Made by a program: the position numbers and the translations under genes | The notes under the pieces: generated by a model | What the model saw: only the letters and a program-made list of their open reading frames with translations | Told to the model about the DNA's origin: nothing | Database searches by the model: none | IMG/VR virus record: IMGVR_UViG_3300022752_000019 | Coordinates: 32,001 to 96,000 of that record | Strand: one strand, 5' to 3' | Length of the DNA stretch: 64,000 bases | DNA from: a virus | Shown here: one piece after another, positions 1 to 64,000 of the stretch | Layout: each line of letters starts with the position of its first letter | Numbering within the stretch: position 1 is the stretch's first letter

Positions 1-1
1 C

Positions 2-1657
2 ATCGTCATGAGTCACGGCAAAGGTGAATGTCACCGAAGTTGCCAACGCGTGGTCTACGACAGTCGTAGCTACGGAGGCACGCTCCGCGTACTCTACGTC
101 GACGCCAGTTGCACTGTCACCGGCTGCAAGGCCGAAGATGGTGTGGACGGCGGCCGACCCACCCGGAAGGATGGTCACGCTTTGGTCCGCGCCGGTCTTG
201 ACGGTCTTGATCAGTAGGATCTTGTCTGACCCGACCGTGCCGAGCGAGAACACGAGACCTGCGAGATCTGCGTTGTCGTTCAGGCTGTCGCGTGCTTCTG
301 TAAGATCTGCCCCCACAGCGGCAGTGAACGTATGCGTCACGTCATCCAGTGTGACACCGTCCTCTACAATCCGGAAGGAGATGGTTCCGCCAGTGAGCGC
401 GGGAATTGTTGCCGAGAACTCTGCGCCCATCAGCTGTGCCGGAAGGGCCGCAATCGCGTCAGTGTCGTCTCCGACAAGCTCCGCTGCAACTGGAGCCGGA
501 GTCACAGAGCCCCACACCAGGTTGTTTGCGATGAAGTAGGCAAACACGGGAGCGAAGGGAACACCGGCAGAAGGCGTGCTGACCTCGATGGTCGAGTAGA
601 CGGACGAGGTGATGTTTCCGTCCGCATCGAAAGTCGAGCGCGCAGAGTCAAGCACTCCCAGCTTGAAGCGGGACGACTCGACAGCGGTAACCACCGCGCC
701 GCCGACCTGAGTTCCGTCTGCCCAGAACTCATCGCCCGGAGTGGTTGCAGTTGCCGCCTTCAGCGGAATGGTGGCACCGGAGCCGGTGAATACCGGAGCA
801 GATGCCGTTCCGGCAAACAGTCTCCCATCCTTACCGCGAAGGAAGAAAGGACCGGAAGGAAGATCCCCGACATGGAACTCAACCCAGGGAGTAGTCAAGT
901 CTCCGTCCAGGTCATCCTGACCTCGGAATCCCGAGCCTTCTACGCGGTAGGTTGTGGCAGAGGCAAGTGGCGACCCCTCCCCTGCGGTGAGTGCGGGGAG
1001 GGCACTTCCGGTAATGAACAGGGACGACGACGCCCCGTAGGCTCGGCTCTGAACAACGACACCTGCGTCACTGCTCAGATCTTCATCGAAATCGGAAAGG
1101 TCACTAAACGCAGTAGCGGTGATTCCAGGAACCGAGCTAAGCGCGAGGGCGACGGCTTCTGCGCTCATCGTTCCGCTGAAAGGGATCACAGTCGGGTTGG
1201 CGTTGCTCGGCGAGTTCGCCTTGATGTTGAGCAGAACCGTAGTGCTGCCGAAGACAAAGGATCCTCCACCAGAGTCGAAGACAACCAGCGCGCTGCGCGC
1301 GTCGTTGAGCGCCGCAAGGAAGGCGGAGCCCGTGCTGCCGTGGCTTCCGCGCGGAAGCGTGGTCATCGCACCCGCGTAGAGGAGGCGCGCGCCAACCTGC
1401 GCTTCGTCGACGTTGATCTCGTCGATGTTGTCACGCGGGTCGGGGAACTCTGCCTGAGTGATCGCCAGCGCAGCTTGCGTGTACCGCTGCGTCGTGTACT
1501 CGGCGTCGCTGTTCACGCCGCCAGAGTTGTCCAGGGCCCGGACGATCTGGTAGCACGGAGCCACGACAACCGGGTTGAGGGTCGGAGTCGCAACCGCGGC
1601 AGGAGTCTCACGAAGCTCCTGAACAACGATCACACCGGGGCGATTTTCACTTGCCAT
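2..1657 (-). CDS. Tail sheath protein, probable (partial, runs off the left edge; not in the ORF track)
   Basis: ATG at 1657, 7 nt after the upstream stop. My translation begins MASENRPGVIVVQELRETPAAVATPTLNPVVVAPCYQIV, resembling the 'RPGVxVxE' start of contractile sheath proteins. It follows the neck genes. I translated only the N-terminal part; continuity to the edge is inferred from the absence of a closed ORF in the track. Confidence 0.7.
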   Translation of the reverse strand, partial: MASENRPGVIVVQELRETPAAVATPTLNPVVVAPCYQIVRALDNSGGVNSDAEYTTQRYTQAALAITQAEFPDPRDNIDEINVDEAQVGARLLYAGAMTTLPRGSHGSTGSAFLAALNDARSALVVFDSGGGSFVFGSTTVLLNIKANSPSNANPTVIPFSGTMSAEAVALALSSVPGITATAFSDLSDFDEDLSSDAGVVVQSRAYGASSSLFITGSALPALTAGEGSPLASATTYRVEGSGFRGQDDLDGDLTTPWVEFHVGDLPSGPFFLRGKDGRLFAGTASAPVFTGSGATIPLKAATATTPGDEFWADGTQVGGAVVTAVESSRFKLGVLDSARSTFDADGNITSSVYSTIEVSTPSAGVPFAPVFAYFIANNLVWGSVTPAPVAAELVGDDTDAIAALPAQLMGAEFSATIPALTGGTISFRIVEDGVTLDDVTHTFTAAVGADLTEARDSLNDNADLAGLVFSLGTVGSDKILLIKTVKTGADQSVTILPGGSAAVHTIFGLAAGDSATGVDVEYAERASVATTVVDHALATSVTFTFAVTHDD

Positions 1658-1663
1658 GGGAGA

Positions 1664-2509
1664 TTACTCCTGGTCGTCCTGGAAGGCTTCGAGACCCGAG
1701 ATTTGGAAATCTTCGATCCCGCTGTGAATGACTTCGGTAACTGGTCTGTGTGAGGTCTGGATACCGTTGCTTCGGTTGACGATTCTACCACCACCAAGAC
1801 GACGTACGCGGACATCGTCGGTGTTCATCGCCAATCTTATTGAAGAGATGGTCTCATCCTCTCGGAACTCGTACTCAGAGGCTCTTCTCGAGCCGGTGAT
1901 TAGATCAAGCGATCTAAACTGAGGGGATTGTTTCGGCGTGGTTTCCCACGTCCACTGAAGCTGGAACGGAATGTTAACCTGACACATGATCAGCTGCCCG
2001 GGATCTCCCATGACAAGCTGACCCGGAGGACTCGGTGAGTTTACAGTCGGGGAGGGCCGTGCGATAGAGTAAAAGCCACCAGGGCTCTCCAACAGTCGCT
2101 GATTCACCCGAGTGTGGTGTGCGACGAGATGTGCAAGACGCATCGCGGTGATGTCAGAGTCCGCGAGCGTGTAGACAACAAGGTGACCAGCCAGCAGGTC
2201 GGTGCGCTTCCGGGCCCCAGTATTGGGGTTGTAGGACAACAAGTTGTCGATGCCGATGCCGGCGAACTGGTACGGGCCCATCACGACAGTGATTGCCGGC
2301 CGCTTGCCAACTACTTCCGTATTTAGGGGAGCCTGGCCCCGGATCATGATCTCCGTAACTTCATCATCGGGCTCCCAATGGAAGGTGCCCTTGGGCATCC
2401 AGTTAAAGAGTCCTTGAAGGTACTGCACATACAAACGCATGGCAAAGACGGCAGGGTCGTCACCTCTGCCGATCTCGAGTGCTGTGCGTCTGGTATGCGC
2501 GAAGCTCAC
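1664..2509 (-). CDS. Putative tail completion/terminator protein
   Basis: 281 aa, between neck genes and sheath; contains 'KRPAITV'. The call is mostly positional. Confidence 0.4.
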   Translation of the reverse strand: MSFAHTRRTALEIGRGDDPAVFAMRLYVQYLQGLFNWMPKGTFHWEPDDEVTEIMIRGQAPLNTEVVGKRPAITVVMGPYQFAGIGIDNLLSYNPNTGARKRTDLLAGHLVVYTLADSDITAMRLAHLVAHHTRVNQRLLESPGGFYSIARPSPTVNSPSPPGQLVMGDPGQLIMCQVNIPFQLQWTWETTPKQSPQFRSLDLITGSRRASEYEFREDETISSIRLAMNTDDVRVRRLGGGRIVNRSNGIQTSHRPVTEVIHSGIEDFQISGLEAFQDDQE

Positions 2510-2823
2510 TTACGACTCTTCTCCTCAATCTCGCGGCGCTTGTCCATTCTATCCCTGATGTACTCGGAAAGCGCGTAACTTCCGACCGCAGATGCAGCTC
2601 CGGCCGCTCCGGCTCCGAGAGATTGAAGGTGCTTTAGAACTTCAGCCTTTCTCTCCGGGCTCATCTTTGCGAGCCGGGAGGAGATGCCGGGCGTATCGAG
2701 GAGGCGGCGCGTTAGCGCGCCTCCTCCGATACCTCCAATCAGGGAGCCAGCTCCTGCTGCCAGAGTAGGAAGACCGACGATCTTGACGATGCTTTCCTTC
2801 TTTTCGGGTTTCTTTTCACTCAT
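2506..2823 (-). CDS. Small basic glycine-zipper protein
   Basis: 105 aa with AAGAGSLIGGIGGGAL and GAGAAGAASAVG segments; 4-nt overlaps with both neighbours. Confidence 0.65.
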   Translation of the reverse strand: MSEKKPEKKESIVKIVGLPTLAAGAGSLIGGIGGGALTRRLLDTPGISSRLAKMSPERKAEVLKHLQSLGAGAAGAASAVGSYALSEYIRDRMDKRREIEEKSRK

Positions 2824-3698
2824 AGTTTCACCCCGTACATCCCAAATACGTCGACGGTCGTTGCCTTGGAGGCTTCCTGCGTGTGTGCATGTTGGTAGTT
2901 CCGAGGAGGGACGAGCACCACTGTGGAAGTATCTACCTTGAGGGGGATCTTGTCCTCAATCGATCCTTTCTGGATCAATGCCATTTTGATCTCGGCGCGA
3001 ACCAGGGAGCCGGACATCGTTGTTCCACCGGACTCAACGACTCTGTACCTACGGTTCTGGTTATCAACGATCAAGTCAAGAGGCTTGATGCCAGGGCTCG
3101 GGCCGCACCGAAGCTGTGCCATCTGAACCCGGCGATGATCTTCGACCATAACTTGCTCAGTCTCAGGCATTGCGTCAATCTGCGCCCAGAAGGATGTCGG
3201 GTAGTGATATCCGCCGCTAAATCCTGTACCCCAGCACGTAGGACAGCGTGCGTCTATGGTCTTTCCAAGAACTGTGTCGTAGCAGGAGGGGCACCGCTGA
3301 CCAAATGACCTACGTGGAAACAGCCAACACTTGACTCCCACGAACTCCTCGAACAAGACGCGTTCGAGTCGAATCATCTCCGTGGCGAGGATGTTCGGAG
3401 CACCTTCCTTGTCAAACGTATCGGAGTAGATGCTGCGGTCCGTTGGGACGTGTCGGCAGCGAATTCGGTAGTACAGAGTTCTCGCATTGGTAGTAATTGC
3501 GTGAACGCTATTGTCTCGAATGAAGTACTGATCAATGAGCGGCCCAGCGATAGAGTCCCATGGTCCCGCCTCGGCCTCCGAGCGTTCCACGTAGAACTCA
3601 TACTGCTGAATGTCCTCCGTCGTCGGCTCAATCTCCCAAAACACGTCATTGTGGTTCAGAGAGAAGGAGACAACACGCTCATTTCTAATTTGCAGCAT
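2820..3698 (-). CDS. Neck/head-closure protein with FN3-like N-terminus and Zn finger
   Basis: W..YEFYVERS..GPW..YYRI beta-sandwich pattern; CPSC...CPTCWGTGFSGGY; located downstream of the capsid genes. Confidence 0.55.
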   Translation of the reverse strand: MLQIRNERVVSFSLNHNDVFWEIEPTTEDIQQYEFYVERSEAEAGPWDSIAGPLIDQYFIRDNSVHAITTNARTLYYRIRCRHVPTDRSIYSDTFDKEGAPNILATEMIRLERVLFEEFVGVKCWLFPRRSFGQRCPSCYDTVLGKTIDARCPTCWGTGFSGGYHYPTSFWAQIDAMPETEQVMVEDHRRVQMAQLRCGPSPGIKPLDLIVDNQNRRYRVVESGGTTMSGSLVRAEIKMALIQKGSIEDKIPLKVDTSTVVLVPPRNYQHAHTQEASKATTVDVFGMYGVKL

Positions 3699-4176
3699 TG
3701 GTTGCCTTCTTTAGTGCACGACGAGTTAGTCCCGCAGAAAGAAGGCCTGCCCCAATAGCCGACAAGCCAGCGGCTGCGTATGGGTTATCCGCGCGCATCT
3801 TTGCAATACGCTGTCTGAGGTCCAGAACTGCACGAGACAACTTGGAGGGCTTGCCTTCCTGTCTCTCGACCTCCCTCAAGCGAGCCGCATCCGCAGCCAG
3901 TTCAGCCTGTTCCTTGCTCAAGCCCGACTTGGTTTTCTTTGACTGATACCCCGAGTAGCCTGCGCCAATCAGGCTCATGATGCCCCCTGCAATGAGCTCA
4001 GGGCCATTCTCTTTTAGAAGAGCGTGACGAATCTTTTCTTTTACAGGAGAAGACGCTGCGACTTTGGTTGTATCCGCCCAAAATTGAACAGCCGCAAGTT
4101 GGCGCTCACGCGGTGATACCGCCCTCCAAATTTCGTCCGGAATCTCGGAATGCGAATGAAGAAATAAGTCTTCCAT
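3685..4176 (-). CDS. KxA-motif, glycine-zipper virion protein (hypothetical)
   Basis: Likely start MEDLF at 4176, just after the upstream stop. TKVAA is followed by two Gly/Ala hydrophobic segments with basic flanks. Confidence 0.6.
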   Translation of the reverse strand: MEDLFLHSHSEIPDEIWRAVSPRERQLAAVQFWADTTKVAASSPVKEKIRHALLKENGPELIAGGIMSLIGAGYSGYQSKKTKSGLSKEQAELAADAARLREVERQEGKPSKLSRAVLDLRQRIAKMRADNPYAAAGLSAIGAGLLSAGLTRRALKKATNAAN

Positions 4177-4183
4177 GCCGGCC

Positions 4184-4684
4184 TCAGAAGTTGGAGAAGT
4201 AGACGCCATTGATGACGAAGTACTCGGACTCTACACCGCCCCCTTCGAATGCGTACTCCACATTCAGGGAGGACTTCACACGCAGTTTTTTCTGCTCATA
4301 GCTGTTGCGAAGCATCTGAATCCAGCCCAGAAGAAACTGAGACTTGTCGGAGACAGAGACAGAGATGCCGCCGTCCGAGTAGTTCATTTGGTTCCGGAGC
4401 TGGAGAAGTCCAACAGACTCAAGGATGCGGATGACCGCCCCTTCCCGAAGCATGCTGAGAGACGGAAAGTTCTTCAGCCCCACGTTCCCGATAAAGGGCG
4501 GGGTCGAGTTGTAGTCATCGATCGCGTCTACGACAGCCCACGCGATCATTCGATCACTCGTTTCCTCTCCCGAGATGAGTCGGTTGAGCTCGGGGAAGTC
4601 CCGAAGGTAGAGACGGATCACCGCAACGACTTCGTTCATCCGCTTGCTGGCGGATGGGATGGTTGTCGTAGACTCGAAGGACAT
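4184..4684 (-). CDS. Head-tail adaptor/neck protein, probable
   Basis: 166 aa, helical, with 'YSDGGISVS', which resembles the SxSxGxxS strand of adaptors; downstream of MCP. Confidence 0.5.
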   Translation of the reverse strand: MSFESTTTIPSASKRMNEVVAVIRLYLRDFPELNRLISGEETSDRMIAWAVVDAIDDYNSTPPFIGNVGLKNFPSLSMLREGAVIRILESVGLLQLRNQMNYSDGGISVSVSDKSQFLLGWIQMLRNSYEQKKLRVKSSLNVEYAFEGGGVESEYFVINGVYFSNF

Positions 4685-5151
4685 TAGTCACGCTCCTCGT
4701 ACTCATTACCATGCCGGGTCCAGCGCCGCAGCCAGAAGAAGGACTCAGGGCTGACCGCGACCTCTGGGTTGAACAGGGCACGGGAAAGCAGAATCGCAAG
4801 CATCGCCTTGCCCGGCTGCCGTGCGAAGCTGAGCGAAGGAGAGACCTGCTGGCAGAGCTCCAGCAGCTCCTCGCGCTCCAGCGAGCGCAAGTACTCGAGG
4901 GCCTCAGTCGGCGTCATCGGGTTCGCCGCAACCGCAAGGTTGCGAAGCGCGGAGCGACTGGTCGACGTGAGCTTGGGGGGAAGGGTGCGACCAATCCACA
5001 GGTGGGTTCCATGGAGAGCGCGTACCTTGGGCGTGATTTCCGACTCCGGCACGTCTGCAAACTTACCGGGTCGGATGAGCGTGGTGCCCACGCAAATCGC
5101 GGAAGGAGTCGACTCGGTGTTGGGCCGGTCGCTGATGTTGTGGACGATCAT
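4684..5151 (-). CDS. Hypothetical protein
   Basis: 155 aa ORF translationally coupled to both neighbours. Confidence 0.6.
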   Translation of the reverse strand: MIVHNISDRPNTESTPSAICVGTTLIRPGKFADVPESEITPKVRALHGTHLWIGRTLPPKLTSTSRSALRNLAVAANPMTPTEALEYLRSLEREELLELCQQVSPSLSFARQPGKAMLAILLSRALFNPEVAVSPESFFWLRRWTRHGNEYEERD

Positions 5152-5696
5152 GCGAGCCTCTCCAGGATGGCGTCAACAAGTTGGGCCTTCGAGAGGCCAG
5201 TTCCATTGCCACCGCCGAGTTCCGCCAGCTTGGTCCGAAGCTCTGCGTTCTTGAGCTCGAGGAGTTCGTCCCGCGATGTCCTCTCCGGTACGGGCTCAGC
5301 GATTGGCTCTGGTGACACGTCGTCCGCCAAGGCACCCGTGACGACTTCGGTCGCTACCTCAGTAGCAACCACAGTCTCCACGATCTGCGGAGGCACCTCT
5401 TCTACGAGGACCTGCGGCTCAGGCTGGACTGATGCCTTTACCATCGCGCGCAGAGCATCCTCCGTAATCTGCTGATACGGGGACGCCGAGAACACGCGCA
5501 GGACGCCACACCGCGTCATCTCGGCGAGGGTCAGAAAGTCTCTGTCGTCAAGGACAGCAGTCTCGACAGTTCGGCTGCGTCGCGGCGGAAGCCTGTGACC
5601 TCCGATCAACGGAGCGGGGATTACGCTGCCGGGGTTGCGGCGACGAATCTCAAGTGTAGACGGCTCTCTGACGACGTTCTGGATGACGATCTTCAT
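5148..5696 (-). CDS. Hypothetical protein with C-terminal HeH/Rho-N-like motif
   Basis: SD AGGAG upstream; C-terminus LKNAELRTKLAELG..GLSKAQLVDAIL. Confidence 0.6.
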   Translation of the reverse strand: MKIVIQNVVREPSTLEIRRRNPGSVIPAPLIGGHRLPPRRSRTVETAVLDDRDFLTLAEMTRCGVLRVFSASPYQQITEDALRAMVKASVQPEPQVLVEEVPPQIVETVVATEVATEVVTGALADDVSPEPIAEPVPERTSRDELLELKNAELRTKLAELGGGNGTGLSKAQLVDAILERLA

Positions 5697-5714
5697 GTCA
5701 TCTCCTGTGTAAGT

Positions 5715-5750
5715 GAAAAGCCCCGGCCCGATGACCGGACCGGGGCTAAA
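5715..5750 (-). terminator. Intrinsic terminator after major capsid gene
   Basis: Minus strand reads AGCCCCGGTCCG-GTCAT-CGGGCCGGGGCT followed by TTTC. Confidence 0.75.
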
Positions 5751-5770
5751 GACCGCCAGGGCCTCAACGA

Positions 5771-6898
5771 TCAGAAGACGTTGATGCTCGGGAAGGTCAG
5801 ACCCTCGGCGACCTTGTTGTTGAGTGCGCCGATGGCGGACTCTTCGACAGGGCGCACGGCCGAACCGCTCGCGTGGGTAGCGTCACCAGGGTAGAGCTCG
5901 AGCTTCACCACCGCAGCGATGTTGCCGAAGCCCATACCGACGTCCATCCAGGCCTGCCAGAAGATTCGGTTCGCCACCTTGTCGATGTAGAACTTCACAT
6001 CGTTCAGGGTGTAGTTGCGGCCGAAGAACTCCGGAGCCGTGAAGACGTAGACGTTCCCCTCGCGGAGAATGTCGTTCTTGATGGTGCGGATGATGCGGAG
6101 GCCGAGGACCTTGTTGTAGGTGTAGCCGTCCAGGGCGGTCTCGCTCTGGAGACGATCACCATAGTCCTCGTGGGTCCACTGGTCGAAATCGTCCGTGTCA
6201 GACTCAGTCATGAGCATGAGCGCGGGACGAAGACGGCCAGCGCGGATGGTCTCCGAGCCGACGACGATCTGGCGCTTGAGGAGCTTCTTGATGTTCACGA
6301 TGTCAGCGCGCTGAATCGCGTACGTCTCGAAGTCCGTTTGCCCACCGCCCGACTGGGTGGCGAGCACGCCCTTGATCTTCGAGATCGACACACCCGTGCC
6401 GACGTAGAATGCAGAGGAGCCGGAGTTGCCCTCAGCCTGCATGGCGTCGATGCAGGACTCAACGTGGTTCAGGAACTCGCGGTCCTTCACCTCGACCATG
6501 TCCTTGAGCGAGTTCTCCTCGATGATGCGCGTGATCGGCATCTCGTAGGCCATCAGCTCCTGCTCAACGATCTCGAACTTGAGGGACGAGATGGTGAAGA
6601 AGCCGATCGCGTACCGCTTGCCGTTCACGTACTCAGCGGTGGGCTGCCCACGGAAGTTGACGGACATCGCCCGGCTGCCCGGCTCAATGTCGACGATCTT
6701 CACGAGGGTGTCGTGCTCGGTGCTGCGCTGAAGGTCGCCACGCACAACACGCTCGTTCGGGACGATCATGTCGGCAAAGCTGGACTCGCGTAGGCGGTCC
6801 TTGATGTAGTTCAGGCTGGCGGCGGCGGTCTTCGTCGGTCCCTCAGTCTCGAGGCGCTCGATGAAGCCCGAGTTCACCATATCGGCAGAGTAGTCCAT
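5771..6898 (-). CDS. Major capsid protein (HK97-fold, probable)
   Basis: 375 aa; strongly biased high-GC3 codons; strong SD (AGGAGA); followed by a terminator; preceded by protease, scaffold-like and decoration genes; N-terminal KTAA at residue 23. Confidence 0.8.
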   Translation of the reverse strand: MDYSADMVNSGFIERLETEGPTKTAAASLNYIKDRLRESSFADMIVPNERVVRGDLQRSTEHDTLVKIVDIEPGSRAMSVNFRGQPTAEYVNGKRYAIGFFTISSLKFEIVEQELMAYEMPITRIIEENSLKDMVEVKDREFLNHVESCIDAMQAEGNSGSSAFYVGTGVSISKIKGVLATQSGGGQTDFETYAIQRADIVNIKKLLKRQIVVGSETIRAGRLRPALMLMTESDTDDFDQWTHEDYGDRLQSETALDGYTYNKVLGLRIIRTIKNDILREGNVYVFTAPEFFGRNYTLNDVKFYIDKVANRIFWQAWMDVGMGFGNIAAVVKLELYPGDATHASGSAVRPVEESAIGALNNKVAEGLTFPSINVF

Positions 6899-6923
6899 GG
6901 TGTTCTCCTACGGGGCTGGGGGA

Positions 6924-7517
6924 TCAGAACTGGTAGCCGGGCTGGAACAGCACGGTGGCGTCGTTGGTGCCGTGGACCTGGAGGATGGTCCCGGCGTACC
7001 AGGAACCAGCCGTCGGAGCAGGGGCCGTCGTAGCTGCGTCTGCGGCAGAGGCCGACACCAGCGCAGAGACCAGGCGACCGTTGGCATCCTCGCAGATGTA
7101 CACGTACACCTGCTCACCCTCGTCGCCCGTGTCGCAGACGATCATCTTCGTCCGGAACTCAAAGCCAGAGGGGCCAGTGATGCAGTGCGCCTTGCGGGTC
7201 AGCTGGGCGTCGTAACGGCCGCGCTCCTGGAAGTACAGGAAGCAGGGACGGGACGCAGCAGCGTTCTGTGCGTCATTTACGATCGAGAGGGCCGATGCCG
7301 CGCCAGACCCGGTGACTGCGCCAGAGGCGAGGCTGCGCGTGAACTTGCCGCCAGACATCTGAAGCCACTCACCCTCCTGGAGAGGATGTGCGACGTCAGG
7401 GTTGAACACGTTCATCGAGGCGCTGCCCTCGACGTTCGCGCTCGCCTGGAAGGCCAGGTCACGCGTGTAGAGGGTAGAGTACCCAGGGTTCAGGATGGTA
7501 ACGAACTGACCAGCCAT
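6924..7517 (-). CDS. Capsid decoration/cement protein, probable
   Basis: 197 aa, beta-rich, immediately upstream of MCP, with the same high-expression codon bias. Confidence 0.55.
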   Translation of the reverse strand: MAGQFVTILNPGYSTLYTRDLAFQASANVEGSASMNVFNPDVAHPLQEGEWLQMSGGKFTRSLASGAVTGSGAASALSIVNDAQNAAASRPCFLYFQERGRYDAQLTRKAHCITGPSGFEFRTKMIVCDTGDEGEQVYVYICEDANGRLVSALVSASAADAATTAPAPTAGSWYAGTILQVHGTNDATVLFQPGYQF

Positions 7518-7529
7518 GGTTGTCTCCGT

Positions 7530-7898
7530 TCATTCGCCAGTGAGGCAGAAAGAGGTGAGGGGGTCGAGGGCCGATGATCTACCCGGGCGATCGGATGGAT
7601 CACCAATGCGGATGGTACCCGCACTCGCCATCTTGACAGCCTCTCTGACATTCTCGAGCTGCGCATGACCCCTGAGATGCGCAACCTTCTCTTCGAACGT
7701 CATGTGAGCATTCAAGCCCTTTTCCTCCATCTCCCGCGCGAGCTCAGCTACCTGAGAGTCGCGGGCGATGGAGGCAAGCTTTGTGCGGAGCTGGATGTTC
7801 TCCTGCTCAAGACTCGCGACCTTTTCGGTCAGCGAGCGAATGACCGTAGCACTCTTCGCGGAGACTACAGCCAGTTCTGCACTACCGATCTTTAGCAT
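7530..7898 (-). CDS. Small coiled-coil scaffold-like protein
   Basis: Likely start MLKIGS at 7898; coiled coil; EKVAS, TKLAS, EKVA, VKMAS. Confidence 0.6.
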   Translation of the reverse strand: MLKIGSAELAVVSAKSATVIRSLTEKVASLEQENIQLRTKLASIARDSQVAELAREMEEKGLNAHMTFEEKVAHLRGHAQLENVREAVKMASAGTIRIGDPSDRPGRSSALDPLTSFCLTGE

Positions 7899-7912
7899 TG
7901 CAGTCCTCGCGG

Positions 7913-9043
7913 TCAGAACTTTCTCAAGAGTTGATTCAGGCGGGCTTGCCTGGCTTCCTCTTCTGTATGCACTGGCGAAGATGCAATCTTCGCATGGAGC
8001 GATTGTAGCGAAGAACTCATGCCTTCGCAAACCCCAATTAGTGCTTCCTTGACATGACTGCCGAGGGCGCCACTATCAATGGCATCAAAGAGGACGGAGT
8101 ACTCAGCCAAGGATGCCTCCTTTACTCCTTTGAAGCCAATTCCAAACGGATAAAAGCCATCGTCCATGGCATTGATGGCCCGTACCTGCGCAGGGTCAGT
8201 GACAAACTCCGGGGGGTTGAAAGGCAGCCCTGCTTTGTTCATCCTGCGTGCATGGCCTCCTACCCCTCCAGCTACTGCTCCTATAGCGCCACCGGAGAGT
8301 GTCCTCAGACCCACTTTCCGCTTTCCCGTCACTGGGTCCTTTTTCTCCGACGCGTATCCGGCAGCTGCGCCAAGTGCGCCGCCAGCAGCATGCTCAGCCA
8401 ACTGCGCCTTGATCTGACCTGAAATGGATGCCATTTTGGTGCTCCTTGCAGAAGGATGGCAGTCATTGCCACCCAGTGCGCCGCCAGCCTCTTTGGTTGT
8501 ATCAAAAGGGGGTTTCTTTCCCTGTTTGAGGCTTTCTTCTACCCTGCTTAGCTTCTTGTCGAGGGAGGGCAATCCGATGCCGAAAGGAGCAAACTTTAAC
8601 TTATCCTCGTTGATACTTCTCTTTAAGTTATTCAGGATGCGCAAATCGTCGGAGAGTTGACTCCGTGACGGAGGATTATACCCGACCCTTCCCCGGATAT
8701 CGCTCAGCTTACGCCACAACGATGACTCCAACATTCCAGCGCGGGCATCATCAGGATCGAAGCCCTCTCGTCTAGCCCTAAAGTATACCTGGTAGTCGTC
8801 TGGGGATAACGACCCGTAATACCTCTTGTTTCGGAGGACTCCTCCAGTAAGAAGTCCTCCGAGCGTCCCGCCTGCTCCGCCTACAAGTGTTCGCGCGCCT
8901 ACCCTACGCTTTCCTGTCTTTTCGTCTTTTTTCTCCGAAAGATACCCGGCACCGCCACCCAAAGCCGCGCCTACCGCGGCCTCGGTAGCCGGCGTCAAAT
9001 ACCTCGAGAGATCGCCCATCCCGTGGGCTAACGACGGAGACAT
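7913..9043 (-). CDS. Polyprotein-like virion protein with two glycine-zipper hairpin modules
   Basis: Two copies of Gly-rich-SEKKDxxTGKR-Gly-rich; KEAG, KMAS, KEAS and KIAS motifs; lower GC than neighbours. Confidence 0.65.
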   Translation of the reverse strand: MSPSLAHGMGDLSRYLTPATEAAVGAALGGGAGYLSEKKDEKTGKRRVGARTLVGGAGGTLGGLLTGGVLRNKRYYGSLSPDDYQVYFRARREGFDPDDARAGMLESSLWRKLSDIRGRVGYNPPSRSQLSDDLRILNNLKRSINEDKLKFAPFGIGLPSLDKKLSRVEESLKQGKKPPFDTTKEAGGALGGNDCHPSARSTKMASISGQIKAQLAEHAAGGALGAAAGYASEKKDPVTGKRKVGLRTLSGGAIGAVAGGVGGHARRMNKAGLPFNPPEFVTDPAQVRAINAMDDGFYPFGIGFKGVKEASLAEYSVLFDAIDSGALGSHVKEALIGVCEGMSSSLQSLHAKIASSPVHTEEEARQARLNQLLRKF

Positions 9044-9083
9044 AGGGACCTGCTGCCGAGAGGATCAGTCAAGTTAGGCGCCT

Positions 9084-10049
9084 TCAAGATTTCTGTTTTG
9101 TGCGGCGATTAGCGTCCTTGCGCTTCTTTAGGTAGTACCCTCCGCCGAGCGCAGTCGCGGCAGCGGTGCCACCCAGAAGCTTACCCTTATGTTTCGAGAG
9201 GAATGACGGGACTTCCTGCGCGGGTTCGGCAGCAGGAGGTGCCTTACGCGACCTCATCTCTGAAATCTTTTTCTTGAGCGCAGAGAACATCTCTTCCATC
9301 TTTTGGGTGTTGAGCCGCGTAGGACCGGCCTGCCCACTGCTGGCGATCTTCAGATTTCCGCGTGCCGCAGCTTGAGGGAAGATCTGAGCAGCAGTCGCAT
9401 CCCCAAGGGTATCGTTCGTATGAGCAAACGCCTCGGCAAGACGGGCGCGCGTACTCTTCTTCAGCTCTCGCCGATTGGCATTGACCGGACCCTCGTTGGT
9501 GTGGAGAGTCTTGCGGTACGTCGAGTTCTCGTTGGCAGTGCCAACACCCGCCATCGTCTCGGAATCGTGCTCGGCAGGACCACCCGCAGCGGCAGTCTTG
9601 TTGCCCATCAGCACGTCGTAGAGAGACTGACCTCCCGCCTGCTTGAACGACTCCAGTAGCGCCTTTTCGCCATCCTTGGTCGCCGCAGAAACCGTGCTCT
9701 GTGCGGGAGAGTTGCCTCCGACCAGCCCCCTCGGAGCAAGCTTGGTCTTGCCCTCTGAGGGAGCGACACCCTGAGTGCCAGAAGCGGAGGTCGGACCCTG
9801 CGCAGGGCTGGAGGCAGTTGCGCTCTTGTAGAAGTCGCGGATCATCTCCTGGCGAAAGGCGGCGACGGTGTCGTTGCCAGAGGCAGACAGAGAGATGAAC
9901 TCCAACGCGCTTGCGACTTCTTGTGCTTCCTTGATCAGCGAGGACTCGGTCCGAAAAGCGGAAGCTGACTTTTCTGTTTCGACAGGAGAGTGGGCCCGGG
10001 CACGAGCAGCCTCGAGGGCCTGATCAATCATGCTTCTGTAGTTGCTCAT
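9084..10049 (-). CDS. KxA-rich internal head protein (hypothetical)
   Basis: EKSAS, KEAQ, KSAT, KTAA, KIAS; C-terminal KHKGKLLGGTAAATALGGGYYLKKRK. Confidence 0.7.
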   Translation of the reverse strand: MSNYRSMIDQALEAARARAHSPVETEKSASAFRTESSLIKEAQEVASALEFISLSASGNDTVAAFRQEMIRDFYKSATASSPAQGPTSASGTQGVAPSEGKTKLAPRGLVGGNSPAQSTVSAATKDGEKALLESFKQAGGQSLYDVLMGNKTAAAGGPAEHDSETMAGVGTANENSTYRKTLHTNEGPVNANRRELKKSTRARLAEAFAHTNDTLGDATAAQIFPQAAARGNLKIASSGQAGPTRLNTQKMEEMFSALKKKISEMRSRKAPPAAEPAQEVPSFLSKHKGKLLGGTAAATALGGGYYLKKRKDANRRTKQKS

Positions 10050-10057
10050 GGGGACCT

Positions 10058-10342
10058 CTACTCGACAGGAGGTGGCGCTGGAGTACCGACGAATCCCGTG
10101 GTACCCGCAGTGATGGTTGAAGATGGATTTGTGACTGATCTACTCGTGCCGGTCGTCATCGGTTTCCCGGGACCAGCAGCCTGAAAGCGGGCGAGATTTT
10201 GTCCGGATGCACGGAAAGGCTTCGCGAGTCCTGGAGGAGTAATTCCATTTGCCGTCCCTGGAACACGGAGTCCGTCGGACTGGCTGTTGGACGAAAGTTT
10301 GATCATTTCATCCAGGAAAAAACTCCATACTGTCTCACGCAT
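10058..10342 (-). CDS. Small hypothetical protein (acidic leader ending KLSS, then Pro/Gly/Thr-rich)
   Basis: SD GGAGG; MRETVWSFFLDEMIKLSS. Confidence 0.6.
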   Translation of the reverse strand: MRETVWSFFLDEMIKLSSNSQSDGLRVPGTANGITPPGLAKPFRASGQNLARFQAAGPGKPMTTGTSRSVTNPSSTITAGTTGFVGTPAPPPVE

Positions 10343-10384
10343 GGCACCGCCTCCGAGTATTCAAAGACGGTGCCATGCTCGTCA

Positions 10385-11674
10385 TCAGACGTCGTAGCCT
10401 GCGTCCGCAAGCAGCCGAAGTGCAACCTCGTTCACGGCGTCGTCGTAGTCATACGCCGAAGACCGCTTCTCCTGGCCCTTCTTCCTGCGATCGTACAGCT
10501 TCTTGCCGCCGTAGGCGAGGCCGGTGGCAGCGACGGCCGTGCCGCCGCGAGCGCCGAGGATCTGACGCGCACGCTTTACCTTGTCCGGATCAAGGTCCTT
10601 GCCGTCCAACTTGCCATAGGCGGACCGGAAGAGACCTGGACCGTCCTTACCCGCGTCGAAGCCTTCGCCCTTCATGGCACTCATGTACGACCTGCCATAC
10701 CCCTTGATCTTATCCATGATGCCTTCCTTGGCATCGGCCGCAGCCTTGGGGTCCTCTGCTGCGATCTTCAGAAGCGCGTCGACCTCCATCTCGGTGAAGC
10801 CGGAACGCTTCTCCTGACCCTTCTTCCTACGGTCGTACAGCTTCTTGCCGCCGTAGGCGAGGCCAGTGGCAGCGACGGCCGTGCCGCCGCGAGCGCCGAG
10901 GATCTGACGAGCACGCTTGACCTTATCCGGATCAAGATCCTTGCCGTCCAACTTGCCGTACGCGGACCGGAAGAGGCCCGGACCATCCTTACCTGCTTCG
11001 AAGCCCTCACCCTTCATGGCGCTCATGTACGACCTGCCGTATCCCTTGAGCTTGTCCATGATGCCTTCCTTGGCATCATCCGCGGCAATCTTGTCAATCT
11101 CATCGGCGTAGGCGCGGGCCATGTGGCGACCCAGAATCTCTGCCTCGGCAAGCTTTTCCTGGGCGTCAGCTACCTTGTCCGTGGCGCTTTCGTCGCCGAG
11201 TTGCAGCGGAAGCACGTTCTCGACGTAGTGCTCGAAGAGCGCGGCGACGTCCTCTTCATCCATCTCCGAGAGATCGATACCCTCGGCAGATGCCGTCTTC
11301 TGGAAGAGATTAACGACCTCGTTGGATGCCGCTTCCTTTTCGGAGCCCTCAATCTGCTCCGGAAGCACATTCTCGACGTAGTGCTCGTAAAGAGCAACGA
11401 GCTCTTCCTCGCTCATCTCATCCAGGTCGATGCCTTCGGCGGCAGCGGTCTTCTCAAACAGTGCAACAATCTGCTCGTCCATGGCGGATGCCTCTTTCTT
11501 GGTGGAAGGTTGGGAAATGAACTGAGTGAACAGAGAACGGACCTGACCCTGGCTCAGGTCATCGAGATTGACTCCCTCTGCGGCAGCGGCCTTTTCGAAA
11601 AGGCGCACAGCGGCAGCTTTTTCGAGGTCCTCGGTCGTGACGCCCCGTACTTCAAGCTCCCGGAGGAGTGACAT
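10385..11674 (-). CDS. Scaffold-like internal head protein with acidic repeats and a duplicated 92-aa module
   Basis: Three LF(E/Q)K(A/T)A.AEG(V/I).L..(L/M) repeats, then two near-identical 92-aa basic modules; directly downstream of the protease. Confidence 0.75.
   Translation of the reverse strand: MSLLRELEVRGVTTEDLEKAAAVRLFEKAAAAEGVNLDDLSQGQVRSLFTQFISQPSTKKEASAMDEQIVALFEKTAAAEGIDLDEMSEEELVALYEHYVENVLPEQIEGSEKEAASNEVVNLFQKTASAEGIDLSEMDEEDVAALFEHYVENVLPLQLGDESATDKVADAQEKLAEAEILGRHMARAYADEIDKIAADDAKEGIMDKLKGYGRSYMSAMKGEGFEAGKDGPGLFRSAYGKLDGKDLDPDKVKRARQILGARGGTAVAATGLAYGGKKLYDRRKKGQEKRSGFTEMEVDALLKIAAEDPKAAADAKEGIMDKIKGYGRSYMSAMKGEGFDAGKDGPGLFRSAYGKLDGKDLDPDKVKRARQILGARGGTAVAATGLAYGGKKLYDRRKKGQEKRSSAYDYDDAVNEVALRLLADAGYDV
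10461..11077. repeat. Direct repeat, 2 x ~275 bp (10461-10735 and 10803-11077; period 342 nt)
   Basis: Manual alignment: about 23 nt differences, only 2 changing an amino acid. Confidence 0.92.
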
Positions 11675-13334
11675 GGTATCTCTCGGTGTGTGAGGAAACG
11701 GTTGGAGGGGCGTCTTCGGGAGCGTGTCCCTCAGCCTGCTGGCTCAATCCTAATCTAAGACCCGGCCAGTAGGCAACATGTAGCATGATGTTTGATAGCG
11801 CAACAGAGTCGTCAGCGACTTTTACATCATCGCCAATGTTGTCCGTAAACGCGGCAGGAAGGCTAACCGCTGCCAGATCTGGCTTCTTGTCTACAAGGCC
11901 CAGTCTATACATGTTGTACAGATCTGCAATCTCGTCCAGACCTTCAACCTCTTGTTCTTGCGGAAGCGGAAGAGCGGAGGAGTTTTTAATCATCCGAATC
12001 CGAATTGCAGCGGGCGCAAATGACCGCTGCTCAAGGAACGGACTCAGTAGCTCCATTACGGACTGCATGGCATCCTGCGGCACGAACGATGTCGCGTCGA
12101 ATGGAGAGGATGCCATACGGATTGGCCGGGGCGCAAACACGCAGTTGTTCTCGTAGAGATCATTTGCTAAATCTGGGTCTTTGCGAAGCAAAATAACCCG
12201 CATGAACTCACGAGGGCGAAGAATGAACCCAAGCCGGGCGGCTGCGCGAATGTTCGGACCTGGGTTGAGGGCCAGCGCGTCGAGGACATCGCGCGGCAAC
12301 ATTGGCAGACTCTCCTCTTCCTTGCGAAGGAGGCTCATCTGCGCGGGCGACGGAGCCGGGATGCGCTTCAGCATCTCAGCAACTTTGGAGAACCCGGCTT
12401 CCTTTTCTGTATGGAGATGGGGTGTATCTGCCTGAACTTCTGACGCGGATGCGATCTTCATCCCCATTGGTTGAAATGGGTAGATCGTCTGCGTGTACGC
12501 GTTGGAGCCGGACATCATCGGGGTGACGTTGGACATCACCTTTGCCGACCTCTCTGCTCCGACGAACACGAAGGAGTCATCGAAGAATCGGGGGTAGTCG
12601 TTGTAGACTCCGCACACTCTCCCATCCGGCAACATGGCCTTCATACCGTAGGGAGGGGCTGCTCCGCGCTGAACGTGCTTGCAGTACTCCATGGGAGTAC
12701 GCGCAATGAACCCACAGATCGAACAGCGATCATAGGGCACCTTGCTGCCCATACTCGAGTCTGGAAACTCTCCGTTCTCGATTCTTGAGTAGAGATCGAG
12801 CGCGCCCTGTTCCGCGCACATGCTTCGGATCAACTCGGAGACCAGAATGACGCGCTTCATGCGGTCATCCCAGAAGGCTCCGAGAATGAAGCCGTACGCC
12901 TTGTTCGGATCCTTATTTATGTGGTGCCGAAAACGATGCGCGTTGTAAAAGGTGGGGTATCCCCAGGTCAGAGATCCCCACCGAGGCAGTGCCTCAGTCT
13001 GGTTTGCAGCACGCCTCCTGGCATCGACGTCCCAAACAGGGATCTGTTCGAAACCCGGAGGAGTTCTTCTAAGCCCAGCTTCGGTGAACCAGTCACCTCG
13101 AAGATTGAACCCGACGTACTCTCCAGCACCCAGCGCCGAGTTCACGAGGTAGAGTCGACCCGGCTGGGCCTGGATCGACTCGATGAGCTCGATAACTTCG
13201 GGAAGATGCTCTCCGGAGGCAGTCTTGGAAAGACCATCGGTCTCTCCAAGGCCGTAAGACGATCCAGGCTCCACTCGATGAATGAGTGGAGCACCGGAAT
13301 CTGCTTTGCCGGAGAATAGAGAGTACTTCTCCAT
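11652..13334 (-). CDS. Prohead maturation protease
   Basis: FNLRGDWF, FRHHINKD, SSMGSKVPYDRCSICG...CKH resemble the His/Ser and Cys-cluster motifs of phage prohead proteases; lies upstream of scaffold and MCP. Confidence 0.75.
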   Translation of the reverse strand: MEKYSLFSGKADSGAPLIHRVEPGSSYGLGETDGLSKTASGEHLPEVIELIESIQAQPGRLYLVNSALGAGEYVGFNLRGDWFTEAGLRRTPPGFEQIPVWDVDARRRAANQTEALPRWGSLTWGYPTFYNAHRFRHHINKDPNKAYGFILGAFWDDRMKRVILVSELIRSMCAEQGALDLYSRIENGEFPDSSMGSKVPYDRCSICGFIARTPMEYCKHVQRGAAPPYGMKAMLPDGRVCGVYNDYPRFFDDSFVFVGAERSAKVMSNVTPMMSGSNAYTQTIYPFQPMGMKIASASEVQADTPHLHTEKEAGFSKVAEMLKRIPAPSPAQMSLLRKEEESLPMLPRDVLDALALNPGPNIRAAARLGFILRPREFMRVILLRKDPDLANDLYENNCVFAPRPIRMASSPFDATSFVPQDAMQSVMELLSPFLEQRSFAPAAIRIRMIKNSSALPLPQEQEVEGLDEIADLYNMYRLGLVDKKPDLAAVSLPAAFTDNIGDDVKVADDSVALSNIMLHVAYWPGLRLGLSQQAEGHAPEDAPPTVSSHTERYHVTPPGA

Positions 13335-13876
13335 CAGTCAGAACTCAAGAGCGAGCTGGTGGCCGCGCGCGCTCCCGTCTCTGCGGCGATATCGCGCGGG
13401 GCCTTCATCCTATTTTGGATGCTGGACAGCAACGCCGGGTCAAAGCGCGGTGCACTCGACGGATCGTCTGGATCCATGCGATTCGTCATGACCATGTCCA
13501 GGATCGTGCCGGCAATCAGTGGATCCTTAGAGTACTCAGGATTCATGCTTCTCAGTGTCTTAAATGCCATCCGTAGATTCGGATCATCGGGAGAGCCCAA
13601 CTGAGGGTTTACTTGTACGACTCTGCGTAGGTCACGGCTGAAGGTCAGCGCCCCCATCGTTGACTCAATGGCCCCAGGAACTTGTGACCCGGCGTACGCC
13701 AAAGTCGGCGCAGCTACTGCGAGTCCTCCAATCGCGGCCATGTTGGCCGGGGTCATAGAGATTCCAGCAACCTTGTTTAGCGAAGATGCCATCTTCTCCA
13801 GCTGCAAAAGGTCATGCTGACTCAGTTCACCACGGGCGTAGGCTGCGTACGCCTCTGCTGGCACGTTTACAGTCAT
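13334..13876 (-). CDS. KxA-motif virion protein (hypothetical)
   Basis: EKMAS and NKVAG followed by the hydrophobic AAIGGLAVAAPTLAYAG. Confidence 0.65.
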   Translation of the reverse strand: MTVNVPAEAYAAYARGELSQHDLLQLEKMASSLNKVAGISMTPANMAAIGGLAVAAPTLAYAGSQVPGAIESTMGALTFSRDLRRVVQVNPQLGSPDDPNLRMAFKTLRSMNPEYSKDPLIAGTILDMVMTNRMDPDDPSSAPRFDPALLSSIQNRMKAPRDIAAETGARAATSSLLSSD

Positions 13877-14949
13877 TTGGACTTTCCTCCTGGAGCCTTC
13901 TTAGGGTCCAATAAGCCAGACTTCTTGGCCGCAATCGCGCCCCCAACAAGTCCGACTCCAGCGACGGTCGAAAGAACCGGATGATCGCTAATTACCCGTC
14001 CGGCAGACTTTAACGCAGACGGGGAGATCTTACTGGCCGTCTTCTCTCCAAACAGCATAGAGGTCAGCGCACGATTCGCACCCTCAAGATCGTTCTCGAT
14101 CTCACCGAGTGCGATCTCAAGGTGAATGTGCCGCTCCTCAACCGCGGCGACCTTGGTAAACGCCGCCGGAAGAGGATGGTCCGGGTTGACGTCCCCATAC
14201 GATGCCGTCTTGGAGAGGTGCAGACCCGCAGTACGACCTTCCTTCGACAGAAGGTAAGCTGACAGATCGGACGCCACCTTTGTCGCAGTCTGCTGAGACG
14301 CGACACTCCAGTCCATGCCCGAGAAGCAGGCATGAAGTACGTCCTCAACAGCAATGCCATCTTTCACAGTGGCGTACGCAACCTTGGACAGCTCTCGGCG
14401 TGCGTGGAGGATCTCTCCCTCAGTCGACGCCAACTCCGCGCGAAGTGAGGCCGACGCCTCCTTCAGTGCGTCGTGGATTCGCTTCAAGTCGTGAAGACCC
14501 TGCGCCTGAGCAAACGGAGCACTGTGCTCGGTGTCTGCCTGCTTGATCACCTGGTCAAACGCATTCGCGGGCCTGAACTTGGGGGCACGAGGTGCTTCGG
14601 CTGAAGCAGTCTTTTCTGTCATAAGTCCACCAGCGAAAGAAGATGTACGCTTAGGCGCCGAAGCTACTTTTTCTGCGCGCAGAACTTCAGCCGCAACTTC
14701 CGCGTCCGGAGGATCGAACACGATGTACCGATCGGCGGAAGTACCCTCTTGCCTGTGCATTCGCTCGTATGTGTCGTGGTAGGTCATCTCGCAGATACGA
14801 CGAACATGCTCGGCTGTCAAGTTTGCGCCACACGCGTTTGCCTGCTTGACCACGGCCTCCGTCAGGGGCGTCCCGTTTGACAAGAAATCCGTGGTCGCCG
14901 CTTGCGCGAGACCCTGAAGGTATTCCTTGGTTACAGGATTTCCGAACAT
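13873..14949 (-). CDS. KxA-rich internal head protein (hypothetical)
   Basis: Likely start MFGNPV at 14949; the longer ORF would overlap the opposite HTH gene. About 9-10 KxA motifs; Gly-rich basic C-tail after the last EKTAS. Confidence 0.7.
   Translation of the reverse strand: MFGNPVTKEYLQGLAQAATTDFLSNGTPLTEAVVKQANACGANLTAEHVRRICEMTYHDTYERMHRQEGTSADRYIVFDPPDAEVAAEVLRAEKVASAPKRTSSFAGGLMTEKTASAEAPRAPKFRPANAFDQVIKQADTEHSAPFAQAQGLHDLKRIHDALKEASASLRAELASTEGEILHARRELSKVAYATVKDGIAVEDVLHACFSGMDWSVASQQTATKVASDLSAYLLSKEGRTAGLHLSKTASYGDVNPDHPLPAAFTKVAAVEERHIHLEIALGEIENDLEGANRALTSMLFGEKTASKISPSALKSAGRVISDHPVLSTVAGVGLVGGAIAAKKSGLLDPKKAPGGKSK
14618..14625 (+). promoter_or_regulatory. Candidate phage promoter motif GTCATAAG (inside antisense gene, ~340 nt before HTH gene)
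   Basis: Same motif as at the other plus-strand islands, but far from the start codon. Confidence 0.3.
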
Positions 14950-14967
14950 CGCCGACCCGGAGTGGAG

Positions 14968-15648
14968 ATGAAGTACACGATGAGTATAGCCGAGGCCGCA
15001 AGGTTTCTCGGCAAGACGGAACGAACCATCCGAAACTATATCAAGACGGCGCAACTTACAAGTGCCAGAAGAGGAAGATCTCGATTTCTCGACCCGGAAG
15101 AGGTCCAAGAATTGCTGGTCGAGGCAGACTCTTCTCGGGTAACCGCTGCCGAGATGCGCGCACTGCGTGCAACTGTACGCCGCCTCGAGGCACACGTCAG
15201 TGTCATTCAGCAAATGCTCGACCTCAAGAACGAGCCACTCGGAATGACTGACGAGTATGCACGAAGCCTACTGAGTGCTGCACTTGAGCAGTATGGTCGG
15301 CCGCACGGCAGCTACTCCATCAAAGAGCTCGAGGCGTGGGCAGGCATCTTTGCGCGCATGGATGAGTCGGACCTCCAGACACTCTGCGCCGCAACCTCGG
15401 CAACATCCTGGAAGCCCCTACTTCGCCTCAGTAGTCGAATGGTCTCTGAGGTTGCCGGCCGTGAAGACTACAAGACGTCACTTGAGGCGCAGCAAGTTCA
15501 TCGACTTCTGGCAGACGGCAGACGGAGGTTAAAAATCAGCATCTTCATCTACCTGGAGATGACGAGTCAGATCTTTTCAGAGATTGAAGAGACAGAGGTC
15601 AAGACCACGTTATTCGAGTCGCTAAAAAAACAGGTAAAACCGTCATAA
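14968..15648 (+). CDS. HTH (MerR/excisionase-like) DNA-binding protein with coiled coil
   Basis: MSIAEAARFLGKTERTIRNYIK...RFLDPEEV. Start at 14968 or the next Met. Confidence 0.75.
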   Translation: MKYTMSIAEAARFLGKTERTIRNYIKTAQLTSARRGRSRFLDPEEVQELLVEADSSRVTAAEMRALRATVRRLEAHVSVIQQMLDLKNEPLGMTDEYARSLLSAALEQYGRPHGSYSIKELEAWAGIFARMDESDLQTLCAATSATSWKPLLRLSSRMVSEVAGREDYKTSLEAQQVHRLLADGRRRLKISIFIYLEMTSQIFSEIEETEVKTTLFESLKKQVKPS

Positions 15649-15662
15649 CTACTTTGCGCACG
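15640..15662 (+). promoter_or_regulatory. Candidate phage promoter CCGTCATAACTACTTTGCGCACG
   Basis: 20/23 identical to 19195-19217; upstream A-tract; directly before a plus-strand gene. Confidence 0.6.
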
Positions 15663-15673
15663 GGAAGTGTAGC

Positions 15674-16132
15674 ATGAAGAAAACCCCCATTCGAAAGATG
15701 AAGCAACCGGTGGAAGCACCTGTCGCAGATGACGTGATTGAGCAGACACAAACAACGGAGAGTCGTACCGCCATGGCAAAGAAAGAGATGAACGCGTACA
15801 CCAGCTACAGCAACCTCATCGAAAACAAGATGGGCATCGGCCGCAACGGCAAGCGTGCGTTGCACGGGGGCATCGCTGCTGCGGGAACCTGGGCTGCTGG
15901 CCATTATGGCGGCGTCGGCATCATCGCTACCAACATGCCGACTGCGATTGGCATCGGGGCGGCAACGGGCTTCCTCGCCACTGTCGCCGCCGACAAGCTC
16001 TTCATCGACGACACGCAAGAGTTCCTGCTCGAGCTCTCTCGTGTCGAGTCCCTCAGCGAGGGCTCGAAGGATGCGCTGCGGGAGTGGGCGGCTTCGGACG
16101 AGGCCGCCAAGCTGTTCCGCAAGACCGGCTGA
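15674..16132 (+). CDS. Hypothetical membrane-associated protein
   Basis: Two Gly/Ala hydrophobic segments; alternative start at 15773 (MAKKEM, SD GGAG). Confidence 0.65.
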   Translation: MKKTPIRKMKQPVEAPVADDVIEQTQTTESRTAMAKKEMNAYTSYSNLIENKMGIGRNGKRALHGGIAAAGTWAAGHYGGVGIIATNMPTAIGIGAATGFLATVAADKLFIDDTQEFLLELSRVESLSEGSKDALREWAASDEAAKLFRKTG

Positions 16133-16138
16133 TTCGTC

Positions 16139-16172
16139 GACTGACGCCCTGGCTTCGGCCAGGGCGTCAGTC
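16139..16172. terminator. Perfect 15-bp hairpin with TTCG loop between convergent genes
   Basis: GACTGACGCCCTGGC-TTCG-GCCAGGGCGTCAGTC; no U-tract; contains the terminase stop codon. Confidence 0.6.
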
Positions 16173-19100
16173 CGTATCCAACTCTTTGTCAATTTTAGCA
16201 CTTGGAACGATGATGTCCGGCCTCGGATTGTCAATCATCGATACGACAAAGCAAAGCAGCAGCGCGTGAAAGCTGTCGTCTGTCGTATTGGGAGACTTCT
16301 TGTACTCCGTCATGCGCGTCCTCTCGTTGTACTCGGAGAAGATCGCAAGCATGTCAGAGCCAAAAGGACTACCAAACTCAGACCACTTCGGGAACCGGAA
16401 CACAGAGCGACGCTTGATGGCGTTGAACACCGCGCTCATGACTTCGGAACGATGAATCAAGAAGCGGCCCTTCGCCGAATCGAACTGCATGATCGTCTTT
16501 GGGGTCGAGTACTGATACCGGACGACTCGCTGTGATCCGTACAGCCTCAGCAGCTCATCGTTGGGCCAGTATCCTCCGCCGTAGTCCACTCCGACTCGAG
16601 TGACCTCAAAGGCCGCAAGAAGCTTCTTGATCTTCTCGATTTGCTGCTTCGGCTCTGCTTCTGCGCCAGAGAATCGGTGCGCAAAGATGATGCGAAAGAA
16701 CCCTTCGATGTACGCGCCGATCATCACGATCGTGTACGAGTTGTTTGAGTCCTGTCCCCAGTCAATCCCAGCGTACACCTGCTTGCCGCGAATTTTGGGC
16801 ATGATCTCTTTTAGCTTCTCTGCCTTAAACGAGAAGTCGGGATCACAGCAGGACTGGACATCGCCCTGAGTCAGCGGGCGCTGCCCGGAGTCAAAGCTTG
16901 CTCCCAGCACCTCGTTGTAGAACTTGGCTCGAGGGTATTGGTTGTACTTCGTGAGGATGTTGCTCCACTCAAGCCAGGGCACCATCAACTGCGGAATGCG
17001 GAAGCCCTCGAACACATCGAACTTTGGGTTCGGGTTTCCCGTGCGCACCCACTGGGCCATTGGATGATCTGGCCGAATGACCTCTCCGCACTTGTCGCAA
17101 GAGAGGCCACGGATGCCAATGTTTCGCTCCCCCAGGATGTTCCAGTGCCACGACCCGGGGTTGTTGGGCAGCCCGTGTCTCTCACACGGAACTGCCCACT
17201 CGTTCTGCGTAGAGTACGCGTCCCAGTAGACTTGGATCGAGTTGTCCAGGCTCTTTGGAGTGCCGCTATAGATGAACCACTTGAACGGGCTGTGAGAAGC
17301 TGCCTCCTCGATGACGGGGATGTTGTCCAGCAGCAAGTCCTGAAACTCGTCCATGCAGATCAGGTCTGCCGAGAGTCCGCGGCACCTGTCTGCATTGAGG
17401 AACGCATACCGAAGTTTGATCTCACTTCGGTTGATCGCCTTCTTCTCAAAGACGTTGTCCGTCAGATGCTGCGGGAACCAAGTCTTGAGGTCAGGGCAAG
17501 TCTCCAGCGGCTCCTTGAGGCGCGTCTTGGAAAACTCCTTGGTCTGTTGACTGGACGGAGAGACGTAGAGGATGCGGAAGTGCGGAATCAGACAAGCGTA
17601 AGAGAGCGTCTTGTTTCCCAGCGTGGTGCTGTTGTGCGTAAAGAGTGCTCCTGCAACAAAGTTGTGGTGTCCACGCACTGTCAGGTCAAAGCACCACTGC
17701 TCTCCTACATTCACAACCTCCTCAACTTCGTCCCAATAAATATCGGAGCGAAGATGAGCGCGAAGTAGGGCTACTTTCTCTGCGTCATACCGAACATCTC
17801 CCTCAAAAAAGACGACGAATTCTTCGAGCTTCTTCCGGGTAAGCGTGTACTTCGCCCGTGGGAGGCGCTCGATTCCGGCGGCACGCAAGGTTCTGTCGCC
17901 CTTCGTGGGCCGCACCGAGTTGTAGATGTCTCGGACAATGTGAGTCACCTCCTCCGGATACGTGTCACGATTGGAGTTGGTGTCCCAGTTGGCGAGGTCC
18001 TGTCGCTCAATCTTCCCCAGAGCGCCGATCTCACGCACAAACGCCCGGACCCCATCCTGAGTCTCCACACGAAGAATAAATGCGACCTTTTCTTCTCCGC
18101 GCCTCTTATAGATCGCGGGCCAGTTCTTTCGAATGGAAGACGGAATTCCGAACTTCCACAGCAGGGCCTGGATCTGTCGAATCATGGTGTGCGACATCGA
18201 GCAGTACTCGATGGACCACTTTGAGGTCGTGTCTTGCTTTACATGCCCATCAGTCGCCCATAGTCGATTCAAAAACAGCGCAGTCTGGGGGCGCGAGAGA
18301 TGAAAGACCCATTTCGGGATGAACTTGGTGTAGGAGGTCTTCCCCAGGAGGTCGTCTTCTTCAAACCAGTCGTAGAGCTTCTGGGCGCGGTACTTCGGAA
18401 GCCGGAGAGCTACTGCCTCTGTTCCCGGTTTGTCCGAAACACCGTAGGTCATCCCCTCCAGTGCCAACTCATTGATAAAGTCGGACAGTACTACATCTGT
18501 CGCGTTCGTGAACGACATTCCAGATGAAGAACAATGGCCGTCTCCGAGCATGAACGCCGTGAGCTTGACCCGAGAGTCTGGCTGCGCAGAATCGGCGAAC
18601 TCCCCCGCACGCCGCACGACTGCGATCCGGTCTCCTACGCGTACATTTCCCGCATCACGCCAACCACCCCATCTGCGGATGGGGTGGGTCGTTGCAAGCG
18701 TGGCCTCATGTCCTTGCCGGGTACGAACACGAACACAGGGCTTGCTGTATCGAGCCGACTTCCAGGTCACCTCAGACGAAGTGGCTAAGTGCCCACTCCC
18801 GAGCTCTACTCCCGGCGCCACCTCGTCAGTGTTGAGACAAACAAGGCGGTCCCCGGGCTGGACGTCCTTGATCGGAACGTGTTGGCCGGTCGAAAGGAGG
18901 ACAAGCTCGTCCTCGTGAACCGTTTTTTCCACCTGTCTTCCGCACATGAGAAGTACGCGCGGAGACTGAATGTCGTAGATCTGTCGAAGGTAACGGCGCT
19001 CTGCGAATGAGAAGTTCTCCAACTGCCGTGTATGTGGGTTGGGCATCATCATCGTCGTCTCGATGAACTGAGACGGCGTCAGAGGGATCTGCGCGTTGCG

Positions 19101-19187
19101 CAGATCCTGCTCGGAGATCTTTACTGTGTCTCCTCGTGGAGCGGCGTAGTCCCATGGACCTGCCAGGAGGGAGTTAGAAAAACTCAC
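16167..19187 (-). CDS. terL: Terminase large subunit, intein-interrupted
   Basis: Spliced Walker A GRQVEK|ST; Walker B ICMDE; SGTP coupling motif; nuclease YAGIDWG, GVDYGGG, TDDSFHA. Confidence 0.9.
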   Translation of the reverse strand: MSFSNSLLAGPWDYAAPRGDTVKISEQDLRNAQIPLTPSQFIETTMMMPNPHTRQLENFSFAERRYLRQIYDIQSPRVLLMCGRQVEKTVHEDELVLLSTGQHVPIKDVQPGDRLVCLNTDEVAPGVELGSGHLATSSEVTWKSARYSKPCVRVRTRQGHEATLATTHPIRRWGGWRDAGNVRVGDRIAVVRRAGEFADSAQPDSRVKLTAFMLGDGHCSSSGMSFTNATDVVLSDFINELALEGMTYGVSDKPGTEAVALRLPKYRAQKLYDWFEEDDLLGKTSYTKFIPKWVFHLSRPQTALFLNRLWATDGHVKQDTTSKWSIEYCSMSHTMIRQIQALLWKFGIPSSIRKNWPAIYKRRGEEKVAFILRVETQDGVRAFVREIGALGKIERQDLANWDTNSNRDTYPEEVTHIVRDIYNSVRPTKGDRTLRAAGIERLPRAKYTLTRKKLEEFVVFFEGDVRYDAEKVALLRAHLRSDIYWDEVEEVVNVGEQWCFDLTVRGHHNFVAGALFTHNSTTLGNKTLSYACLIPHFRILYVSPSSQQTKEFSKTRLKEPLETCPDLKTWFPQHLTDNVFEKKAINRSEIKLRYAFLNADRCRGLSADLICMDEFQDLLLDNIPVIEEAASHSPFKWFIYSGTPKSLDNSIQVYWDAYSTQNEWAVPCERHGLPNNPGSWHWNILGERNIGIRGLSCDKCGEVIRPDHPMAQWVRTGNPNPKFDVFEGFRIPQLMVPWLEWSNILTKYNQYPRAKFYNEVLGASFDSGQRPLTQGDVQSCCDPDFSFKAEKLKEIMPKIRGKQVYAGIDWGQDSNNSYTIVMIGAYIEGFFRIIFAHRFSGAEAEPKQQIEKIKKLLAAFEVTRVGVDYGGGYWPNDELLRLYGSQRVVRYQYSTPKTIMQFDSAKGRFLIHRSEVMSAVFNAIKRRSVFRFPKWSEFGSPFGSDMLAIFSEYNERTRMTEYKKSPNTTDDSFHALLLCFVVSMIDNPRPDIIVPSAKIDKELDTD
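17631..18923 (-). mobile_element. Intein with LAGLIDADG homing endonuclease (431 aa) in terminase Walker A
   Basis: Begins TVHEDELVLL..G...IKDV; has TTHP block B, FMLGDG and LWATDG endonuclease motifs; ends FDLTV..HHNFVAGALFTHN|S. Confidence 0.9.
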
Positions 19188-19194
19188 AGTTTCT

Positions 19195-19217
19195 CCGTCA
19201 TAAGAACTTTGCTCACG
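19195..19217 (+). promoter_or_regulatory. Candidate phage promoter CCGTCATAAGAACTTTGCTCACG
   Basis: Lies in the divergent gap between terL and the 19242 gene; near-identical to the 15640 site. Confidence 0.6.
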
Positions 19218-19241
19218 ATGAGCATAAGGGGGTTTCTTTCA

Positions 19242-19832
19242 ATGAGCAACCACAACACCGTTGTCGCCGGATATGAGGTCCGGCAGATCAGGGGCGAGCA
19301 GTCACTCGCCCTCGTTCTCCACGTCATGAACGTGGAGGACTTCACGAGCTGGACGACCATCCGGCTCGTCACGGAAGAGCCGCGCGAGATCGCGGCGTTC
19401 CTCGCGGCTCGCGCCGACAAGTTCGGCCAGAGCCTCCGCATCAGCGAGAGCGCGCGCCCGCTCAAGCTCAACATCAAAGGCAAGGAGACGGTCGGAAAGG
19501 TGGCGGGTCACTCGGTGACGTACGACACCTGGTTCGGCCTCCGCGCGTGGGTGTGGGTCGACATGGCTGGCGAAGGCGGGCAGGTTAACGTCCCGGCTCT
19601 CGTGACGGAGGTCGCCGCAGGCGAGATCCGAAAGGAAGCCGAGAAGACGGGATGCACCGTCGGCGATATACTCAAAGAGTACATCGCCGGTACGGTGCCC
19701 GAGCTTCAAACCCAATACAAGCTCCGGGACGTGTACCCGGTTATGCTTGATGGGCATGGCCGATACCACCTCGCCAACTTCACCCCCGAGCCTGCGGTGG
19801 GTTCCGCTGGCAGCGAAGAGCTTCCAGCGTAG
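19242..19832 (+). CDS. Hypothetical protein
   Basis: Start MSNHNT after AAGGGGG; high GC3 codon usage. Confidence 0.7.
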   Translation: MSNHNTVVAGYEVRQIRGEQSLALVLHVMNVEDFTSWTTIRLVTEEPREIAAFLAARADKFGQSLRISESARPLKLNIKGKETVGKVAGHSVTYDTWFGLRAWVWVDMAGEGGQVNVPALVTEVAAGEIRKEAEKTGCTVGDILKEYIAGTVPELQTQYKLRDVYPVMLDGHGRYHLANFTPEPAVGSAGSEELPA

Positions 19833-19845
19833 CCTCCTCGGAGAC

Positions 19846-20085
19846 ATGTACGGATGGGATCTGTTGCCGCAGGTGGACCCCCTCAAGTGGGTGTTCCACC
19901 TGCGGCTGTGTCGCCACATTAACCAGCAAGAGGTCCCTTTTTTTAGGTCACTCCTCAAGGAATGGTGTGAGGCGAACGACGCCGTATACAAAAAGTCCCA
20001 CTGGGAAAAGTGGGACTTTAAGGCGGTTATCCTAATCAAGGGCCTTGGGCCTGTTCGCGAAAACGACCCGTTTCAGGCCTCCTGA
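19846..20085 (+). CDS. Small hypothetical protein
   Basis: SD GGAG before MYGWDLL; 79 aa. Confidence 0.5.
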   Translation: MYGWDLLPQVDPLKWVFHLRLCRHINQQEVPFFRSLLKEWCEANDAVYKKSHWEKWDFKAVILIKGLGPVRENDPFQAS

Positions 20086-20429
20086 AGGCACCTGTCTACC
20101 AGCCCAAGAAACTTCTCGGTGTAATGCAGGTAGTTGAAGAAGGGCGTGTCACAGACCCCCTTTGCGCGGACTGCGAGAGACTCAAACTCCGGGACATACG
20201 CCGCGCTGAAGTCGTCGGTCTTCCCGAAGTGGGCTTCGATGATCTCGGCGAGTAGCGTCTGGAAGTCCGCATGGCGGACATTGAAGAACTGGTAGATCAG
20301 ATCGTCTCCCTTGGAGACGATGACCGCCTTGAACTTCTTCCCTCGGTACTCTGCGCGGGGAGGAACGGTGACCTTGAGTTCGTGTCCCGGCTCTGAGCGC
20401 GCGGGATCTTTCATGAAGTCAGGTGTCAT
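20073..20429 (-). CDS. Hypothetical protein
   Basis: 118 aa, coupled to the upstream gene. Confidence 0.65.
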   Translation of the reverse strand: MTPDFMKDPARSEPGHELKVTVPPRAEYRGKKFKAVIVSKGDDLIYQFFNVRHADFQTLLAEIIEAHFGKTDDFSAAYVPEFESLAVRAKGVCDTPFFNYLHYTEKFLGLVDRCLQEA

Positions 20430-21007
20430 TAGCCAATGTCCGCGTAGAGCCGAAAGCGCGCGTCGGTGTGCGCGTGATGGAGTACGAAGCTTGCCCAGTT
20501 TGCCGAAACGGGGAACTCGAATGTGTACTTCTCACCGACAGTGAGCAGGCTGCTCTTGAAGACGTACTCGGCGACGTCAGCGTTGTACTTTGACGACGAA
20601 TACTCCGGAGCAGTCAGCTGCCGGAACCAGTCTGACGCAGTGGCGAGATCTGGATCCCCGAGGTTTGAAAGACGTAGGTTGAGATGGAGGTCGGCAGACG
20701 ACGCCGCCAGTACCTCAATGCCGAAGATGATCTTTGAGGCATTGGCAACGTTGATCTTGTCTGAGTAGTGCCCGGCTGCAATGGCAGCGGCGTAGTTCGC
20801 CGTACTGGCTGGGCTGCCTCCAGTAACCGCTCCGTAGATTGGAGTAGTGCCTCGATCTTTGTGCGCATCGTTGCAGAAGATCGAAAGCCAGCCCGAGCTA
20901 TTGCCCGTGTAGTCAGGTCCGCCCACAAGGCCGGGAATGTTCTCTTCTTCCAAGAACGCAATCATCGCGTTCTCATCGCGGACAGTCTTAGAACGCAGCG
21001 CAGGCAT
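20429..21007 (-). CDS. Hypothetical, possibly structural beta-sandwich protein
   Basis: 192 aa, coupled by TAATG overlaps. Confidence 0.6.
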   Translation of the reverse strand: MPALRSKTVRDENAMIAFLEEENIPGLVGGPDYTGNSSGWLSIFCNDAHKDRGTTPIYGAVTGGSPASTANYAAAIAAGHYSDKINVANASKIIFGIEVLAASSADLHLNLRLSNLGDPDLATASDWFRQLTAPEYSSSKYNADVAEYVFKSSLLTVGEKYTFEFPVSANWASFVLHHAHTDARFRLYADIG

Positions 21008-21867
21008 TACTTCTTCTCCGTGAGCAGGATCTCTTCGCGCGAGCGATTTGAGATCGAACCAGTGGGGGAGAGATCTAACAAGCTTGGGATCTTCTTGGTG
21101 CCGTGAAGCACCTTGAACTTCTCGAACTTCTTAAGCGTCTCTTGAAGTGCAGTATCTCCCGCCTGCACCCGCTCGTCAATGCGCGCAAGACCACGCGCAA
21201 GGTTGCCGAGCATTTCCACCTTCTTGTCGGAGAGCGGAAGGCTCCGAGTCTCGAGGAAGGTGTGGTACAGCTCGGCGCGGACCTCCATCATGATCTTCTT
21301 GCCGTCGAGCTCTCGCCGAATGCCCATCCGGTAGGACGCGGCCTCGGGGCCGGCACGGACAGCAAGTTGGTACGCGTCGCGAAGAGTGAATGTCCTCTTC
21401 GTCGAGTCTCCGCGGAGGTACTCAACCCAGTCGCCGACACCCATGATGTCGGAGTTCCAGAAGTAGTGCTTGAACTCGGCGATGGCGAGTTCGGACACCT
21501 CGAAGCCAATCTCCTTTATCTGGGACGATGCTTCGTGGAATGGAACTCCTGCCATCACCAGAGTCTCGACCTTCTCTCTCAGCGGGGCAGAGAGGAGGAT
21601 CTTCTCGCGCATCTCAATGGTGTGCTTGTCTGGGAACACCAGTGAGTAGAGCTTGTTCTTGCGCAGCCATGACGATGTCGGGCGATGCTTTGAGTCCCAC
21701 GGACGAAAATCCGCAGGAGGCTTCAGAGATTCACGGCACCGCTTGAAGTCCTCTTCGGAGATCTCCGAGAGTCCGTGCATCTCCAGGTTCAGGTTGACAT
21801 CGTCATACGACAACGCCGCCCCGATTACGAGGAGATACTTGACGAAGAATTCAGCGGGATGGGCCAT
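21007..21867 (-). CDS. Hypothetical helical protein
   Basis: 286 aa in-operon ORF with typical codon usage. Confidence 0.7.
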   Translation of the reverse strand: MAHPAEFFVKYLLVIGAALSYDDVNLNLEMHGLSEISEEDFKRCRESLKPPADFRPWDSKHRPTSSWLRKNKLYSLVFPDKHTIEMREKILLSAPLREKVETLVMAGVPFHEASSQIKEIGFEVSELAIAEFKHYFWNSDIMGVGDWVEYLRGDSTKRTFTLRDAYQLAVRAGPEAASYRMGIRRELDGKKIMMEVRAELYHTFLETRSLPLSDKKVEMLGNLARGLARIDERVQAGDTALQETLKKFEKFKVLHGTKKIPSLLDLSPTGSISNRSREEILLTEKK

Positions 21868-21868
21868 C

Positions 21869-23374
21869 TCAGACCTGGTACGTCTTGAGACTCTTTAGCC
21901 CATTGATCACGTCCTCGAGAGCGAACATCGCCCGAACAGCCGCAGTCTTTGGGATGCTCTGGAGACCGATCTGTGCGGCAAGCACTACGCTCGCAAGCTT
22001 GGTGGACGCCTCCTCAAGCTGAGGCAGGAACTCGATGAACGTCTCAACGTTCTCGGGGTTGAGGAAGTTGAGAGCCAGGACAGCATCAACCGAGGCAGTG
22101 TCTACCAGGGCAGATGCCTTCTTGTCGAACGTGATCGCGGAGATCTCCTTCAAAAGGTTCACCCTCTGAGGGAACTGTGTCTCCAACAGCTCGACTGCCG
22201 CTTCCTTTAGAGCATCCTCGTACACCTCTTCCCGAGAAGAGAGAGGACGTAGCCCGAAGAGGCGAATGGGCTGTCCGGTGGACGCTGCCTTCTCGAGACA
22301 CGCGGCGCTGAGGTTCTGAGGCATGCCGGCAGCGGCAAGCCAGAACACCCCGTCTACCCAGTCATGCTCGCCCGATCCAATCTTCTCAAAGACCGGACCG
22401 CTGAGGCGACATCCTCCTTCCCAGGCACGAATCTCCACCATCGTCTCATAGGCGTTCGCCTGTGCCGCCTTCATCAGCTCGTTACCAGACGCAAGCTGAA
22501 TGGGGTTCTCGAGCGGCATGAACTTGTAGTCTGGAGGAATCGCGATGTCCGTCGTCGAGGACGCGGTTGGGCGTAGCAGCCCAGGAGAGGGAATGATGCG
22601 GATGTCGTTCCCATTCATGTCCTGGGCGGCGAAATAGCCATTCCCCTCTACAGTTACCTTGGTCACGATGTTGTAGGGCACTGTGCAGATGATCGCCTTG
22701 CCATTGGTCTTGACGAATACGCCAAGACCGCGGACATCCGGGTTCTCGGGAATCGGCAGATTGTGGCTAACGCCGATGAGAGATCCGGAGATACCCGGCT
22801 GTGCCGAGTAAGCGGACCCGTTTGTGAACAGTGCAATCCCGGTGGGCCCGCCCTGAATGGGATCGAACAGATTGGGAATGACGTGCCCGATGACCTGCTT
22901 TCCCGTTTCCGCGTTGGTGACCTTGTAGAGTCCGAAGGCCGTAACGGGAGCCATCTGTTCAACCAGAGGGTCCGGCTCAGCCTGAACGCCGGTTACAGTC
23001 GCAGCCCCCTGCTGATCCGCTGCCTGGAGCATCTCAGGAGGAAGCACCTGCTGCGCCTGTTGCGCGGAGACCTGTGTCTCCTGTGGCGCCATTCCGGCAG
23101 GAGCTGCGGATACCTTGATGACGTAACCGTAGCCCTGGGGCCGTACCTGAACAACATCGGTACCCGGGGTAAACCGAGTGGACGCAATCTTCGCCAGGGC
23201 GCCGTGCTCAATAATCGGCTTCGATGTTACTCGACGCAGGCATTCCATAACAGAAGCGTTTTTCTCAATCATTCTACGAACGTCAGCATCGGCGAAGGTA
23301 TCGTCAAAGCGAGCAAAATCGCTCCGGTTGATTGTACCGGCAATCGCGGAGCAGAGGCTGGCAGGCGTTTTCAT
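21869..23374 (-). CDS. KxA-rich virion protein (hypothetical)
   Basis: AKIAS, EKAAS, LKEAA, DKKAS, TKLAS, PKTAA. Confidence 0.75.
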   Translation of the reverse strand: MKTPASLCSAIAGTINRSDFARFDDTFADADVRRMIEKNASVMECLRRVTSKPIIEHGALAKIASTRFTPGTDVVQVRPQGYGYVIKVSAAPAGMAPQETQVSAQQAQQVLPPEMLQAADQQGAATVTGVQAEPDPLVEQMAPVTAFGLYKVTNAETGKQVIGHVIPNLFDPIQGGPTGIALFTNGSAYSAQPGISGSLIGVSHNLPIPENPDVRGLGVFVKTNGKAIICTVPYNIVTKVTVEGNGYFAAQDMNGNDIRIIPSPGLLRPTASSTTDIAIPPDYKFMPLENPIQLASGNELMKAAQANAYETMVEIRAWEGGCRLSGPVFEKIGSGEHDWVDGVFWLAAAGMPQNLSAACLEKAASTGQPIRLFGLRPLSSREEVYEDALKEAAVELLETQFPQRVNLLKEISAITFDKKASALVDTASVDAVLALNFLNPENVETFIEFLPQLEEASTKLASVVLAAQIGLQSIPKTAAVRAMFALEDVINGLKSLKTYQV

Positions 23375-23385
23375 TGGAATTCCTG

Positions 23386-24390
23386 TTAGTTCTTAGACTT
23401 GCGGAACTTTTCGTGTTCCTTGGATCGATGGGAAACTCCGAAGCCAAGTCCAGCCCCTACAAGGCCAGAAAGAGTCGGAACTCCGTACCTCTCCAGGGCC
23501 TTAGCATCGGAAATATCCTTGTAATTAGGCTCAAACGTTAGTAGTCTTAGCTCTTCTATCTTAGCTCTTCTGTCTCCCACTGACGCGACGGCCTCGTTCT
23601 TGCTCTCAAGAATGTCCGCCCTGTCCTTCTTCATCTTCTGAAGTTCAGACCGAAGACTCATGACCTGCTGCTCTTTGGCCCGTAGCTCCTTTAAATGCTC
23701 ATTGAGATAGGCCTTTGCAATTAGCGTATTCTGATCTTTTGGTCCCTTGGCTTTTCTTAGATCTCGATATGCAGTTTGTGAATTGCTTACAGACTGCTTT
23801 AAGGATTGAATATCGTTGGTCATGAGGTCGTTGATCTGCGACATCGTCGAGGAGTATGCCTTCTTGAGATCCTCCGTCTGTGAGGCATAGCTTGCGATGC
23901 TTTTTTGTAGATCAGAGATAGCCTTTTTGTGGTCTCCCATCTCTGTCTGTACAGTCTTTGAAAAGGCAGACCGCGCCTTAGATAGTCGAGACGTCGGACC
24001 AATACCGCCAAGAACAGCTCCGGCGATACCTCCAACAGCCGCTCCCCGTGCTCCTTCTCTTACCGCATCATCGCCAGAGCCCTTTGCGCCGACTCCGGCA
24101 CCTGCCAGCGCCCCCGCTCCAGCGGACAGCCCAACGCGATGAGTAACCGGATTCTTGAAGATCTCCGAAAGTCGCGAAGTCACGGAAGCTACCTTGGCGC
24201 GACCTGCCTCAAGGAAGTCGTCGCAAACACTTTCCGGTTCCGCCTCAAACGAGAACTTCTCGCAGTATCCTGCGCCGTCATTTAGCGCCCGGAAGTACGA
24301 GCAGGTCTCACAGCGAGCATCGGAGGCGGTTGGGCGATAGTTGGGAGCATCTTCTACTCCGGCAATCTTTGGCCAAAACGGAATCATCAC
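23386..24390 (-). CDS. Cys-motif + glycine-zipper + coiled-coil protein (lower GC)
   Basis: PKIAG, a small C..C/C/C domain, AKVAS, Gly zippers, a long basic coiled coil, and a C-terminal Gly zipper. Confidence 0.7.
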   Translation of the reverse strand: MMIPFWPKIAGVEDAPNYRPTASDARCETCSYFRALNDGAGYCEKFSFEAEPESVCDDFLEAGRAKVASVTSRLSEIFKNPVTHRVGLSAGAGALAGAGVGAKGSGDDAVREGARGAAVGGIAGAVLGGIGPTSRLSKARSAFSKTVQTEMGDHKKAISDLQKSIASYASQTEDLKKAYSSTMSQINDLMTNDIQSLKQSVSNSQTAYRDLRKAKGPKDQNTLIAKAYLNEHLKELRAKEQQVMSLRSELQKMKKDRADILESKNEAVASVGDRRAKIEELRLLTFEPNYKDISDAKALERYGVPTLSGLVGAGLGFGVSHRSKEHEKFRKSKN

Positions 24391-25643
24391 ATACCTCCGC
24401 CGGAAGGAGAGACCAGTTTATACGAGCTTCCGTCCTTGTAGAAGAGCAAGAACATGCCCTGAATCGGCCGACCAGATCGATGAGCGTCTACTTCTGCCTT
24501 CATGAGCGGTCCGAGGATCTTACGCAACGCCGTCTGGTCCTTTTCCTTCTCGAGATTAGCTGCTACAGACTTAGGAACGCCAACTGTATAAGGAGTGCCG
24601 CTAATCTCGTAGTACTGTAGGTCCATTGGCGCTACACCCGCAGCCACCTTAAACTTACTACCCTTGAGAACCACGGACGCCGGAACCCTGTTTGCGGAAC
24701 CAAATGCAAGCTGAGCAGCGGCCCCCTTGAATTCCTCTACACCTTCCTCCCTGGTTCCGACTCTGGGCAGGCCCAGCCTTTCACGTTCGCGCTGTCTGCT
24801 CATTAGGCCGTATTCTTTTAGACCGATGTTGACAGCACTGACTCCCGATGAGATAGTAGCAGAGCCTTTTGCGCCCTTGAGCGCACCTTCTACCAAGGAG
24901 GACCCTGCCTCTCTGGCGGATTTTGCTCCTCGATACCCTCCGAGAGATAGACCAACACCCATCGGCAGCATGATTGACTTAAGGCTATCCTTGGTTCGAG
25001 CTACCAAGCCTTGTTGCGTAAGAAATCGATCCTTGGCCTCTGCTTTACGAAGGTTGGCGAGATTTTCAAGCTGCAAAGGCGTCATCTGAAATGCGTCAGT
25101 AGTCCGCAACTCTGCTGAGCTCAGCTTGTTGATGCCCATGGACGATGCGCCGTCGCCAACCACACGTCCAAAACCCTGACGCTGTTGGTATGGCGGATAC
25201 ATCTGATCGATCAGGGACTTCTGCCTCTGTGGCTGATCCGCCGGACCCTGGAACATGGCAGGGTTGAGAAGAGACGCCTGAACCCTTTCGGCAGTCAGTG
25301 GGTAAACGTTTCCGCCGAGTTCGAAGGTGTGAAATGGCTGAAGTTGGCGGTCTGCCACAATGATCGGGATGCGCACGATGTTCTGCGGGTTCTTCGAGGC
25401 AGTGGCCGCAGCGGGATCGTTCTTCGCCATCACAAGAGCATGGCCGAAGGCAAAGCCCGCTTCGGGCTCTACCCGCTGCATGTGAAGGTCAATCTCGTAC
25501 TGAGATAGGAACGGGAGCTGAAGGTGCAGGTTTGACAGAACGTGCGCCGGCCACTTCGCATCATCATCGGGCATGGCTGCGATCGACGCCTGCTTCTCGA
25601 AGAACGCATGCGGATTGACCGGCTTGAGGAACAGGGACGTCAT
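24387..25643 (-). CDS. Virion protein with genome-typical N-half and lower-GC C-terminal module
   Basis: EKQAS near the N-terminus; composition changes after NKLSS (25116-25127). Confidence 0.7.
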   Translation of the reverse strand: MTSLFLKPVNPHAFFEKQASIAAMPDDDAKWPAHVLSNLHLQLPFLSQYEIDLHMQRVEPEAGFAFGHALVMAKNDPAAATASKNPQNIVRIPIIVADRQLQPFHTFELGGNVYPLTAERVQASLLNPAMFQGPADQPQRQKSLIDQMYPPYQQRQGFGRVVGDGASSMGINKLSSAELRTTDAFQMTPLQLENLANLRKAEAKDRFLTQQGLVARTKDSLKSIMLPMGVGLSLGGYRGAKSAREAGSSLVEGALKGAKGSATISSGVSAVNIGLKEYGLMSRQRERERLGLPRVGTREEGVEEFKGAAAQLAFGSANRVPASVVLKGSKFKVAAGVAPMDLQYYEISGTPYTVGVPKSVAANLEKEKDQTALRKILGPLMKAEVDAHRSGRPIQGMFLLFYKDGSSYKLVSPSGGGM

Positions 25644-25655
25644 GCAGACCTCGTA

Positions 25656-26762
25656 TCAATCGGCTTCGAGCACGGTTGACAGGAACGGACTTCGAGTAGC
25701 GAGAGACGCTACGATATCACTAAGAAGCGCGTCTGTCGCAGGAGTAGCAGGAATGCCGAGAGACGCCAGGGCACCCTTAATCTCGGTGAGCGAGTCTTGT
25801 AGCTTCCCGAGAAAGTCTGTGCCCAGTAGGACAGGCTGAGATTCCGAACCAGAATTACTTGTGATTCGGATTTTCCCATCCAGTGTTACTCGCGCGTCTC
25901 CCTTACGTGCGATTTCGCACACAAACGATCGACTTGCGCTCTCGTCTGCGCTCTCATCTGGACACACGCTGAATCGGTAGACCACTGCCGCCGTATCGAA
26001 AGACGCCGGCTTCTTCATCGTGACGACCAGTGGAGTGAGGACTCCGAGTTCTCCCTCCACCTGTAGTGTGACTGGAGTATCGACCAGTGCCGGGACTGCG
26101 ATCGGCCCGTCGAGCTCAAGACGACTTAGTGCTCCGCTTGCGGGGTCGCGGATTGATCCAGCCTCAGAGCTGACTGTCCATCCTCCTGAGTTGACGTACT
26201 CCCTGGCTCTGAAAGTATACGCACACGTCAGGTCTCCGAACGCATCTTCCTCTCTGCCATAGGACTTCCACTCCATTGAGCCGCCGAACGTCTCGACTTT
26301 CCAATTCTCTGCAATTGTTAGGATCTGGTTGATGAATGGATTTGTGACGATGCGGGATAGAGCGGTCCCGCGGAACTCAGTCACACCACCTCTACGCGCG
26401 ATGATCCCATTCCCATCCCGGGTCAGGATCGCCATGTCTCCTGGGGAGAGGTAGGGTCTTCCTGAATGATAGGAGCCGGGCTGCCCGTCCTGCGTGGCAG
26501 CGGAGGGCTGAGGTGCTGACAACAGCAAGAACGCCCCAGCACCGTCCGAAGGCGCGCAGACGAAGCACAGAGCGCCCACCTCGGGCATGTAGTGAATCCC
26601 CTCCCCCGACGGAGTCGAGTAGAGAGAGGGGATGATGACGTTGGTAAACTCCCTCTTTACCGTGTCGCAGTAGACCACACAGGTCCAGCGTGCCGAATCG
26701 ACGAGAACAACTCGGCCCTGAAGGACTGTGGGTTGCGATGGCCGTAGAGGCTTACTCGTCAT
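25656..26762 (-). CDS. Baseplate central spike (gpV/gp5 OB-fold-like), probable
   Basis: GRVVLVD...MPEVGALCFV OB-fold pattern, beta-strand middle region, and QPVLLG..F C-terminal motif. Confidence 0.6.
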   Translation of the reverse strand: MTSKPLRPSQPTVLQGRVVLVDSARWTCVVYCDTVKREFTNVIIPSLYSTPSGEGIHYMPEVGALCFVCAPSDGAGAFLLLSAPQPSAATQDGQPGSYHSGRPYLSPGDMAILTRDGNGIIARRGGVTEFRGTALSRIVTNPFINQILTIAENWKVETFGGSMEWKSYGREEDAFGDLTCAYTFRAREYVNSGGWTVSSEAGSIRDPASGALSRLELDGPIAVPALVDTPVTLQVEGELGVLTPLVVTMKKPASFDTAAVVYRFSVCPDESADESASRSFVCEIARKGDARVTLDGKIRITSNSGSESQPVLLGTDFLGKLQDSLTEIKGALASLGIPATPATDALLSDIVASLATRSPFLSTVLEAD

Positions 26763-27182
26763 TCAGCGGTCCGACGAAGGGCGGCCCAGCAGATATCCAG
26801 TTCCAAGAGCCCCAGCACCCAGCGCCCCAGCTCCGAGAGTTCCGGCTCCAATAAGAGCCGCCGTGTCTCTATTGGCAGCAACTCCATCTGATGCGCGGGT
26901 CAGCGCCTTGCCGAGTGTTTCACGCACTCCTCCGGCAGTAGCCCCTCCCGATAGCATTCTGCCCAGACCACCGGCTGCATTTCCGACTGCGTCGCCGACC
27001 GCAGCTAAGCCGCGTCCTGTCGCCGATAGAACAGCCTCTTTCTGCATGTGTGCGTCGAATGCTCGAAGATAAGCTTCCGGCATCTGCCCGTCGCAAGTGC
27101 CAAAATTTCTGATGATGAACTCTGCACGCTTTTCTTGTTCCACGAGTTGAAGAGCAACCCGATACGCTGCAATCTTGTTCAC
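26763..27182 (-). CDS. KxA + glycine-zipper virion protein
   Basis: NKIAA, EKRA, QKEA, then GAGTLGAGALGAGALG. Confidence 0.7.
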   Translation of the reverse strand: MNKIAAYRVALQLVEQEKRAEFIIRNFGTCDGQMPEAYLRAFDAHMQKEAVLSATGRGLAAVGDAVGNAAGGLGRMLSGGATAGGVRETLGKALTRASDGVAANRDTAALIGAGTLGAGALGAGALGTGYLLGRPSSDR

Positions 27183-27191
27183 GAGGGCCTC

Positions 27192-30100
27192 TCAGAAAAA
27201 GGAAAGAAAACCAGAGGTTTTTCTCTCGGAGGGAGTTGTTGGGGCAGGCTTTCCAGGCAAAGTTGCCTTCGGCACGTTCACCATTCTATCAGGAACGCCC
27301 GGGGCGTTCGGAAGCTTAACAGCGCCCGGGGGCTCTAATCCGAACTCGGCTCCGTGCGCGATTCCCGCGATCGGATGGCCGTGGATGTCAGACTTCCAGT
27401 TTTGAGCAGCACCTTCGACGTAGGTCTCCTCGAGGCGCTGGAAGTTCAGGCGAGCCATCCAGTCCTCCTGACCGGCCAGCGGCATCTTGTTCATCGCCTT
27501 GAGCTGTGGCGTGTGCTTGATCTCGCGCTTGTTCATGGAGCGAAGCTCCTTGTTTTTGCGCTCAATCTCCGACATGGGAACAAGTTGCCCACGCAAGTAT
27601 GCGTGATCGTCGCCAGGGTCATCTACCCGAGTAAGGTCCGTCATTGCGCGAATGACGGTCTCGATGTTCCTACGACGCTCGTTGCCGGTCGTCTCGACGT
27701 ATAGCTCGTTGAGGCTGTCCGCGATGTGCGTGCGAACCGCGCCCATGTTCTTCGTGATGGCAAGGATGTCGTGCGGGTTCTTTCTCCCCTCAGAGAGGGC
27801 CTCTGCCTTGTCGACTTCAACTCCAACTCGGATCGAGGGGAGAAGCGGACTTGTGAACGGAACGACGTGCTGTTTCCCGTCAATGGTGACAATCTTTCCG
27901 CCGAGCGCGTCGTTTTCGATCTTCTCGACCTTGCCCGCAACGGTAGATAGGACTGCTGCTCCCTTGAGCTTCTTGGGAACCTTGAACAAGTCCTCGGCAG
28001 CGGTGAAGTAGTCGCCCACGCCGCTTGTCCCTCCGACACCTCCGGTGTGGAAGGTGCGCATCTGCATCTGCGTGATGGGCTCGCCGAGTGCGTGGCCTGC
28101 GATGATGCCAACGTTTGTGCCGATTGGGTATAGGGAGCCGCGCTCACTGAGTCCGTAGCAAGTGGCGCAGATCCCCTTGACCTCGTTGCAGTGGAGGGGA
28201 GAGCGAACAAGGATCTTCTTCGGCCCGTCGTTCTTGATCTTGGAACGGATCTGCGGAGTGATGAGCGTTCCCTTGGGAATGGCCTCCCCTCCCTTGAGCG
28301 GAACTTCTCCGGCAAGGAAGCGCCCCTCGATGTCTGCCTCCATCGAAGAAAGCAGCGCACCGCGAATCGTTCCGCAGTCCTTCGACTTGATCGTGTTGTC
28401 GATGACGGTGTTGATGAGCTCCTTGGTCAGCGCACCAGGCTTGGCCGTTGCCGAGGCGCGATCGATGGTTCCTTTCCGAGCACCATGCAGCGACGCATAG
28501 TACTGCGAGACTGGAAGTCCCTCTCCAAAGGACTTGGTGATGGCAAAAGGCACGGTCTGATTCATCGGATCCTGCACCAGCATGGGCCCCATGACCATCT
28601 GACCGAACTGGTTCCAGTCGCCCTTTGCGCCAGACCGTGCCCAGTCCCACATGCGGTTGTCGAGGCGAGAGTTGTACCTGGCCTCCCCAACCTGCTTCAG
28701 CTCCTTCTGCGCCTTTTGGTACAGCGCGATGATCTTCTCATCCTTCTGCTGCTTGGAGCCCGAACCCTTGAGGATGGAGTCCTCTTCCTTCTTGTACTTG
28801 ACGAGAACCTCGTCCCGAAGCTTGAAACCGTCGTGGAAGTCGTTGATAGATACGCTGGACCCATTCTTGAAGGCAAGGTTGAACCCAATCGTCTTCCACT
28901 GGTCGATCATCTTTGAGAACTCTTCTGGTTCCGCGCGAGCTACACGCGTGGCAAACCGCTTCATGGAGCCTTTCGCCATACGGAAGCTCGGATCGTAGAG
29001 GAGATCCTCATCGCCCTTGAACTGCTGCGGAAGGGTCGCATTAATCATCAACCGACCAGCCGTAGTGGGTTTCTTTAGCCCCTTGACTTTGATGACGTTG
29101 TACGACTTAATCTTGCCAGCCTTCACAGCCTGGATCGCCTGTTCTTCCGTAAATTCTCCCGAAACCGGCTTGCCCCATTCCGTCGCCTGGAAGATGCCGA
29201 GCACCGAGTCCTGGCTCGGAGTCACCATGAGACCTCCACTCGTCGGAGAGAAGAGGTTCTTCGAGGGCATCATGTTCTTGGCTTCTTGTACTGCGGCATC
29301 CGTGATGGGCACGTAGAGGGCCATCGTGTCACCGTCGAAGTCCGCGTTGAAGCCTCCAGTCACGAGGGGATGGATCTTGATGGACTTGCCCTCAATCAGC
29401 CGAGGACGGAAAGCCAAGATTGAGAACAGGTGAAGCGCGGGGTCACGCTTCATCATCGCAGGACGATCGCGGACAACTCTCTCGAGTGCCTCATTTGCGG
29501 CAGGATGGTTCTTCTTGATCATCATACGCGCCTCGCCCGGAGACGTGGCCCGCCCCATGTTGCGCCACAGCTCCTTGATGACGAAGGGCTTGTACATCTC
29601 CATCGCCATCTCTCGAGGGACGCCGACCTCATCAAGCGGCATTTCGGGGTCGGGCGTGATGACCGAACGACCCGAGAGATCTTGACGCTTCCCGAGAACA
29701 CCTGACTGGAAGAACGACTGCTTCGGCTGCCGAAGGCCCGTCATCTTGTCCATGAGGGAAGGGACCTGCTTGCCTTCCATCTGCATGCCGGTGACACGCA
29801 GCGCCTTGGTCGTCTCATAGATCTGTGCCTGGACCTTCTGAATCTCTCCAATCGGCATCTTCTCTTTTTCTGCCTGCTCGAGCTGCTTCACCATCTGCCC
29901 AATGATGGCGTACATCTTGTTCGCAGGGTCGATGATCTGTGTGCCATCGAAGCCAATGCTTACGCGGCGCAGAGAGGGGGGAAGAACAGGCAGGACCTTG
30001 TTGGTGTACGCATCAACCGGCTTGATACCAAGTTCTTTCAGCGCCCGAAGGTAGCGCACCCTCTTGTACGCGACGTTCAGCTCGTTCTCGCTTGCCTCAG

Positions 30101-33100
30101 CAAGCTCTTTCTCGGATGCCTTTAGTTCCTTGTTAACGTCGATGTCCCTTAGCTTCTCCTCGATGATGGCAAAGCCGGACTTCCGTCCAACCGCGCCCGA
30201 CTCGGTCAACAGCTTCTGGAACTCAGGCTTGGGCATCTTGAGGAGTAGGCGAATCGGCTCCTCAAACATGGGGTTGGGAATGCGCACACCCAACTCCATG
30301 TGTGTCCACTTGGTTCCCTCAAGGCCGCCAGTCTTGGCCTTATCGAATAGGCCGCCACGTTCTTCTTTGGTCAAAGAGCCCTTGGCTGCGAGTGTCTTCT
30401 CGGGGAATGCAAGGGCTCCCGAACTCTGGGCAATCGTCTGCTTGTCCGTCATCGGCATGAGCGAGTACTCGCGGCCCTTACGGTCCGTGTAGACGCCCAT
30501 CGCGCGAAGGTAGTGAGTGAACTGCTCCATTGAGCGCGGAACTTTCGGAGGAGGCGGACGCTCTCCACGCATGATGCGTGTCCACACGTCCTCCGCCTGT
30601 TCGCGGTCGGACTTGTAAGTCTGCATCTCACGAAGGTTCTGCTTGGCCCCGTGGGCAAGCAGGGTGTAGGTGTCCAGGCCGCCAATGCGCTGACCGCCCT
30701 CTCCGAGGCCCGATCCCTGTGATGCCTCGCCGGTGGTCTTGTACGCATAGCCGAAGCCGCCAGCACGAGCAGAGATCTTTTTCTCGGCCTGATGGTCCAG
30801 CTTCAGGATGTACTGATGGCCCGTGAGAACCTGTCCCAGGCTCTCGCCTGTCTCCGGATCAAAAAGCTCATCGGTATCGGAGATCTTGTGCTTCTTGAGT
30901 TCCTCCTTGACGAGAGCTGCGTAGTCAGTGCCCGGCTCAAAGTTGTTGATCACGAAAGGCTTGCCGGTCTTGAGGGCAACCTTGCTGACCGCAGTCTCGA
31001 GCACCTGTCCAGGGTTCATACGCGAAGGAATGCCCGCTGGAGACAGCAGGACGTGAACTGGATTACCGTCCTTGTCCTTCGGCATCTTGTCATCGGGCAG
31101 AATCTTAGTAACAATGCCCTTGTTTCCGTGACGACCAGAGAGCTTGTCGCCGACCTCCATGGTCTGCTCGGTGCGAATGAACACGGCGATCTTGCGGCCA
31201 TTGTTCGACACGCGAGCTACGGTTCCGCCGTACTCGTGATCCCAGCGAACGCCTGCATCGGTGTAGTCCTGAATGGCTCCCTTTAGCCGGCGACGGATGT
31301 CCTCGGTATCCTTGGACATGACCTGCTTCTGGAGCTTGGCGATCAGTACGTCACCAGGCTCAACTTTCTGCCCTACGCGGATCACTCCATCGTCGTCGAG
31401 CTTCTGAAGGATCTCTGGGGTCGCCTTGACGGGACCAGCGTACTGACGCCACATCTTCTTGTTGACGACAACGTTCGGGTGCATCTCGGCTTCTGCCGAG
31501 TGCAGATGGCTGGAGATCAACTTCTGCGCGGCTGACTCCGAGATGACGACGCCGTCCTCGAAGTTGTACCCACGGTACGGGATGTACGCGACACGCAGAT
31601 TTGTACCAAGCGCCAGCTTGCCGCCCTTGGTGAAGTTGGAGTCCGCGAGAAGCTGCCCTCTACGAACTTTGTCTCCTACTGCGACCTTGGGCTCCGAGTG
31701 GAGCATGTGCTTCGCGCCGTTGAGCGGGAAGTTCTCATACAGCGCGTGGGTGTACCGCTTCTTATCGTCGCCCTCGACAACAATGCGCTGCTTAGAGACC
31801 TCGATGACTTTACCGTCCGCGTCCGAGGTGATTGCCGCGGTCGCGCCTACGATGTCTTCGTAGGACGCTCCACCGGAAGCCTGGGTCTGAACAAGGGGGG
31901 CCTCTCTTTCGCGAAGTCCTACAGCTTGCTCCTGGTGCTTGGCCGCCATCATTGCGCGGTTGCCGTTGTCGTTTTGGACGAACGGGATCAGGTTCGCGCT
32001 GGCTGCAAATAGCAGCTTGGACGATGGGAGGATGTAGTCAACCTCCTTCCACGGACGCTTTGAAGTGTTCCGGTCGCTGTCGTAGACCACGACGTGCGAG
32101 GCAAGTGGAGTGACCTTTACCGACCCGTCTGGCTTGCGCTCAACCTTTGCCTGATCAGGGTACGCAACGACAGCATGTTCGAGATCGGCCGCCGTCTTGT
32201 GCTCAATCTTGCCTGTGCGCACGTTGACGACTTGCGCATGGAGGTCGTGACCGACCTTCTTTGCTCCAAGTGGGACGTGTAGGATGATGCCCGTGTGCGA
32301 GCTTTCTGGAGTCTGAAGAGGGTCAAGCAACCCGAGGTGGCTCGGATTGATCAACTTGTCTTCCATCAGATTGACGTTCTCTCCCTTGATGCCTCCGAAC
32401 TCCGCACCGAGGATGGTCGTACGCGTGTGGTTCGAGACAAACTGAAGCGGGTTTGTCTGGGTGGGCAACTGTCCGGCCTTGAAAGGCTTCAGAATGGCAG
32501 CTCCGTAGCCGGAGGCGGACGCTGGGATGATGTCCTGGATCGAGGTCTTGCGGTCTACGTTGTTTCGGATCTTGCGAGTCAGGGCGTAGACAGTCTTACC
32601 CTTGGTAAGCTCCTCGTAGACATAGTCCTCTGCGCCGAACAGCCTCTTGTTTGAAAGGGACTGCCGGTCATCCTCGGGCACATCGCCACGGCTAATGTCA
32701 ACAAGCTTCTTCGCCGAGAGAAGCAACGCCTCTCCGGTGATCTTGTCGAACTCCTTGCCAAATGCGGCCTTCATCGTCTGAGGGCTGACCTCGGCCCCCT
32801 CAAAGACTTCCTTGGTGAACTTGGCTGCTTCCGCTACAGAGGGGGCCTTGTAGTTCTCCCCTTCCTTACGTGCCTCGATCGCTTTGTGGAACTTCAGGAT
32901 GTCCGTAGGAGAACTCTTGGCGCGGTTAATCTCGAAGATCTTATCGCCAAGCGCACTTCGGATCTTGCTGTCGTCGACACCCATCGCAGACAGAACCGCG
33001 TACACAGGAATCTGGACAGTAGAGGATCCGCTACTCTTGACGTCCATCGTCATCAAGCCAAGCTTCTTCGGATCCTTGCGCTCGATGTAGATGTCGAAAG

Positions 33101-33551
33101 AGCCAACCTTGCTCCCTGCCGCGACGTTCCACTTTGCCAGAAGATCGCCGTTCTGCGCTTCGGCATGGTAGGCGCCAGGATTCAGCCGAAATACGCTGTC
33201 CAGCTGCATCTCGTTGCCGTTAACGATGTAGCTGTAGCGAGTTGTGATCTTGGGGATCTTTCCAAGCGTCCGGGGCTTCTCATCAAGAACTTTCCCGGTG
33301 GCCTTGTCGATCAGTCGGAACACTCCGACGATGTCTGGTCCCCATGTCCTGTCATTCAGCCGAGCTTCAAGCTGACTGTTGTAGTTTGCAGGATTGAACT
33401 GCGCCGCTCCGGACGCTGAGCTGTCCTCGACCTCGATGCGCACAAGCTCCAATCGGTGCTTGCTTCCCTCAATCGGAAAGTGAGACGAAATTGCCTCTTT
33501 CGTCTTCTGCACCAGGAGATTGTAGCTTTCAATCGGGTTCAAGTTGGACAT
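27192..33551 (-). CDS. rpoBC: Single-chain DNA-directed RNA polymerase, beta-beta' fusion
   Basis: beta motifs (GYNFEDG, GDKLSGRHGNKG, PSRMNPGQ, GGQRIG) precede beta' motifs (LGKRQDLSGRSVI, NADFDGD at 29328-29348, HGARKG, GEPITQMQMRTFHTGG) in one ORF. Confidence 0.97.
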   Translation of the reverse strand: MSNLNPIESYNLLVQKTKEAISSHFPIEGSKHRLELVRIEVEDSSASGAAQFNPANYNSQLEARLNDRTWGPDIVGVFRLIDKATGKVLDEKPRTLGKIPKITTRYSYIVNGNEMQLDSVFRLNPGAYHAEAQNGDLLAKWNVAAGSKVGSFDIYIERKDPKKLGLMTMDVKSSGSSTVQIPVYAVLSAMGVDDSKIRSALGDKIFEINRAKSSPTDILKFHKAIEARKEGENYKAPSVAEAAKFTKEVFEGAEVSPQTMKAAFGKEFDKITGEALLLSAKKLVDISRGDVPEDDRQSLSNKRLFGAEDYVYEELTKGKTVYALTRKIRNNVDRKTSIQDIIPASASGYGAAILKPFKAGQLPTQTNPLQFVSNHTRTTILGAEFGGIKGENVNLMEDKLINPSHLGLLDPLQTPESSHTGIILHVPLGAKKVGHDLHAQVVNVRTGKIEHKTAADLEHAVVAYPDQAKVERKPDGSVKVTPLASHVVVYDSDRNTSKRPWKEVDYILPSSKLLFAASANLIPFVQNDNGNRAMMAAKHQEQAVGLREREAPLVQTQASGGASYEDIVGATAAITSDADGKVIEVSKQRIVVEGDDKKRYTHALYENFPLNGAKHMLHSEPKVAVGDKVRRGQLLADSNFTKGGKLALGTNLRVAYIPYRGYNFEDGVVISESAAQKLISSHLHSAEAEMHPNVVVNKKMWRQYAGPVKATPEILQKLDDDGVIRVGQKVEPGDVLIAKLQKQVMSKDTEDIRRRLKGAIQDYTDAGVRWDHEYGGTVARVSNNGRKIAVFIRTEQTMEVGDKLSGRHGNKGIVTKILPDDKMPKDKDGNPVHVLLSPAGIPSRMNPGQVLETAVSKVALKTGKPFVINNFEPGTDYAALVKEELKKHKISDTDELFDPETGESLGQVLTGHQYILKLDHQAEKKISARAGGFGYAYKTTGEASQGSGLGEGGQRIGGLDTYTLLAHGAKQNLREMQTYKSDREQAEDVWTRIMRGERPPPPKVPRSMEQFTHYLRAMGVYTDRKGREYSLMPMTDKQTIAQSSGALAFPEKTLAAKGSLTKEERGGLFDKAKTGGLEGTKWTHMELGVRIPNPMFEEPIRLLLKMPKPEFQKLLTESGAVGRKSGFAIIEEKLRDIDVNKELKASEKELAEASENELNVAYKRVRYLRALKELGIKPVDAYTNKVLPVLPPSLRRVSIGFDGTQIIDPANKMYAIIGQMVKQLEQAEKEKMPIGEIQKVQAQIYETTKALRVTGMQMEGKQVPSLMDKMTGLRQPKQSFFQSGVLGKRQDLSGRSVITPDPEMPLDEVGVPREMAMEMYKPFVIKELWRNMGRATSPGEARMMIKKNHPAANEALERVVRDRPAMMKRDPALHLFSILAFRPRLIEGKSIKIHPLVTGGFNADFDGDTMALYVPITDAAVQEAKNMMPSKNLFSPTSGGLMVTPSQDSVLGIFQATEWGKPVSGEFTEEQAIQAVKAGKIKSYNVIKVKGLKKPTTAGRLMINATLPQQFKGDEDLLYDPSFRMAKGSMKRFATRVARAEPEEFSKMIDQWKTIGFNLAFKNGSSVSINDFHDGFKLRDEVLVKYKKEEDSILKGSGSKQQKDEKIIALYQKAQKELKQVGEARYNSRLDNRMWDWARSGAKGDWNQFGQMVMGPMLVQDPMNQTVPFAITKSFGEGLPVSQYYASLHGARKGTIDRASATAKPGALTKELINTVIDNTIKSKDCGTIRGALLSSMEADIEGRFLAGEVPLKGGEAIPKGTLITPQIRSKIKNDGPKKILVRSPLHCNEVKGICATCYGLSERGSLYPIGTNVGIIAGHALGEPITQMQMRTFHTGGVGGTSGVGDYFTAAEDLFKVPKKLKGAAVLSTVAGKVEKIENDALGGKIVTIDGKQHVVPFTSPLLPSIRVGVEVDKAEALSEGRKNPHDILAITKNMGAVRTHIADSLNELYVETTGNERRRNIETVIRAMTDLTRVDDPGDDHAYLRGQLVPMSEIERKNKELRSMNKREIKHTPQLKAMNKMPLAGQEDWMARLNFQRLEETYVEGAAQNWKSDIHGHPIAGIAHGAEFGLEPPGAVKLPNAPGVPDRMVNVPKATLPGKPAPTTPSERKTSGFLSFF

Positions 33552-33571
33552 TAAAAATGTCTCCGATAGAG

Positions 33572-33579
33572 GTCATAAG
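33572..33579 (+). promoter_or_regulatory. Candidate phage promoter motif GTCATAAG, overlapping minus-strand TATACT (33578-33583)
   Basis: In the divergent gap beside the RNAP start; upstream A-tract. Confidence 0.55.
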
Positions 33580-33617
33580 TATAACAGCCGGAGCATAACA
33601 CCGGCAAAGGAGATCAC

Positions 33618-33692
33618 ATGGGCAACTATTCCGGCCCCGACGAAGGAGCCTCAAATCCGTTCAAGGACACCGATCGCTTCGGCGATTGGTAA
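33618..33692 (+). CDS. 24-aa micro-ORF MGNYSGPDEGASNPFKDTDRFGDW
   Basis: Strong SD AAGGAGA, first ORF after the promoter motif. Confidence 0.45.
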   Translation: MGNYSGPDEGASNPFKDTDRFGDW

Positions 33693-33693
33693 G

Positions 33694-33780
33694 ATGGTGC
33701 TGTTTTTCTGGATGGCGGCGATCGTCGCCGCCATCCAATCGTCGAGTGACGTCCTCGAGGACGAGCTTGGCGAGGAGTAG
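33694..33780 (+). CDS. 28-aa micro-ORF MVLFFWMAAIVAAIQSSSDVLEDELGEE
   Basis: ATG 1 nt after the previous stop; hydrophobic N-half with an acidic tail. Confidence 0.35.
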   Translation: MVLFFWMAAIVAAIQSSSDVLEDELGEE

Positions 33781-33845
33781 ACGATTCGGGCGCCTCCGAG
33801 CCAGACTTCAGTCTGAGCTCGGAGGCTTGCCCTCGCGTCCTCACT
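33709..33845 (+). ncRNA. Putative structured RNA element (two strong hairpins)
   Basis: 13-bp perfect stem at 33709-33737; 15-bp bulged stem at 33792-33826 with extendable flanking pairing. Confidence 0.35.
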
Positions 33846-33925
33846 CTTCAGCACTTTTATTTAAGACGCAGGAAGAAGATACTCTAAAAGAGTACTGTCC
33901 TCTGATCGGCGAGAGGTGCGGAGTA

Positions 33926-34090
33926 ATGGAATGTCGAGGGTGCCCGGCCATCCCAGAAGGAAGATGGATGTGCTCTGTCTGCGCAAAGCCTCACAGTGTC
34001 CAGCCGTTCTGGACGTCGGGACACTGTGATGCCTGCGGCATAGAGTCAAGTTTCCTTTCCCTGGTGCCAGATGCTTCCCTTCGTATGTGA
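33926..34090 (+). CDS. Small Cys-rich (Zn-finger) protein
   Basis: CRGC, CSVC, CDAC; start uncertain. Confidence 0.5.
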   Translation: MECRGCPAIPEGRWMCSVCAKPHSVQPFWTSGHCDACGIESSFLSLVPDASLRM

Positions 34091-34325
34091 CCACTGTGGC
34101 GCAGAGGCCGCGAAAGACGACAAGATGATCAGCGTTGCTCGGCACCGTGTCGTTCGTCGTCCGCGAAAGTGGGACATCGAGGACGAGGCATTTGCCACGC
34201 TTGGAAGCGAGGCCATGTTTCATGAGCAGTGCTTCGTAGACAACGCGCGAGAGATCCTCGCCGCGCTCTACGAAGGTCTTCCGATCGAGCAGCCCAGGAA
34301 GAGACCGGCTTACCTCGTGCGATGA
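34071..34325 (+). CDS. Small Zn-finger-like protein
   Basis: CDHC...FHEQC. Confidence 0.55.
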   Translation: MLPFVCDHCGAEAAKDDKMISVARHRVVRRPRKWDIEDEAFATLGSEAMFHEQCFVDNAREILAALYEGLPIEQPRKRPAYLVR

Positions 34326-34327
34326 GG

Positions 34328-36394
34328 TCAGCCGATGGCTCTTCCTGGGTCTGCCTGCGGAGTTCCGTTAGGGGCTGGATTTTGCTGCGCGTTCAGCGGG
34401 TTGACCTGCGATCCCTTGTCATTCATTAGCTGAACAACCAGTTGATACAGCGGTGGGTTCTCAGTCTGCATCTGCTGAAGCGCCTGATACATTGCCTGCT
34501 CACCCTGTTCTTTCTTTAGCGTACGGAAGTACGCGACGGCGCGCTGAGCGACGTACCGCAGGTCTACTCCCCCTGAGCCCGGTTGAATCTGCGACTGAAC
34601 GCCTGCCATGGCAGCAGGCATGCCGGATTCGTTGGGAGCGCCTGCATTTTCTGCATAGGCAGTTGCGCCCTCTGGGAGCCCAGGAGTTTGCTGAGCAGCA
34701 TCGCCAGCCGGGGCCGCCTGCTGCTGTGCAGCGGCTTGCGCGGCGGCTTGCGTGGCGGCTTGCGCGGCGGCGGGGTCTTGTACTCCCATTTGCTGCTGGG
34801 CCTGCTGCATCTGCTGCTGCATCTCCATCTGCGCCTGACCCTGCGCCTTTAGCGTAAGGGCCTGTGCCTTCGCCTGGTAGCGTGAGGTACGAAGCTGCGC
34901 CTCTCCTTGAATGTCGGCAGAGGCAACCTGCATCTTGCGGTTGGCTTGGATCTGCTTCTTGATTTCGCGCCCCATGCGCTCAGATTCAAGATCGAAGTCC
35001 TCGCCCAGTTCCTCCATGAGGCGATGGTCGCTGATCTTCTGCGCTTGGTTGAGCTGGAGGTAGAACATGCTCCTTTGGAGGTCGTCGGCCATGCGGAACT
35101 TGTCGAACCGCGAAGAAACCCGCGGCCACTCCATGAATGCCGCAATCTTCTGCATAATGAAGACGTTGATTAGCTCATGGCGCTGCTTGTTGTAGCCGAG
35201 GAACATGTTCTCGAGCGCGCGGAGCGACGTGCTGGACCCGGACCATTGAAGTCCGCCGAAGATGAACTCCACCGGAATGCCTGCGCCTGCGAGCATCTGT
35301 TCGGCCAGGAGTCTCATCTCCTGGTACATCAGAAGGGCTCGCCCCTGGCCGCCGATCTGCTGGAACCCGATGTTGACAGGTAGGACCGGGATGTAGTTGT
35401 GATCCCGTTTCCACATGTTGATCTCTTCATCGACCCGACGCTTCCAGTTCGTCAGGTTGTAGGCCCCATAAGGCCCTTCATTACCTCCGGTGTTCTGTCC
35501 TGGGAAGATCATCCGCATCGGGACGATATTTTCCATAAGGATCGCTTCGTTCGCCTTCTTCATTACCTGAAGGTAGAACGCGTCCTTCAGGAGCGGGAAG
35601 ATGAGGGGTGTTCCCCAGCCCTGGTCCTTCTGCGCGATTGTCGGGCGCTTCAGGTGGTACAGGTTCTCCTCTGAGAAGAGGAGTGACTTGCCTGCGCGCG
35701 CGGCCTCGAGGAACTCAAGAGGCAGGCTCTCGATCTCGTCACAGTCCCCCATTTTGATGTCGTTGATCACGCTCTTGGGCAGGCGGAAGTAGTACTTCGT
35801 CTGCCCAGTGATCTCGTTGTGCTTGATGTCGATGTTTTCCGGGTTCCAGCGGACCAGTCGAATCTGCCGGAACGAGCGGATGTACACATCGTGCTGCTTG
35901 GCGTAGCCCTCGTGGCCGCAGTCGCACTTGTGCAGGTAGAAGCGAGAGTCGCGCCACTTGTAGCGAAAGCGGTTGGTCTTGGCACGATAGCGTGCCCCGC
36001 AGGAGCTACAGATCAGGTACTTCTCAAAGGGAAGGAACACGGAGACAAACGCGTTCCCGTACACGAAGTAGTCCAGGCCGACCTCGACCTGGAACGAACG
36101 TAGCTTGAGGTGGTCTTCGACCTTCTTGTAGAGCTTGATGACCTCTGGATCATCAGTCTCAAAGATCAGAGGCGTCACCGGATACTCGGCCATCTTTGAA
36201 CAGGCCGCGTTGATCACTGGATTGGTTAGGAAGTAGTACCGGCACCACTTGTGGAGTTCGTGCTGATTGGCCGGAAGAAACTGCTGGGAGATGTCAAAGA
36301 ACGGCGATGGGTAGCGGATGCCAAAGCCTCGCCCACCCTCGGCAGTAACGGGCCGAGGGTTGAAGCGGTTGACCTCGCTTGTGACGACGTTCAT
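34328..36394 (-). CDS. Portal protein
   Basis: NPVINAACSKMAEYP, DYFVYGNAF, and LYHLK...GWGTPLI portal-type motifs; Gln/Ala-rich C-tail. Confidence 0.8.
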   Translation of the reverse strand: MNVVTSEVNRFNPRPVTAEGGRGFGIRYPSPFFDISQQFLPANQHELHKWCRYYFLTNPVINAACSKMAEYPVTPLIFETDDPEVIKLYKKVEDHLKLRSFQVEVGLDYFVYGNAFVSVFLPFEKYLICSSCGARYRAKTNRFRYKWRDSRFYLHKCDCGHEGYAKQHDVYIRSFRQIRLVRWNPENIDIKHNEITGQTKYYFRLPKSVINDIKMGDCDEIESLPLEFLEAARAGKSLLFSEENLYHLKRPTIAQKDQGWGTPLIFPLLKDAFYLQVMKKANEAILMENIVPMRMIFPGQNTGGNEGPYGAYNLTNWKRRVDEEINMWKRDHNYIPVLPVNIGFQQIGGQGRALLMYQEMRLLAEQMLAGAGIPVEFIFGGLQWSGSSTSLRALENMFLGYNKQRHELINVFIMQKIAAFMEWPRVSSRFDKFRMADDLQRSMFYLQLNQAQKISDHRLMEELGEDFDLESERMGREIKKQIQANRKMQVASADIQGEAQLRTSRYQAKAQALTLKAQGQAQMEMQQQMQQAQQQMGVQDPAAAQAATQAAAQAAAQQQAAPAGDAAQQTPGLPEGATAYAENAGAPNESGMPAAMAGVQSQIQPGSGGVDLRYVAQRAVAYFRTLKKEQGEQAMYQALQQMQTENPPLYQLVVQLMNDKGSQVNPLNAQQNPAPNGTPQADPGRAIG

Positions 36395-38250
36395 GACTGA
36401 TTGTCCTTTTTCTGCCCGAACGAACTATCGAGCAAGTTTGCAGCGCCGCCAGCAATATCTGCGCCGATATTTTCAGCAGTCGTTCCAATTGCCATTCCGC
36501 CGACTGCCGGAACAATGCCTTTGGCACTGAAGCCTGATCTGCCCGTGTTGGTGAAGAGATTGGACTTACTGAGCCCGAGGTTTCGTCCGCCAAAAAGATG
36601 ACCCGTTGCCGACGCAGTGCCGGCAACTGCCAGTCCCCTTGCAAGTCTTTCTGCGGTACTTCTCTTCTTTCCGGTTTCTGGATCAACCTCCTCAGAGGCA
36701 GCACCGACTCCTCCCAGAACAGGCGCCGCAACTTCCATTACTCGCTCGCCCGGGCCGTAGTACCACATGCCGCGATTTGTTGTTGCAGTGCCTGCGGCAG
36801 CCTGTTCTTGAGCCCGCCTGCCTAAAGTCCGGTACATGCTCTCGATTTTTCCATAGTCAACATTTTGGCCAGCCTGCGCCGCAGAGTCCATTTCATCAAT
36901 TAAAGACCGCAGGCTCTTAGCGGAGTCTTCGTCAAACGCCACGTTTTGGTACTTTTGCCTTCCAGCACTAAGAAATCCTGACCGGCGCAGACTGTCCACG
37001 ATTCCTGGGGAGCCTTGTACCTCATCAAGGGCTTTAAACTGGTCAACTCTACCAACAAGTGGTTTGTTGGCCGCTGCTTGACTACGCAACGTCTCATCTA
37101 AGTTGCGCAAACTTTCCGACATAAGCTCTACTCGCTTAGACTGCGCAGCCCCTCGTGCAAACTCATCGGCTCCTTCTCCTACGTAGCTTGCACCGGTCCT
37201 TAGCCCACGACCCATTGACGTTATGGGCTTAGTTACGACCTCCTTAACTGTGGTCAAGAACTTACCGGCCCGGGCCGGGTTTCTCAGCAACGCGGCGCCG
37301 ATCAATCCCGCGCCGCCTACAGACACCGGATTAACGTGCTTCAAGATTGGAGACGATGGTTGTTTGCTCTGAGTCCCAGGGATCTGTACCTGATCATCAG
37401 GGTTTATAACGTTGTGTGCCGAAATAGCTTTTGGAACATCCGCAATTCCTGCCGTCTTTGTCGCCTGCAATGAAGCAGTGAACTCAAGCAGATCTCCGAT
37501 GCCCTCCATGAGCTTCGATGCGCAGATGTCGTCAGCAGTCTCTTTAAGCGTATGACCGCCGACCGACAGGGCGCGGACAAGCGCCTTCTGAACTCCCGCA
37601 GTCGGGAGTTTCGTGACGACTTTGACTTTGGAGCCGTTGAACTTCTTTTTTAGCTCCTCATCAGGTTCCATCTTCAGAAGGCTGTCGGTGTTGTAACGAT
37701 CGGTGCAGTAGCTACAGAGACCGTCTTCTTTTGGCTCTTCCTCGTTTCCGCACTCACCGCAGACCTGCGTGACCTTTGAGATCAGGGGGTTGAGGAACTC
37801 CAGCGGCTCAGGCACATACCAGATCCCGGACTCGTGAAGCTGCGCCGCCATGTATCGACGCACCTCCTCAGAGAACTCTGGGATGTCGCCGATCGTTCCA
37901 AGGTCCAATCTGATGCGATTCGCAGCATCCACTGCGAGCATTAGGTCGGAGACCGACTGATTGTCGATGTGAGATACGGACGGGATCTTTCCAACGAGCG
38001 CCTGGGAGACCGTGTGGAACGTCTCCCAGCTCGTCCAAAACTGATCGTGGTTGGCGACAGACACCGCCGCCATCAACTTGATCAGAACTACGCGCGGAAT
38101 GTTGATCTTGAGACGGCTCTCCACTGACCGCTTGATGACAAACGGCTCCCACTCCAACGCACCGACACCGAAGAGTCGGAGGTAGGATCGAAGAAGAAGA
38201 AGCGGGTGCGTCTTCTCATTCTTGAAGGTCTGAAGATCAGTAGCCTCCAT
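36391..38250 (-). CDS. Virion protein with Zn-ribbon N-half and lower-GC glycine-zipper extension
   Basis: Likely start MEATD at 38250; CGEC...CSYC; after TKTAG (37447-37458) the composition shifts. Confidence 0.7.
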   Translation of the reverse strand: MEATDLQTFKNEKTHPLLLLRSYLRLFGVGALEWEPFVIKRSVESRLKINIPRVVLIKLMAAVSVANHDQFWTSWETFHTVSQALVGKIPSVSHIDNQSVSDLMLAVDAANRIRLDLGTIGDIPEFSEEVRRYMAAQLHESGIWYVPEPLEFLNPLISKVTQVCGECGNEEEPKEDGLCSYCTDRYNTDSLLKMEPDEELKKKFNGSKVKVVTKLPTAGVQKALVRALSVGGHTLKETADDICASKLMEGIGDLLEFTASLQATKTAGIADVPKAISAHNVINPDDQVQIPGTQSKQPSSPILKHVNPVSVGGAGLIGAALLRNPARAGKFLTTVKEVVTKPITSMGRGLRTGASYVGEGADEFARGAAQSKRVELMSESLRNLDETLRSQAAANKPLVGRVDQFKALDEVQGSPGIVDSLRRSGFLSAGRQKYQNVAFDEDSAKSLRSLIDEMDSAAQAGQNVDYGKIESMYRTLGRRAQEQAAAGTATTNRGMWYYGPGERVMEVAAPVLGGVGAASEEVDPETGKKRSTAERLARGLAVAGTASATGHLFGGRNLGLSKSNLFTNTGRSGFSAKGIVPAVGGMAIGTTAENIGADIAGGAANLLDSSFGQKKDNQS

Positions 38251-39331
38251 TGTTCGTATCCCTGGACTGCGAGGCGAGCCGTGAGAGGAGGATCTGCTGC
38301 TCAAGAGGCATGCCCTTGAAAGTGCCTACCGGATCACGCCGGAATCGCTCAACTACGCTGTCCTCAAAGACATCTTCCAGTCCGGCGTGGCTTGCGGTGC
38401 TGCCCGAGTACCTCTTGAGCATCGACTCCGTAACGTAATCGCCTCCATGAATCCAGGAGTATTCCGCCTGTTTCTCTGTCCCGTAGACAGCCAGGACGGG
38501 GTCCGGGATGTTGTTGCCGTACCGATTCAGGAGCCCTGCCCTCTCATCCATGAGGAACAGCGTCTCCACGACATCATCGGGATCCATCGCCGCTGCCATC
38601 TTGGAAAGGCGAAGGTAGTCGCTCTGGTACTCTGGATTTGCCGTGTACTCCGCTCTCCGCGAAGCGACCTTCTCGAACCTGGGACTCAGCGTAGTCCCGC
38701 TGTAGCGGAAGATGTGATCCGGGACAACGGCGCCCACCGCACTTGCCAGCTTGACAACATCGACTGCGGCCTCATGACGATCGTAGGGATCCAGGTCGTC
38801 CCACTTGCGAATCGTCTCTGAGATCGCATCAAAGGCCGATGCCTGCTTGACCTGGTGGGCGCCAAGGGGCTGCGACATCCCCTTGCCCATCGGGCGGGCA
38901 ATCTGCGAGGGCTCGAAGGACGCAGTCTTGGCATATTGAGTGCTTGACGCGCTCTTCACCAGCACGCGACGTCCATCTCCCGGAAGGTTCTCGCCCTCGT
39001 TTGCCAGAAGGTACAGCGCGGGATGGGACTGAAGCCCGAGATCGTCAGCCGCGTTCAGTAGGTTTGCTGCGGCAACCTTGACGGCCCCGGCAGGGAGATC
39101 GTGCTCCGCGTTGAGCAGATACCACTGAGACAGGAAGGTGTTCCCGGCGTCGTGGCAGGCAAACTTCCTGTGCTCCTTGCCCTGGCTGTCGACGATGATG
39201 AGCGCAAAGTCCCGATCGTACAGGTCATCGCGCTCCTTCCAAGACGCCGTCTTGAGAAACTCAAGCCCGTCCTTCGGCCCAGAAGCGCGGAACAGATCGC
39301 AGAGGTCGTCGTGCTGGTCTACCACTGGCAT
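38237..39331 (-). CDS. KxA-rich virion protein (hypothetical)
   Basis: Likely start MPVVDQ at 39331; nine KxA motifs. Confidence 0.75.
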   Translation of the reverse strand: MPVVDQHDDLCDLFRASGPKDGLEFLKTASWKERDDLYDRDFALIIVDSQGKEHRKFACHDAGNTFLSQWYLLNAEHDLPAGAVKVAAANLLNAADDLGLQSHPALYLLANEGENLPGDGRRVLVKSASSTQYAKTASFEPSQIARPMGKGMSQPLGAHQVKQASAFDAISETIRKWDDLDPYDRHEAAVDVVKLASAVGAVVPDHIFRYSGTTLSPRFEKVASRRAEYTANPEYQSDYLRLSKMAAAMDPDDVVETLFLMDERAGLLNRYGNNIPDPVLAVYGTEKQAEYSWIHGGDYVTESMLKRYSGSTASHAGLEDVFEDSVVERFRRDPVGTFKGMPLEQQILLSRLASQSRDTNNGGY

Positions 39332-39365
39332 CTTTTTATCCCCTGAAAGGTCGAGTGCAGGTCTC

Positions 39366-39383
39366 ATTATACGCAGTCATAAG
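39366..39383. promoter_or_regulatory. Divergent promoter region: minus-strand TATAAT (39366-39371) and plus-strand GTCATAAG (39376-39383)
   Basis: Located at the switch between the structural and replication operons. Confidence 0.6.
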
Positions 39384-39414
39384 ACTTGTAGCACCCTACT
39401 GGAGGTTAGTGCAC

Positions 39415-39822
39415 ATGGGAGCTTTCTCCGATCGGTTTGACCACGAAGACAGCGGGTCATCGCGTCGCCCCGAGTGTTATGGCGACCCGGATTACTACGA
39501 TATCACGGACGAGAGATGCCGGCAGTGTCCGGTAAAGGGTACATGCCGTATCAAGGTTCAGTCATTGGAGCGAGAACAGCGGAGAGCAAGTGCGCCGACA
39601 ACAACGACGTACTCTCCGAGTACCACTCCGGGCTCCGCGTATCGTCCGTCAGTGAAGGCGAAGGTGTATGAGGAACCGGAAGCGGCGGACACATTCACAG
39701 GCGTCCTGGCCTACAACGCGGGTCTAAACGCGATCACGACGATGAGTGAAACGTTGACGGAGGCACTTGCAGGAATTCCTCGCAAGAAATACCCGTCTCT
39801 GAAGAGGAGAAAGGTGGAATGA
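39415..39822 (+). CDS. Cys-motif hypothetical protein
   Basis: SD GGAGG; CYG...CRQC...C. Confidence 0.7.
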   Translation: MGAFSDRFDHEDSGSSRRPECYGDPDYYDITDERCRQCPVKGTCRIKVQSLEREQRRASAPTTTTYSPSTTPGSAYRPSVKAKVYEEPEAADTFTGVLAYNAGLNAITTMSETLTEALAGIPRKKYPSLKRRKVE

Positions 39823-41192
39823 TCAGGCTGCCGATCTTGGAGGAAGGTAAGGCTTACCGAGGTCGGCATCTCTTTCTGCCGAAGACAAAGGTGAGCCGCG
39901 CGACGATGGAAGGGCTGCTCACTTTCGGAGACGACCCAAGCCGGGGAAGCCGAGGGCTTGTGGTCGAGCATCCGCATCACATCCAGGTGCCGAAGTACGC
40001 GCTCTCTGATGAGCAACTTGCCAAGCTCGGCTGTCCGCTTGTCGAAGAGCAGCGCGTCTACCCAAAGATCAACCTCTCCCGCAAGCCCACCTTTGATCTG
40101 CGGGACAATCAGCTCGAAGCGTGGGAGGCACTGAAGGCAGCAAAGAGGGGGATCTTGAACCTTGCCTGCGGGAAAGGCAAGACCGTCATGGGCTGGAACA
40201 AGGCTGCGCACGAGAAGGTGCCGACCCTCATCGTCAGCCCACAGCGCGCGCACCTGGACAACTGGATTGGAGAGCTTCGGCAGTTCTTTGACTACCCTGG
40301 AGAAGTCGGCTGGATTCAAGGGAAGCGGTTTGAATACGAGGCCGACATCTGTGTATCGACCGTTCAGACGTTGGCAGCACGGGCAGAGGAGGGCACTCTC
40401 CCGGCAGACTTCTACCAGCGATTCGGCCTGGTCATCTACGACGAGTGCCACATCATGGCTGCGGACTTCTTCTCGAAGGCCAGCAGCGTAGGCTCCGGCA
40501 TTCGTCTTGGGCTCACGGCAACCCCAACACGGACAGATCGTTGCGAAGGCATCTTCTACTCTCACCTGGGGCCCGTCTTCTACTCGGACATCAGTCAGGA
40601 CCTGACGCCGACGATCTTCGTCGTCGAGACTGGCGTGTTTTACAGAGAAGAAGAACAGAAGAAGATGCTGGACAAGACGGGGCAGCTAAACGTGGGGCGC
40701 TTGCACAAGACCCTTGCCGAAAACAAGGATCGCAACGCCGTCATTCAGGAAGTCATCGACGAGTGCCTCCGAAGGGGGCGAACAGTCTATGCACTCTCGC
40801 ATGGACCAGAGCACATCGAGGAGTTCCAGAAGGCCAACCCAGGCTCAACCGTGATTCACGGCGGAACGAAGTCAGAGGAGCGGCTGGGTCGCCTGAACGG
40901 CAGCAACTTGGTGTTCGCCTCCGTAGGCGTCGGAGCTGCCGCGTACAACCGCAAGGACCTGGACACCCTCATCCTGATGACGCCCTTCGCCGCGCGGTCT
41001 CACTCGGCGATCACATTCCAACAGAGCGTGGGTCGGATCCTGCGCGCGCTTCCCGGAAAGAAGGATCCATGGGTCTTTCTCATCATGGACAAGTCCGTCG
41101 ACGCATGCAAGGGGATGGTTCACTCCCTCATCCGTGAAAGTCAGCGTCGCGGATATCGTGTCATAACGAGATGGAACTGGAACGCAGTATAG
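39819..41192 (+). CDS. Superfamily 2 (DExH) helicase
   Basis: LACGKGKT, DECH, LTATP, QSVGRILR. Confidence 0.92.
   Translation: MIRLPILEEGKAYRGRHLFLPKTKVSRATMEGLLTFGDDPSRGSRGLVVEHPHHIQVPKYALSDEQLAKLGCPLVEEQRVYPKINLSRKPTFDLRDNQLEAWEALKAAKRGILNLACGKGKTVMGWNKAAHEKVPTLIVSPQRAHLDNWIGELRQFFDYPGEVGWIQGKRFEYEADICVSTVQTLAARAEEGTLPADFYQRFGLVIYDECHIMAADFFSKASSVGSGIRLGLTATPTRTDRCEGIFYSHLGPVFYSDISQDLTPTIFVVETGVFYREEEQKKMLDKTGQLNVGRLHKTLAENKDRNAVIQEVIDECLRRGRTVYALSHGPEHIEEFQKANPGSTVIHGGTKSEERLGRLNGSNLVFASVGVGAAAYNRKDLDTLILMTPFAARSHSAITFQQSVGRILRALPGKKDPWVFLIMDKSVDACKGMVHSLIRESQRRGYRVITRWNWNAV
41160..41167 (+). promoter_or_regulatory. Candidate internal promoter motif GTCATAAC
   Basis: About 35 nt upstream of the UDG start. 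Confidence 0.35.
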
Positions 41193-41200
41193 GAGATGCA

Positions 41201-41914
41201 ATGATTGGCTTCAGCGCGCTTCGCGCGCTCAATGACGAGTACAAGAAGTGCTCAAGGTGTCCGCGGCTGTGCGCAAGTCGCACTCAGCCGGTGTTCGGCA
41301 CGGGAAGCATCACGGCGGACATCGTCTATGTGGGCGGGGCCCCTGCCGCCGAGGAGGATGCGGAGGGACTTCCTTTCGTGGGACCTGCGGGCCGGATGCT
41401 TCTTCAGCTCTTTGAGAAGGTCTGGCCCACCGACGACGAGATCGACGCGATTCGGCAAGTCGACGACAACGATCTGTACTTCGACAAACTGTCCGACTAC
41501 ATGACCCAGAGAATCTTCCTCACGAACGCGGTCCTATGTCGTCCCGAGGACGACCGAGTTCCGTCTGCGACGGAACTCAAGGAGTGCCGAGATCGTCTTC
41601 ACCAGACGATCTACGCCATTGATCCCATCCTGATCATTGCCGGCGGTAAGACCGCTGCATCGCATCTGGTTGGGAAGAATGTGAACATCCTCGAGAAGCG
41701 CGGAGAGTTGATGGACATCACCATCACGTCTCCTTCGACTGACCGAGAGGTTCGATACGCCATGCTTCCGGTCCTGGACTGCGGCTTCCTTCTTCGGAAG
41801 GGAGACTCCGCACTTGTCAAGGAGAAGAAGGGGCACACATTCGATACGCTGGGCGACTTCCGCTACGCGCTCGAGATTGTTGACACACACCGCAAGTTGG
41901 TTCGGAGTCTTTGA
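41201..41914 (+). CDS. Uracil-DNA glycosylase family 4/5-like protein, degenerate active site
   Basis: CSRC..L...R...VFG.G, GGAPAAEED..G.PFVG.AG, TNAVLCRP, KECR. Confidence 0.85.
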   Translation: MIGFSALRALNDEYKKCSRCPRLCASRTQPVFGTGSITADIVYVGGAPAAEEDAEGLPFVGPAGRMLLQLFEKVWPTDDEIDAIRQVDDNDLYFDKLSDYMTQRIFLTNAVLCRPEDDRVPSATELKECRDRLHQTIYAIDPILIIAGGKTAASHLVGKNVNILEKRGELMDITITSPSTDREVRYAMLPVLDCGFLLRKGDSALVKEKKGHTFDTLGDFRYALEIVDTHRKLVRSL

Positions 41915-42336
41915 TGGAAAACACCCAGCGCCTTGTCGAGATCTCTCACCGCCTCTCCGACATCACAGAGAGCCTGAAGGCCAGCGAACCGGAGTTGTTC
42001 GAGGAGCTCGAGGCCCTTCGCACAGAGAAGGCGGGTCTGATCGAGAAGGCCAAGCTCGAGTTGCGAGAGGCCGGGGTAGGCACGCACACCATTGGCGGCT
42101 TCAAGATCAAGGTGGCCCCGGGCACCAAGAAGCGGGTCTACAACGTCGACGACATTCAGGAGTTGGCTGAGGAGCTCGGGCACACCGATCTGCTGACGAA
42201 GTACAAGGTGTTCAAGACCGAGGTGGACACCGACCAGATCGAGCGGCTTCCGCCCGAGATCAAGGTCCACTACCAGGACCTCTACACGGAGACGGTACAG
42301 AGCGCGAAGGTGACTCTGCCGAAGGAACTTCAGTGA
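41914..42336 (+). CDS. Hypothetical protein (coiled-coil N-terminus)
   Basis: Coupled ORF, high GC3. Confidence 0.7.
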   Translation: MENTQRLVEISHRLSDITESLKASEPELFEELEALRTEKAGLIEKAKLELREAGVGTHTIGGFKIKVAPGTKKRVYNVDDIQELAEELGHTDLLTKYKVFKTEVDTDQIERLPPEIKVHYQDLYTETVQSAKVTLPKELQ

Positions 42337-42653
42337 TCGACATCTCCATCTCAAGTGGAGACGACCGCAGAATCGCGTCCTTCCCCGTAACGCCGGAGAA
42401 CACGGGCATGGCACAGAACGAGTTGTCCAAGTTGATTGGGGACGGTAAGGCATCCGTCAGTTGTGCGGTATCCTTCGCGGACAAGGACTACGGCAACGGT
42501 TACGAGGTAAGGGTCTCAGTCAGCCTTGCCTGCAACCAGGATCGAGGCACGCTTGATCTCGCTGCCGCTGCTGCGCAGGAGATTGCCTCCGTTCATCTCG
42601 AGCAAGCCAAATCCATGGCAGAGGTGATGTATGGAGAACTCTCGAGGAAGTGA
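42333..42653 (+). CDS. Hypothetical protein
   Basis: 106 aa coupled ORF. Confidence 0.65.
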   Translation: MIDISISSGDDRRIASFPVTPENTGMAQNELSKLIGDGKASVSCAVSFADKDYGNGYEVRVSVSLACNQDRGTLDLAAAAAQEIASVHLEQAKSMAEVMYGELSRK

Positions 42654-42900
42654 TGTCCGCATCGACATCGTCCGCGTAGAGGTCACTCCTGCTTCCGCTG
42701 AGATCAAGGTAGCCTACCTTCTGAGCCTAAAGAACAAGGTCTTTGAGGGTGCGGTTGCCGGAGGGGAGACCCAGTTCTCGAATGAGACACTGGGTCTCCA
42801 GCTCTTAGAGCTGGTTGAGAAGATCCGGGTCCAGATCGAACAAGATCTGGGCCTGACTTCCGCATCAGAGAATTCTGTGGAAGAAGAGGACCCATTGTAA
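42631..42900 (+). CDS. Hypothetical protein
   Basis: 89 aa; SD GAGGTG; abuts DnaB. Confidence 0.6.
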   Translation: MENSRGSDVRIDIVRVEVTPASAEIKVAYLLSLKNKVFEGAVAGGETQFSNETLGLQLLELVEKIRVQIEQDLGLTSASENSVEEEDPL

Positions 42901-45545
42901 TGCCGCATCCGGAACTTGAGCTGATTAGCAACATCCTGAACTCGGGTGACTTCAACACGCCCAAGAAGAAGGGGTTGACCGCTGAGTGGTTTACACTGGA
43001 AGCTGCAAAAGACGCGTATCAGTGGCTGTGGGACGAGTACCACGACCCGCAACAGCGCGGAGAAGTGCCGACCGTTGATCGGTTCCTGCGGAAGTTCCCC
43101 AGCTTCGACTACGCGCCCAGCCGGAACTCGTTGAACGCCCTCATCACGGATGTGCGGACGTCGAAGGTCCAGGCAGACCTTCAACACATGCTGAACGAGA
43201 TGCAGGACGAGTTGGTGGATGGAGAAGATCCTTCCCTCATCCTCGACTCCTTCCTGCCGAAATTCCGGCGTATGAATGTGGAGGCGCACGAGGACGACGG
43301 CATCCTCTTGTCGTCCTCCGTTGCAATCCTAAAACAGCAGTACTCCACCCATGCCGAGTCTGGCGGTGTCGTCGGCATCCCGTACCCGTGGGAGATCTTG
43401 AACCAAAAGACCGGCGGTATGCGGGATGAGGAGTTCATTGTCATCTACGGCAGACCCGCAAACATGAAATGCGTGGTAGAGGGACAACGCATCATGATGC
43501 CCAACGGCGACATGATCCCGATTGAGGACCTTCCAGACCTCTGTACTGTCTCCTCATTCACAGATGCGACCATGAGCATGCGCTGGGCAGCAGCCCGGCG
43601 CGTGGTTAGCGGAGAAAAGGAGTGCGTTCGGGTGACGACGGAGAGCGGCCGCGTCATTGAGACAAGTACCGAGCACTACTTCATGGTCCCTGAAGGCTCC
43701 TTTGAAGGGAAGTACGACAGGATTCGAGACCTGCATGTTGGCAGTTGGATTGCTACTGCCCGCAGCGTCCCAGATTGGTCTTCGGAAAACCATGACCCTA
43801 AGCTGGGATGGCTTCTGGGCGCCCTGACGGGTGATGGGAACTACACACGAAGCGAGGTTCAATTCACCAATCACGATTCCGACGTGGTGTCCTCGCTTAG
43901 GTCCATCGCCCTCACGTACAACTGTAAGGTAAACAGTGGGAGCGTGGAGGGCGAATACCGGGTCGTGTCCTACGATACCCACAAGAACAAGATCTTGGAT
44001 CTACTCCGAGAGCTTGGGATGCACGGAAAGAAAGGGCCTGAGAAAGAAGTCCCGTCTTGGATTTTCCGATCCTCTCGTCAGACGATCGCGGCTTACTTGG
44101 GCGGTCTGTTGGACACCGATGGGACCGTTCGCAGCGCGTCTCCGTCTCGAGTCGCCTGGTACACTTCAAGCCCGAAGCTGGCCCGAGACATCCAGCATCT
44201 CTTGATGCGACTCGGCATCTCCCGGGCCGGAATCTCTGTTGATGCTGCAAAAGAGCAGCGGCAGATTTCCGTGTATGGCCCTGACCAGTACCGCATCCTG
44301 TTGAAAGTACTGGGCCCGTATTTGAGCTGCATGCGTAAGCGCACGGCACTCGAGGATCTCGCCAAAGAAACGGGAACCTCTCCAAATAACGACGGGATTC
44401 CCTGCTCTCGCAGACTGGAGGGACTGATCCTGGAGAAGAAGGGAGCACGTCTCTGGCCCCGGATGGGCAACTCGAAGCTGGATCGCTCCAAACTCTTCCG
44501 CAGGAGCGGATGCATCAGCCGCGCACTCCTCGAGAAGATGGCAACAGAATGGGGATCTGCCGAGTTGGCACTGGAGGCCCAGACACAGATTCGATGGGAG
44601 CGAATCAAGTCAATTGAACCGATTGGTAGAAAGCCCTGCTACGACGTCTGTATTCAGGACGGCCAAGATCCGAACTTCGTTGTCGAAGACTTCGTCGTTC
44701 ACAATACGTGGGCCGCGTGCGCGATTGCAGCGCATGCGTACCTTACGAACCATCGTGTGATGGTCTTCTCGAAGGAGATCTCACGCGAAGCCATGCTCAC
44801 GCGAATCTCGTCTATTCTGGGCAACGTGGACTACGACCGCCTCCGTCGCGGCTTGCTGTCCGAGGAAGACGCCGAAGAGTTCTTTGAGCTGATGGAGGAG
44901 CTTGCAGAGACCGAGGAAGACGAGAGCGTGGGTGCGCACCATCGCGCGCTCCTGTTCATGTCCGACAAGGGAAAGAAGTCGGGTAGTACCGTCGAAGACC
45001 TGATTGCGGCTGCCGAGCGGTTCCAGCCAGACCTGATCGTAGTCGACGGCTTCTACCTCATGCGCGACGGAAGGTCCGGGCAAAGAACGGCTGACTGGAA
45101 GCAGATTAGCCACATCAGCCAAGACCTCAAAGGCATGGCTCAGTTTGTTGGTTGTCCCGTCGTTGGTACGACGCAGGCCAATCGCGCGAATGCCAAAGAG
45201 CCCACTGGCGACGTTGATGACCTGTCGTTTGCGGACGGCATCGGCCAAGACGCAGACATCGCGTTCCGCGTATTCAAGGGACCAAACCCTTCGGGGAGAG
45301 GAGCCTCCCTTCTTTTTGTGTTCAGCAAGAGTAGAGAGACAGTGATTCCCCCGTTCATCATCAATGCTTCTCCCGGCTCAGACTTCAGCGTGCAGCAGGC
45401 CCATGCGAACGTGAAGGCGTTCCTTGAGTTGAAGGCGCAGATGGAGATGTCCGAGGGCGCTGACGGTGACGAGGGCGGGGGCGGCGGAGGTAAGAAGGAA
45501 GAGAAGAAAAAGCCCAAGAAGAGAGATGACCCCTTCAGAGCCTGA
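42900..45545 (+). CDS. dnaB: DnaB-like replicative helicase, intein-interrupted
   Basis: Spliced Walker A YGRPANMK|T; FSKE; IVVDG; TQANR; IGQDAD. Confidence 0.9.
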   Translation: MPHPELELISNILNSGDFNTPKKKGLTAEWFTLEAAKDAYQWLWDEYHDPQQRGEVPTVDRFLRKFPSFDYAPSRNSLNALITDVRTSKVQADLQHMLNEMQDELVDGEDPSLILDSFLPKFRRMNVEAHEDDGILLSSSVAILKQQYSTHAESGGVVGIPYPWEILNQKTGGMRDEEFIVIYGRPANMKCVVEGQRIMMPNGDMIPIEDLPDLCTVSSFTDATMSMRWAAARRVVSGEKECVRVTTESGRVIETSTEHYFMVPEGSFEGKYDRIRDLHVGSWIATARSVPDWSSENHDPKLGWLLGALTGDGNYTRSEVQFTNHDSDVVSSLRSIALTYNCKVNSGSVEGEYRVVSYDTHKNKILDLLRELGMHGKKGPEKEVPSWIFRSSRQTIAAYLGGLLDTDGTVRSASPSRVAWYTSSPKLARDIQHLLMRLGISRAGISVDAAKEQRQISVYGPDQYRILLKVLGPYLSCMRKRTALEDLAKETGTSPNNDGIPCSRRLEGLILEKKGARLWPRMGNSKLDRSKLFRRSGCISRALLEKMATEWGSAELALEAQTQIRWERIKSIEPIGRKPCYDVCIQDGQDPNFVVEDFVVHNTWAACAIAAHAYLTNHRVMVFSKEISREAMLTRISSILGNVDYDRLRRGLLSEEDAEEFFELMEELAETEEDESVGAHHRALLFMSDKGKKSGSTVEDLIAAAERFQPDLIVVDGFYLMRDGRSGQRTADWKQISHISQDLKGMAQFVGCPVVGTTQANRANAKEPTGDVDDLSFADGIGQDADIAFRVFKGPNPSGRGASLLFVFSKSRETVIPPFIINASPGSDFSVQQAHANVKAFLELKAQMEMSEGADGDEGGGGGGKKEEKKKPKKRDDPFRA
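43470..44705 (+). mobile_element. Intein with LAGLIDADG homing endonuclease (412 aa) in DnaB Walker A
   Basis: Starts CVVEG; STEH block B; LGALTGDG and LGGLLDTDG; ends CYDV...NFVVEDFVVHN|T. Confidence 0.92.
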
Positions 45546-46491
45546 CTTTCTTCCAGAGTTCCAGAAGTATGTCCCCGGACTCCGCCCAGGGTCCGGGGAC
45601 AACTTCATGGGCTTCTGTCCCATTCACGGAGAGGTGGTAGGGCAAAGCAAGCCGAGCCTGTCTGTCAACGTGAAGACGGGACTGTGGTTCTGCTTCGCAG
45701 GATGCGGCGGCGGGAACATCCGAAAGTTCCTGACGCTGCTTGGAGAAAGCAAGGCAGTTGTTGACAAGATTTCGGCTAAGAAAGTATCGACAAGTCCCGC
45801 GAAGCGAGCTAAGAAGACTGCTCCTGCGGATGAGATCCCAGAGCGGCTATTGGGCGTGTTCGACTGGTGCCCGGAGCAGCTTGTACGGGAAGGATTCCGC
45901 GAGAAGGTGCTCTTTGACAACGACGTAGGATTCGACAGGAAACTGTCGAGAATCACATTCCCTGTTCGTGATAGGACAGGGAAACTGGTCGGCATCGTAG
46001 GCAAGCAGCCGTCCAGTGAATTCGGAAAGTACAAGGTCTATACTACCGAACTTCTGGAGTATGGACTGAGAGTCCCTTCATTTTCGAAGGGAGATCACTT
46101 GTGGCGAATCGATAAGGTGGTCGAGGAGCTTCAACACGAACGCAAGCCTGTGTTCATTGTTGAGGGATTCAAGGCTGCCCTGTGGTTCTGCCAGGCGGGC
46201 ATCACGAATGTCGTTGCTCTGATGGGCAGCTACATGACGGATACCCAAAAACAGTTGGTCGAGAGTCTGAGTCCTCGGATCATCTTGTGTCTCGACAACG
46301 ACGACGCAGGGCAGTCTGGGACTCTGAAGATCGCCCAAAAACTTCAGGCTTCACGCGTTCACGTTGCCATCTTGCCGGAGGGGATTCATCAGCCCGATGA
46401 CCTCACCTCGGCGGAACTTCGTGAAGTGTGTAGCACCCCCGTAAGTATCAGTGAGGCAAGACGACAATGGCTCCTAAGACAATCCCCCTGA
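45526..46491 (+). CDS. DNA primase (Zn finger + TOPRIM)
   Basis: CPIH...WFCFAGC; IVEG; LDNDDAG. Confidence 0.88.
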   Translation: MTPSEPDFLPEFQKYVPGLRPGSGDNFMGFCPIHGEVVGQSKPSLSVNVKTGLWFCFAGCGGGNIRKFLTLLGESKAVVDKISAKKVSTSPAKRAKKTAPADEIPERLLGVFDWCPEQLVREGFREKVLFDNDVGFDRKLSRITFPVRDRTGKLVGIVGKQPSSEFGKYKVYTTELLEYGLRVPSFSKGDHLWRIDKVVEELQHERKPVFIVEGFKAALWFCQAGITNVVALMGSYMTDTQKQLVESLSPRIILCLDNDDAGQSGTLKIAQKLQASRVHVAILPEGIHQPDDLTSAELREVCSTPVSISEARRQWLLRQSP

Positions 46492-47588
46492 GTGCAAACC
46501 GTGGACGTAATGGCAAGGGCGGCCCTCGCCAGAAGAAGGCCGGCTGGAGTGCCAAGTGGTCCGATGAGTTGAAGATCGGCAAAGACGAGTCGGCGTGGAT
46601 CCAGATCACGCCGGGCAAGTACGAGGGCGAGGACGGTAACCTCCAGTCCTACTACTGCGCCCCCATGTTCAAGCTCCAGTTCCAGAACAAGTTCGGAGGC
46701 ACATCCTGGGGCTACTACCGCGGCAATGGTGGCCCGGACTGCACCCTTCAGCAGTGCGCCGATTCCAAGAACCCGAATGTTGAGGAGCCCAAGTACGGCG
46801 CCCCCAATCGGTTCTTCGTGAACGTGATTCACTACGGAGTGTACGCCCGCACCCCGCTCGAAAAGGACGGCAAGCCCGTCACCTACGCGGACGGAAAGCT
46901 GAAGGGACAGCCCGTCTACATCTGGAACGAGGTCAAGACGGTCCGGGAGAAGCGGCAGCTCATCTCGAACGGAGACCCGGAGGACGTCGGCTTCTTCCGC
47001 AAGAAGTTCCTTGAGCTGCCGGCCACGCAGTTCAAGATCATCCAGGAGGTCGCCAAGAAGGCGCGCTCCATGTGCAAGTGTGGCGGCACGCTGTTCCCCT
47101 CGGTGTTTGTCTGCCCGGAGTGCGAGGGCGTTCTTCTGGACGCCTCCGAATCGGACATGACCGACGCGGAGATCGCGAACTACGGTGACCAGGACATTCG
47201 CTGCCGCCACTGCGGCTCGGTGAACTTCCCTCGCGCGGAGTACGACTGTGACTCCTGCTCGGATCCGCGTCCGCACGAGTACCATGAGGTTGCGGCGAAG
47301 ATCAAGAAGGTGACCGGCAACAACGGCTACCCCTCCCTCGCCGTGGACAACGTAGTCTCGATGCGCGACCACACCTTCGAGAACAAGAAGCCCATCGTCG
47401 AGTCCGAGAAGGAAGACGGGTCGTTCAAGTACCCGGAGGACATCGAGAACCTGATGAAGGTCCAGTACGACTTCGAGACCTACACGGCCCCGAAGACGAA
47501 TGCGGAGTACTCTGAGCTGCTTGGGCTGCGTGAAGGTGACAACGGCTTCGTGTCCAACGCGAAGCGGTACAACAACTTCCGCGGATAG
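46467..47588 (+). CDS. Putative ssDNA-binding protein with Zn-finger insert
   Basis: Between primase and polymerase; very high GC3; followed by a terminator; several CxxC pairs. Confidence 0.5.
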   Translation: MAPKTIPLSANRGRNGKGGPRQKKAGWSAKWSDELKIGKDESAWIQITPGKYEGEDGNLQSYYCAPMFKLQFQNKFGGTSWGYYRGNGGPDCTLQQCADSKNPNVEEPKYGAPNRFFVNVIHYGVYARTPLEKDGKPVTYADGKLKGQPVYIWNEVKTVREKRQLISNGDPEDVGFFRKKFLELPATQFKIIQEVAKKARSMCKCGGTLFPSVFVCPECEGVLLDASESDMTDAEIANYGDQDIRCRHCGSVNFPRAEYDCDSCSDPRPHEYHEVAAKIKKVTGNNGYPSLAVDNVVSMRDHTFENKKPIVESEKEDGSFKYPEDIENLMKVQYDFETYTAPKTNAEYSELLGLREGDNGFVSNAKRYNNFRG

Positions 47589-47595
47589 TTCATCT

Positions 47596-47626
47596 CCGAG
47601 GGGCCCCTTGTGGGCCCCTCGGTTTT
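47596..47626 (+). terminator. Intrinsic terminator
   Basis: CCGAGGGGCCC-CTTGT-GGGCCCCTCGG-TTTT. Confidence 0.75.
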
Positions 47627-47638
47627 GTGGAGAAGAAC

Positions 47639-50044
47639 ATGCGCTACAAATTCGTCGATACCCCAGAGCCACTGTACATCTCCGACAAGAAAGATGCGGA
47701 GGCCACGGCTCGCGTGATGATGAAGCTGCGTTGCGTCGGGTTTGACACTGAAACCACTGGTCTCAGCAAGACCGAGGCGCGCATCAAGTTCTTCTCCTTT
47801 GGTTTCGAGGGGAAGAGATTTTGTGCTCCCGTAAGACTTCTTCCGGTCTTTCAGCCAGTGCTGGAGGATCCTCGCATCGACAAGTGCATGACGAACGCGA
47901 AGTTCGACATGCACATGGCGGCGAATCACGGAATCGAAATCCGGGGTCACATCTTTGATACCGTAGCCATGGACTGGCTACACGATGAGAACCGCCAGGG
48001 GCGGCACGGCCTCAAGCAGTGCGCAGCCGACTACCTTGGCCTCAAGATGGCCCCCTTCACACAGGTCTTCGGGTCCGTCGGAACGACGGACAAGGAGGTG
48101 GAGACTCTGTGTCGCATGCACGATGCGTTGGAAGACAACGATGCGTCTCATGCGCTGGAGATCCTCGCCCTCATCGGCCAAGTAGACATGGATCCAGACG
48201 CTCTGGAGGACATGCAGTCCGTCTCAAAGAAGCTGGCGGCTGGCCGCAAGGATCCACTGAAGCTCTACTCGGCGGTGCAAGTCCTCAAGATCGCGCGCAA
48301 GTACGGGCTCTGTCCGACGACGCGCGGCAAGGGAGGATACATCAGCGACTTTTCTGAGCTGCTCGGACTCGGCCCCGTGCCAAAGGAAGAGCGCGAAGAG
48401 TCCGCAGAGATTCTGGGTGACACCGACGCGCTGCTTGAGGCACACGAGTACATCCTCGAGACACTCGGCAAGAAGTCCACCAGTGAGTTGCCTCCGTTGG
48501 AGATGATTCGGCTCATGGTCGGAGACTATGCGTCTCTCGACGCCTGGGCGACATTCAAGCTTGTTGAGGAGCTGGAAGACAGGCTGTCGAGCGAAGACTT
48601 GCAGCCAGGAATCACACTCCTGGACTACTACAACTCCACAACTGCGGTCTTGGTTCGCATCCTGTGGATGATGGAGCGGCGCGGCTTCCAGCTTGACGTG
48701 GATGAGATCAACAAGCTCTCCCGTCCAATGCAGGCCGATATTTCGCGTCTCGAACGAGAGTTCGTGTCGATGGCGGGATGGGAAGTCAACCCGAACAGTC
48801 CAGCACAGTTGGTGGACCTGTTCTTCACGAAGAAAGGCAACCAATGGGTAGACCCCTTTGGGATGCCCCCGAGGAAGATGTCCTCGGGGGGTTCATCTGG
48901 AGTGAAGAAGCCCTCAATCTCGAAAGAGGTGATCGAGGACTGGGCCGAGAGGGGCGACCCTCGTGCGAAGATCCTTCAGGAGCACCGAGTGCTCCAGAAG
49001 CTTCACAGTACCTACATCGAGGCGTTGCCGCGCACGGTGGACGCACGGAGACGCATTCACACAGACCTAAAGGTCGCCGGAACGGTCACCGGGCGTCTGT
49101 CATCCGGAGAACCAAATCTACAGAACATCCCGGCGCGTGGTGATTGGGGACGCAGGATTCGGGAGTTCTTTGTTGCCGGCTTCTGGGGGTCTTGTGATCC
49201 TTGGTGCCTGCCAGAGGTAGAAGGAGTCCCGCTGCCGAAGTTTGCGCGAGATCAGCCCATGCGGCTAATCGTCGCGGACTATGAGCAGCTCGAGATGCGC
49301 ATCATGGCGCATATGAGTGGCGATCCAGTGATGATCGACACGATCAAGAGCGGGAAAGACCTCCACTCCATGACCGGAGCGTTGGCCGTCGGCGCCGACT
49401 ACGACGAGATTACCAAGGCGAAGAAGGCCGACAAGCCGACTCCCGACCAACTCAAGCTTCTCGAGCTTCGTAGTCAGATGAAGGCAGTCGGCTTCGGCTT
49501 GCTGTACGGCATCGGAGCTAAGAAGCTGGGAGGGCAGCTTGGGCTCAAGATGGTCAAGAAGTATGGCCGAAATGGGCAGGTCTACGATACTTGCCCGGAG
49601 GCCGAGGCACTGATCGAGAAGTACTTCTCGATCTACCCGAAGGTCGCAGAGTTCATCGAGGACACTCACTATGAGTGCGAAGAGAACCTGTATGTCTGCA
49701 CGATTCTGGGAAGGTATCGGCGGCTGCCAGATATCTTGTCAAAGGACCGTGGGTTGGCGATGCAGGCGCAGCGCCAGTCGGTTAACTCCAGAATTCAAGG
49801 TTCTGCCGCAGACATCGCCAATCAGGCGATGATTAACTGCGAGATGAGTAAGACCCTGCGCAAGCTCGGGGTGCGGATGCTGATGCAGATCCATGACGAG
49901 CTTGTATTTGAGGCCCCCGACATTCCAGAGATCATTGAGGAAGCCAAGCCGGAGATTCGCAGGTGCATGGAGAACCCCTTCCCAATGGACGTCCCCATCC
50001 TCATCTCGATGGATGACGCCCACTCCTGGGGAGAGGCCAAGTGA
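47639..50044 (+). CDS. polA: DNA polymerase family A (3'-5' exonuclease + polymerase)
   Basis: FDTETTG; TGRLSS..PNLQNIP; ADYEQLEMR; K..GFG..YG; QGSAAD; QIHDEL. Confidence 0.95.
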   Translation: MRYKFVDTPEPLYISDKKDAEATARVMMKLRCVGFDTETTGLSKTEARIKFFSFGFEGKRFCAPVRLLPVFQPVLEDPRIDKCMTNAKFDMHMAANHGIEIRGHIFDTVAMDWLHDENRQGRHGLKQCAADYLGLKMAPFTQVFGSVGTTDKEVETLCRMHDALEDNDASHALEILALIGQVDMDPDALEDMQSVSKKLAAGRKDPLKLYSAVQVLKIARKYGLCPTTRGKGGYISDFSELLGLGPVPKEEREESAEILGDTDALLEAHEYILETLGKKSTSELPPLEMIRLMVGDYASLDAWATFKLVEELEDRLSSEDLQPGITLLDYYNSTTAVLVRILWMMERRGFQLDVDEINKLSRPMQADISRLEREFVSMAGWEVNPNSPAQLVDLFFTKKGNQWVDPFGMPPRKMSSGGSSGVKKPSISKEVIEDWAERGDPRAKILQEHRVLQKLHSTYIEALPRTVDARRRIHTDLKVAGTVTGRLSSGEPNLQNIPARGDWGRRIREFFVAGFWGSCDPWCLPEVEGVPLPKFARDQPMRLIVADYEQLEMRIMAHMSGDPVMIDTIKSGKDLHSMTGALAVGADYDEITKAKKADKPTPDQLKLLELRSQMKAVGFGLLYGIGAKKLGGQLGLKMVKKYGRNGQVYDTCPEAEALIEKYFSIYPKVAEFIEDTHYECEENLYVCTILGRYRRLPDILSKDRGLAMQAQRQSVNSRIQGSAADIANQAMINCEMSKTLRKLGVRMLMQIHDELVFEAPDIPEIIEEAKPEIRRCMENPFPMDVPILISMDDAHSWGEAK

Positions 50045-50358
50045 ACCAGGCAGAGATGGAGAAGGAGATCGCCAAGAGAACTGGGCTGCCACTTCCCGCA
50101 GTTCAATTGGTGATCACCTCGCTCAAGGACGTAATGTCCGAAAGCCTCGGAAGGCAGCAAGATGTTGTCTTCCGAGGGCTCTTCCGGATCACAAGCACCA
50201 TTCGAGAGATCAGCTCCTTCCAGACTCGCGTTGGAGTAGACGAGCCTAAGAGGCAGACAGCGTATAAACTGGTTCTGGGAATCCACCCCGTCAAAGCGTT
50301 TCGCTCGGAGTTGAACCAATGGACAAGTACGCTGTCGTCCTCGACGACCAACACGTAA
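50041..50358 (+). CDS. HU/IHF-like DNA-binding protein
   Basis: MNQAEMEKEIAKRTGL...V.FRGLFRI pattern. Confidence 0.65.
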   Translation: MNQAEMEKEIAKRTGLPLPAVQLVITSLKDVMSESLGRQQDVVFRGLFRITSTIREISSFQTRVGVDEPKRQTAYKLVLGIHPVKAFRSELNQWTSTLSSSTTNT

Positions 50359-50510
50359 AGACCGCGATGGAAGGGCCGGGCTCGTGCCCTTCCTGCGGAT
50401 CACGCAAGGTTGACACGCGGGGACTCACCCCGATGTGTCCGAACTGTGGCACTCGCCCCTGGGAAAAGAATGCCTCCTCGCAAAGCAGCAACCGCCGAAG
50501 CGCCCGCTAA
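50319..50510 (+). CDS. Small Zn-ribbon protein
   Basis: SD GGAG; CPSCG...CPNCG. Confidence 0.55.
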   Translation: MDKYAVVLDDQHVKTAMEGPGSCPSCGSRKVDTRGLTPMCPNCGTRPWEKNASSQSSNRRSAR

Positions 50511-51627
50511 TGGCGCCACCGCCGTCATCAACAAGCTGAAGAGCAAGTACCCCGGCAAGGTGTTCACCGCCGGGGAGTACACGATGCCCTGGAAGATGAA
50601 GCGCCTGCCGACGGGCGTCCTCGATCTCGACATCGCCCTGGGTGGCGGGCTGCCTGCCGGCGGCATGACGTTCCTGACCGGCAAGCAGGGAGTGGGGAAG
50701 AACTGGATGGTCAATCAGATCATCCGTCTTCACCAGGAGCGTCACGGCGCAAAGACCTCGGTCGCGGTAGTCTCGACTGAGATGGTGTACGACAAGGAGT
50801 ACGCGCGTCTTTGCGGCGTGAAGGTCTCCATGTCGGACCTTGAGATTGCAGAGCTTCGGGAGCAGTACGAGGCTCACGACGAACCGTGGCCTGCCGAGTA
50901 CGAGGCAGAGCTTCGGGAACAGGTCGGAGAGTTCGTCACTGTTCCTCCGTCCTTGGCCGAGGAGTCGCTCCAGATTGCGATTGACCTGATTGCCAGCCGC
51001 GAGTTCGACATCGTCGTCATTGACTCGTTTGGGTCACTCCTCACGGAGCACGATGATGAGTCAGAGCTTGCGGAGGCCAACCGTGTTGGAGGCGCTGCCC
51101 TCTTGAACACCAAGTTCGCGCGCAAGCTCAATGCGGCCCTTGGCCCGGATGAGTCGGGCAACCCGAACCTCACCTGCGTCATCGGTATCAACCAGGTTCG
51201 GGACAACACCGACCGCGCGAACAAGTACTCTCCCAAGACCATCGAGGCTGGTGGCTGGGCTCTCAAGCACGCGCGGTGGGTCACCATTGAGTTCTCCCCG
51301 CAGGCGAAGGTTCGTGACGGCGACCTGACCGTAGGTAAGACGGTTCGGTGGGAGATCACCAAGCAGAAGGCGGGCGGGCACGAGGGAGCCTCCGGCTCCT
51401 ACGACTACCTCTTCAAGTACACGGGCATCAACCGCGTCCAGCACTCCATCGCCGTTGCGGCGGACTACGGTGTCGTGACGCGGAAGGGCGCATGGTACAG
51501 CTACAACGGTGACCAGATCGGACAAGGTCTCGAAGGGGCCGCCAAGTTTATTGTGGAGAACGACCTTCTTCAGACGATTGAGGATGCCACCCTCAAGGCA
51601 GCGAACATCCGCTGCTCGTACGGGTGA
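50470..51627 (+). CDS. recA: RecA-like recombinase
   Basis: PTG...LDIALGGGLP.G; GKQGVGK; VVIDS; INQVR; GGWALKH; KGAWYSY.G. Confidence 0.92.
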   Translation: MPPRKAATAEAPANGATAVINKLKSKYPGKVFTAGEYTMPWKMKRLPTGVLDLDIALGGGLPAGGMTFLTGKQGVGKNWMVNQIIRLHQERHGAKTSVAVVSTEMVYDKEYARLCGVKVSMSDLEIAELREQYEAHDEPWPAEYEAELREQVGEFVTVPPSLAEESLQIAIDLIASREFDIVVIDSFGSLLTEHDDESELAEANRVGGAALLNTKFARKLNAALGPDESGNPNLTCVIGINQVRDNTDRANKYSPKTIEAGGWALKHARWVTIEFSPQAKVRDGDLTVGKTVRWEITKQKAGGHEGASGSYDYLFKYTGINRVQHSIAVAADYGVVTRKGAWYSYNGDQIGQGLEGAAKFIVENDLLQTIEDATLKAANIRCSYG

Positions 51628-52088
51628 GTAAGAGACCGACCTGCCCGCACTGTGGCGGAATCACACTGGCCCCGTGGTCGCTTGGAAAGATCCGTTGCCG
51701 TACTTGCGGCCGGGCTTTCCAGCGCCACGAGGTTCAGTCTGAGGAGTACGTTCCTCAGAATCCGCGCGGAAGCAGGAGCACGCGAGTGCAGGCTGAGAAG
51801 CAGGAAAGGCGAGTCGCGCGAGACCTCGGCGCTCGTCAAACCATTGCGTCCGGACAGACTCCCGTCGACAAGGCCGACGTAAAGTCGGACCTTCTTCGAG
51901 TGGAGTGCAAATACACGGATAACAAGTCATACTCTTTAAAGGTGGAGGACTTAGTCAAGGTCGCATCACAGGCGACAGGGGATCAAATCCCCTTGTTCTA
52001 TGTTGAATTCCGGGCAAACGGAGAAGCCTACTACGTCGTCCCGGAACATTGGTTCCTGCTGCTCTTGGAGAAGTTCAAAGATGATTAG
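51624..52088 (+). CDS. Hjc-like Holliday junction resolvase with N-terminal Zn ribbon
   Basis: QERRVA...ASG...ADV...VECK PD-(D/E)xK pattern. Confidence 0.7.
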   Translation: MSKRPTCPHCGGITLAPWSLGKIRCRTCGRAFQRHEVQSEEYVPQNPRGSRSTRVQAEKQERRVARDLGARQTIASGQTPVDKADVKSDLLRVECKYTDNKSYSLKVEDLVKVASQATGDQIPLFYVEFRANGEAYYVVPEHWFLLLLEKFKDD

Positions 52089-52893
52089 AACAATCAAGGA
52101 TCTTGAGGGCCTCGACGCAAAAGAGATCGAGGCAGCGCGCTCGGCCATCAACATGCGTGGCCTGTATTACATGGGCGTCAAGCGCCTGGGTACGCAGCAA
52201 GGCATGACCCTCGATCAGTACACGGAGTGGAAGGCTCTGCCCGCAGCCGAGCCCTGTCGGGCTTGCCACGGCACGGGACTCTGGAAGAGTCCGGAAAGGA
52301 GCGTGGGCACCATTCACGCAAGTTCTTCTGCGTCGTGTGTGCGAAGGCTGTACTACGACGTGGACGGCTCTCTTCAGCCGAAGTCGAACATAAGCCCGGA
52401 GCTTCAGATTACCTTTGCGATGGGTCACGCGATTCACGATGTCGTGCAGAGGGCCCTTCACAAGGCGCTGCCTGGCAAGTTCCAGGACGAGATGACCGTC
52501 GACTTGGATGAGGCGATGGTCCTTGGGAGCCACACGGACGGCGTTGCCGAGCTTGAGCACGCGCGTGTTCTGATTGAGATCAAGTCGATTGGCAAGGAGT
52601 TCGACACGCTCACGAAGCCAAAGGACGAGCACATCACGCAGGCGGTTGCGATCTACGCCAAGGCGCTCGACGTCCCGTTCATCAGCTTCCTGTACGTGTC
52701 CAAGTCCTGGCCCCACAACGTGAAGGAGTTCGTCATGGTGTATGACGAGAAGTACTTCAAGCGGTGGTGGAAGAGCAAGGGCAGCGTCGTGGACATGGCA
52801 CTCGAAACTGGAGAGCCTCCGATTGCGGACGCATCAAAGGACGACTGCTCCATGTGTCCATATTCCTACTGCTGCCCGCAGGTTCTGAGGTAG
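52081..52893 (+). CDS. Cas4-like PD-(D/E)xK exonuclease
   Basis: ASS..SC.R..YY; G...H; HTDG; IEIKS; Q...Y; CSMCPY...C. Confidence 0.8.
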   Translation: MIRTIKDLEGLDAKEIEAARSAINMRGLYYMGVKRLGTQQGMTLDQYTEWKALPAAEPCRACHGTGLWKSPERSVGTIHASSSASCVRRLYYDVDGSLQPKSNISPELQITFAMGHAIHDVVQRALHKALPGKFQDEMTVDLDEAMVLGSHTDGVAELEHARVLIEIKSIGKEFDTLTKPKDEHITQAVAIYAKALDVPFISFLYVSKSWPHNVKEFVMVYDEKYFKRWWKSKGSVVDMALETGEPPIADASKDDCSMCPYSYCCPQVLR

Positions 52894-52896
52894 AGC

Positions 52897-53445
52897 ATGA
52901 GCAAGAGAGCACCCACTGACTTCACCGTCACTCTCGAGGAGGGAGAGGAGATGTACTCGGGGGCCAGTGAGCGCGCCCTCGAGCGCATCGAGAAGCTCGG
53001 TCTTGAGATTCCGCAGAGGCCCGTTGACTCGGACGGCAACCCGTTCGACGGCAGGCTGCCATCGAACGTGGCGGACTTTACGACGCGCGAATTAGCAGAG
53101 ATCTACACGTTGATGTGCAACTATGCAGACTACCTTGAGAACGTCTGCACAGTCGCACGCGCAGAGTCTCTCAACTGCGAGCGGCGCCTGAAGCTGACCA
53201 AGGCACTTGTCCGTAAGGGCAAGCCTGGGACGGCCCAGGAGAAGGATGACCTCTGCTTGGCAGACGTCCGCTACATCGAAGCCGATGTGGCGTTTGTCGA
53301 AGCAGCGACCTACCTCGAGCTGCTTGAGGGGCTGTCCAAGGCTGCGTCTCGGGACCGCCAGGTCCTCTCTCGTCTCATCGAGACGAAGAAAATGGAGATC
53401 GACAACAAGCGGAGAGACCACAACGCGAGGAGCTACCGTGTCTGA
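52897..53445 (+). CDS. Hypothetical helical protein
   Basis: 182 aa in-operon ORF. Confidence 0.65.
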   Translation: MSKRAPTDFTVTLEEGEEMYSGASERALERIEKLGLEIPQRPVDSDGNPFDGRLPSNVADFTTRELAEIYTLMCNYADYLENVCTVARAESLNCERRLKLTKALVRKGKPGTAQEKDDLCLADVRYIEADVAFVEAATYLELLEGLSKAASRDRQVLSRLIETKKMEIDNKRRDHNARSYRV

Positions 53446-53899
53446 TGTACTGGAACTCGACGTCCCGTTCCTGCCTCCCTCAGAGAACAGGATCCGCGTG
53501 CATCGCCGGCAAGGAGGACAGGTCTACAGCAAGGAGGCCCGAGACTTTCAGACCCTCTTTGGGCAGCACGTCCTTCGGCAGCACTTCAACGACATCGCAT
53601 CGTTCGTAGCGGAGCATCGACACACGCACATCTACTCGGTCTCAATGAAGTTTCGCTTCGAGACCCTGGTGAACGCGGGCTGGGTTAAAAACAAGGCCAA
53701 AACGCTCTATAAGAAAACTGACGTGGGAAATCGTCGTAAGTTGATCGAGGACTGTCTTTCGAGCGCACTTGGTGTGATCGATGACTCCCTCTTCTTCGAC
53801 CTCCGTCTCACGAAGGTGATGTCTCCTGATCCCGGAGTGGAAATTGTTCTTCAACGGGTCCGAGACGTAGAGACGTTTGGACTTCCCCATGTCGGATGA
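53438..53899 (+). CDS. RusA-like resolvase
   Basis: GTG start; PPSEN...DVGN..K...D.L....DD. Confidence 0.65.
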   Translation: MSDVLELDVPFLPPSENRIRVHRRQGGQVYSKEARDFQTLFGQHVLRQHFNDIASFVAEHRHTHIYSVSMKFRFETLVNAGWVKNKAKTLYKKTDVGNRRKLIEDCLSSALGVIDDSLFFDLRLTKVMSPDPGVEIVLQRVRDVETFGLPHVG

Positions 53900-54182
53900 A
53901 TACAACAAATCCGAGCTCATTGAGCTCTTGCGCGAAGAAGGTCACGGGAATATAAGTCGTGCAAATGGCATCCCGAGACTGATTGACACGCTGGAAGGAG
54001 AGGCCAAAGCGGTCGCATGCCCTTTGGAGGAACGACGGCGCGCGATGGAGAAACACATCGAGCGTAACTGGCGGCGCATCCGCACCCAGTTGCCTCGGTG
54101 CAACGGCAAATGCACGAAATTTGGATGTCCAGACGCCATCGTCATTGGCTGCTGGCTCAGATTCAAGGACGAGATGATATGA
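53889..54182 (+). CDS. Small Cys-containing hypothetical protein
   Basis: C.GKC..FGC.....C. Confidence 0.6.
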   Translation: MSDEYNKSELIELLREEGHGNISRANGIPRLIDTLEGEAKAVACPLEERRRAMEKHIERNWRRIRTQLPRCNGKCTKFGCPDAIVIGCWLRFKDEMI

Positions 54183-55099
54183 CCTGGGAGCCTTGCGTCA
54201 CCTGCGCACGGCTGACCAGGTGCACAGAGGTCGACCACAATCTCCTTGAAGAAGGAGGGGGTTGCTCTCTTCACGAGCCTGTGCACGAGGGTGTTACACG
54301 CGCCCGCCTTCGTGTCATTGACGAATTCGGCGCAGTAGCCATACCAACCAAGAAGAACTTAAAGGACGGAATCATCACGATGGCTGGTTCTCTCTCCGCA
54401 ACGGCGGCAAGCAAGCGCAATCTCCGTGCCCTCGGCAAGACCCTGGGCGTCATTCCGCGCGGAGGCGCTTCATTCAAGCTCTCGGCCGAGGAGCTGTGCG
54501 CGATGATCAAGGAGAGCGGCGATCCTCGCTTCGCCGCGCTCGAGAAGATGACGGACGAGGAAGTGGACGCCCTCACCACCGAACTTGGCGGTGGTGAGGA
54601 AGGTGAGGAGGCCGCGGCCCCCGCTGCGAAGCCCGAGCCGGCCAAGCCGGCGCCGGCTGCGGCCAAGCCCGCTCCTGCCCCGAAAGCGGCGGCCAAGCCC
54701 GCGGCCAAGCCGGCTCCGGTCGAAGAAGAGGAGGTCGAGGAGGAAGAGGAGCCTGCTCCCAAGCGTCCGGTGCGTCAGCCGGTTCGCACGGCCGAGCCGA
54801 CCGAGCCCGCGCGTCAGCCCGATGCTGGCGTGCGTCGTCCGGTTCCTCGTCAGGTGGCAACTCCGGCTGCCGCTTCGGCAGGCGCTCCCTCGGCAGACCT
54901 CTCCGAGCTGCGTGAGATGGTTCTCCTCATCGGCAAGACGGGCGACGCCCGCGATGTCGTGCTGAAGAAGCTCTCGGCCGCAGTCGAGAACCTCACCGAG
55001 AAGATCGAGGCGATCGACGGCTACCTCGCCTTCCGCTACTCGGAGGAGGCAGGACCGGGAAACGAGATCAAGTCGCTGACCGAGGTCAGTTGGCGGTAG
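54179..55099 (+). CDS. Hypothetical protein with Ala/Pro/Glu/Lys low-complexity linker
   Basis: ATGA coupling at 54179; possible internal start at 54380; AKPAPA repeats. Confidence 0.65.
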   Translation: MTWEPCVTCARLTRCTEVDHNLLEEGGGCSLHEPVHEGVTRARLRVIDEFGAVAIPTKKNLKDGIITMAGSLSATAASKRNLRALGKTLGVIPRGGASFKLSAEELCAMIKESGDPRFAALEKMTDEEVDALTTELGGGEEGEEAAAPAAKPEPAKPAPAAAKPAPAPKAAAKPAAKPAPVEEEEVEEEEEPAPKRPVRQPVRTAEPTEPARQPDAGVRRPVPRQVATPAAASAGAPSADLSELREMVLLIGKTGDARDVVLKKLSAAVENLTEKIEAIDGYLAFRYSEEAGPGNEIKSLTEVSWR

Positions 55100-55236
55100 T
55101 CGAGATTCTCGAGGATCGACTGGAGTCAATGGGGCTTCAGGAGATCTTCGAGATCCTCATGGCTGGCGGATATCGCGTCGATAAGAAGGCGACTCTTGAG
55201 GAGATGAAGCGCCTTCTCATCAGCCTGACTGCCTGA
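55090..55236 (+). CDS. 48-aa hypothetical protein (not in the ORF track)
   Basis: SD GAGGT + TTG; MAVVEILEDRLESMGLQEIFEILMAGGYRVDKKATLEEMKRLLISLTA; ends just before the terminator. Confidence 0.55.
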   Translation: MAVVEILEDRLESMGLQEIFEILMAGGYRVDKKATLEEMKRLLISLTA

Positions 55237-55239
55237 CCT

Positions 55240-55271
55240 GGGCCCCCTCGAGAGAGGGGGCCCTTCTTTTT
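55240..55271 (+). terminator. Intrinsic terminator ending the replication operon
   Basis: GGGCCCCCTC-GAGA-GAGGGGGCCC-TTCTTTTT. Confidence 0.85.
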
Positions 55272-58200
55272 AGCCCCAACCCTTGTCTCCGGCGCGGTCA
55301 GTAATCCAACGAAGACGGGCGCCCCGGAACTTTACTTGAGGAGAGACTTCGGTCCGGTAGCTTTCGTTCCACCTATTGTCCTCGACCCTTGGTCCAAGCA
55401 CTCGCTTCCCGTAGATTACGAGATTTGATGTCTCTCCAAACGGAAATGACGTCAACTCTGCTGTCGTAGGAACCTGCGAAACCGTCGGTTGGCGAGTCAG
55501 GCTCCAGATGTTGTTCTCGACGTAGGACAGGTCTCTTCCAGATGAACTTAAAGGAGTCTGGGGATCTGCCCAAGTAAACGGCACTGCACGGGCAGATACT
55601 GTACGCCGAGGCCCTCCGATGAAGCGGACTACCATAGCGTATGCGTAATGTCTTCTGTCCACCCGCAAATCTGCGTCTTGACCTGGAGTGATCTCAAACG
55701 TCTTCTTCTTGAAGAGCTCTCTTCCTGCGTGGACCTCGAGGTTAGATCCCGTGTTGCCGTCGAGCCACTTTGACGTAGAGTTAGTGTCTTGTGAAGGTGG
55801 AGACTCGGAGAGATCGATTGCCTCCTGATGGATCAACTCTCCGTACCCGTACTCCGGAGTGTGGTCGCTCCAAGTAGCGAAATCTCCGACATCGAGGCCA
55901 GTATCGAGAATGCTGAACCTCCAAATCTCCACATATACGCCAGCCATGTCCTCCCACTCAGTACCCAACGAGATGTCGGTGTAGTACTTGTTTGCCTGCC
56001 AAAAGCTCTCCGGAGCGTCTCTATAGATGCCCCAATGATTGGGAGAAGTCGGAACAAAGCTGAGCGATACATCCGCGCCGCTCAGCACTGCTCCGTGTGG
56101 AGGATCAAGAGGGATGATGAAGCCGGTATGGCCTGGAGGAACGAAGGCACTTCGGGAGATGAGCGTATCGGTGGAGCTGATTGCGTCGTTCGTCGTGAGG
56201 TGAGTGCACAGCGCATACCACAGAGGATCTTGCACCGGACTGCTCATTGTAAGCGTGGCCGAGTTTGGTCCAATTCTCAGCGGAGGCAGCGGTTCCGGCT
56301 GAATCCAGAGATCCTCTACCTCAGACTTTACGATCTTGTCGTAGAGCTCTTCCGACGCCACCGCAAAGTTGCGCCAAGTCATGACTTCTTCGTAGAGGTC
56401 GCTGAGCGTGTCGATGAACACATCAAACCGTTCCTCAGTGGGTCGCTGCGCTCGTCGAGGCGGAGATGGGTAGATTTTTCTCGCAAAGCGAAAGATTGCA
56501 TCCCTGTACAGATCAAACGTCTCATCGCTGGGTGAAACAGTAAAGTCCTGGTACAGCCCGTCGATAGCATCCCACTCATCCTGCGTGTCTAAGTGGAAAA
56601 TAAGTCTTGAGGTGACAGCAGTGTAGCTGACGATTCGGACTCGCAAGTCAATCTCGTAGCCCGAGCCGGCCGCAGCGGGAGACTCCCTTCTAAAGATGGC
56701 ATCGACGGCCGTTGCCCAAGCAATCTGATCGGACAAGGTGCTTAGCGATGTCAAATTGAGGACGTGCTGTTGACCGACAATGCACGCCTCAGAAGTCGTG
56801 CGAATTAATCCAGGGCCCCCTCTGAGCTCTTGCATTCCAAAGGAGTAGGATCGGGTAGGAGGGGAGACGTACTCCGTCCCATCGTGGTCCTTCGCCCAGC
56901 TAATGTTCAGGCCGTAGTCGGCGCCGTCCAACATTCGGACATCTGCTGGTCCGAGAGTTTGGAACCCACGTACCGGGTTTGCGTGCCTAAACCCATGGGC
57001 CGCGACATGGCCTGAGACGAGCACGGGCGCACTAATGAACGTAGGATCTACCTCGTGCTCAGTGCGGATCTCCTGAAAGAACACGTAGGTAGAGGATGTT
57101 GCATCCAATGGGATCGTGATCCGCAGCTCAAGTTCCGCGTCTTTGCGGCTTTGCGCCAAAGACGGCGAGGCTCGGTCAGCTACGTTGTCAGAAGACAGCA
57201 GTACCTCGTACGACCCGATTTCGGCCGTTAAAGGATTTGTACTGCTGGAAAGACTTGCGGTACCCGAAGCAATGGTGGTTCCGTCGCAGACAAGGGCGAC
57301 AGATAGGACAACCGGACTGCTTGTGCCGACAGAGGCTGCGCGAATCTTTGCCCTGACTCGAAGGTGGTCTGTCCAGACATACCTTCTGCCACGTTGCCGC
57401 AGCACACACGGAGTAGCGGTTCGATCTACACGAAGTCCGCCTCCGTGCGTGGACACGTAGGATAGTGAGCCTCCGCTTCCAAGTAGCTTTACGATGTCTG
57501 CTAAGGCGAAGTTTGAATCCGCACCTCTGACAGCCTCGTCTGCGTAAAAGGGCGGCCGTGGCTCCTCGGCGTACGAGGCCCAGGGGGTTGTCAGGGATGG
57601 ATTTTCCGCAGTTCCAGACCAGACAGACGGAAGGATTAGCGACGGTTCCGAGCCCGCTTCGTAGTCAGCAGCAGCCCCGATCCCGACGCCATCGACTGAC
57701 AACGACCACTCTACAAACCCGAATGTCTCGGAGCTCGATGTGCGGGCAGCCGCAGGATTGGCGCGACTTGAGAGCGAGTTCGGGTCGGACGTAATGAGCG
57801 GAAGCTGGTTTAGGTCCTTGGTTGACTGATATGTTCCAACCTGAAACCAGTCGGCAATATCCAGGTAGGAGCGGTGCCACCGCAGACCATGAACTCGGAA
57901 AGAAACGGAAGTCGCTGCGGTGATCTCGGCTTCACCAACCAGCGCCATCAGCAGGTCCGTACCTACTTGCCGAATCGAGACGATCGCGTATCGCTCTCCC
58001 TCCTGCGGGTGCCCCGACTCTGTAATCTCAGCAATACAGCCGATGAATGTGACGGCAAGACCGGCCAGGTCTCCAATGGCAAACGTCAGGATTCCAGAAT
58101 GGGGGAGGTTGAACTCAGCAAAGTCGGGCCCCAGCAGGTCGCCTGTTGGATCGCTGCTCGTCTCTGCTGTGGGAAGGATGATCCCGGGCTTGCCGAGCGT

Positions 58201-61200
58201 GGTGGGCGCGGCCCAGTAGGACGCAGAGCTCTCAGCCCAGGTGTAAGGCACATGCTGGTCGAGGTGCGATCCCCACATCGGGTAGATTGCGCGCCCCGCG
58301 GCAACCACGTCCTCAGAGAAGACGCCTCCAAGCGCATGACCGTCGGCCGCAGGCGGTCTGCCATGCACCCAGATAGAGCCGACGGTCTCTACCGCGGAAC
58401 CGAGTCCCGTTACCGTCAGGGCCTCATCGGAGTTCCTTCGAGAAAAGACTGCTGTCGCAGACGGGGTGTGCCCTCCTCCCGCGGTGTCGTGTGCGTCTGC
58501 CTTACTGACTACAAGCGCGGGGTCGGCCCCCGCCTGAGAAATCAGTGCGGCAACAGACCTTCGTTCTCCAGTCGTGTAATCAGCACCGTCAACTTCTGGA
58601 TCGCGGAAAGACGGGCTGTTCCCGTAGCCCTCCGCAAGTACCTCGAGGCCAACAACGCGCGAGTCCTCCGTCGAGGAGGATGCAACCTCTACGCTAATGC
58701 CATCTGCGGGGGCATAAGCGACGACCTTGATGGAAGGCCCCTGGCTTACCGACCGGCCCCCTACCAGCGCACTGAACTCGGAATCGTTTGCGGTAACCAG
58801 AATGCCGGCGCCAATTCCTGCCCACCCGACACGGATTCCATAGGCCGTGTCGCTTGTAGAGTTTGGCTCTGACTCCTGAAACACACTGAGCCCTGCGCGT
58901 GCAGCGTTTGCACCTCCAAAGACGGGAACACCCACGCCAAGCCGCAGGTTGAGGACGCTGAACTGATGCGTTCCGGTGAATGTGGGAGTAGATCCATCCA
59001 AGCCACGGATCGTCATTTGGTTGGGACGAATCTCATAGATCTCGTACAGTCCGGCGTTGAGACCGGTCAGCACACGGACGTAGGACTTTGCCCCGTGCCC
59101 GTTCGCACTTCTCTGCGAAGTGCTGTGATGGGTGATCGGAAACACGGACCGCAGCGCGTCGGGGTCAACTGACGCTGCCGAGCTGTCTACGATTGTGGTG
59201 ATGACACCTCCCGTTGCAAACGACCCGGACAGCACTGCAAGGTCAGTTCGGAGCGTGGTGCCATCGAGCTCAATGGACTGCGTGACGTGCTCGAAGTGCG
59301 CGAACGACAGGTCTCCGCTCTCGCTGCTGTCATTCATCTTGATGTGATGGAAGCCGCCTGCACGAGGCGACTCTGTCACGCTCATGAACGCAGCGCGGAA
59401 GTCGGAGATCAGGTCATCGAAGATCTCCCAGGAAGAGACGTTGTCTACGCCAGCACCTTCCGCGAGAGTTGTCCCGATCTGATGCGGAGGAGGAACGACC
59501 TGAACCGTCCGCCCATCGATCCAGCGGACGATTCTCCAGTCGGAGTAGTTGACTCCGGCGATGACGAAGTTGATTGATCGTCCGAGGTCGGCAAGGCTGA
59601 ACGAGTCCTCACCGGAGGCGCGGAGCAGGTTGCCTGCAAGGATCTCTGCCGTATCTGCCGAAGTCCTGTCCGATGCCGCAGTGCCTACCGTAGGAATCGA
59701 GAACACAGTGAACGGACGATGAGTGGCCTCGGCAAAGAAGCCCGATCCCCTGTCCTGCCCCTGGCCCTTGTAAATGCCACCCAGGTTCATGTTGCGGTGC
59801 AGGTTCCGCAGAACCCAGCCATCCACCTCTTCCGCCGAGTTCACTGCCGGAACGAGCAGGAAGTCTTGCGGGACCGCGCCGAACTCGTTCTGCATTCCCA
59901 GGATGATCTTGATGCCACCCGAGGGAACGCGCGGAAGTGGCGGCTCTGGGGCGATGACAAGAGACGACTCGAACTTGCCGTTCGAGCGGATCGTGATCGT
60001 CTCCCCACTGGCCGGGTTCAGCAGATGAAGAGATTCGGCAGTCTCCGGACGAACGATGAGCATCGTCTCAGAGACCACGGTATCGACGACATACCTCCCG
60101 ATGTTGGTCCTCGGAGTTTCGTCTGTCGCGCCGGCAAGCTCCGCGATGTCACCGGGTTCGACGCCATCAGTCACGAAGGTTGCATCTTCCGCGACAATGG
60201 TGGCCCCGTCGATGATCTCCGTCACCGAGATCGCAGAAGTCTTTGTGGACTCGTGGCCCAGGACGTTCCTGAATGCGTCGAACGTCGAACTGGTAAGAAG
60301 GACTGAAAGCGCGTTGCCATTCTCGTCGTAGGTAGTCTTTGACAGAGGCGAGCCCGATGGAGCGAAGGCGACGGTGCCTACACGCACGACGCGGTTCAAC
60401 GAGAGGATTTCGTTCCACTCCGCATCTACGATGGCAAAGTACTTGGAGATCTGATCAATAGTCGCCGTCTCTGGAAGGTCGACGAAGATGTTCCCCTCGA
60501 GTACCGCGTCGAGGTCATCCCCAAACCCAGTCCGCAGGTCGATAAAGTCCACTTCCCCCGTGGCGGCGTTCTCGATAAGACGTGCGCTGCCTTCCGGGAC
60601 CTCGAGGACAACCGGAACAGCCACCTCGCGGACCATCTTCACCTGATGGTTGTCGAGGTTCTTTGCCAGGCTGTGTAGAGCCCGGTTGAAGTTCTCGCTG
60701 GTCCTGTCCTCTCCGCGCGCAATGAAGCTGGCGCTCGGACGGTTGTGCTGGGTCATCGCACGAGGGCTGGAAGAGGCCAGGTCTCCCGCAGTGACCTTTG
60801 CCGCAGGGTGCGGGCTCACGTAGAAGCCCAGCAGCGGGGCCAGATCAGTTGCACCAAGCAGGTTGAGCGGCAGGACTTCGATGAACGCCTGGATGATCGG
60901 AGAAACAGAAACACTGCCAAGTTCGGTGGACTTGAGACAGAGAACTCCCTCAATCGCAGACGCAGTCAGCGGCACCGGAGAGATGGCCGAAGCTGCGGTA
61001 TTGATGCCGTCGACGATGTCCTGAAGGGTAGGAGCCGACGCAAAGGAAAACGTCACCTGCAAGGACGCGCAGCTTTCTGTTGCGAGCTCGATGCCGTAGG
61101 ATCCTGCGCCGACGTCATCGAAGCCCCCATCCACATTGACATGGACGGAGCCGTAGATCACTGGCTCGGAAAGCACGCGTACGTCGGTGCCGCTGGCGAG

Positions 61201-61224
61201 AAAAGGACGGCGAACGAAGCTCAT
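55270..61224 (-). CDS. Large tail fibre/baseplate-associated structural protein (1984 aa)
   Basis: Acidic, Ser/Thr/Gly beta-rich; 'FNRAL..L..N' anchor-like motif; downstream of baseplate genes. Confidence 0.55.
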   Translation of the reverse strand: MSFVRRPFLASGTDVRVLSEPVIYGSVHVNVDGGFDDVGAGSYGIELATESCASLQVTFSFASAPTLQDIVDGINTAASAISPVPLTASAIEGVLCLKSTELGSVSVSPIIQAFIEVLPLNLLGATDLAPLLGFYVSPHPAAKVTAGDLASSSPRAMTQHNRPSASFIARGEDRTSENFNRALHSLAKNLDNHQVKMVREVAVPVVLEVPEGSARLIENAATGEVDFIDLRTGFGDDLDAVLEGNIFVDLPETATIDQISKYFAIVDAEWNEILSLNRVVRVGTVAFAPSGSPLSKTTYDENGNALSVLLTSSTFDAFRNVLGHESTKTSAISVTEIIDGATIVAEDATFVTDGVEPGDIAELAGATDETPRTNIGRYVVDTVVSETMLIVRPETAESLHLLNPASGETITIRSNGKFESSLVIAPEPPLPRVPSGGIKIILGMQNEFGAVPQDFLLVPAVNSAEEVDGWVLRNLHRNMNLGGIYKGQGQDRGSGFFAEATHRPFTVFSIPTVGTAASDRTSADTAEILAGNLLRASGEDSFSLADLGRSINFVIAGVNYSDWRIVRWIDGRTVQVVPPPHQIGTTLAEGAGVDNVSSWEIFDDLISDFRAAFMSVTESPRAGGFHHIKMNDSSESGDLSFAHFEHVTQSIELDGTTLRTDLAVLSGSFATGGVITTIVDSSAASVDPDALRSVFPITHHSTSQRSANGHGAKSYVRVLTGLNAGLYEIYEIRPNQMTIRGLDGSTPTFTGTHQFSVLNLRLGVGVPVFGGANAARAGLSVFQESEPNSTSDTAYGIRVGWAGIGAGILVTANDSEFSALVGGRSVSQGPSIKVVAYAPADGISVEVASSSTEDSRVVGLEVLAEGYGNSPSFRDPEVDGADYTTGERRSVAALISQAGADPALVVSKADAHDTAGGGHTPSATAVFSRRNSDEALTVTGLGSAVETVGSIWVHGRPPAADGHALGGVFSEDVVAAGRAIYPMWGSHLDQHVPYTWAESSASYWAAPTTLGKPGIILPTAETSSDPTGDLLGPDFAEFNLPHSGILTFAIGDLAGLAVTFIGCIAEITESGHPQEGERYAIVSIRQVGTDLLMALVGEAEITAATSVSFRVHGLRWHRSYLDIADWFQVGTYQSTKDLNQLPLITSDPNSLSSRANPAAARTSSSETFGFVEWSLSVDGVGIGAAADYEAGSEPSLILPSVWSGTAENPSLTTPWASYAEEPRPPFYADEAVRGADSNFALADIVKLLGSGGSLSYVSTHGGGLRVDRTATPCVLRQRGRRYVWTDHLRVRAKIRAASVGTSSPVVLSVALVCDGTTIASGTASLSSSTNPLTAEIGSYEVLLSSDNVADRASPSLAQSRKDAELELRITIPLDATSSTYVFFQEIRTEHEVDPTFISAPVLVSGHVAAHGFRHANPVRGFQTLGPADVRMLDGADYGLNISWAKDHDGTEYVSPPTRSYSFGMQELRGGPGLIRTTSEACIVGQQHVLNLTSLSTLSDQIAWATAVDAIFRRESPAAAGSGYEIDLRVRIVSYTAVTSRLIFHLDTQDEWDAIDGLYQDFTVSPSDETFDLYRDAIFRFARKIYPSPPRRAQRPTEERFDVFIDTLSDLYEEVMTWRNFAVASEELYDKIVKSEVEDLWIQPEPLPPLRIGPNSATLTMSSPVQDPLWYALCTHLTTNDAISSTDTLISRSAFVPPGHTGFIIPLDPPHGAVLSGADVSLSFVPTSPNHWGIYRDAPESFWQANKYYTDISLGTEWEDMAGVYVEIWRFSILDTGLDVGDFATWSDHTPEYGYGELIHQEAIDLSESPPSQDTNSTSKWLDGNTGSNLEVHAGRELFKKKTFEITPGQDADLRVDRRHYAYAMVVRFIGGPRRTVSARAVPFTWADPQTPLSSSGRDLSYVENNIWSLTRQPTVSQVPTTAELTSFPFGETSNLVIYGKRVLGPRVEDNRWNESYRTEVSPQVKFRGARLRWITDRAGDKGWG

Positions 61225-61835
61225 AGGAAACGAACCTCCCAGATGACCCGGAGGGTAAAGTCAGTCGTCTTGGTAACCGGCTCGAAGGTCTTGTAGGCCA
61301 TTGGAGCTTCATCCGCAGTCGCGAGACCTGTTGGACGCGAGGTCGTACTCCAGCCGTTGGCCGGGTCTCCGTCCGTGAACAAACCTGCTTCCGTCAAGAT
61401 CATGTTGTCGGGGAGAGAGATCTCAGTCTGCCCATACTCGCGCACAAACCGAACAGCGGTTCTCGAAGAGGTAGACGACAGCACGGGAAACGTGGCCGGA
61501 ACCTTCAGACGAGCAAGGTACTCTCCGGGAGCGTACGGAACCATCTGCACGAGACTCGGGATGTTGGCAACCTCGGGCTGAGATCCGATACCCACACCAA
61601 CGAAGGCGATGCGGTCATTGCGGAAGAACTTGTCTCCGCTGAACGCCTTGAGCGCAATCAACTCGGAGAGGTACTCCCTCCCAGTGAGGGTCCAGATGTT
61701 GGAACCCTCTACATGCTGCCGAACCTTGCCGCGCTCGAAGCAGTCGATCGTCACATGCCCCTCAATCGCAGGGGCAGACTTTTTGTCCTGGATGATCTTC
61801 GGTCCAAACCAAGGCAGCAGTTTGAGGATATTCAT
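61221..61835 (-). CDS. Baseplate wedge/tail-collar-like protein
   Basis: GHVTI...NIWT..GR; LTEAGLF; YKTF..V.KT...L.V.W pattern. Confidence 0.55.
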   Translation of the reverse strand: MNILKLLPWFGPKIIQDKKSAPAIEGHVTIDCFERGKVRQHVEGSNIWTLTGREYLSELIALKAFSGDKFFRNDRIAFVGVGIGSQPEVANIPSLVQMVPYAPGEYLARLKVPATFPVLSSTSSRTAVRFVREYGQTEISLPDNMILTEAGLFTDGDPANGWSTTSRPTGLATADEAPMAYKTFEPVTKTTDFTLRVIWEVRFL

Positions 61836-62023
61836 ACCGAAAATCTCCCGATGATCTCTTTGGCCTTATCCAGCGTAACACCGAAGTTCCTTGCAATCAC
61901 TTCGGGGTCGAGCGGCTTACCGTCCGCAGATTGTATCCCACCGCGGCGGGCTCCGCGGATTCCGCCCTCGACATGAAGTTCATCTTTGACCTTTGGTGTT
62001 TCTTTCCGGTACTGAATCATCAA
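61832..62023 (-). CDS. Small hypothetical protein
   Basis: 63 aa with 4-nt overlaps at both ends. Confidence 0.55.
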   Translation of the reverse strand: MMIQYRKETPKVKDELHVEGGIRGARRGGIQSADGKPLDPEVIARNFGVTLDKAKEIIGRFSV

Positions 62024-63999
62024 GTGAGCCTACCTTGATTCGGGATCTCTCGTCGATAAATCCGACCCGAGACTTCGCCCGAGCCAACAGTATCCGCAAG
62101 CGTGATTGTTGTGCCAGTTACTCCGATGATTAGCCGAGTAACTGTTCCATCTTCATCTGTATACTCAAAGAAGTCTCCAGGTCGCACGCCAAGGGCTTGC
62201 ACATCATCAGCACACACTACCTCATCGGAGCCATCCAGCGTGAACGCGCTTGCTGGGCGACAAAGCACAGCACTCACGGTTTCCGTTGAGGGGGACAGTG
62301 CGTCCAGGGTCAGCAGATCTCCATCCGCCTCCAGAATCCCGAACGCTCCGAGAGCCAGCGCGCCAAGGGGCCCGGTCACTACGAGCGTGTCGTCCGTCTG
62401 CGGGACCTCAGTAGGTACTCCAAGCACAGTTGCAAATGCGGAGTTCAGCGTCAACTCGACGGACCAAGACTCCAACTGGTCGAGGGGACGGTAGATATCC
62501 AACTCGACGGTATCGTAGCCCGTGAGGCGCTCAAGGCGACCATCCGAGTCTCCATCGAGGTCCTCGAACATCTCCTTGTGGATCTCAATGCTGGTGACAC
62601 TGCTTGCGGGACGGTCGACGTAGACTCGATTTCCCGAAACTCCGACCACTCTAAAGTAGACTCCATCCTGGTCGTAGATGCGATCGCCCTTATCAATGGG
62701 AAGAAGGTCCGCGTCGACTACCTCGACGAAGTCTGTGCCGCCAACCGCAGGCCCATCATAGATTGGGTTCTCCAACAGGGCCCACCGCTCGATTCTGTAG
62801 GGAGCACCCTCCGTGCTGGACGGAATCTGAGAGGCCAGTGTAAGCTTGGTTTCTGTGTTGTCGAATACCCCCGAGGTCCAGTTGTAAGTGCCCAGATCCT
62901 CGATGAGGTACACGCCGCGACTGTCGCCACTCTCGATGATGAGGCGGTCCCCCTGCGCAACCCCATCCGAGCGGAATGACGCGGACCCGTCTACGAAAAC
63001 ATAGTTGGAAAGATCGACATAGTCATCACCAACCGTGTCATCAATCAAAAAGCTGCTCCCAGTGGCGATGACATGCCCGCTGTCACGAAGGATCTGGAAC
63101 TTGACATTCGTGTCCGCCGAGATTGCAGCGATCTCGATAGCGCGTGGTGCTTCTTCCGCGTGCTTCACGAGTGTCAACTGCGTCGCTGAATCGACAGATT
63201 GGATGTCGAACAATCCGTAGTTTGCGCCCGTGAGGACCAGCAGGCGGTCTCCTGGGCGGACCAGATTGAGGCCGTGTACCGGCACAGACCCCGAAAAGAC
63301 TGAGTTCAGGCTGTCAAGCTCGGTGAGGACTCCGCTAAAGCCTCCGCGGGCTGAGGTGACAATGCCCGAGCCTGCGGACATGGCCAAGTCATCGCCCTGG
63401 AAGAGCGTGCGAGTTGAGCGACTTCCATAGTCCACGCGCCGCAGGGCAACGCCGCTCCCATAGTCCACGCGCCGCAGGGCAACGCCGCTCCCGTTGAAGT
63501 CATCGAACGCGTGTGACGACTCTCGGCTGAACGCAGGGTCATCCAGGAAGTAGGCATCCATCTCCAGAGACAGCGCAGCATCTACGGTCACGGTGTCGAG
63601 CAGGGACAGCACAGCAACCACAATGGGCTTTGTGTAGATCGGACGGATGTTTCGAAGGAACTGTGTTGCAAGTGGCAGGTCGCGGGAGTCCACAGCACGG
63701 ACGTCTACTTCGACCTGCCAGGTGTGGTACTTCTGAAGCTCGACCTCGCCTGCAACATCCGAGTACTCGCGCCACCAGTTCGGAGAGATCACATTGTCTG
63801 TGATGATCACCGAGTTGGTCAGCGGAGTGAACGGAGGCAAGAAGTCCCCCTCGGCAAAGGTGCTTCCCGTCAGCGGGTTGATGCCCAGCCCCTTGAACTT
63901 CTCCAAGCTGTAAAGGTCGCTGCGCGGATACCGGAAGACGTTGAAGATGCCAGTGCCCAGGCCCTCGTTGTCCAGCTCCTCGGTCACAACCCTGCCATA
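62020..63999 (-). CDS. Baseplate protein, probable (partial; frame open to the right edge)
   Basis: FLRNIRPIYTK wedge-like motif followed by acidic beta-rich domains. Confidence 0.55.
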   Translation of the reverse strand, partial: YGRVVTEELDNEGLGTGIFNVFRYPRSDLYSLEKFKGLGINPLTGSTFAEGDFLPPFTPLTNSVIITDNVISPNWWREYSDVAGEVELQKYHTWQVEVDVRAVDSRDLPLATQFLRNIRPIYTKPIVVAVLSLLDTVTVDAALSLEMDAYFLDDPAFSRESSHAFDDFNGSGVALRRVDYGSGVALRRVDYGSRSTRTLFQGDDLAMSAGSGIVTSARGGFSGVLTELDSLNSVFSGSVPVHGLNLVRPGDRLLVLTGANYGLFDIQSVDSATQLTLVKHAEEAPRAIEIAAISADTNVKFQILRDSGHVIATGSSFLIDDTVGDDYVDLSNYVFVDGSASFRSDGVAQGDRLIIESGDSRGVYLIEDLGTYNWTSGVFDNTETKLTLASQIPSSTEGAPYRIERWALLENPIYDGPAVGGTDFVEVVDADLLPIDKGDRIYDQDGVYFRVVGVSGNRVYVDRPASSVTSIEIHKEMFEDLDGDSDGRLERLTGYDTVELDIYRPLDQLESWSVELTLNSAFATVLGVPTEVPQTDDTLVVTGPLGALALGAFGILEADGDLLTLDALSPSTETVSAVLCRPASAFTLDGSDEVVCADDVQALGVRPGDFFEYTDEDGTVTRLIIGVTGTTITLADTVGSGEVSGRIYRREIPNQGRLT
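63425..63492. repeat. Perfect 33-bp tandem duplication (GSGVALRRVDY x2)
   Basis: CCATAGTCCACGCGCCGCAGGGCAACGCCGCTC occurs twice. Confidence 0.9.
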
Positions 64000-64000
64000 C

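Follow-up and report, generated by a model that had tools for sequence, protein, structure and literature searches.

A K-x-A-(S/A/G) motif, most likely a head-maturation protease site, appears to border conserved head-protein domains and variable glycine-zipper segments in a phage genome

The internal proteins of phage T4 are hypervariable payloads located behind a conserved, protease-cleaved capsid targeting sequence, and their lysine residues contact DNA (PMC3012670). The head and ejection proteins of phiKZ and SPN3US have long N-terminal propeptides that are removed at a short motif (PMC10052503); in both T4 and SPN3US the C-terminal parts are retained after removal of the N-terminal propeptides at short motifs (PMC3012670, PMC10052503). 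The virions of phiKZ, 201phi2-1 and SPN3US carry RNA polymerase (PMC10052503, PMC5694885), and RNA polymerase subunits are likewise reported in the particles of Salmonella phage Arash (PMC10585845).

The locus described here belongs to a phage genome of 164,603 bp; the window, to which all coordinates refer, is a stretch of 64,000 nucleotides (positions 32,001 to 96,000 of IMG/VR record IMGVR_UViG_3300022752_000019). Judging from sequence comparison, the motif K-x-A-(S/A/G) appears to mark the exact ends of conserved head-protein domains and the starts of fast-swapping basic Gly-zipper segments, and the head-maturation protease encoded by the phage itself most likely cuts there. The system belongs best with the T4 internal-protein and the phiKZ/SPN3US propeptide systems; the opinion of the initial annotation that nothing alike had been described was too strong, since T4 (PMC3012670) and phiKZ/SPN3US (PMC10052503) have the same kind of system. 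It would work like T4, phiKZ and SPN3US processing, yet with a separate protease and motif family, because its motif is K-x-A-(S/A/G).

The likeness to T4 (IPI, IPII, IPIII, Alt; gp21) lies in a conserved short leader ending in a protease motif with diverse payloads behind it; in T4 the prohead protease releases the packaged payloads, which then enter the host together with the DNA, steps whose counterparts we infer here. The T4 motif is (L/I)-x-E and its payloads are compact anti-restriction folds encoded by separate small genes, whereas here the modules are Gly-zipper helices and mostly in-frame appendages or inserts within conserved head genes. With phiKZ, 201phi2-1 and SPN3US (gp175/gp245), in which many head proteins are cut at a three-residue motif, the N-terminal propeptides measure 111-254 aa with several internal sites and the protease processes itself, the locus shares a motif spread over many proteins. 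In contrast, gp245 cuts after Glu, a motif unlike the one here, and that protease family has no detectable sequence match to ORF 11652. The known motifs with Glu at P1 (L/I-x-E or S/A/G-x-E) were considered and do not fit K-x-A-(S/A/G). To our knowledge, neither codon-exact cassette replacement at such sites nor Gly-zipper payloads have been described in phages of the phiKZ/SPN3US type.

Herpesvirus assemblins (S21), relatives of phage prohead proteases, are capsid maturation serine proteases that use His and Ser in catalysis, cut between the Ala and Ser of (V/L/I)-x-A-S and free the scaffold from the capsid interior. The present motif also has Ala at P1 and Ser at P1', but Lys replaces the aliphatic residue at P3, and herpesvirus scaffolds are without variable cargo. 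Encapsulins are HK97-fold shells enclosing ferritin-like cargo that is targeted via a short peptide or a fusion; a ferritin/Dps-like domain occurs as a cargo cassette in three relatives of this phage, which differs in being a DNA-packaging virus with putative proteolytic release, and no encapsulin-type targeting peptide was identified here. Class II bacteriocins are small cationic GxxxG helices, produced as inactive precursors and activated by a cut behind a short conserved motif, and the pairing of acidic carriers with basic modules recalls their logic of anionic propiece and cationic peptide; membership was rejected (PF10439, Bacteriocin_IIc: 16.9 bits against a cut-off of 27.1), and neither a double-glycine leader nor an export system is found here. 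The Pfam families Gly-zipper_Omp (PF13488), Rick_17kDa_Anti/Gly-zipper 2TM (PF05433) and Gly-zipper_YMGG (PF13441) have the same G-x3-G-x3-G helices and helix-loop-helix hairpins; they are bacterial envelope proteins, mostly lipoproteins, whereas the phage modules have no signal peptide and are fused behind motifs in head genes.

Relatives were anchored on the following gene:

5771-6898, minus strand: putative major capsid protein (MCP), a role assigned from position and conservation

ORF 5771 has the highest GC3 (0.87) and no match in Pfam or PHROG; 38 loci were matched at 94-37% identity, and an unannotated gene of Vibrio phage D69 is weakly similar to it (24.5% identity). In the 29 proteins of the virion block, which were contrasted with the remaining ORFs of the genome, K.AS occurs 30 times against 4.9 expected from shuffles and ranks first among all x.yz tetrapeptides in an unbiased scan (6.0-fold), whereas in the other ORFs there is no enrichment (11 observed, 10.5 expected). 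The codons encoding the motif differ between copies, which therefore indicates a protein-level signal and not a DNA repeat. K.AS is enriched 4-12-fold in 12 of the 12 relatives tested, down to 37% MCP identity, and is the top tetrapeptide in the head genes of D69 (18 observed, 1.9 expected) and Arash (8.8-fold), cultured phages in which the same motif code and modules are present. The residue following K-x-A is S, A or G and sometimes E. Stand-alone module genes open with a short leader and the motif, and several proteins have it at residues 3-6 (M-x-K-I-A-A); a cut there would free only about five residues, and the motif may therefore have a docking role, additionally or instead.

A head maturation protease is present in the block:

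11652-13334, minus strand: head maturation protease (PHROG 18299), aa ~41-296, behind a leader ending in KTAS (aa 37-40); an insertion hot spot lies between KIAS (aa 293-296) and KEAG (aa 311-314); conserved C-domain aa 311-560

The profile phrog_18299 ('head maturation protease') matches 15 of 19 orthologues of ORF 11652 (best E 4.5e-10) and the window protein itself at E 3.8e-4 (aa 126-223). Residues H137, H138 and S194 are invariant among the orthologues, and homologues include gp13 of Gordonia phage Stormageddon, annotated 'capsid maturation protease', and Arash gp222. In the AF2 model (pLDDT 55) both motifs lie in low-pLDDT linkers on either side of the core (residues 45-245); Foldseek lists many gp21 and herpes protease chains, all at E > 0.2, and superposition of this low-confidence model on T4 gp21 (5jbl) gave a VIA Z of 3.2 with an rmsd of 4.1 Å over 109 aligned residues. 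Relatives have 60-113 additional aa between KIAS and KEAG.

Across more than 40 related viral contigs homology stops at the motif. Considering all genes, 38 of 165 right ends of homology (15.4 expected) and 36 of 89 left ends (7.3 expected) coincide with it; per gene, the fractions are 17/18 right ends in ORF 9084, 6/7 left ends in ORF 7913, 5/7 in ORF 24387 and 21/28 in ORF 11652. Three phages (L002, L003, L004) have MCP genes 99.2-99.9% identical in nucleotide sequence, and at three independent sites their nucleotide identity is lost abruptly at the K-x-A codons. Between L003 and L004, it breaks down within the K-x-A codons of ORF 13873 and immediately past K-T-A in ORF 3685, while the entire ORF 2506 is an unalignable cassette; the mosaic boundaries are exact to the codon. 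These alignments agree with what the initial annotation had set in advance as a test, namely conserved carriers, variable post-motif parts and breakpoints at the motif. A gain of modules by shuffling between sites is unsupported, because a cross-hotspot comparison found no module family common to different hot spots.

Four further genes lie around the protease:

9084-10049, minus strand: carrier N-domain aa 1-237 (nt 9339-10049) closed by KIAS (nt 9339-9350, aa 234-237); the basic tail behind it (nt 9087-9338) contains one Gly-zipper helix
7913-9043, minus strand: variable part aa 1-307, then KEAS (nt 8111-8122) preceding a conserved helix-Gly-helix C-domain (aa 308-376)
10385-11674, minus strand: acidic carrier aa 1-197 (net charge -30) with three LF(E/Q)K(A/T)A(A/S)AEG repeats, then a tandem pair of 114-aa modules, each of which starts with KIAA and closes with a Gly-zipper helix and a KKLYDRRKK tail
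13873-14952, minus strand: multi-site head protein with six K.AS; behind its last KTAS (nt 14032-14043) comes a basic tail of 52 aa containing a single Gly-zipper helix (nt 13876-14031)

In ORF 9084, the homology of 17 of the 18 distinct relatives ends at query aa 237-241, and the sequence behind the motif is unrelated and from 10 to more than 500 aa long. ORF 7913 is conserved only at aa 308-376, homology beginning at KEAS, and in six relatives this C-domain and the N-domain of ORF 9084 lie within one ORF. Its variable part contains a Gly-zipper hairpin in two copies (aa 17-75 and 212-271), the second directly behind KMAS (aa 203); the Atlas structural neighbours, Gly-zipper_YMGG and Rick_17kDa_Anti clusters at TM 0.5-0.56, are a lead only. 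With relatives of 87% MCP identity or less, the homology of ORF 10385 stops at aa 195-203, where KIAA occupies aa 195-198, and its modules form a 284-nt direct repeat, 91% identical, with a spacing of 342 nt. In relatives with 81% MCP identity or less, the ORF 13873 protein stops at aa 297-302 and therefore lacks the last KTAS and the tail; the unalignable alleles of this tail share one architecture, a basic helix plus a zipper.

The other carriers and modules are distributed on both sides of this region:

23386-24390, minus strand: Cys-rich N-domain aa 1-69 with KVAS (nt 24184-24195) at its end; the variable part behind it has three Gly-zipper helices and a coiled-coil
24387-25643, minus strand: N-domain aa 1-176 ending in KLSS (nt 25116-25127), a 129-aa Gly-zipper insert (aa 177-305, nt 24729-25115), then K-G-A-A (aa 306-309) and a conserved C-domain (aa 306-418)
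26763-27182, minus strand: small protein with an N-terminal x-N-K-I-A-A-Y leader, conserved at aa 1-61
36391-38304, minus strand: conserved N-domain (~264 aa), then KTAG (nt 37447-37458)
21869-23374, minus strand: conserved 501-aa protein with five K.AS sites, its N-terminus an insertion hot spot in relatives
3685-4209, minus strand: conserved leader of 52 aa with KVAA (nt 4054-4065) at its end, and behind it a module containing two Gly-zipper helices (nt 3688-4053)
2506-2823, minus strand: stand-alone 105-aa module with two Gly-zipper helices and basic ends

In relative G001 the homology of ORF 23386 (72% identity) ends at aa 68, and its N-domain is fused in one ORF to that of ORF 24387. At the position of the ORF 24387 insert, L040 and L041 have just K(I/L)SS, 11 aa and KLAG, and G003, G004 and G005 have 330-840 aa. 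All orthologues of ORF 26763 begin with M-(D/N)-K-I-A-A-Y, and beyond aa 1-61 the protein is variable, with 26% Gly and zipper helices. The variable part of ORF 36391 (351 aa) comprises Gly-zipper helices and an E-x-D-P-E-T-G-K-K-R loop, and the comparison with PT-TG stayed below threshold (21.1 bits); in five relatives its N-domain is a separate ORF of ~262 aa ending just upstream of the motif, and in G001 and G002 the next ORF starts with a 14-15-aa leader and K(Q/C)AG. The orthologues of ORF 21869 in G002, G003, G005 and L043 have N-terminal extensions of 126-421 aa, with K(I/Y)A(G/S) at the join in G002, G003 and L043, while those of G001 and L040 have neither extension nor motif. The module of ORF 3685 is 33-39% identical in phages at 90-94% MCP identity. 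Seven orthologues of ORF 2506 (29-66% identity) have invariant residues that include the zipper positions A22, A25, G26, G30, G34, G35, G75 and G81, among them the G-x3-G-x3-G spacing (G26, G30, G34) of conserved small residues typical of Gly-zipper helices and hairpins; the AF2 model is all-helical, of low confidence (pLDDT 57).

Several details of the initial annotation bear directly on these genes. Its motif coordinates (KIAS, KTAS, KVAS, KLSS, KTAG) were correct, on the minus strand, the basic Gly-rich zipper segments were recovered where it had placed them in 10 of 10 named genes, and ORF 2506 was confirmed as a stand-alone two-helix module. Some modules stand at a distance from the motif, the gap being ~55 aa in ORF 9084 and ~45 aa in ORF 24387; in ORF 26763 the homology break lies at aa 61-81 and does not coincide with the KEA it had pointed to.

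The block has 17 Gly-zipper segments, defined by five or more Gly and no more than one charged residue in 18 aa, where 2.3 would be expected. Each of the ten variable or post-motif segments has a net positive charge; their values are +5.5 charges per 100 aa and 13.3% Gly, whereas the conserved parts of the same genes have -3.4 charges per 100 aa and 6.2% Gly. In relatives, the variable parts contain 3.85 zipper segments per 1000 aa and the conserved parts 0.51 (7.5-fold). The lower GC and codon shift claimed for the modules proved real in GC3, modest and not universal: pooled GC3 rises from 0.56 in modules to 0.64 in carrier parts and 0.71 in core genes (modules against carriers, Fisher p = 5e-6) and is lower in modules for 12 of 12 amino acids, with the duplicated module of ORF 10385 (0.77) and ORF 3685 as exceptions, and overall GC showed no consistent decrease. 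The low GC3 is compatible with relaxed selection as much as with foreign origin. Module dN is 2-5 times carrier dN, with dS saturated. The zipper helices are marginally hydrophobic (19-residue Kyte-Doolittle mean 1.2-1.6; summed Hessa energy +3 to +6 kcal/mol). All window modules score below the curated cut-off of every Pfam Gly-zipper family: the ORF 7913 hairpins reach 20.6 against 25 bits (PF13488), 18.5 against 24.2 (PF05433) and 11.6 against 28.9 (PF13441), the other modules have no match to these three, and an insert of one relative reaches 28.5 against a 28.9-bit Gly-zipper cut-off. Post-motif inserts in relatives range from ~10 to more than 500 aa, and in some relatives the module is absent altogether. 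The ferritin/Dps-like domain, absent from the window, matches Pfam Ferritin (PF00210, gathering threshold 24.5) at 35.3 and 31.0 bits in G004 and G005 and at 24.4 in G003 (E 1e-8 to 3e-5); K-(A/Q)-A-E stands before it in all three and K-T-A-S after it in G004 and G005.

The favoured reading, with a probability of about one half, is that of protease-site polyproteins in which carriers load swappable payloads that are packaged and freed at maturation. The ORF 11652 protease would recognise K-x-A followed by S, A or G (sometimes E), and the head-module genes of the clade would effectively be small polyproteins, whose conserved, mostly acidic N-terminal domains may serve both prohead assembly and as carriers or propeptides. 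The stretches between or behind motif copies would be interchangeable payloads, here chiefly basic Gly-zipper helices or hairpins and in relatives also the ferritin/Dps-like domain and other repeats. They could enter the prohead by covalent linkage to a carrier or by a short N-terminal leader ending in the motif, like the T4 capsid targeting sequence, and would be cut free during maturation; the freed basic modules would stay with the DNA and then be ejected, and as marginally hydrophobic cationic helices we infer that they insert into the host membrane and/or neutralise DNA charge. Since the cut parts payload from carrier, nearly any sequence would be tolerated, and this tolerance would in turn make them hot spots at which alleles are replaced, segments duplicated and genes fused or split.

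In an LC-MS dataset of Arash particles, which is of low specificity, the proteins listed include two with Gly-zippers, Gp224 and Gp213, and the protease Gp222 (PMC10585845). Of the 272 Arash proteins, 116 were reported in particles, ribonucleotide reductases among them, and the multi-site acidic Gp223 was fully covered (PMC10585845); therefore, the dataset proves no packaging and shows no processing. The protease C-termini of Arash and D69 resemble tail anchors, with a basic stretch, ~20 small or hydrophobic residues and a KKR-type tail.

It is unlikely, though less so than the readings that follow, that the protease site is real and the sequence behind it largely neutral filler, expelled or degraded like scaffold; an insert beside a cut site would be severed from the functional domain, and insertions, duplications and drift would therefore accumulate. 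The range of insert lengths, the module-free relatives, the lower codon adaptation and raised dN of modules, the lack of homology in common between hot spots and the general expectation that propeptide fragments exit the head (PMC10052503) all accord with filler. The payloads nevertheless look functional, given that independent unalignable alleles retain the basic helix-plus-zipper architecture, invariant residues of the ORF 2506 family fall on zipper positions, zipper segments are enriched in variable parts, one hot spot holds a folded ferritin-like domain, and distant cultured relatives keep stand-alone module genes. Basic-flanked zipper helices could instead tether assembly proteins, including the protease, to the host inner membrane and never be packaged, the K-x-A-S cut releasing a prohead built there and leaving the modules behind. 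This is distinctly improbable: several modules do resemble C-terminal tail anchors, such as the tails of ORF 9084 and ORF 13873 and the Arash and D69 protease C-termini, but the tails are missing in many relatives and are therefore dispensable for assembly, hydrophobicity is under the usual membrane-insertion threshold, many modules are internal or multi-copy hairpins and not terminal anchors, and the low-specificity Arash dataset lists Gly-zipper proteins in particles (PMC10585845).

Payload release at the motif has to be weighed also against a very doubtful reading in which the motif is not cleaved and marks domain borders in proteins that stay intact in the virion, for instance as a short linear motif for docking to scaffold, portal or capsid interior, or as a lysine-modification site. 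Lys, which is invariant, is typical of modification or contact sites, several proteins have the motif at residues 3-6, where a propeptide site makes poor sense, and Arash MS coverage of multi-motif proteins is near-complete. Against docking stand the maturation protease gene, itself bracketed by motifs, the pair of motifs separated by 11 aa between domains of L040 and L041, and split and fusion variants that break at the motif, as polyprotein processing predicts; herpesvirus assemblins, relatives of phage prohead proteases, cut at an Ala-Ser bond. Proteins with up to 10 copies in 269 aa resemble degraded scaffold proteins. One more multi-site gene lies in the window:

38237-39367, minus strand: conserved head protein with six K.AS sites, kept in 5 of 5 large relatives

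With six K.AS against 0.14 expected, ORF 38237 is a candidate scaffold- or core-like protein that would be cut into small pieces.

The motif K-x-A-(S/A/G), presumed to be cut after the Ala, would be the site of the head maturation protease; the head genes that carry it would be small polyproteins in which conserved acidic carriers are joined to exchangeable payloads, and these payloads, loaded as fusions or through a short leader that bears the motif, would then be cut free. A probability of about 0.5 is assigned to this whole chain, from protease site and polyprotein head genes to loading and release, and a higher one to its first half. K.AS occurs 30 times in 29 proteins of the virion block versus 4.9 expected from shuffles and 11 times versus 10.5 in the remaining genome, and it takes rank 1 among all x.yz tetrapeptides in an unbiased scan. 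Since its codons vary between copies, it is a protein-level motif; a DNA-level repeat or recombination site was rejected on the same variable codons, with no tandem arrays found.

The initial annotation, whose coordinates were all correct on check, had proposed that carriers are conserved, that the parts after K-x-A vary and that breakpoints fall at the motif, and gene by gene this is where homology ends in the relatives. The comparison drew on 38 loci around the gene of the putative capsid protein (ORF 5771; identity between 94% and 37%), on six centred on ORF 25656, and on 40-60 kb per genome for five large relatives (G001-G005). In 17 of 18 distinct relatives, homology to ORF 9084 runs out at aa 237-241, the KIAS site, and unrelated sequence of 10 to >500 aa follows; in ORF 7913, conservation is limited to aa 308-376, from KEAS onward, and six relatives join the N-domain of the former and the C-domain of the latter in a single ORF, in which two motif copies may or may not enclose an insert. 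ORF 24387 breaks at KLSS: the 129-aa Gly-zipper insert of the window is replaced by K(I/L)SS - 11 aa - KLAG in two relatives (L040, L041) and by 330-840 aa in G003-G005. The N-domain of ORF 36391 is a separate ORF in five relatives, ending just before the motif, and the following gene (seen in G001 and G002) opens with a 14-15-aa leader and K-x-A-G. The last KTAS of ORF 13873 and the tail behind it are both missing in relatives with <=81% capsid identity. N-terminally extended orthologues of ORF 21869 (G002, G003 and locus L043) carry the motif at the join and two orthologues lacking the extension also lack the motif. Overall, homology ends at the motif on the right in 38 of 165 cases (15.4 expected) and on the left in 36 of 89 (7.3 expected); by a crude definition of variable segment, 30% of such segments start near a motif versus 18% in the null. 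No homology between modules of different hot spots was found, with or without low-complexity masking, so the idea of cassettes shuffling between sites was dropped.

The strongest result of the analysis is the set of breakpoints among three related loci, L002, L003 and L004, whose capsid genes share 99.2-99.9% nucleotide identity. Their alignable blocks, mostly 95-98% identical, end inside or <=3 nt from K-x-A codons at three independent sites, and the ORF 2506 orthologue is swapped whole.

Break sites in the nucleotide comparison of L002, L003 and L004
ORF 13873 orthologue, tail
ORF 7913, start of the C-domain
ORF 3685 orthologue, module

The pattern is one of allelic cassettes, bounded by the motif, that have been replaced within a very short time.

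The candidate enzyme is the product of ORF 11652: of 19 orthologues, 15 have an N-domain that hits PHROG 18299 (head maturation protease), with E-values of 4.5e-10 at best and 3.8e-4 for the window copy. H137, H138 and S194 are invariant, one of the homologues, from a Gordonia phage, carries the annotation capsid maturation protease, and KTAS (aa 37-40) and KIAS (aa 293-296) flank the domain, in the predicted structure within low-confidence linkers adjoining the modelled core. The AF2 model of the N-domain is poor (pLDDT 55) and gave no significant Foldseek or VIA match; the weak Foldseek rows often name T4 gp21 and herpesvirus proteases, none of them significant, and PDB sequences gave no hit in a profile search.

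The Lys/Arg-rich character attributed to the modules is borne out: each of the ten segments that follow a motif or are variable has a net positive charge (+5.5 per 100 aa, with 13.3% Gly), against an acidic charge of -3.4 per 100 aa, with 6.2% Gly, where these genes are conserved. Gly-zipper-like segments, likewise noted in the initial annotation, number 17 versus 2.3 expected, a 7 times over-representation. The suggested shift in GC and codon usage shows in GC3, which is 0.56 in modules, 0.64 in carriers and 0.71 in core genes and is lower in modules for all 12 amino acids compared, although ORF 10385 with its duplicated module is an exception. There, a 284-nt direct repeat, 91% identical at 342-nt spacing (window 10461-11086), is the trace of a recent duplication in tandem; the KIAA-led module concerned, in contrast to the other modules, has a high GC3 of 0.77. 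The pairing of acidic carrier and basic appended module is seen at 10385-11674 (N-domain net -30), 13873-14952, 36391-38304 and others, and follows the logic of anionic propieces masking cationic antimicrobial peptides.

The window covers bases 32001-96000 of an IMG/VR record of 164,603 bp. The virion module spans genes 1664 to 39367, all on the minus strand, and includes a putative portal and the putative capsid protein, assigned by size, position and conservation; about 25 of its proteins have no Pfam or PHROG match.

Landmark genes in and near the virion module
16167-19187, minus strand: large terminase with an intein at about aa 90-519 (Intein_splicing and LAGLIDADG_3)
27192-33551, minus strand: fused beta-beta' RNA polymerase of 2119 aa, inside the virion module
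42900-45545, plus strand: DnaB-like helicase with an intein (Intein_splicing and LAGLIDADG_3)

The terminase intein is missing in 8 of 9 relatives compared; the RNA polymerase gene is split in G003 and has two large inserts in G005.

The same code is found in two cultured phages, Vibrio phage D69 (L060, OZ195729.1) and Salmonella phage Arash (L061, OQ632216.1), whose capsid protein or protease is only 24-34% identical, yet K-x-A-S is the top tetrapeptide of their head genes (18 versus 1.9 in D69; 8.8-fold in Arash). Both have protease homologues, stand-alone basic Gly-zipper proteins starting M-x-K-x-(A/S)-S and an acidic multi-site protein, with 10 motifs in 269 aa in D69; in their records, the K-x-A-S and Gly-zipper genes are annotated as hypothetical or structural only. 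The particle proteome of Arash includes the Gly-zipper proteins Gp224 and Gp213 and the protease Gp222, and RNA polymerase beta and beta' (as separate subunits) and sigma are among the most abundant proteins of the preparations (PMC10585845); it is weak evidence for packaging because it reports 116 of 272 proteins, metabolic enzymes included (PMC10585845), and its supplement is a feature table without peptide lists. No paper on Vibrio phages D69, D181 and D148 was found in the literature.

The modules could be neutral filler, tolerated in a safe harbour behind the cut sites; their helices are only marginally hydrophobic and lie below all Pfam Gly-zipper cut-offs, and no module family is common to different hot spots. 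This reading is unlikely: the residues that never vary in the ORF 2506 family (AF2 model of low confidence) include zipper positions; five tail alleles of ORF 13873, none of which can be aligned with another, share one design, in which a basic linker leads to a helix rich in Gly and Ala and then to a basic terminus; and in the variable parts of relatives, Gly-zipper segments reach 7.5 times their density in conserved parts. Between the window and its closest relatives dS is saturated, which leaves dN/dS without a value. Also against filler, G003, G004 and G005 have a Pfam Ferritin (Dps-like) domain in the hot spot behind the ORF 24387 N-domain, within a 577-1022-aa head polyprotein; K-(A/Q)-A-E stands before it in each of them, and K-T-A-S after it in G004 and G005.

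Ferritin/Dps-like domains (PF00210; 35.3, 31.0 and 24.4 bits) in loci from related viruses
L052:7246-8976, plus strand
L055:8092-10368, plus strand
L058:14301-17366, minus strand

Membrane tethers left behind at assembly are a quite unlikely explanation of the modules, and a non-proteolytic docking motif is very unlikely. As for docking, a leader M-(D/N)-K-(I/T)-A-A-Y opens several unrelated proteins, followed in two of them by HPLW (negative coordinates lie outside the window).

Proteins with the leader
26763-27182, minus strand
-10880..-10215, plus strand
-3840..-3286, minus strand

A K-x-A cut in this leader would free only ~5 residues, so the motif may double as a docking or targeting tag. 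A complex prediction for the capsid protein and the conserved 36-aa ORF 7913 C-domain, as in P22-scaffold-like coat binding, scored 0.00 and gave no verdict.

Under the carrier and payload reading, the zipper modules may be retained in the head, ejected and active on membrane or DNA. In a further and doubtful step, they would form a new type of membrane-active peptide that the virion delivers and the protease activates: harmless as acidic-carrier fusions, freed in the capsid at K-x-A|S and ejected with DNA and virion RNA polymerase, they would open the host inner membrane or depolarise it. An arms race against the envelopes or defences of the host would account for their hypervariability, and the loading code would serve more generally as a plug-in slot, taking folded cargo, for example Dps-like ferritin, as well.

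Herpesvirus assemblin sites have Ala at P1 and Ser at P1'. The motif, if cut as presumed, is like them in both and has Lys at P3, a combination that sets it apart from the T4 and phiKZ/SPN3US systems, as do the in-frame cassettes with codon-exact replacement boundaries and the Gly-zipper payload. The working principle would be the same: the T4 internal proteins are varied payloads that follow a capsid targeting sequence, itself conserved and cleaved (PMC3012670), and phiKZ/SPN3US head proteins bear long multi-site N-terminal propeptides (PMC10052503). A ferritin-like cargo, as proposed for the relatives, within a shell of HK97 type brings to mind how encapsulins load cargo. A literature search on glycine zippers and phage capsids found no such system described. 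If the motif is the protease site, the cleavage code is previously undescribed and would be common to a deep clade of phages of 165-190 kb with hardly any annotation, including cultured Salmonella and Vibrio phages, whose mature head proteins and cargo would be predictable from sequence alone. Codon-exact mosaic boundaries suggest that proteolytic processing can make evolutionary plug-in slots within essential structural genes, a general principle of phage mosaicism and a possible handle for capsid cargo engineering; Gly-zipper payloads and the ferritin-like payload of the relatives would broaden the range of proteins that phages bring into cells.

The hairpin family of ORF 7913, GG.G(Y)(L/A)S - acidic/basic loop - K(K/R)R - GG..G, also occurs in two genes outside the block.

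Hairpin-family genes outside the block
-13969..-12818, plus strand
-10880..-10215, plus strand

It is present as well in two loci from related viruses, L007 and, at a different genomic position, L043.

Follow-up and report, generated by a model that had tools for sequence, protein, structure and literature searches.

Which enzyme transcribes the plus-strand genes of a phage that encodes an RNA polymerase of its own, and from which promoters? In the window analysed here, a stretch of 64,000 nucleotides from an uncultured 165-kb phage, this question attaches to the heptamer GTCATAA, which a first-pass annotation had noticed ahead of plus-strand genes and had taken for a candidate promoter of the phage polymerase. 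An exact match search on both strands returned the same six copies that had been listed by eye (14618, 15642, 19197, 33572, 39376 and 41160), all of them on the plus strand and none on the minus strand of the window. Taken by itself, this count is marginal evidence, as 2.73 copies are expected and six or more were found in 5 of 100 shuffles. The whole 164.6-kb phage gives a clearer picture: it contains 26 copies, 23 on the plus and three on the minus strand, yet plus-strand genes make up just 36% of the coding DNA, and 17 of the 26 reside in intergenic DNA, i.e., in 7.5% of the genome. GTCATAA is the joint commonest intergenic 7-mer, together with one A/T-run 7-mer, and shows the greatest strand asymmetry of any 7-mer in the genome. 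The genome-wide count that had been proposed as a check of the earlier idea therefore revealed a non-random distribution, and the motif is not a product of chance.

The heptamer proved to be the core of a longer motif, (T)AAAA-N14-GTCATAA(T/G). When 23 non-coding sites were picked by GTCATA[ATG] alone, an upstream A-tract emerged without having been selected for, with A at positions -18 to -15 from the core G in 16-19 of the 23 sites against a background of 21%. A scan of the genome with the resulting PWM yielded 33 matches of at least 12 bits compared to 0.8 in simulated genomes, a statistic that is partly circular because 20 of these matches are training sites and 13 are new. Intergenic location applies to 25 of the 33 matches, and a gene start on the same strand lies within 200 nt of 25 of them (13% for random positions). 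Most sites are found 23-65 nt from a start codon, their orientation strictly agrees with that of the downstream gene, and in the early-looking region outside the window, where the strongest copies (GTCATAATAtAGTAG) cluster, they are placed directly after terminator hairpins. The two elements are separated by a spacer of fixed length and free sequence, and a sigma-70 scanner described several strong sites as T(T/A)nAAA-17-CATAAT, with agreement at 9 of 12 positions. A -35-like tract, a 17-bp hexamer spacing, a -10-like CATAAK and a G at -14 together represent the geometry of a sigma-70-family promoter. The earlier statement that the motif is not a sigma-70 consensus consequently holds for the sequence and not for the layout. 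Positions +14 to +16 from the core show a conserved T-A/G-G, which is compatible with a start 6-8 nt after the -10 element; a hairpin-onset test for the predicted start sites was not significant. The operons on the minus strand bear different, TATAnT-like boxes.

Three sites in the window carry the full motif, and in each of them (15642, 19197 and 33572) the A-tract mentioned in the first-pass annotation occupies positions -18 to -15 from the core G. The first promoter-like site (15622..15657, plus strand, PWM 24.4 bits; A-tract 15624-15630, core 15642-15648) has its predicted start at about 15656 and is situated 32 nt upstream of the ATG of the gene at 15674-16132; the HTH gene 14968-15648 uses the TAA of this core as its stop codon, and orthologous sites score 23.3 bits in the relative G001 and 24.4 bits in the relative L011. 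The second (19177..19212, plus strand, PWM 26.7 bits; A-tract 19178-19182, core 19197-19203) is located in a divergent gap beside the terminase start (19187, minus strand). Here the predicted start at about 19211 coincides with the foot of a hairpin (GCTCA-CGA-TGAGC), an ATG (19242) follows 45 nt downstream, and the site is kept in the relatives L010, L011, L013, L014, L016 and L017 at 15.9-23.2 bits. As had been noted before, the stretches from 15640 and 19195 are alike at 20 of 23 nucleotides. The third site (33552..33587, plus strand, PWM 29.0 bits; TAAAAAT 33552-33558, core 33572-33578, predicted start about 33586) abuts the start codon of the RNA polymerase gene (33551, minus strand). A hairpin, GCCGG...CCGGC (33587..33605, plus strand), would form the 5' end of its transcript and is followed by the ribosome-binding site AAAGGAG. 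The alignment shows the stem preserved: the L015 clade has exchanged C-G for T-A by a double change, and L016 and L013 have a longer stem. This provides modest evidence for a conserved hairpin. The first frame after this promoter is a micro-ORF of 24 codons (33618..33692, plus strand), the ribosome-binding site and ATG of which are conserved in relatives.

The remaining copies in the window lack the A-tract and differ from each other in significance. At 39376..39391 (plus strand; GTCATAAG....TAGCAC) the core GTCATAA does not change in any of the six clades that were compared, while the flanks vary. A minus-strand gene (38237-39367) and the replication module diverge from the gap in which this copy resides, and the ATG at 39415 follows 39 nt downstream. 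For want of an A-tract its PWM score does not reach 8 bits; a conserved TGCAG is present at -20 to -16, and the site is probably a promoter with a non-canonical upstream part. The module that it heads (39415..55236, plus strand), as delineated by Pfam matches and our own gene calls, encodes a helicase, UDG, DnaB with an intein, primase, DNA polymerase A, a RecA-like protein and a nuclease. The other two copies are located in coding sequence, which is about the number expected by chance. The copy at 14618..14624 (plus strand, PWM below 8 bits) lies antisense in a conserved minus-strand gene (13873-14949), 350 nt away from the next plus-strand gene; it is the reverse complement of Leu-Met-Thr codons, and across the site the translated protein (..MTEK[TI]A..) is conserved between the window and two relatives. 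The copy at 41160..41166 (plus strand) represents Val-Ile-Thr codons at the 3' end of the helicase gene, and in relatives this Val is encoded by GTC, GTG or GTA, synonymous changes that show no conservation of the core's C in the DNA. Both are explained by codons and are probably chance copies, to which the candidate-promoter reading would not extend. The claim that the motif precedes every plus-strand island fared better: four copies head the four plus-strand islands of the window, with the limitation that 15642 precedes only the second gene of the first island. The assignment to early or middle transcription also fits, as the replication module and small plus-strand islands follow the copies in the window, and outside it early-looking cassettes follow the strongest ones.

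Comparison with related phages adds to this picture. The A-tract and core upstream of the polymerase gene are kept in 11 of 11 close relatives, the polymerases of which are 72-87% identical and the GC contents of which range from 51 to 63%; in the alignment of these relatives the 14-nt spacer is variable in sequence and constant in length within 1 nt. The C at -12 is invariant in the phage and its close relatives. A 131-kb relative possesses an early-like cluster with GGCATAATAaTAGTAG and has 15 of 15 G[TC]CATAA copies on one strand. With its two-part architecture, its position and orientation relative to genes and its conservation at orthologous sites, the promoter reading is well supported, and, as judged from sequence comparison, a genuine promoter of two parts, with GTCATAA as its core, serves the early and replication genes.

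The candidate reader of this promoter is encoded in the window itself. A single-chain beta-beta' RNA polymerase of 2119 amino acids (27192..33551, minus strand) matches Pfam Rpb2_6 (E 5e-63), Rpb2_7, Rpb1_2, Rpb1_3 and Rpb1_5, contains the catalytic motif NADFDGD (residues 1402-1408), which is invariant in 8 sequences, and is one open frame in 11 relatives. An alpha subunit was not found in the phage. The sole sigma-70-family gene detected is located outside the window (genome positions 113885-114718, minus strand) and is available as a cognate factor, with its reading of the motif being putative. Pfam recognizes its region 3 (40.3 bits, above the cut-off), region 4 reaches 21.2 bits and stays under the cut-off of 24.1 bits, and region 2 is not recognized by Pfam; regions 2-4 align to SigA/RpoS/FliA models. 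SigA and RpoS, to which the alignment is weak, come out best in the PDB, where SigA (E 6e-10) is ahead of FliA (1e-3). Membership in the FliA/WhiG group was rejected (TIGR02479, 44.8 bits versus a cut-off of 189.6), with RpoD/SigA models scoring equally well or better. The protein is 61-72% identical in four of five relatives searched. Neither this sigma factor nor the exact -35-like element had been noticed in the first-pass annotation.

A predicted complex of the sigma factor with polymerase residues 1040-1640 obtained a score of 0.64, with 0.00 for the best of three controls, a pass that may reflect likeness only because sigma-core complexes have already been solved, and the prediction does not discriminate between phage and host core. 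Of 80 solved complexes 58 attain the mark applied here, compared with 2 of 110 mismatched pairs. Agreement between the runs extends to at least 63% of contacts, with a partner pLDDT of at least 69. Sigma residues 54-97 are predicted to rest on a coiled coil formed by polymerase residues 1203-1247. Among 50,697 phage records, the best homologues of the sigma factor occur in the same phages as the best full-length homologues of the polymerase, namely Arash and the Vibrio phages D69, D181 and D148.

These cultured myoviruses likewise encode a bacterial-type polymerase and a sigma factor. Mass spectrometry of Arash virions revealed beta as the most abundant protein, beta' and the sigma factor gp10 (PMC10585845), and gp10 is the orthologue of the sigma factor studied here. 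Identity between the proteins of the two phages is just ~28-30%, and Arash encodes beta and beta' in separate genes and possesses gp196 as a second sigma factor, unlike our phage with its one fused polymerase and one detectable sigma factor. In both phages the sigma gene resides among structural genes, the polymerase gene lies near head genes, and structural genes share one strand, with small early or metabolic genes on the opposite one. Arash also contains an analogous strand-specific motif, predicted from the genome alone: GGTATAA occurs 40 times on the early/middle strand and once on the other (40/41). This G-N-Y-ATAA-K motif lies 30-40 nt before start codons and resembles that of our phage; its core is GGTATAAG with a TCCAATAA-like element upstream, in place of GTCATAA with an A-tract, and it ends in G where the Salmonella sigma-70 consensus has T. 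The Arash paper (PMC10585845) is silent on promoters; the promoter-like motif of Arash comes from the present analysis. An equivalent motif was not found in the first 100 kb of D69. Jumbo phages of the phiKZ and AR9 type carry an AT-rich motif near -10 upstream of early operons, which is read by a virion-delivered multisubunit polymerase (PMC7598289). Their motif, too, is conserved, -10-centred, early and, in each such phage, bioinformatically found, but lacks the -35-like element present in our phage. Their polymerases are split into four to five divergent subunits and do not use a sigma-70-family factor (PMC7824862), whereas in our phage a single chain similar to bacterial beta/beta' (Pfam E 5e-63) is accompanied by a recognizable sigma factor.

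That the fused polymerase reads the motif is plausible, with indirect support from the sigma factor modelled onto the polymerase coiled coil, the co-occurrence of the two proteins in distant relatives and the presence of both in Arash virions. We consider it fairly likely that the phage's own sigma-70-family factor, bound to its own single-chain beta-beta' polymerase, recognizes the motif.

Known promoter classes have to be weighed against this reading. The housekeeping sigma-70/SigA promoter with extended -10 (TTGACA-N17-TGnTATAAT) has two elements and a 17-bp hexamer spacing just like the phage motif and shares with it G at -14, A at -11, T at -10, A at -9 and -8 and, in the strongest class, T at -7. 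It differs in having T at -12, where the phage has an invariant C, and TTGACA in place of the A-tract; in addition, all copies in the window have G or C at -7. The motif was thus not assigned to this class: T is absent from -12 and occurs at -7 in strong copies only, and the upstream consensus T-w-A-A-A-A agrees with TTGACA at no more than four of six positions, where the phage host's own consensus may differ. Sigma-28/FliA-class promoters follow the consensus TAAA-N15-GCCGATAA. They resemble the phage motif in the short A-rich -35 element (T-A-A-A), in a register that agrees within 1 nt and in a -10 element running from G to ATAA. The CG core of GCCGATAA is absent from the phage motif, which has GTC instead and shares only the G and ATAA; a -10 element with the CGA core was not found, the core being G-T-C-A-T-A-A. 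It is unlikely that the host holoenzyme alone, with a housekeeping sigma factor acting on an extended -10-like element or with a sigma-28-type alternative, reads the early/middle promoter, and that the phage polymerase and sigma factor take over later. Infection by most phages begins with the host polymerase, the phage's sigma and polymerase genes lie in late-looking operons, the layout resembles TAAA-N15-GCCGATAA, and CATAAT equals TATAAT at five of six positions, so that strong sites, with G at -14 and the canonical 17-bp spacing, could be read by the host housekeeping holoenzyme. Against this stand the invariant C at -12, a -35-like tract in which, over more than 30 sites, the conserved G and C of TTGACA do not appear, the G or C at -7 of the window sites and the occurrence of the same motif in relatives of 51 to 63% GC. 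In Arash, for which the host consensus is known, the motif likewise ends in G at -7 and lacks TTGACA, and polymerase and sigma factor are present in the virion.

A little less probable still is sigma appropriation, in which the phage sigma factor and the host core polymerase would read the motif and the fused polymerase would serve another class, e.g., the virion operons on the minus strand. Precedents are SPO1 and the T4 late genes. The TATAnT-like boxes of the minus-strand operons imply that two enzymes could share the work, and a bacterial core could accommodate a sigma factor that has ordinary regions 3 and 4 and shows a weak alignment to SigA and RpoS; phages without a polymerase of their own commonly redirect the host core by sigma factors (PMC7598289; PMC7824862). 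Against this, sigma factor and polymerase are co-inherited across distant relatives, occur together in Arash virions and are modelled in contact at the coiled coil, with the reservation on likeness given above. Finally, it is very improbable that the motif is a binding site for a regulator, such as the HTH_17/MerR-like HTH protein encoded in the first plus-strand island (14968-15648), or another cis element, even though 39376 lacks the upstream element and the start sites are predicted ones. Two elements at fixed spacing, an orientation that strictly agrees with the downstream gene, a start codon that mostly follows within 23-65 nt and, in the early-looking region, a terminator hairpin immediately ahead of the site are features of promoters.

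Returning to recognition by the phage's own sigma factor and polymerase, transcription would start about 14 nt after the G of the core, which places the A-tract at about -34 to -29, the G at -14 and CATAAK at -12 to -7. Sigma region 2 would read CATAAK, region 3 the G at -14 and region 4 the A-tract, with the factor bound to the single-chain polymerase encoded at 27192-33551. In the window, such promoters would drive three small plus-strand islands and the DNA-replication module; outside, the strongest version, GTCATAATAtAGTAG, would drive a dense set of early-looking cassettes. The sigma gene resides deep in a virion operon on the minus strand, in which promoters of the GTCATAA type are absent, and the model consequently needs packaging, which has been shown in the distant Arash only. 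By analogy with that phage, polymerase and sigma factor would probably be made late, packaged in the virion and injected, so that early transcription could proceed without the host enzyme. The start site, the pairing of protein regions and promoter elements, the core enzyme used and packaging in this phage are what we infer here. Copies in the window that end in G or C, and 39376 without its A-tract, may need an additional factor.

More tentatively, and with somewhat greater doubt than for recognition itself, we propose that the capsid carries a self-contained bacterial-type initiation system, a single-chain beta-beta' polymerase that lacks alpha, together with a sigma-70-family factor of the phage, and that this system reads the private code TAAAA-N14-G-N-C-ATAA-K, makes early and middle transcription independent of the host polymerase and sets timing by promoter variants. 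The early cassettes would be recognizable by T at -7 together with a full -35 tract, and the middle and replication genes of the window by G or C at -7 or the lack of a -35 tract. Reviews distinguish two separate strategies, i.e., split polymerases of the phage's own that work without a sigma factor, or a sigma factor that redirects the host core (PMC7598289; PMC7824862). A phage group with a bacterial-type polymerase, a recognizable sigma factor and a classical -35/-10 layout of private sequence would stand between the two. It would offer a compact, orthogonal set of polymerase, sigma factor and promoter for study and use, as well as a testable case of drift in sigma specificity, with C versus T at -12 and G versus T at -7 in comparisons of this phage with Arash, and the promoter map would render the expression programme of an uncultured 165-kb phage readable.

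GTCATAA occurs in the window at 14618, 15642, 19197, 33572, 39376 and 41160 (positions of the G), and an exact count bore out the first-pass annotation in that every copy lies on the plus strand and is followed by G or C, as in the motif GTCATAA(G/C) given there. Within the window the excess is marginal, with 6 copies versus 2.73 expected and 6 reached in 5 of 100 shuffles. Across the entire IMG/VR phage record (164,603 bp, GC 58%, 89% complete according to CheckV), of which the window covers bases 32001-96000, 26 copies were counted, 23 on the plus and three on the minus strand, which is not a random distribution, given that plus-strand genes make up 36% of the coding DNA. Among all 7-mers of the genome GTCATAA tops strand asymmetry, and it is the commonest 7-mer at intergenic gaps, level with one A/T-run 7-mer. 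Seventeen of the 26 copies are located inside or at most 10 nt from larger intergenic gaps, while non-coding DNA accounts for 7.5% of the genome; each of the three minus-strand copies resides upstream of minus-strand genes.

When 23 non-coding sites, selected solely by the presence of GTCATA[ATG], were aligned on this core, a second element became apparent: A is found at -18 to -15 in 16-19 of the 23 sites compared with a background of 21%, position -20 is often T and, 3' of the core, A at +9 as well as T-A/G-G at +14 to +16 are conserved. Scanning with a weight matrix for -22 to +9 yielded 33 matches of at least 12 bits versus 0.8 in simulated genomes, and since 20 of the 33 are training sites, the independent part of this result consists of the 13 new matches. 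Intergenic positions account for 25 of the 33, and the same number have a start codon on the same strand within 200 nt, as opposed to 13% of random positions. If transcription is assumed to start about 14 nt past the G of the core, the layout reads T-w-A-A-A-A at -34 to -29, G at -14 and C-A-T-A-A-K at -12 to -7, and a sigma-70 scanner describes several sites of the strong class, i.e., those with T after the core, as T(T/A)nAAA-17-CATAAT with agreement at 9 of 12 positions. Judged from sequence, the geometry is that of the sigma-70 family and the sequence itself is private. The layout also resembles that of sigma-28 promoters, TAAA-N15-GCCGATAA. Hairpins at the 5' ends were rejected as general support, as 18 of 26 sites have structure beginning at motif positions 14-17, versus 61% of random 50-mers (p = 0.26). 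A scan of IMG/VR with the strong-class pattern AAAA-N11-TAGGTCATAATA returned 38 single matches in unrelated AT-rich contigs, which is about chance level. Taken as a whole, the GTCATAA motif is very probably a promoter.

The first-pass annotation had listed all six window copies under a candidate promoter motif, and four of them are probable promoters. The sites at 15642, 19197 and 33572 score 24-29 bits, carry a correctly spaced A-tract and are followed by good ribosome-binding sites and start codons at distances of 32, 45 and 46 nt, respectively. With no A-tract, the copy at 39376 stays under 8 bits; it sits in the divergent gap heading the replication module, 39 nt upstream of an ATG. Among the six clades compared GTCATAA never varies here, unlike its flanks, and a conserved TGCAG stands where the A-tract would be. 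We interpret this copy as a probable promoter belonging to a deviant class. The remaining two lie in coding sequence without an A-tract: 14618 is antisense within a conserved minus-strand gene, where it is the reverse complement of Leu-Met-Thr codons, and 41160 coincides with the last codons of the helicase gene, where the Val codon providing the C of the core varies synonymously among relatives (GTC, GTG or GTA). Both are probably chance copies, and two such copies fit the 2.7 expected.

Gene calling resulted in long minus-strand runs broken by short plus-strand islands and by one plus-strand block of 16 kb, the replication module (39415-55236), which encodes a helicase, UDG, an intein-containing DnaB, primase, DNA polymerase A, a RecA-like protein and a nuclease. 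Inteins with a LAGLIDADG homing-endonuclease domain are present in the large terminase (16167-19187, minus strand) and the DnaB-like helicase (42900-45545, plus strand). For the UDG gene, called at 41171-41914 (plus strand), relatives keep a ribosome-binding site and ATGATTGG at 41201, the helicase stop TAG lying just upstream, and the start is therefore probably 41201 and not 41171. The first gene of the first plus-strand island (14968-15648), separated from a divergent minus-strand gene by only 18 nt, codes for a candidate regulator, an HTH protein of HTH_17/MerR-like type that also has a weak sigma region-4-like match. The island behind the 33572 promoter (33618-34325, plus strand) opens with an acidic micro-ORF of 24 codons, after which come a small Cys-rich, zinc-ribbon-like ORF and an 84-aa ORF, and none of the three has a family match. 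Annotation of the ten minus-strand proteins flanking the polymerase gene with PHROGs yielded almost nothing, and a 1984-aa protein and two of 637-688 aa (55270-61224 and 34328-38304, minus strand) belong to no Pfam or PHROGs family except for a weak PT-TG match.

Strong-class sites are concentrated outside the window: 12 of the 14 that score at least 16 bits fall at 147-160 kb of the genome, where they read GTCATAAT or GTCATATT, then A.TAGTAG. Most of these twelve have a GC-rich, terminator-like hairpin on the 5' side and, on the 3' side, either a small ORF or sequence that appears non-coding, and this part of the genome looks like an early region. Two recurrent words, TTTTAGCT(T/G)G and CCTATCA, are located between terminator hairpins and strong promoters at 145-159 kb, CCTATCA being intergenic in 11 of 14 copies.

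The fused polymerase, a protein of 2119 aa (27192-33551, minus strand), unites the bacterial beta domains Rpb2_6 (E 5e-63) and Rpb2_7 and the beta' domains Rpb1_2, 1_3 and 1_5 in one chain, and its NADFDGD catalytic motif is intact and invariant across eight sequences. The same single-chain enzyme is encoded on 11 IMG/VR contigs (72-87% identity, GC 51-63%), and all 11 relatives retain the site that precedes the polymerase gene. Aligning this site shows the A-tract and GTCATAAGTAT to be kept, separated by a spacer of 14 nt whose sequence changes freely and whose length deviates by no more than 1 nt; in the clade with 63% GC the site reads GCCATAAG. The terminase-side site is conserved in every relative whose contig extends that far, and a relative of 131 kb shows a cluster of early-like appearance with GGCATAATAaTAGTAG, its 15 G[TC]CATAA copies all sharing one strand. 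Because of these sites, the family-level core is G-N-C-ATAA-K. At the 5' end predicted for the 33572 transcript, the stem of a hairpin survives one double change and one extension among relatives, which is modest evidence that it is conserved.

Profile searches with PF04542, PF04545 and TIGR02937 found one sigma-70-family gene in the genome (genome positions 113885-114718, minus strand, 277 aa), and a search with PF01000 found no alpha subunit. Region 3 of the sigma factor exceeds the Pfam cut-off (40.3 bits), region 4 remains slightly under it (21.2 bits), and region 2 is unrecognised by Pfam, with NCBIfam models aligning from about residue 94. Models for RpoD, FliA/WhiG and SigB/F/G score about equally and far under cut-off, and the nearest solved structures are SigA and RpoS (E 6e-10), compared with 1e-3 for FliA; a sigma-28 identity is rejected on these grounds, and 'sigma-28-like' is therefore unsupported for the protein. 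Of five relatives searched, four encode this sigma factor, at 61-72% identity. In a predicted complex, residues 54-97 of the sigma factor rest on the polymerase coiled coil 1203-1247 with a score of 0.64 (best of three controls 0.00; of 80 solved complexes 58 reach this mark, as do 2 of 110 mismatched pairs). Agreement between runs is 63% of contacts or more, and the pLDDT of the partner is 69 or higher. As sigma-core complexes have already been solved, this prediction indicates likeness to them rather than binding.

The sigma factor matched only ten of 50,697 phage records, the best being gp10 of the cultured Salmonella phage Arash, with the next-best E-values for the Vibrio phages D69, D181 and D148; the best full-length matches of the polymerase are again Arash, D69, D181 and D148. 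In Arash, too, structural genes occupy one strand and small genes, tRNAs and metabolism genes the other, and GGTATAA is almost confined to the early/middle strand, with 40 copies there versus one on the opposite strand. Its consensus, TCCAATAA-like, about 13 nt, tGGTATAAGtAAaGTGTAA, is situated 30-40 nt upstream of start codons and departs from the sigma-70 consensus of Salmonella by its G at -7 and by its -35 region. It is the apparent counterpart of the GTCATAA motif. In the first 100 kb of D69, k-mer asymmetry uncovered no analogous strand-specific motif. Mass spectrometry of Arash virions detected beta (gp206) as the most abundant protein along with beta' (gp216) and sigma (gp10); promoters go unmentioned in that paper (PMC10585845).

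A second, minus-strand-specific motif for the putative virion operons did not emerge from k-mer asymmetry, and only loose TATAnT boxes were seen by eye. They lie on the minus strand, back to back or overlapping with the plus-strand motif (39330-39400 and 33552-33600) and read GCGTATAAT upstream of the minus-strand gene 38237-39367 (TATACT, TATATT or TATGAT in relatives) and TGTTATACT upstream of the polymerase gene; they may represent a second promoter class, serving the minus-strand operons. Many plus-strand structural operons of Arash have (C)TAAAATA about 30-40 nt upstream of the ATG (gp39, gp185, gp204, gp212, gp216, gp218 and gp241), which may be a late promoter and recalls T4's TATAAATA.

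The first-pass annotation had proposed an early/middle promoter read by the fused polymerase. We consider it likely that the motif is read through the phage sigma factor, and we lean towards the fused polymerase as the core enzyme. By analogy with Arash, and given the position of both genes in minus-strand operons of putative virion genes, polymerase and sigma factor would be packaged and injected. One main rival is that the phage sigma factor directs the host core, and reviews do associate phage sigma factors with host-core dependence and describe phages with their own multisubunit polymerases as lacking sigma factors (PMC7824862, PMC7598289); against it stand the joint occurrence of sigma factor and polymerase in distant relatives and the presence of both in Arash virions. 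The other is that host holoenzyme alone reads the motif, with which the sigma-70 geometry is compatible, and against this stands the private sequence. Our literature search found no described phage with a fused beta-beta' enzyme plus a sigma factor and, in the searchable literature, no description of promoters of the Arash group. New here are the distinction of real from chance copies, the evidence from conservation and from Arash, and the abandonment of the sigma-28 assignment. This phage is a distant relative of the Arash group, which has both a polymerase and a sigma factor of its own, unlike either class recognised in the reviews.

What the first reader, a model, noticed from the sequence alone, without database searches (positions are those of the whole stretch)
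27192..33551. Streamlined single-chain beta-beta' RNA polymerase inside the virion operon
Seen: one 2119-aa ORF with bacterial-like beta motifs (to ~30500) fused to beta' motifs, including NADFDGD, bridge helix, trigger loop and the C-terminal Zn site. It is about 600 aa shorter than E. coli beta plus beta'. It is co-oriented with, and upstream of, spike and head genes. No alpha, omega or sigma gene was recognised in the window. Established: some tailed phages encode two-barrel RNAPs (phiKZ multi-subunit; crAss-like virion RNAP). From memory, a metagenomic Caudovirales clade with cellular-like beta/beta' ('mReC') has been reported, and this genome may belong to it. Inference: a late-expressed, virion-packaged enzyme that transcribes early genes.
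Basis: partly seen in the sequence, partly recalled or inferred. Interest (0 to 1): 0.8.

Follow-up and report, generated by a model that had tools for sequence, protein, structure and literature searches.

The report
Single-chain bacterial-type RNA polymerase of a phage
An uncultured 165-kb tailed phage encodes both large subunits of a bacterial-type RNA polymerase as one 2119-residue protein among its virion genes, and this undescribed but widespread enzyme probably pairs with a phage sigma factor and travels in the virion to start infection.

Summary
Window 27192-33551 (-) is one uninterrupted 2119-aa ORF, a bacterial-type beta fused head-to-tail to beta'. All catalytic motifs are intact. 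The beta' N-terminal Zn ribbon is absent.

It is not an artefact. More than 150 clusters (50% identity) of metagenomic proteins and the best 80 related IMG/VR loci found share the fused form. No cultured phage in the collection searched has it.

The host genome is a 164.6-kb viral contig distantly related to Salmonella phage Arash and Vibrio phage D69. Those phages keep beta plus the beta' N-half in one gene and the beta' C-half in another.

The gene lies just downstream of the portal gene. It heads a tight run of genes that includes the tail central spike.

- No alpha or omega homologue was found in the genome.
- One sigma-70-family gene lies about 50 kb away.
- A fold model docks that sigma on the clamp helices.

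In Arash virion mass spectrometry, the RNAP and a homologous sigma were among the most detected proteins. Late expression and packaging are therefore plausible by homology, but not shown here.

The phage enzymes form a clade outside all sampled bacteria. Membership of the published mReC group is not supported by its listed features.

This is a new variant of a known kind, of moderately high interest.

The parts
27192..33551 (-). Fused beta-beta' RNA polymerase gene (2119 aa, protein P0001)
   Evidence: ORF list and translation. Pfam, NCBIfam and PDB matches to bacterial beta and beta'.
30417..33551 (-). Beta module (residues 1 to about 1045), colinear with minimal bacterial beta subunits
   Evidence: Residues 62-1016 align with residues 70-1048 of cyanobacterial beta, chain 8syi_C. 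Rpb2_6 and Rpb2_7 matches.
30399..30416 (-). Joint of about six residues (R-E-Y-S-L-M) between the beta C-terminal helix and the beta' N-terminus
   Evidence: Family alignment of the joint. One relative, L169, is split exactly here by a 1-nt difference. The fold model is confident across the joint.
30306..30344 (-). Site where the beta' N-terminal Cys4 Zn ribbon is replaced by a short Cys-free loop
   Evidence: No Cys in residues 1021-1130 of this protein or of the 24 relatives. PDB matches to beta' begin only at about beta' residue 150-176.
29811..29945 (-). Beta' clamp helices (residues 1203-1247), the predicted docking site for the phage sigma
   Evidence: Interface residues in the complex model. 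Two long helices with pLDDT above 90.
29328..29348 (-). NADFDGD catalytic Mg2+ motif (residues 1402-1408)
   Evidence: Translation. D1404, D1406 and D1408 are invariant in the family.
28158..28376 (-). Beta' C-terminal Zn site (C1726, C1788, C1795, C1798)
   Evidence: All four Cys are invariant in 25 family members.
32397..32474 (-). Rifampicin-pocket region of beta, altered by a 3-residue deletion and substitutions
   Evidence: Alignment with cyanobacterial beta. The equivalents of E. coli F514 to D516 are missing or changed, and N stands at the position of the conserved His.
27195..27338 (-). Pro-rich C-terminal tail ending in G-F-L-S-F-F
   Evidence: The terminal F-x-S-F-F motif behind a variable linker is conserved only in the subclade that holds this phage.
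34328..36394 (-). Portal protein gene, directly upstream
   Evidence: 32% identity to Arash gp204 portal, E 7e-89. Upstream on the same strand in 70 of 79 related loci.
33552..33578 (+). Sigma-28-format promoter-like motif TAAA-N15-GGTCATAA, abutting the RNAP start codon and pointing away from it
   Evidence: Ten such motifs occur in the genome, nine on the + strand and most just upstream of + strand ORFs. The hexamers are kept and the spacer varies in relatives with 84-87% RNAP identity.
33618..34325 (+). Small opposite-strand cassette between the portal and RNAP genes: a 24-codon ORF and two small Cys-rich ORFs (33926-34090, 34071-34325)
   Evidence: Sequence read directly. Homologues on the opposite strand upstream of the RNAP gene in 13-21 related loci. 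No family hits.
26763..27182 (-). 139-aa gene 9 nt downstream of the RNAP gene, function unknown
   Evidence: ORF list. No family hits.
25656..26762 (-). Tail central membrane-piercing spike gene
   Evidence: AlphaFold model with mean pLDDT 78.5. Foldseek matches the R2 pyocin spike, P2 gpV, phi92 spike and VgrG at probability 0.87-1.0, but TM-scores are low. Present downstream in 73 of 79 loci.
19302..25643 (-). Seven tightly packed co-directional genes of unknown function; two are rich in K-x-A-[SAG] sites
   Evidence: ORF list. Motif counts of 7 against 0.7 expected, and 3 against 0.8 expected. Conserved downstream of the RNAP gene in 59-68 loci.
16167..19187 (-). Large terminase gene interrupted by an intein with a LAGLIDADG endonuclease
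   Evidence: PHROG 675, and Pfam Intein_splicing, LAGLIDADG_3 and GpA_ATPase. Homologous to Arash gp1.
5771..6898 (-). Major capsid protein gene
   Evidence: Homologous to Arash gp226, annotated as major capsid protein, E 8e-22.

Best explanation
The ORF encodes a complete, active-looking bacterial-type RNA polymerase catalytic core made as a single chain. Beta is joined to beta' through a linker of about six residues. The lineage-specific inserts of E. coli and the beta' N-terminal Zn ribbon are absent.

It belongs to an uncultured tailed phage of about 165 kb, from a very large metagenomic lineage whose nearest cultured relatives are Salmonella phage Arash and Vibrio phage D69.

Most likely mechanism (inferred):
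1. The enzyme needs no alpha or omega, because fusing the two large subunits removes the need for an assembly platform.
2. It gains promoter specificity from the single phage sigma-70-family factor, which is encoded in the structural gene block about 50 kb away. That sigma binds the beta' clamp helices.
3. The gene is the first of a tight run of virion genes (spike and others) just downstream of the portal gene, so it is made late.
4. RNAP and sigma are packed into the head and enter the cell with the DNA.
5. There they transcribe the + strand non-structural units, which carry TAAA-N15-GTCATAA promoters.
6. As the only phage RNAP detected, newly made enzyme may also carry later transcription.

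Shown here: the ORF, its motifs, the family, the synteny, the presence of sigma, the absence of detectable alpha and omega, and a placement outside all sampled bacteria.

Inferred: packaging, timing, promoter use, and independence from host subunits.
For: Identity
- One ORF with all catalytic motifs, which are invariant in the family.
- Strong matches to bacterial beta' (1e-120) and beta (2e-87).

Not an artefact
- The top 150 representatives at 50% clustering are nearly all fused proteins of 2000-2100 aa, or longer with inteins.
- 441 IMG/VR stretches encode relatives, and the best 80 are full-length fused.

Phage context and kinship
- The portal, capsid, terminase, sigma and structural proteins are homologous to those of Arash and D69.
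- Arash gp206 (1525 aa) plus gp216 (606 aa) total 2131 aa, the same overall layout.

Virion link
- In Arash virion MS, gp206 had the most spectra (3516), gp216 had 1210 and sigma gp10 had 467 (PMC10585845).
- Our sigma P0380 is the gp10 homologue (E 4e-22).
- It lies in a block colinear with Arash gp6-gp13.

Operon position
- Portal is upstream in 70 of 79 loci and spike is downstream in 73 of 79.
- The next gene starts 9 nt after the RNAP gene.
- The spike fold was identified by structure search.

Sigma
- Sigma70_r3 scores above its cut-off, and this is the only sigma detected in the genome.
- Its homologues sit on the same contigs as fused RNAPs.
- Complex model: score 0.67, best of 3 controls 0.00. 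That mark was reached by 58 of 80 solved complexes and 2 of 110 mismatched pairs. Runs agree in at least 53% of contacts, and partner pLDDT is at least 67.
- The interface is RNAP 1203-1247, the clamp helices, against sigma 54-100. Similar complexes are solved, so this shows likeness rather than binding.

Other subunits
- No alpha (PF01000) or omega (PF01192) match in the 164.6-kb record.
- Only one RNAP locus.

Promoter class
- Ten TAAA-N14-16-GTCATAA sites, nine on the + strand ahead of + strand ORFs.
- The hexamers are conserved while the spacer varies in relatives.
- The + strand block encodes helicase, DnaB/primase, DNA polymerase, recombinase and nucleases.

Origin
- 25 bacteria from about nine named phyla fall on one side of a branch (SH-aLRT 100), and the fused family is monophyletic (99).
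- A clade of phage enzymes plus Bacillota is rejected (p-AU 5e-9).
Against: - No measurement exists for this phage or for any fully fused member. None is cultured in the phage collection searched.
- The Arash MS list holds 116 proteins, including ribonucleotide reductase, a kinase and a pyrophosphatase. Carry-over of abundant cytoplasmic proteins is therefore possible, as its authors say.
- Arash is only about 30% identical.
- The RNAP carries no enriched or conserved K-x-A-[SAG] site (2 found, 3.6 expected). That motif marks neighbouring head proteins, so there is no sign of a protease-processed packaging tag.
- A sigma-70-like -35/-10 pair lies 27 nt upstream of the RNAP start on its own strand. 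It could allow early expression by host RNAP, but such matches are no more frequent than chance (8 found, 5.3 expected).
- The RNAP gene is separated from the portal gene by an opposite-strand cassette, so co-transcription with portal is not implied.
- Absence of alpha and omega is judged by profile search in a record that is 89% complete. Use of host alpha, omega or sigma is not excluded.
- Which polymerase reads the TAAA-N15-GTCATAA sites is unknown.
- The tree is unrooted, used LG+G4 with a short search, and includes long branches.
Confidence: 0.6

Rival explanations
1. The enzyme is a non-virion phage RNA polymerase. It is made during infection, from its own promoter, and together with the phage sigma transcribes middle or late genes in the cell. 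It is not a packaged component. Its presence in Arash virion preparations would then reflect carry-over of an abundant large protein.
For: - The Arash MS list of 116 proteins includes clearly non-structural enzymes, and its authors raise this possibility themselves.
- The RNAP has no K-x-A packaging or processing motif, unlike neighbouring head proteins.
- A sigma-70-like promoter match lies directly upstream of the gene.
- There is only one RNAP set in the genome. phiKZ-like phages that package an RNAP also keep a second, non-virion set (PMC7824862).
Against: - In Arash the RNAP had the highest spectral count of all proteins, and the sigma was seen at 100% coverage.
- The gene sits between the portal and central-spike genes in nearly all 79 related loci. 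It is not with the replication genes on the other strand.
- The sigma gene also lies inside the structural block, colinear with Arash.
Confidence: 0.25
2. The fused chain is only the catalytic part. In the cell it recruits host alpha dimer, omega and/or host sigma factors, forming a hybrid holoenzyme. In that case it is not self-sufficient and could not act immediately on injection on its own.
For: - The enzyme is bacterial-type along its whole length, with clamp helices and a flap region retained.
- No phage alpha or omega was found. In bacteria these subunits help assembly (established knowledge).
Against: - phiKZ- and AR9-type phage multisubunit RNAPs work without alpha and omega (reviewed in PMC7598289 and PMC7824862).
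- Covalent fusion of beta to beta' removes the main assembly role of alpha (inference).
- The phage keeps its own sigma across the family.
- The family lies on a long branch away from all bacteria, which makes conserved contacts with any one host's alpha less likely.
Confidence: 0.12
3. The ORF is not a phage gene. Instead it is a cellular rpoB-rpoC pair on a chimeric contig, or an assembly or sequencing error that removed a stop codon between two genes.
For: - One relative (L169) has separate beta and beta' ORFs that overlap by 4 nt.
- Natural rpoBC fusions exist in Helicobacter and Wolbachia (NCBIfam PRK09603 and PRK14844).
Against: - Hundreds of independent assemblies show the same continuous ORF.
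- Neighbours on both sides are phage virion genes.
- It scores far below every cellular equivalog cut-off, for example 580 against 5372 for PRK09603.
- It lies outside all sampled bacteria, including Wolbachia.
- L169 nests inside the fused family and differs at the joint by a single-base deletion.
Confidence: 0.02

Closest known systems
RNA polymerase of Salmonella phage Arash (gp206 plus gp216, with sigma gp10) and Vibrio phages D69, D181 and D148
   Same: - Same domain order and total length (2131 against 2119 aa).
- Same position just after the portal gene.
- Homologous portal, capsid, terminase, sigma and structural proteins.
- Arash RNAP and sigma were detected in virions by MS.
   Different: - There the beta' part is cut at the same point as cyanobacterial rpoC1/rpoC2. 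One gene holds beta plus the beta' N-half and another holds the beta' C-half, with several kb of other genes between them. Here everything is one chain.
- Identity is only about 29-30%.
- In the tree they form a separate long branch.
mReC, the multisubunit-RNAP-encoding Caudovirales (Weinheimer and Aylward 2020, PMC7481178)
   Same: - Tailed phages from metagenomes.
- Beta and beta' are cellular-like enough to match the COG0085/COG0086 type models.
- RNAP genes are surrounded by virion genes.
- The RNAP branches outside the cellular clades.
   Different: - All mReC entries I read list beta and beta' as different genes, of about 1000-1400 and 900-1100 aa. The paper does not mention a fused form.
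- The mReC capsid is T4 gp23-like (PF07068) and the terminase is PF03237. Here the capsid homologue has no Pfam match and the terminase matches PF05876.
- Placement in the mReC RNAP clade was not tested.
phiKZ / AR9 jumbo-phage multisubunit RNAPs (virion and non-virion sets)
   Same: - Phage-encoded two-barrel RNAPs without alpha and omega.
- One set is packaged and injected for early transcription (PMC7824862, PMC7598289).
   Different: - There beta and beta' are each split into two or three polypeptides.
- There are two paralogous sets and no sigma factor.
- The sequences are far more divergent from bacterial enzymes.
- Here there is one fused chain, one set and a sigma-70-family partner.
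crAss-like phage virion RNAP gp66, YonO, and the tape-measure-fused RNAP of Thermus phage P23-45
   Same: Single-polypeptide two-barrel RNAPs of phages. gp66 and the P23-45 enzyme are virion proteins that transcribe early genes (PMC10770324, PMC7481178).
   Different: Those enzymes are so divergent that similarity to beta and beta' is barely detectable, and they lack most cellular domains. This one aligns with bacterial beta and beta' over nearly its whole length.
Natural rpoBC fusions of Helicobacter and Wolbachia
   Same: Beta is fused to beta' in the same order through a short linker, which shows that the joint is structurally tolerated (NCBIfam PRK09603 and PRK14844 matches; Wolbachia locus L099 is a single 2853-aa frame).
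   Different: Those are ordinary cellular enzymes with alpha, omega and the N-terminal Zn ribbon, and they nest within their bacterial phyla. The phage protein is about 700 aa shorter and lies outside the bacteria.

Membership tests
Bacterial-type multisubunit RNAP catalytic core (beta/beta', two double-psi beta-barrels) | Beta' Mg2+ motif NADFDGD | tested here: met
   Residues 1402-1408. The three Asp are invariant in 25 relatives.
Bacterial-type multisubunit RNAP catalytic core (beta/beta', two double-psi beta-barrels) | Beta barrel with GDK..RHGNKG, and Pfam Rpb2_6, Rpb1_2, Rpb1_3 and Rpb1_5 above their gathering scores | tested here: met
   Scores against cut-offs: 213.9 against 23.4, 109.5 against 25.3, 42.2 against 28.9, 87.2 against 28.5. 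G801-G812 is invariant.
Bacterial-type multisubunit RNAP catalytic core (beta/beta', two double-psi beta-barrels) | Bridge helix, trigger loop and beta' C-terminal Zn site | tested here: met
   The GARKG and TFHTGG segments and C1726, C1788, C1795 and C1798 are invariant.
Bacterial-type multisubunit RNAP catalytic core (beta/beta', two double-psi beta-barrels) | Beta' N-terminal Cys4 Zn ribbon | tested here: not met
   No Cys at this site in this protein or in 24 relatives. PDB matches to beta' start at about beta' residue 150-176.
Cellular RpoB / RpoC orthologues (NCBIfam equivalogs) | Score above the curated equivalog cut-off | tested here: not met
   rpoC_TIGR 520 against 963.5; PRK00405 rpoB 407 against 896; the fused PRK09603 580 against 5372.
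Cellular RNAP core enzyme (alpha2-beta-beta'-omega) | Alpha and omega subunits encoded alongside | tested here: not met
   No PF01000 or PF01192 match in the 164.6-kb record, while the control genomes all matched. Use of host subunits was not testable.
Sigma-dependent holoenzyme | A sigma-70-family partner, and retained clamp helices that it can dock on | tested here: met
   P0380 scores 40.3 on Sigma70_r3 against a cut-off of 25.3. The complex model scores 0.67 against a best control of 0.00, with the interface on residues 1203-1247. This shows likeness to solved holoenzymes; binding was not measured.
mReC (PMC7481178) | Beta and beta' encoded as separate genes, each at least 800 aa | tested here: not met
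   Here there is a single ORF. All table entries I read have two gene ids.
mReC (PMC7481178) | T4 gp23-like capsid (PF07068) and PF03237 terminase | tested here: not met
   The capsid homologue has no Pfam hit at E up to 0.1. The terminase matches PF05876 and intein families only.
mReC (PMC7481178) | RNAP falls inside the mReC clade of the RNAP tree | not tested
   No mReC sequences could be retrieved by name with these tools. At least one mReC contig has an Arash-like 1563-aa 'beta', so the groups may touch.
Arash-like phages (unclassified genus) | Shared portal, capsid, terminase, sigma and structural proteins, with the RNAP gene just after the portal gene | tested here: met
   tblastn E-values from 1e-16 to 7e-89. 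Annotated Arash and D69 maps.
Arash-like phages (unclassified genus) | RNAP encoded as beta plus beta' N-half in one gene and beta' C-half in another | tested here: not met
   Fully fused here and in the best 80 related IMG/VR loci.
Virion-packaged RNAP (functional class) | Protein present in purified virions | not testable with these tools
   The only evidence is the MS of the homologues in Arash.
phiKZ-like jumbo-phage RNAPs | Split beta and beta' subunits, two paralogous sets, no sigma | tested here: not met
   One fused locus only. Sigma is present.

The most novel reading that the evidence does not exclude
The protein is a self-sufficient minimal bacterial-type RNA polymerase. One chain plus one small sigma, with no alpha, omega or N-terminal Zn ribbon, is packed into the phage head and injected. 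It then carries out the whole phage transcription programme independently of the rifampicin-sensitive host enzyme. This would make it the founding member of a very large, uncultured and undescribed class of phage transcription machines.
Probability: 0.35. Interest if true: 0.85.

Novelty: new variant of a known kind. Interest (0 to 1): 0.66.

Why it matters
Phage two-barrel RNAPs studied so far are of two kinds. One kind is broken into many pieces (phiKZ, AR9). The other is so diverged that little of the cellular enzyme remains (crAss gp66, YonO, P23-45). This family is the opposite case: a nearly full-length bacterial-type beta and beta' welded into one chain and kept together with a sigma factor.

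If it works without alpha and omega, three things follow:
- It would define the minimal bacterial-type holoenzyme (one 235-kDa chain plus one 277-aa sigma).
- It would test the long-held view that alpha is needed mainly for assembly.
- It would offer a two-gene orthogonal transcription system with bacterial-style promoters.

If it is injected, it adds a third, independent solution to the problem of host-independent early transcription.

The family is abundant. More than 150 clusters at 50% identity and hundreds of IMG/VR contigs of 130-200 kb carry it. Public records call it only 'beta' subunit' or 'hypothetical protein'. I found no paper that describes the fused form.

Tried and rejected
- **Sequencing runs.** I therefore made no read-level check of the joint, no expression data and no habitat check.
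- **Packaging tag.** I looked for the K-x-A-[SAG] head-protease motif noted elsewhere in this genome. In the RNAP it is neither enriched nor conserved.
- **Host clue.** A scan of species-representative genomes returned only ordinary bacterial rpoB-rpoC loci at 27-34% identity.
- **Further sigma, alpha and omega searches.**
  - Sigma70_r2, alpha and omega profiles gave no hit. Sigma70_r4 and TIGR02937 gave sub-threshold hits on the one sigma gene.
  - Two other weak Sigma70_r4 hits were examined. One falls in a ParB/Noc-like protein. The other lies in a short frame overlapping the start of a dCMP-deaminase gene.
- **T7-type RNAP.** The PF00940 search found nothing, but its controls cannot match either, so it is uninformative.
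- **Sliding clamp.** A search for a phage sliding clamp (PF00712), as a possible partner of the C-terminal F-x-S-F-F tail, found nothing.
- **Literature.** Searches for a described fused phage beta-beta' enzyme found nothing relevant beyond crAss-like gp66, YonO and P23-45.
- **Tree building.** The first attempt timed out in MAFFT, and one search call had a term-syntax error. The tree used a faster alignment and LG+G4.
- **Host-type promoter.** The sigma-70-like match upstream of the RNAP gene is not treated as evidence, because such matches are at chance frequency.

Full report
**1. The observation**

Window 27192-33551 on the minus strand is a single ATG-initiated ORF of 2119 codons with no internal stop.

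Pfam places the beta domains Rpb2_6 (578-932) and Rpb2_7 (952-1021) in the first half. It places the beta' domains Rpb1_2, Rpb1_3 and Rpb1_5 (1287-1844) in the second half.

Against solved structures, the second half matches bacterial beta' chains (best 1e-120) and the first half matches bacterial beta chains (best 2e-87). The first half is colinear with the 1100-aa cyanobacterial beta over residues 62-1016.

The following elements are present, and are invariant in an alignment of 25 family members that go down to 41% identity:
- the beta GDK..RHGNKG segment
- NADFDGD
- the bridge helix
- the trigger loop
- the four Cys of the beta' C-terminal Zn site

The protein is 630 aa shorter than E. coli beta plus beta'. 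Most of that difference is the lack of lineage-specific inserts. Compared with minimal bacterial enzymes it is only modestly trimmed.

**2. Anatomy of the joint**

The beta C-terminal helix runs to about residue 1045. About six residues later, the sequence continues with the conserved beta' N-terminal segments.

At the place where bacterial beta' carries its Cys4 Zn ribbon, this protein and all 24 aligned relatives have a short Cys-free loop. Sequence matches to beta' begin only at about beta' residue 150-176.

An AlphaFold model of residues 930-1330 is confident (pLDDT mostly above 90) from about 1009 to about 1269. That range covers the joint and two long helices. The model matches the N-terminal clamp region of bacterial beta' (Foldseek probability 1.0, TM about 0.55).

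One relative (L169, a 115-kb JGI contig) has separate beta and beta' ORFs that overlap by 4 nt. It nests inside the fused family next to a fused sister. It differs at the joint by what looks like a single-base deletion that creates TCATGATG. The linker is therefore a tolerant spot, and fusion and split can interconvert.

**3. It is a family, not an accident**

- A word-indexed search found at least 120 proteins of 2030-2160 aa with full-length similarity (40-88% identity). Some were longer and carried intein domains. They sit on contigs of up to 220 kb.
- An exhaustive profile scan of a library clustered at 50% identity returned 150 best representatives. Nearly all are fused proteins of about 2000-2100 aa or intein-bearing longer forms, and all score above 510 bits.
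- Bacterial beta' proteins score about 400-430 bits.
- IMG/VR holds 441 related stretches, and the best 80 are full-length fused genes.
- In the collection of 50,697 phage records, no cultured phage has the fully fused form.
- Public names for family members are only 'beta' subunit' or 'hypothetical protein'.

**4. Which phage**

The window lies in a 164,603-bp IMG/VR record, estimated 89% complete.

The nearest cultured relatives by RNAP are Vibrio phages D69, D181 and D148 and Salmonella phage Arash (about 29-30% identity). In these phages, one gene of about 1525 aa holds beta plus the N-terminal half of beta'. A separate gene of about 606 aa holds the rest. The cut is at the point where cyanobacteria split rpoC1 from rpoC2.

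The following proteins are also homologous to Arash proteins:
- our portal (34328-36394)
- our capsid protein (5771-6898)
- our terminase (16167-19187)
- a sigma factor
- several structural proteins

The order portal, RNAP, ..., gp222-like protein, capsid is shared with Arash.

**5. Neighbourhood**

The RNAP gene is followed, after 9 nt, by a 139-aa gene. Next comes a 368-aa gene whose AlphaFold model (pLDDT 78.5) matches membrane-piercing central spikes: R2 pyocin, P2 gpV, phi92 and VgrG. Foldseek probability is 0.87-1.0, but TM-scores are low, as expected for a monomer taken from an intertwined trimer.

Seven more tightly packed genes and the intein-bearing terminase follow on the same strand.

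Conservation across 79 related loci with 10-kb flanks:

| Gene | Position relative to RNAP | Loci with it |
|---|---|---|
| portal | upstream, same strand | 70 |
| spike | downstream | 73 |
| three further downstream genes | downstream | 59-68 |
| terminase | downstream | 47 |

Replication and recombination genes lie in a separate block on the other strand. These are helicase, DnaB/primase, DNA polymerase, a UvsX-like recombinase, a Cas4-like nuclease and RusA.

**6. Partner subunits**

Six-frame profile searches of the whole record found no alpha (PF01000) and no omega (PF01192). Controls matched in all 14 reference genomes. There is only one RNAP locus.

One sigma-70-family gene exists, at genome 113885-114718 on the minus strand, outside the window:
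- It is 277 aa (P0380), with Sigma70_r3 above its cut-off.
- Region 4 is weak, and it matches FliA/WhiG-type and RpoD-type models about equally.
- It is the homologue of Arash gp10 (E 4e-22), and lies in a block of very large genes colinear with Arash gp6-gp13.
- Its homologues occur on the same contigs as fused RNAPs.

A complex model of this sigma with RNAP residues 1046-1500 gave a score of 0.67, against a best control of 0.00 among 3 controls. That mark was reached by 58 of 80 solved complexes and 2 of 110 mismatched pairs. Runs agree in at least 53% of contacts, and partner pLDDT is at least 67.

The interface is RNAP 1203-1247, the clamp helices, against sigma 54-100. Sigma-clamp-helix complexes are solved, so this pass shows that the canonical interface is retained in form. 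It does not show that the two proteins bind.

**7. Virion packaging**

The only experimental evidence comes from Arash. In its virion mass spectrometry (PMC10585845):
- gp206 (beta plus beta' N-half) was the most detected protein, with 3516 spectra
- gp216 had 1210 spectra
- sigma gp10 had 467 spectra at 100% coverage

The same list has 116 proteins, including metabolic enzymes. The authors themselves allow for carry-over.

In our protein I found no enriched or conserved K-x-A-[SAG] site (2 found, 3.6 expected). Several neighbouring head-region proteins are rich in this motif. A protease-processed targeting signal is therefore not apparent.

Packaging is thus the most likely reading, at about 60%. 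It rests on gene position, on the sigma gene lying in the structural block, and on the Arash data. It is not shown.

**8. Promoters**

- TAAA-N14-16-GTCATAA occurs ten times in the genome.
- Nine copies are on the + strand, and most lie 17-108 nt upstream of + strand ORFs.
- GGTCATAA is among the two most enriched 8-mers of the intergenic space.

One copy (33552-33578) abuts the RNAP start codon and points away from it. It faces a small opposite-strand cassette with a 24-codon ORF and two small Cys-rich ORFs.

In relatives with 84-87% RNAP identity, both motif halves are kept while the spacer differs. In 72% relatives the motif reads TAAA-N15-GGCCATAA.

The format is that of sigma-28 promoters (established knowledge: TAAA-N15-GCCGATAA). 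It fits a model in which the phage holoenzyme reads the non-structural units. Which polymerase actually reads it is unknown.

No comparable motif marks the minus-strand virion operons.

A sigma-70-like pair lies 27 nt upstream of the RNAP gene on its own strand, but such matches occur at chance frequency.

**9. Origin**

I built a tree on 1930 columns of concatenated beta plus beta', using LG+G4 and a short search. It held:
- 17 family members
- Arash and D69
- one divergent phage relative
- 25 bacteria from about nine named phyla, including three candidate-phyla-radiation groups and the naturally fused Wolbachia enzyme

The tree puts all bacteria on one side of a branch (SH-aLRT 100). The fused family is monophyletic (99).

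Forcing the phage enzymes together with Bacillota, the source of many best database hits, costs 139 log-likelihood units (p-AU 5e-9).

The tree is unrooted and has long branches. It shows that the family is not a recent capture from a sampled phylum. It does not show how old the family is.

**10. Relation to mReC**

The mReC paper selected contigs with separate high-scoring beta and beta' proteins. Every entry I read in its table lists two different genes, and the text does not mention a fused form.

Its capsid family (PF07068) and terminase family (PF03237) are not matched here.

One mReC contig has a 1563-aa 'beta' plus separate beta' fragments, which resembles the Arash layout. The groups may therefore be connected. 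I could not retrieve mReC sequences to test this.

**11. Further inferences**

- The rifampicin pocket of beta has a 3-residue deletion where E. coli has F514-D516. It also has substitutions at the positions of the conserved His and Ser. Changes at these positions give resistance in bacteria (established knowledge), so the enzyme is probably insensitive. This is inference only.
- The subclade that holds this phage has a Pro-rich C-terminal tail ending in F-x-S-F-F. This resembles short clamp-binding peptides, but no phage clamp was found, and the idea is untested.

**12. Verdict**

- The single-chain enzyme in the virion block is real.
- Packaging and early-gene transcription are plausible by homology.
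- mReC membership is not supported by the features that could be checked.

The thing is a new variant of a known kind (phage-encoded cellular-like RNAP). It represents a very large family with no cultured fully fused member and no biochemical study. Other agents of this scan have written reports on overlapping stretches of this genome.

Noticed in passing
window 16167-19187 (-): The large terminase carries an intein with a LAGLIDADG homing endonuclease, inserted before the ATPase domain (Pfam Intein_splicing and LAGLIDADG_3). Many RNAP homologues in the family also carry inteins, with lengths of 2400-4700 aa.
   Followed up: partly
L168:7160-13138 (+): A divergent relative (32% identity, 35% GC, contig of 139 kb) has its RNAP called as three genes. 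The alignment to our protein runs through four in-frame TGA codons in one frame. Two of them align with Trp residues that are invariant in the family (W70, W990). This phage probably reads TGA as Trp, and its RNAP is probably also one fused chain.
   Followed up: partly
L169:9990-10010 (+): One family member has beta and beta' as separate ORFs overlapping by 4 nt (TCATGATG). Compared with fused relatives this looks like a one-base deletion in the linker. It could be a real re-split or a sequencing error.
   Followed up: partly
window 27195-27338 (-): The RNAP ends in a variable Pro-rich linker and a conserved terminal F-x-S-F-F motif, found only in the subclade around this phage. This resembles short docking peptides such as sliding-clamp-binding motifs. 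No phage clamp gene was found.
   Followed up: partly
window 33552-33578 (+) and nine other sites in the genome: TAAA-N14-16-GTCATAA is a sigma-28-format promoter-like motif. It lies almost only on the + strand, ahead of non-structural units and small-gene islands. The hexamers are conserved and the spacer varies in relatives.
   Followed up: yes
window 33586-33604 (+): A hairpin (GCCGG, 9-nt loop, CCGGC) lies between the promoter-like motif and the ribosome-binding site of a 24-codon ORF. It is conserved with compensating loop variation across relatives. Its role is unknown.
   Followed up: no
window 33926-34325 (+): Two small Cys-rich ORFs (about 54 and 84 aa, with CxxC pairs) lie on the opposite strand, wedged between the portal and RNAP genes. 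They are conserved in closer relatives. They may be Zn-ribbon regulators. No family hits.
   Followed up: no
window 21869-23374 (-) and 24387-25643 (-): These two genes downstream of the spike hit the same single protein of about 670 aa in distant relatives, so they look like paralogues or a split of one gene. Both are rich in K-x-A-[SAG] sites.
   Followed up: no
window 32397-32474 (-): The rifampicin-binding pocket of the beta module has a 3-residue deletion and substitutions at resistance-determining positions. This suggests a rifampicin-insensitive enzyme (alignment).
   Followed up: no
window 42900-45545 (+): The 881-aa DnaB-like helicase matches its family in two stretches. Its middle part also matches primase and terminase families, which may indicate an inserted element such as an intein.
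   Followed up: no
genome 21946-22767 (-) and 8033-8833 (+), outside the window: A ParB/Noc-like protein and a dCMP-deaminase-like protein (also close to an 'anti-phage dCTP deaminase' model) are encoded in the left part of the genome.
   Followed up: no
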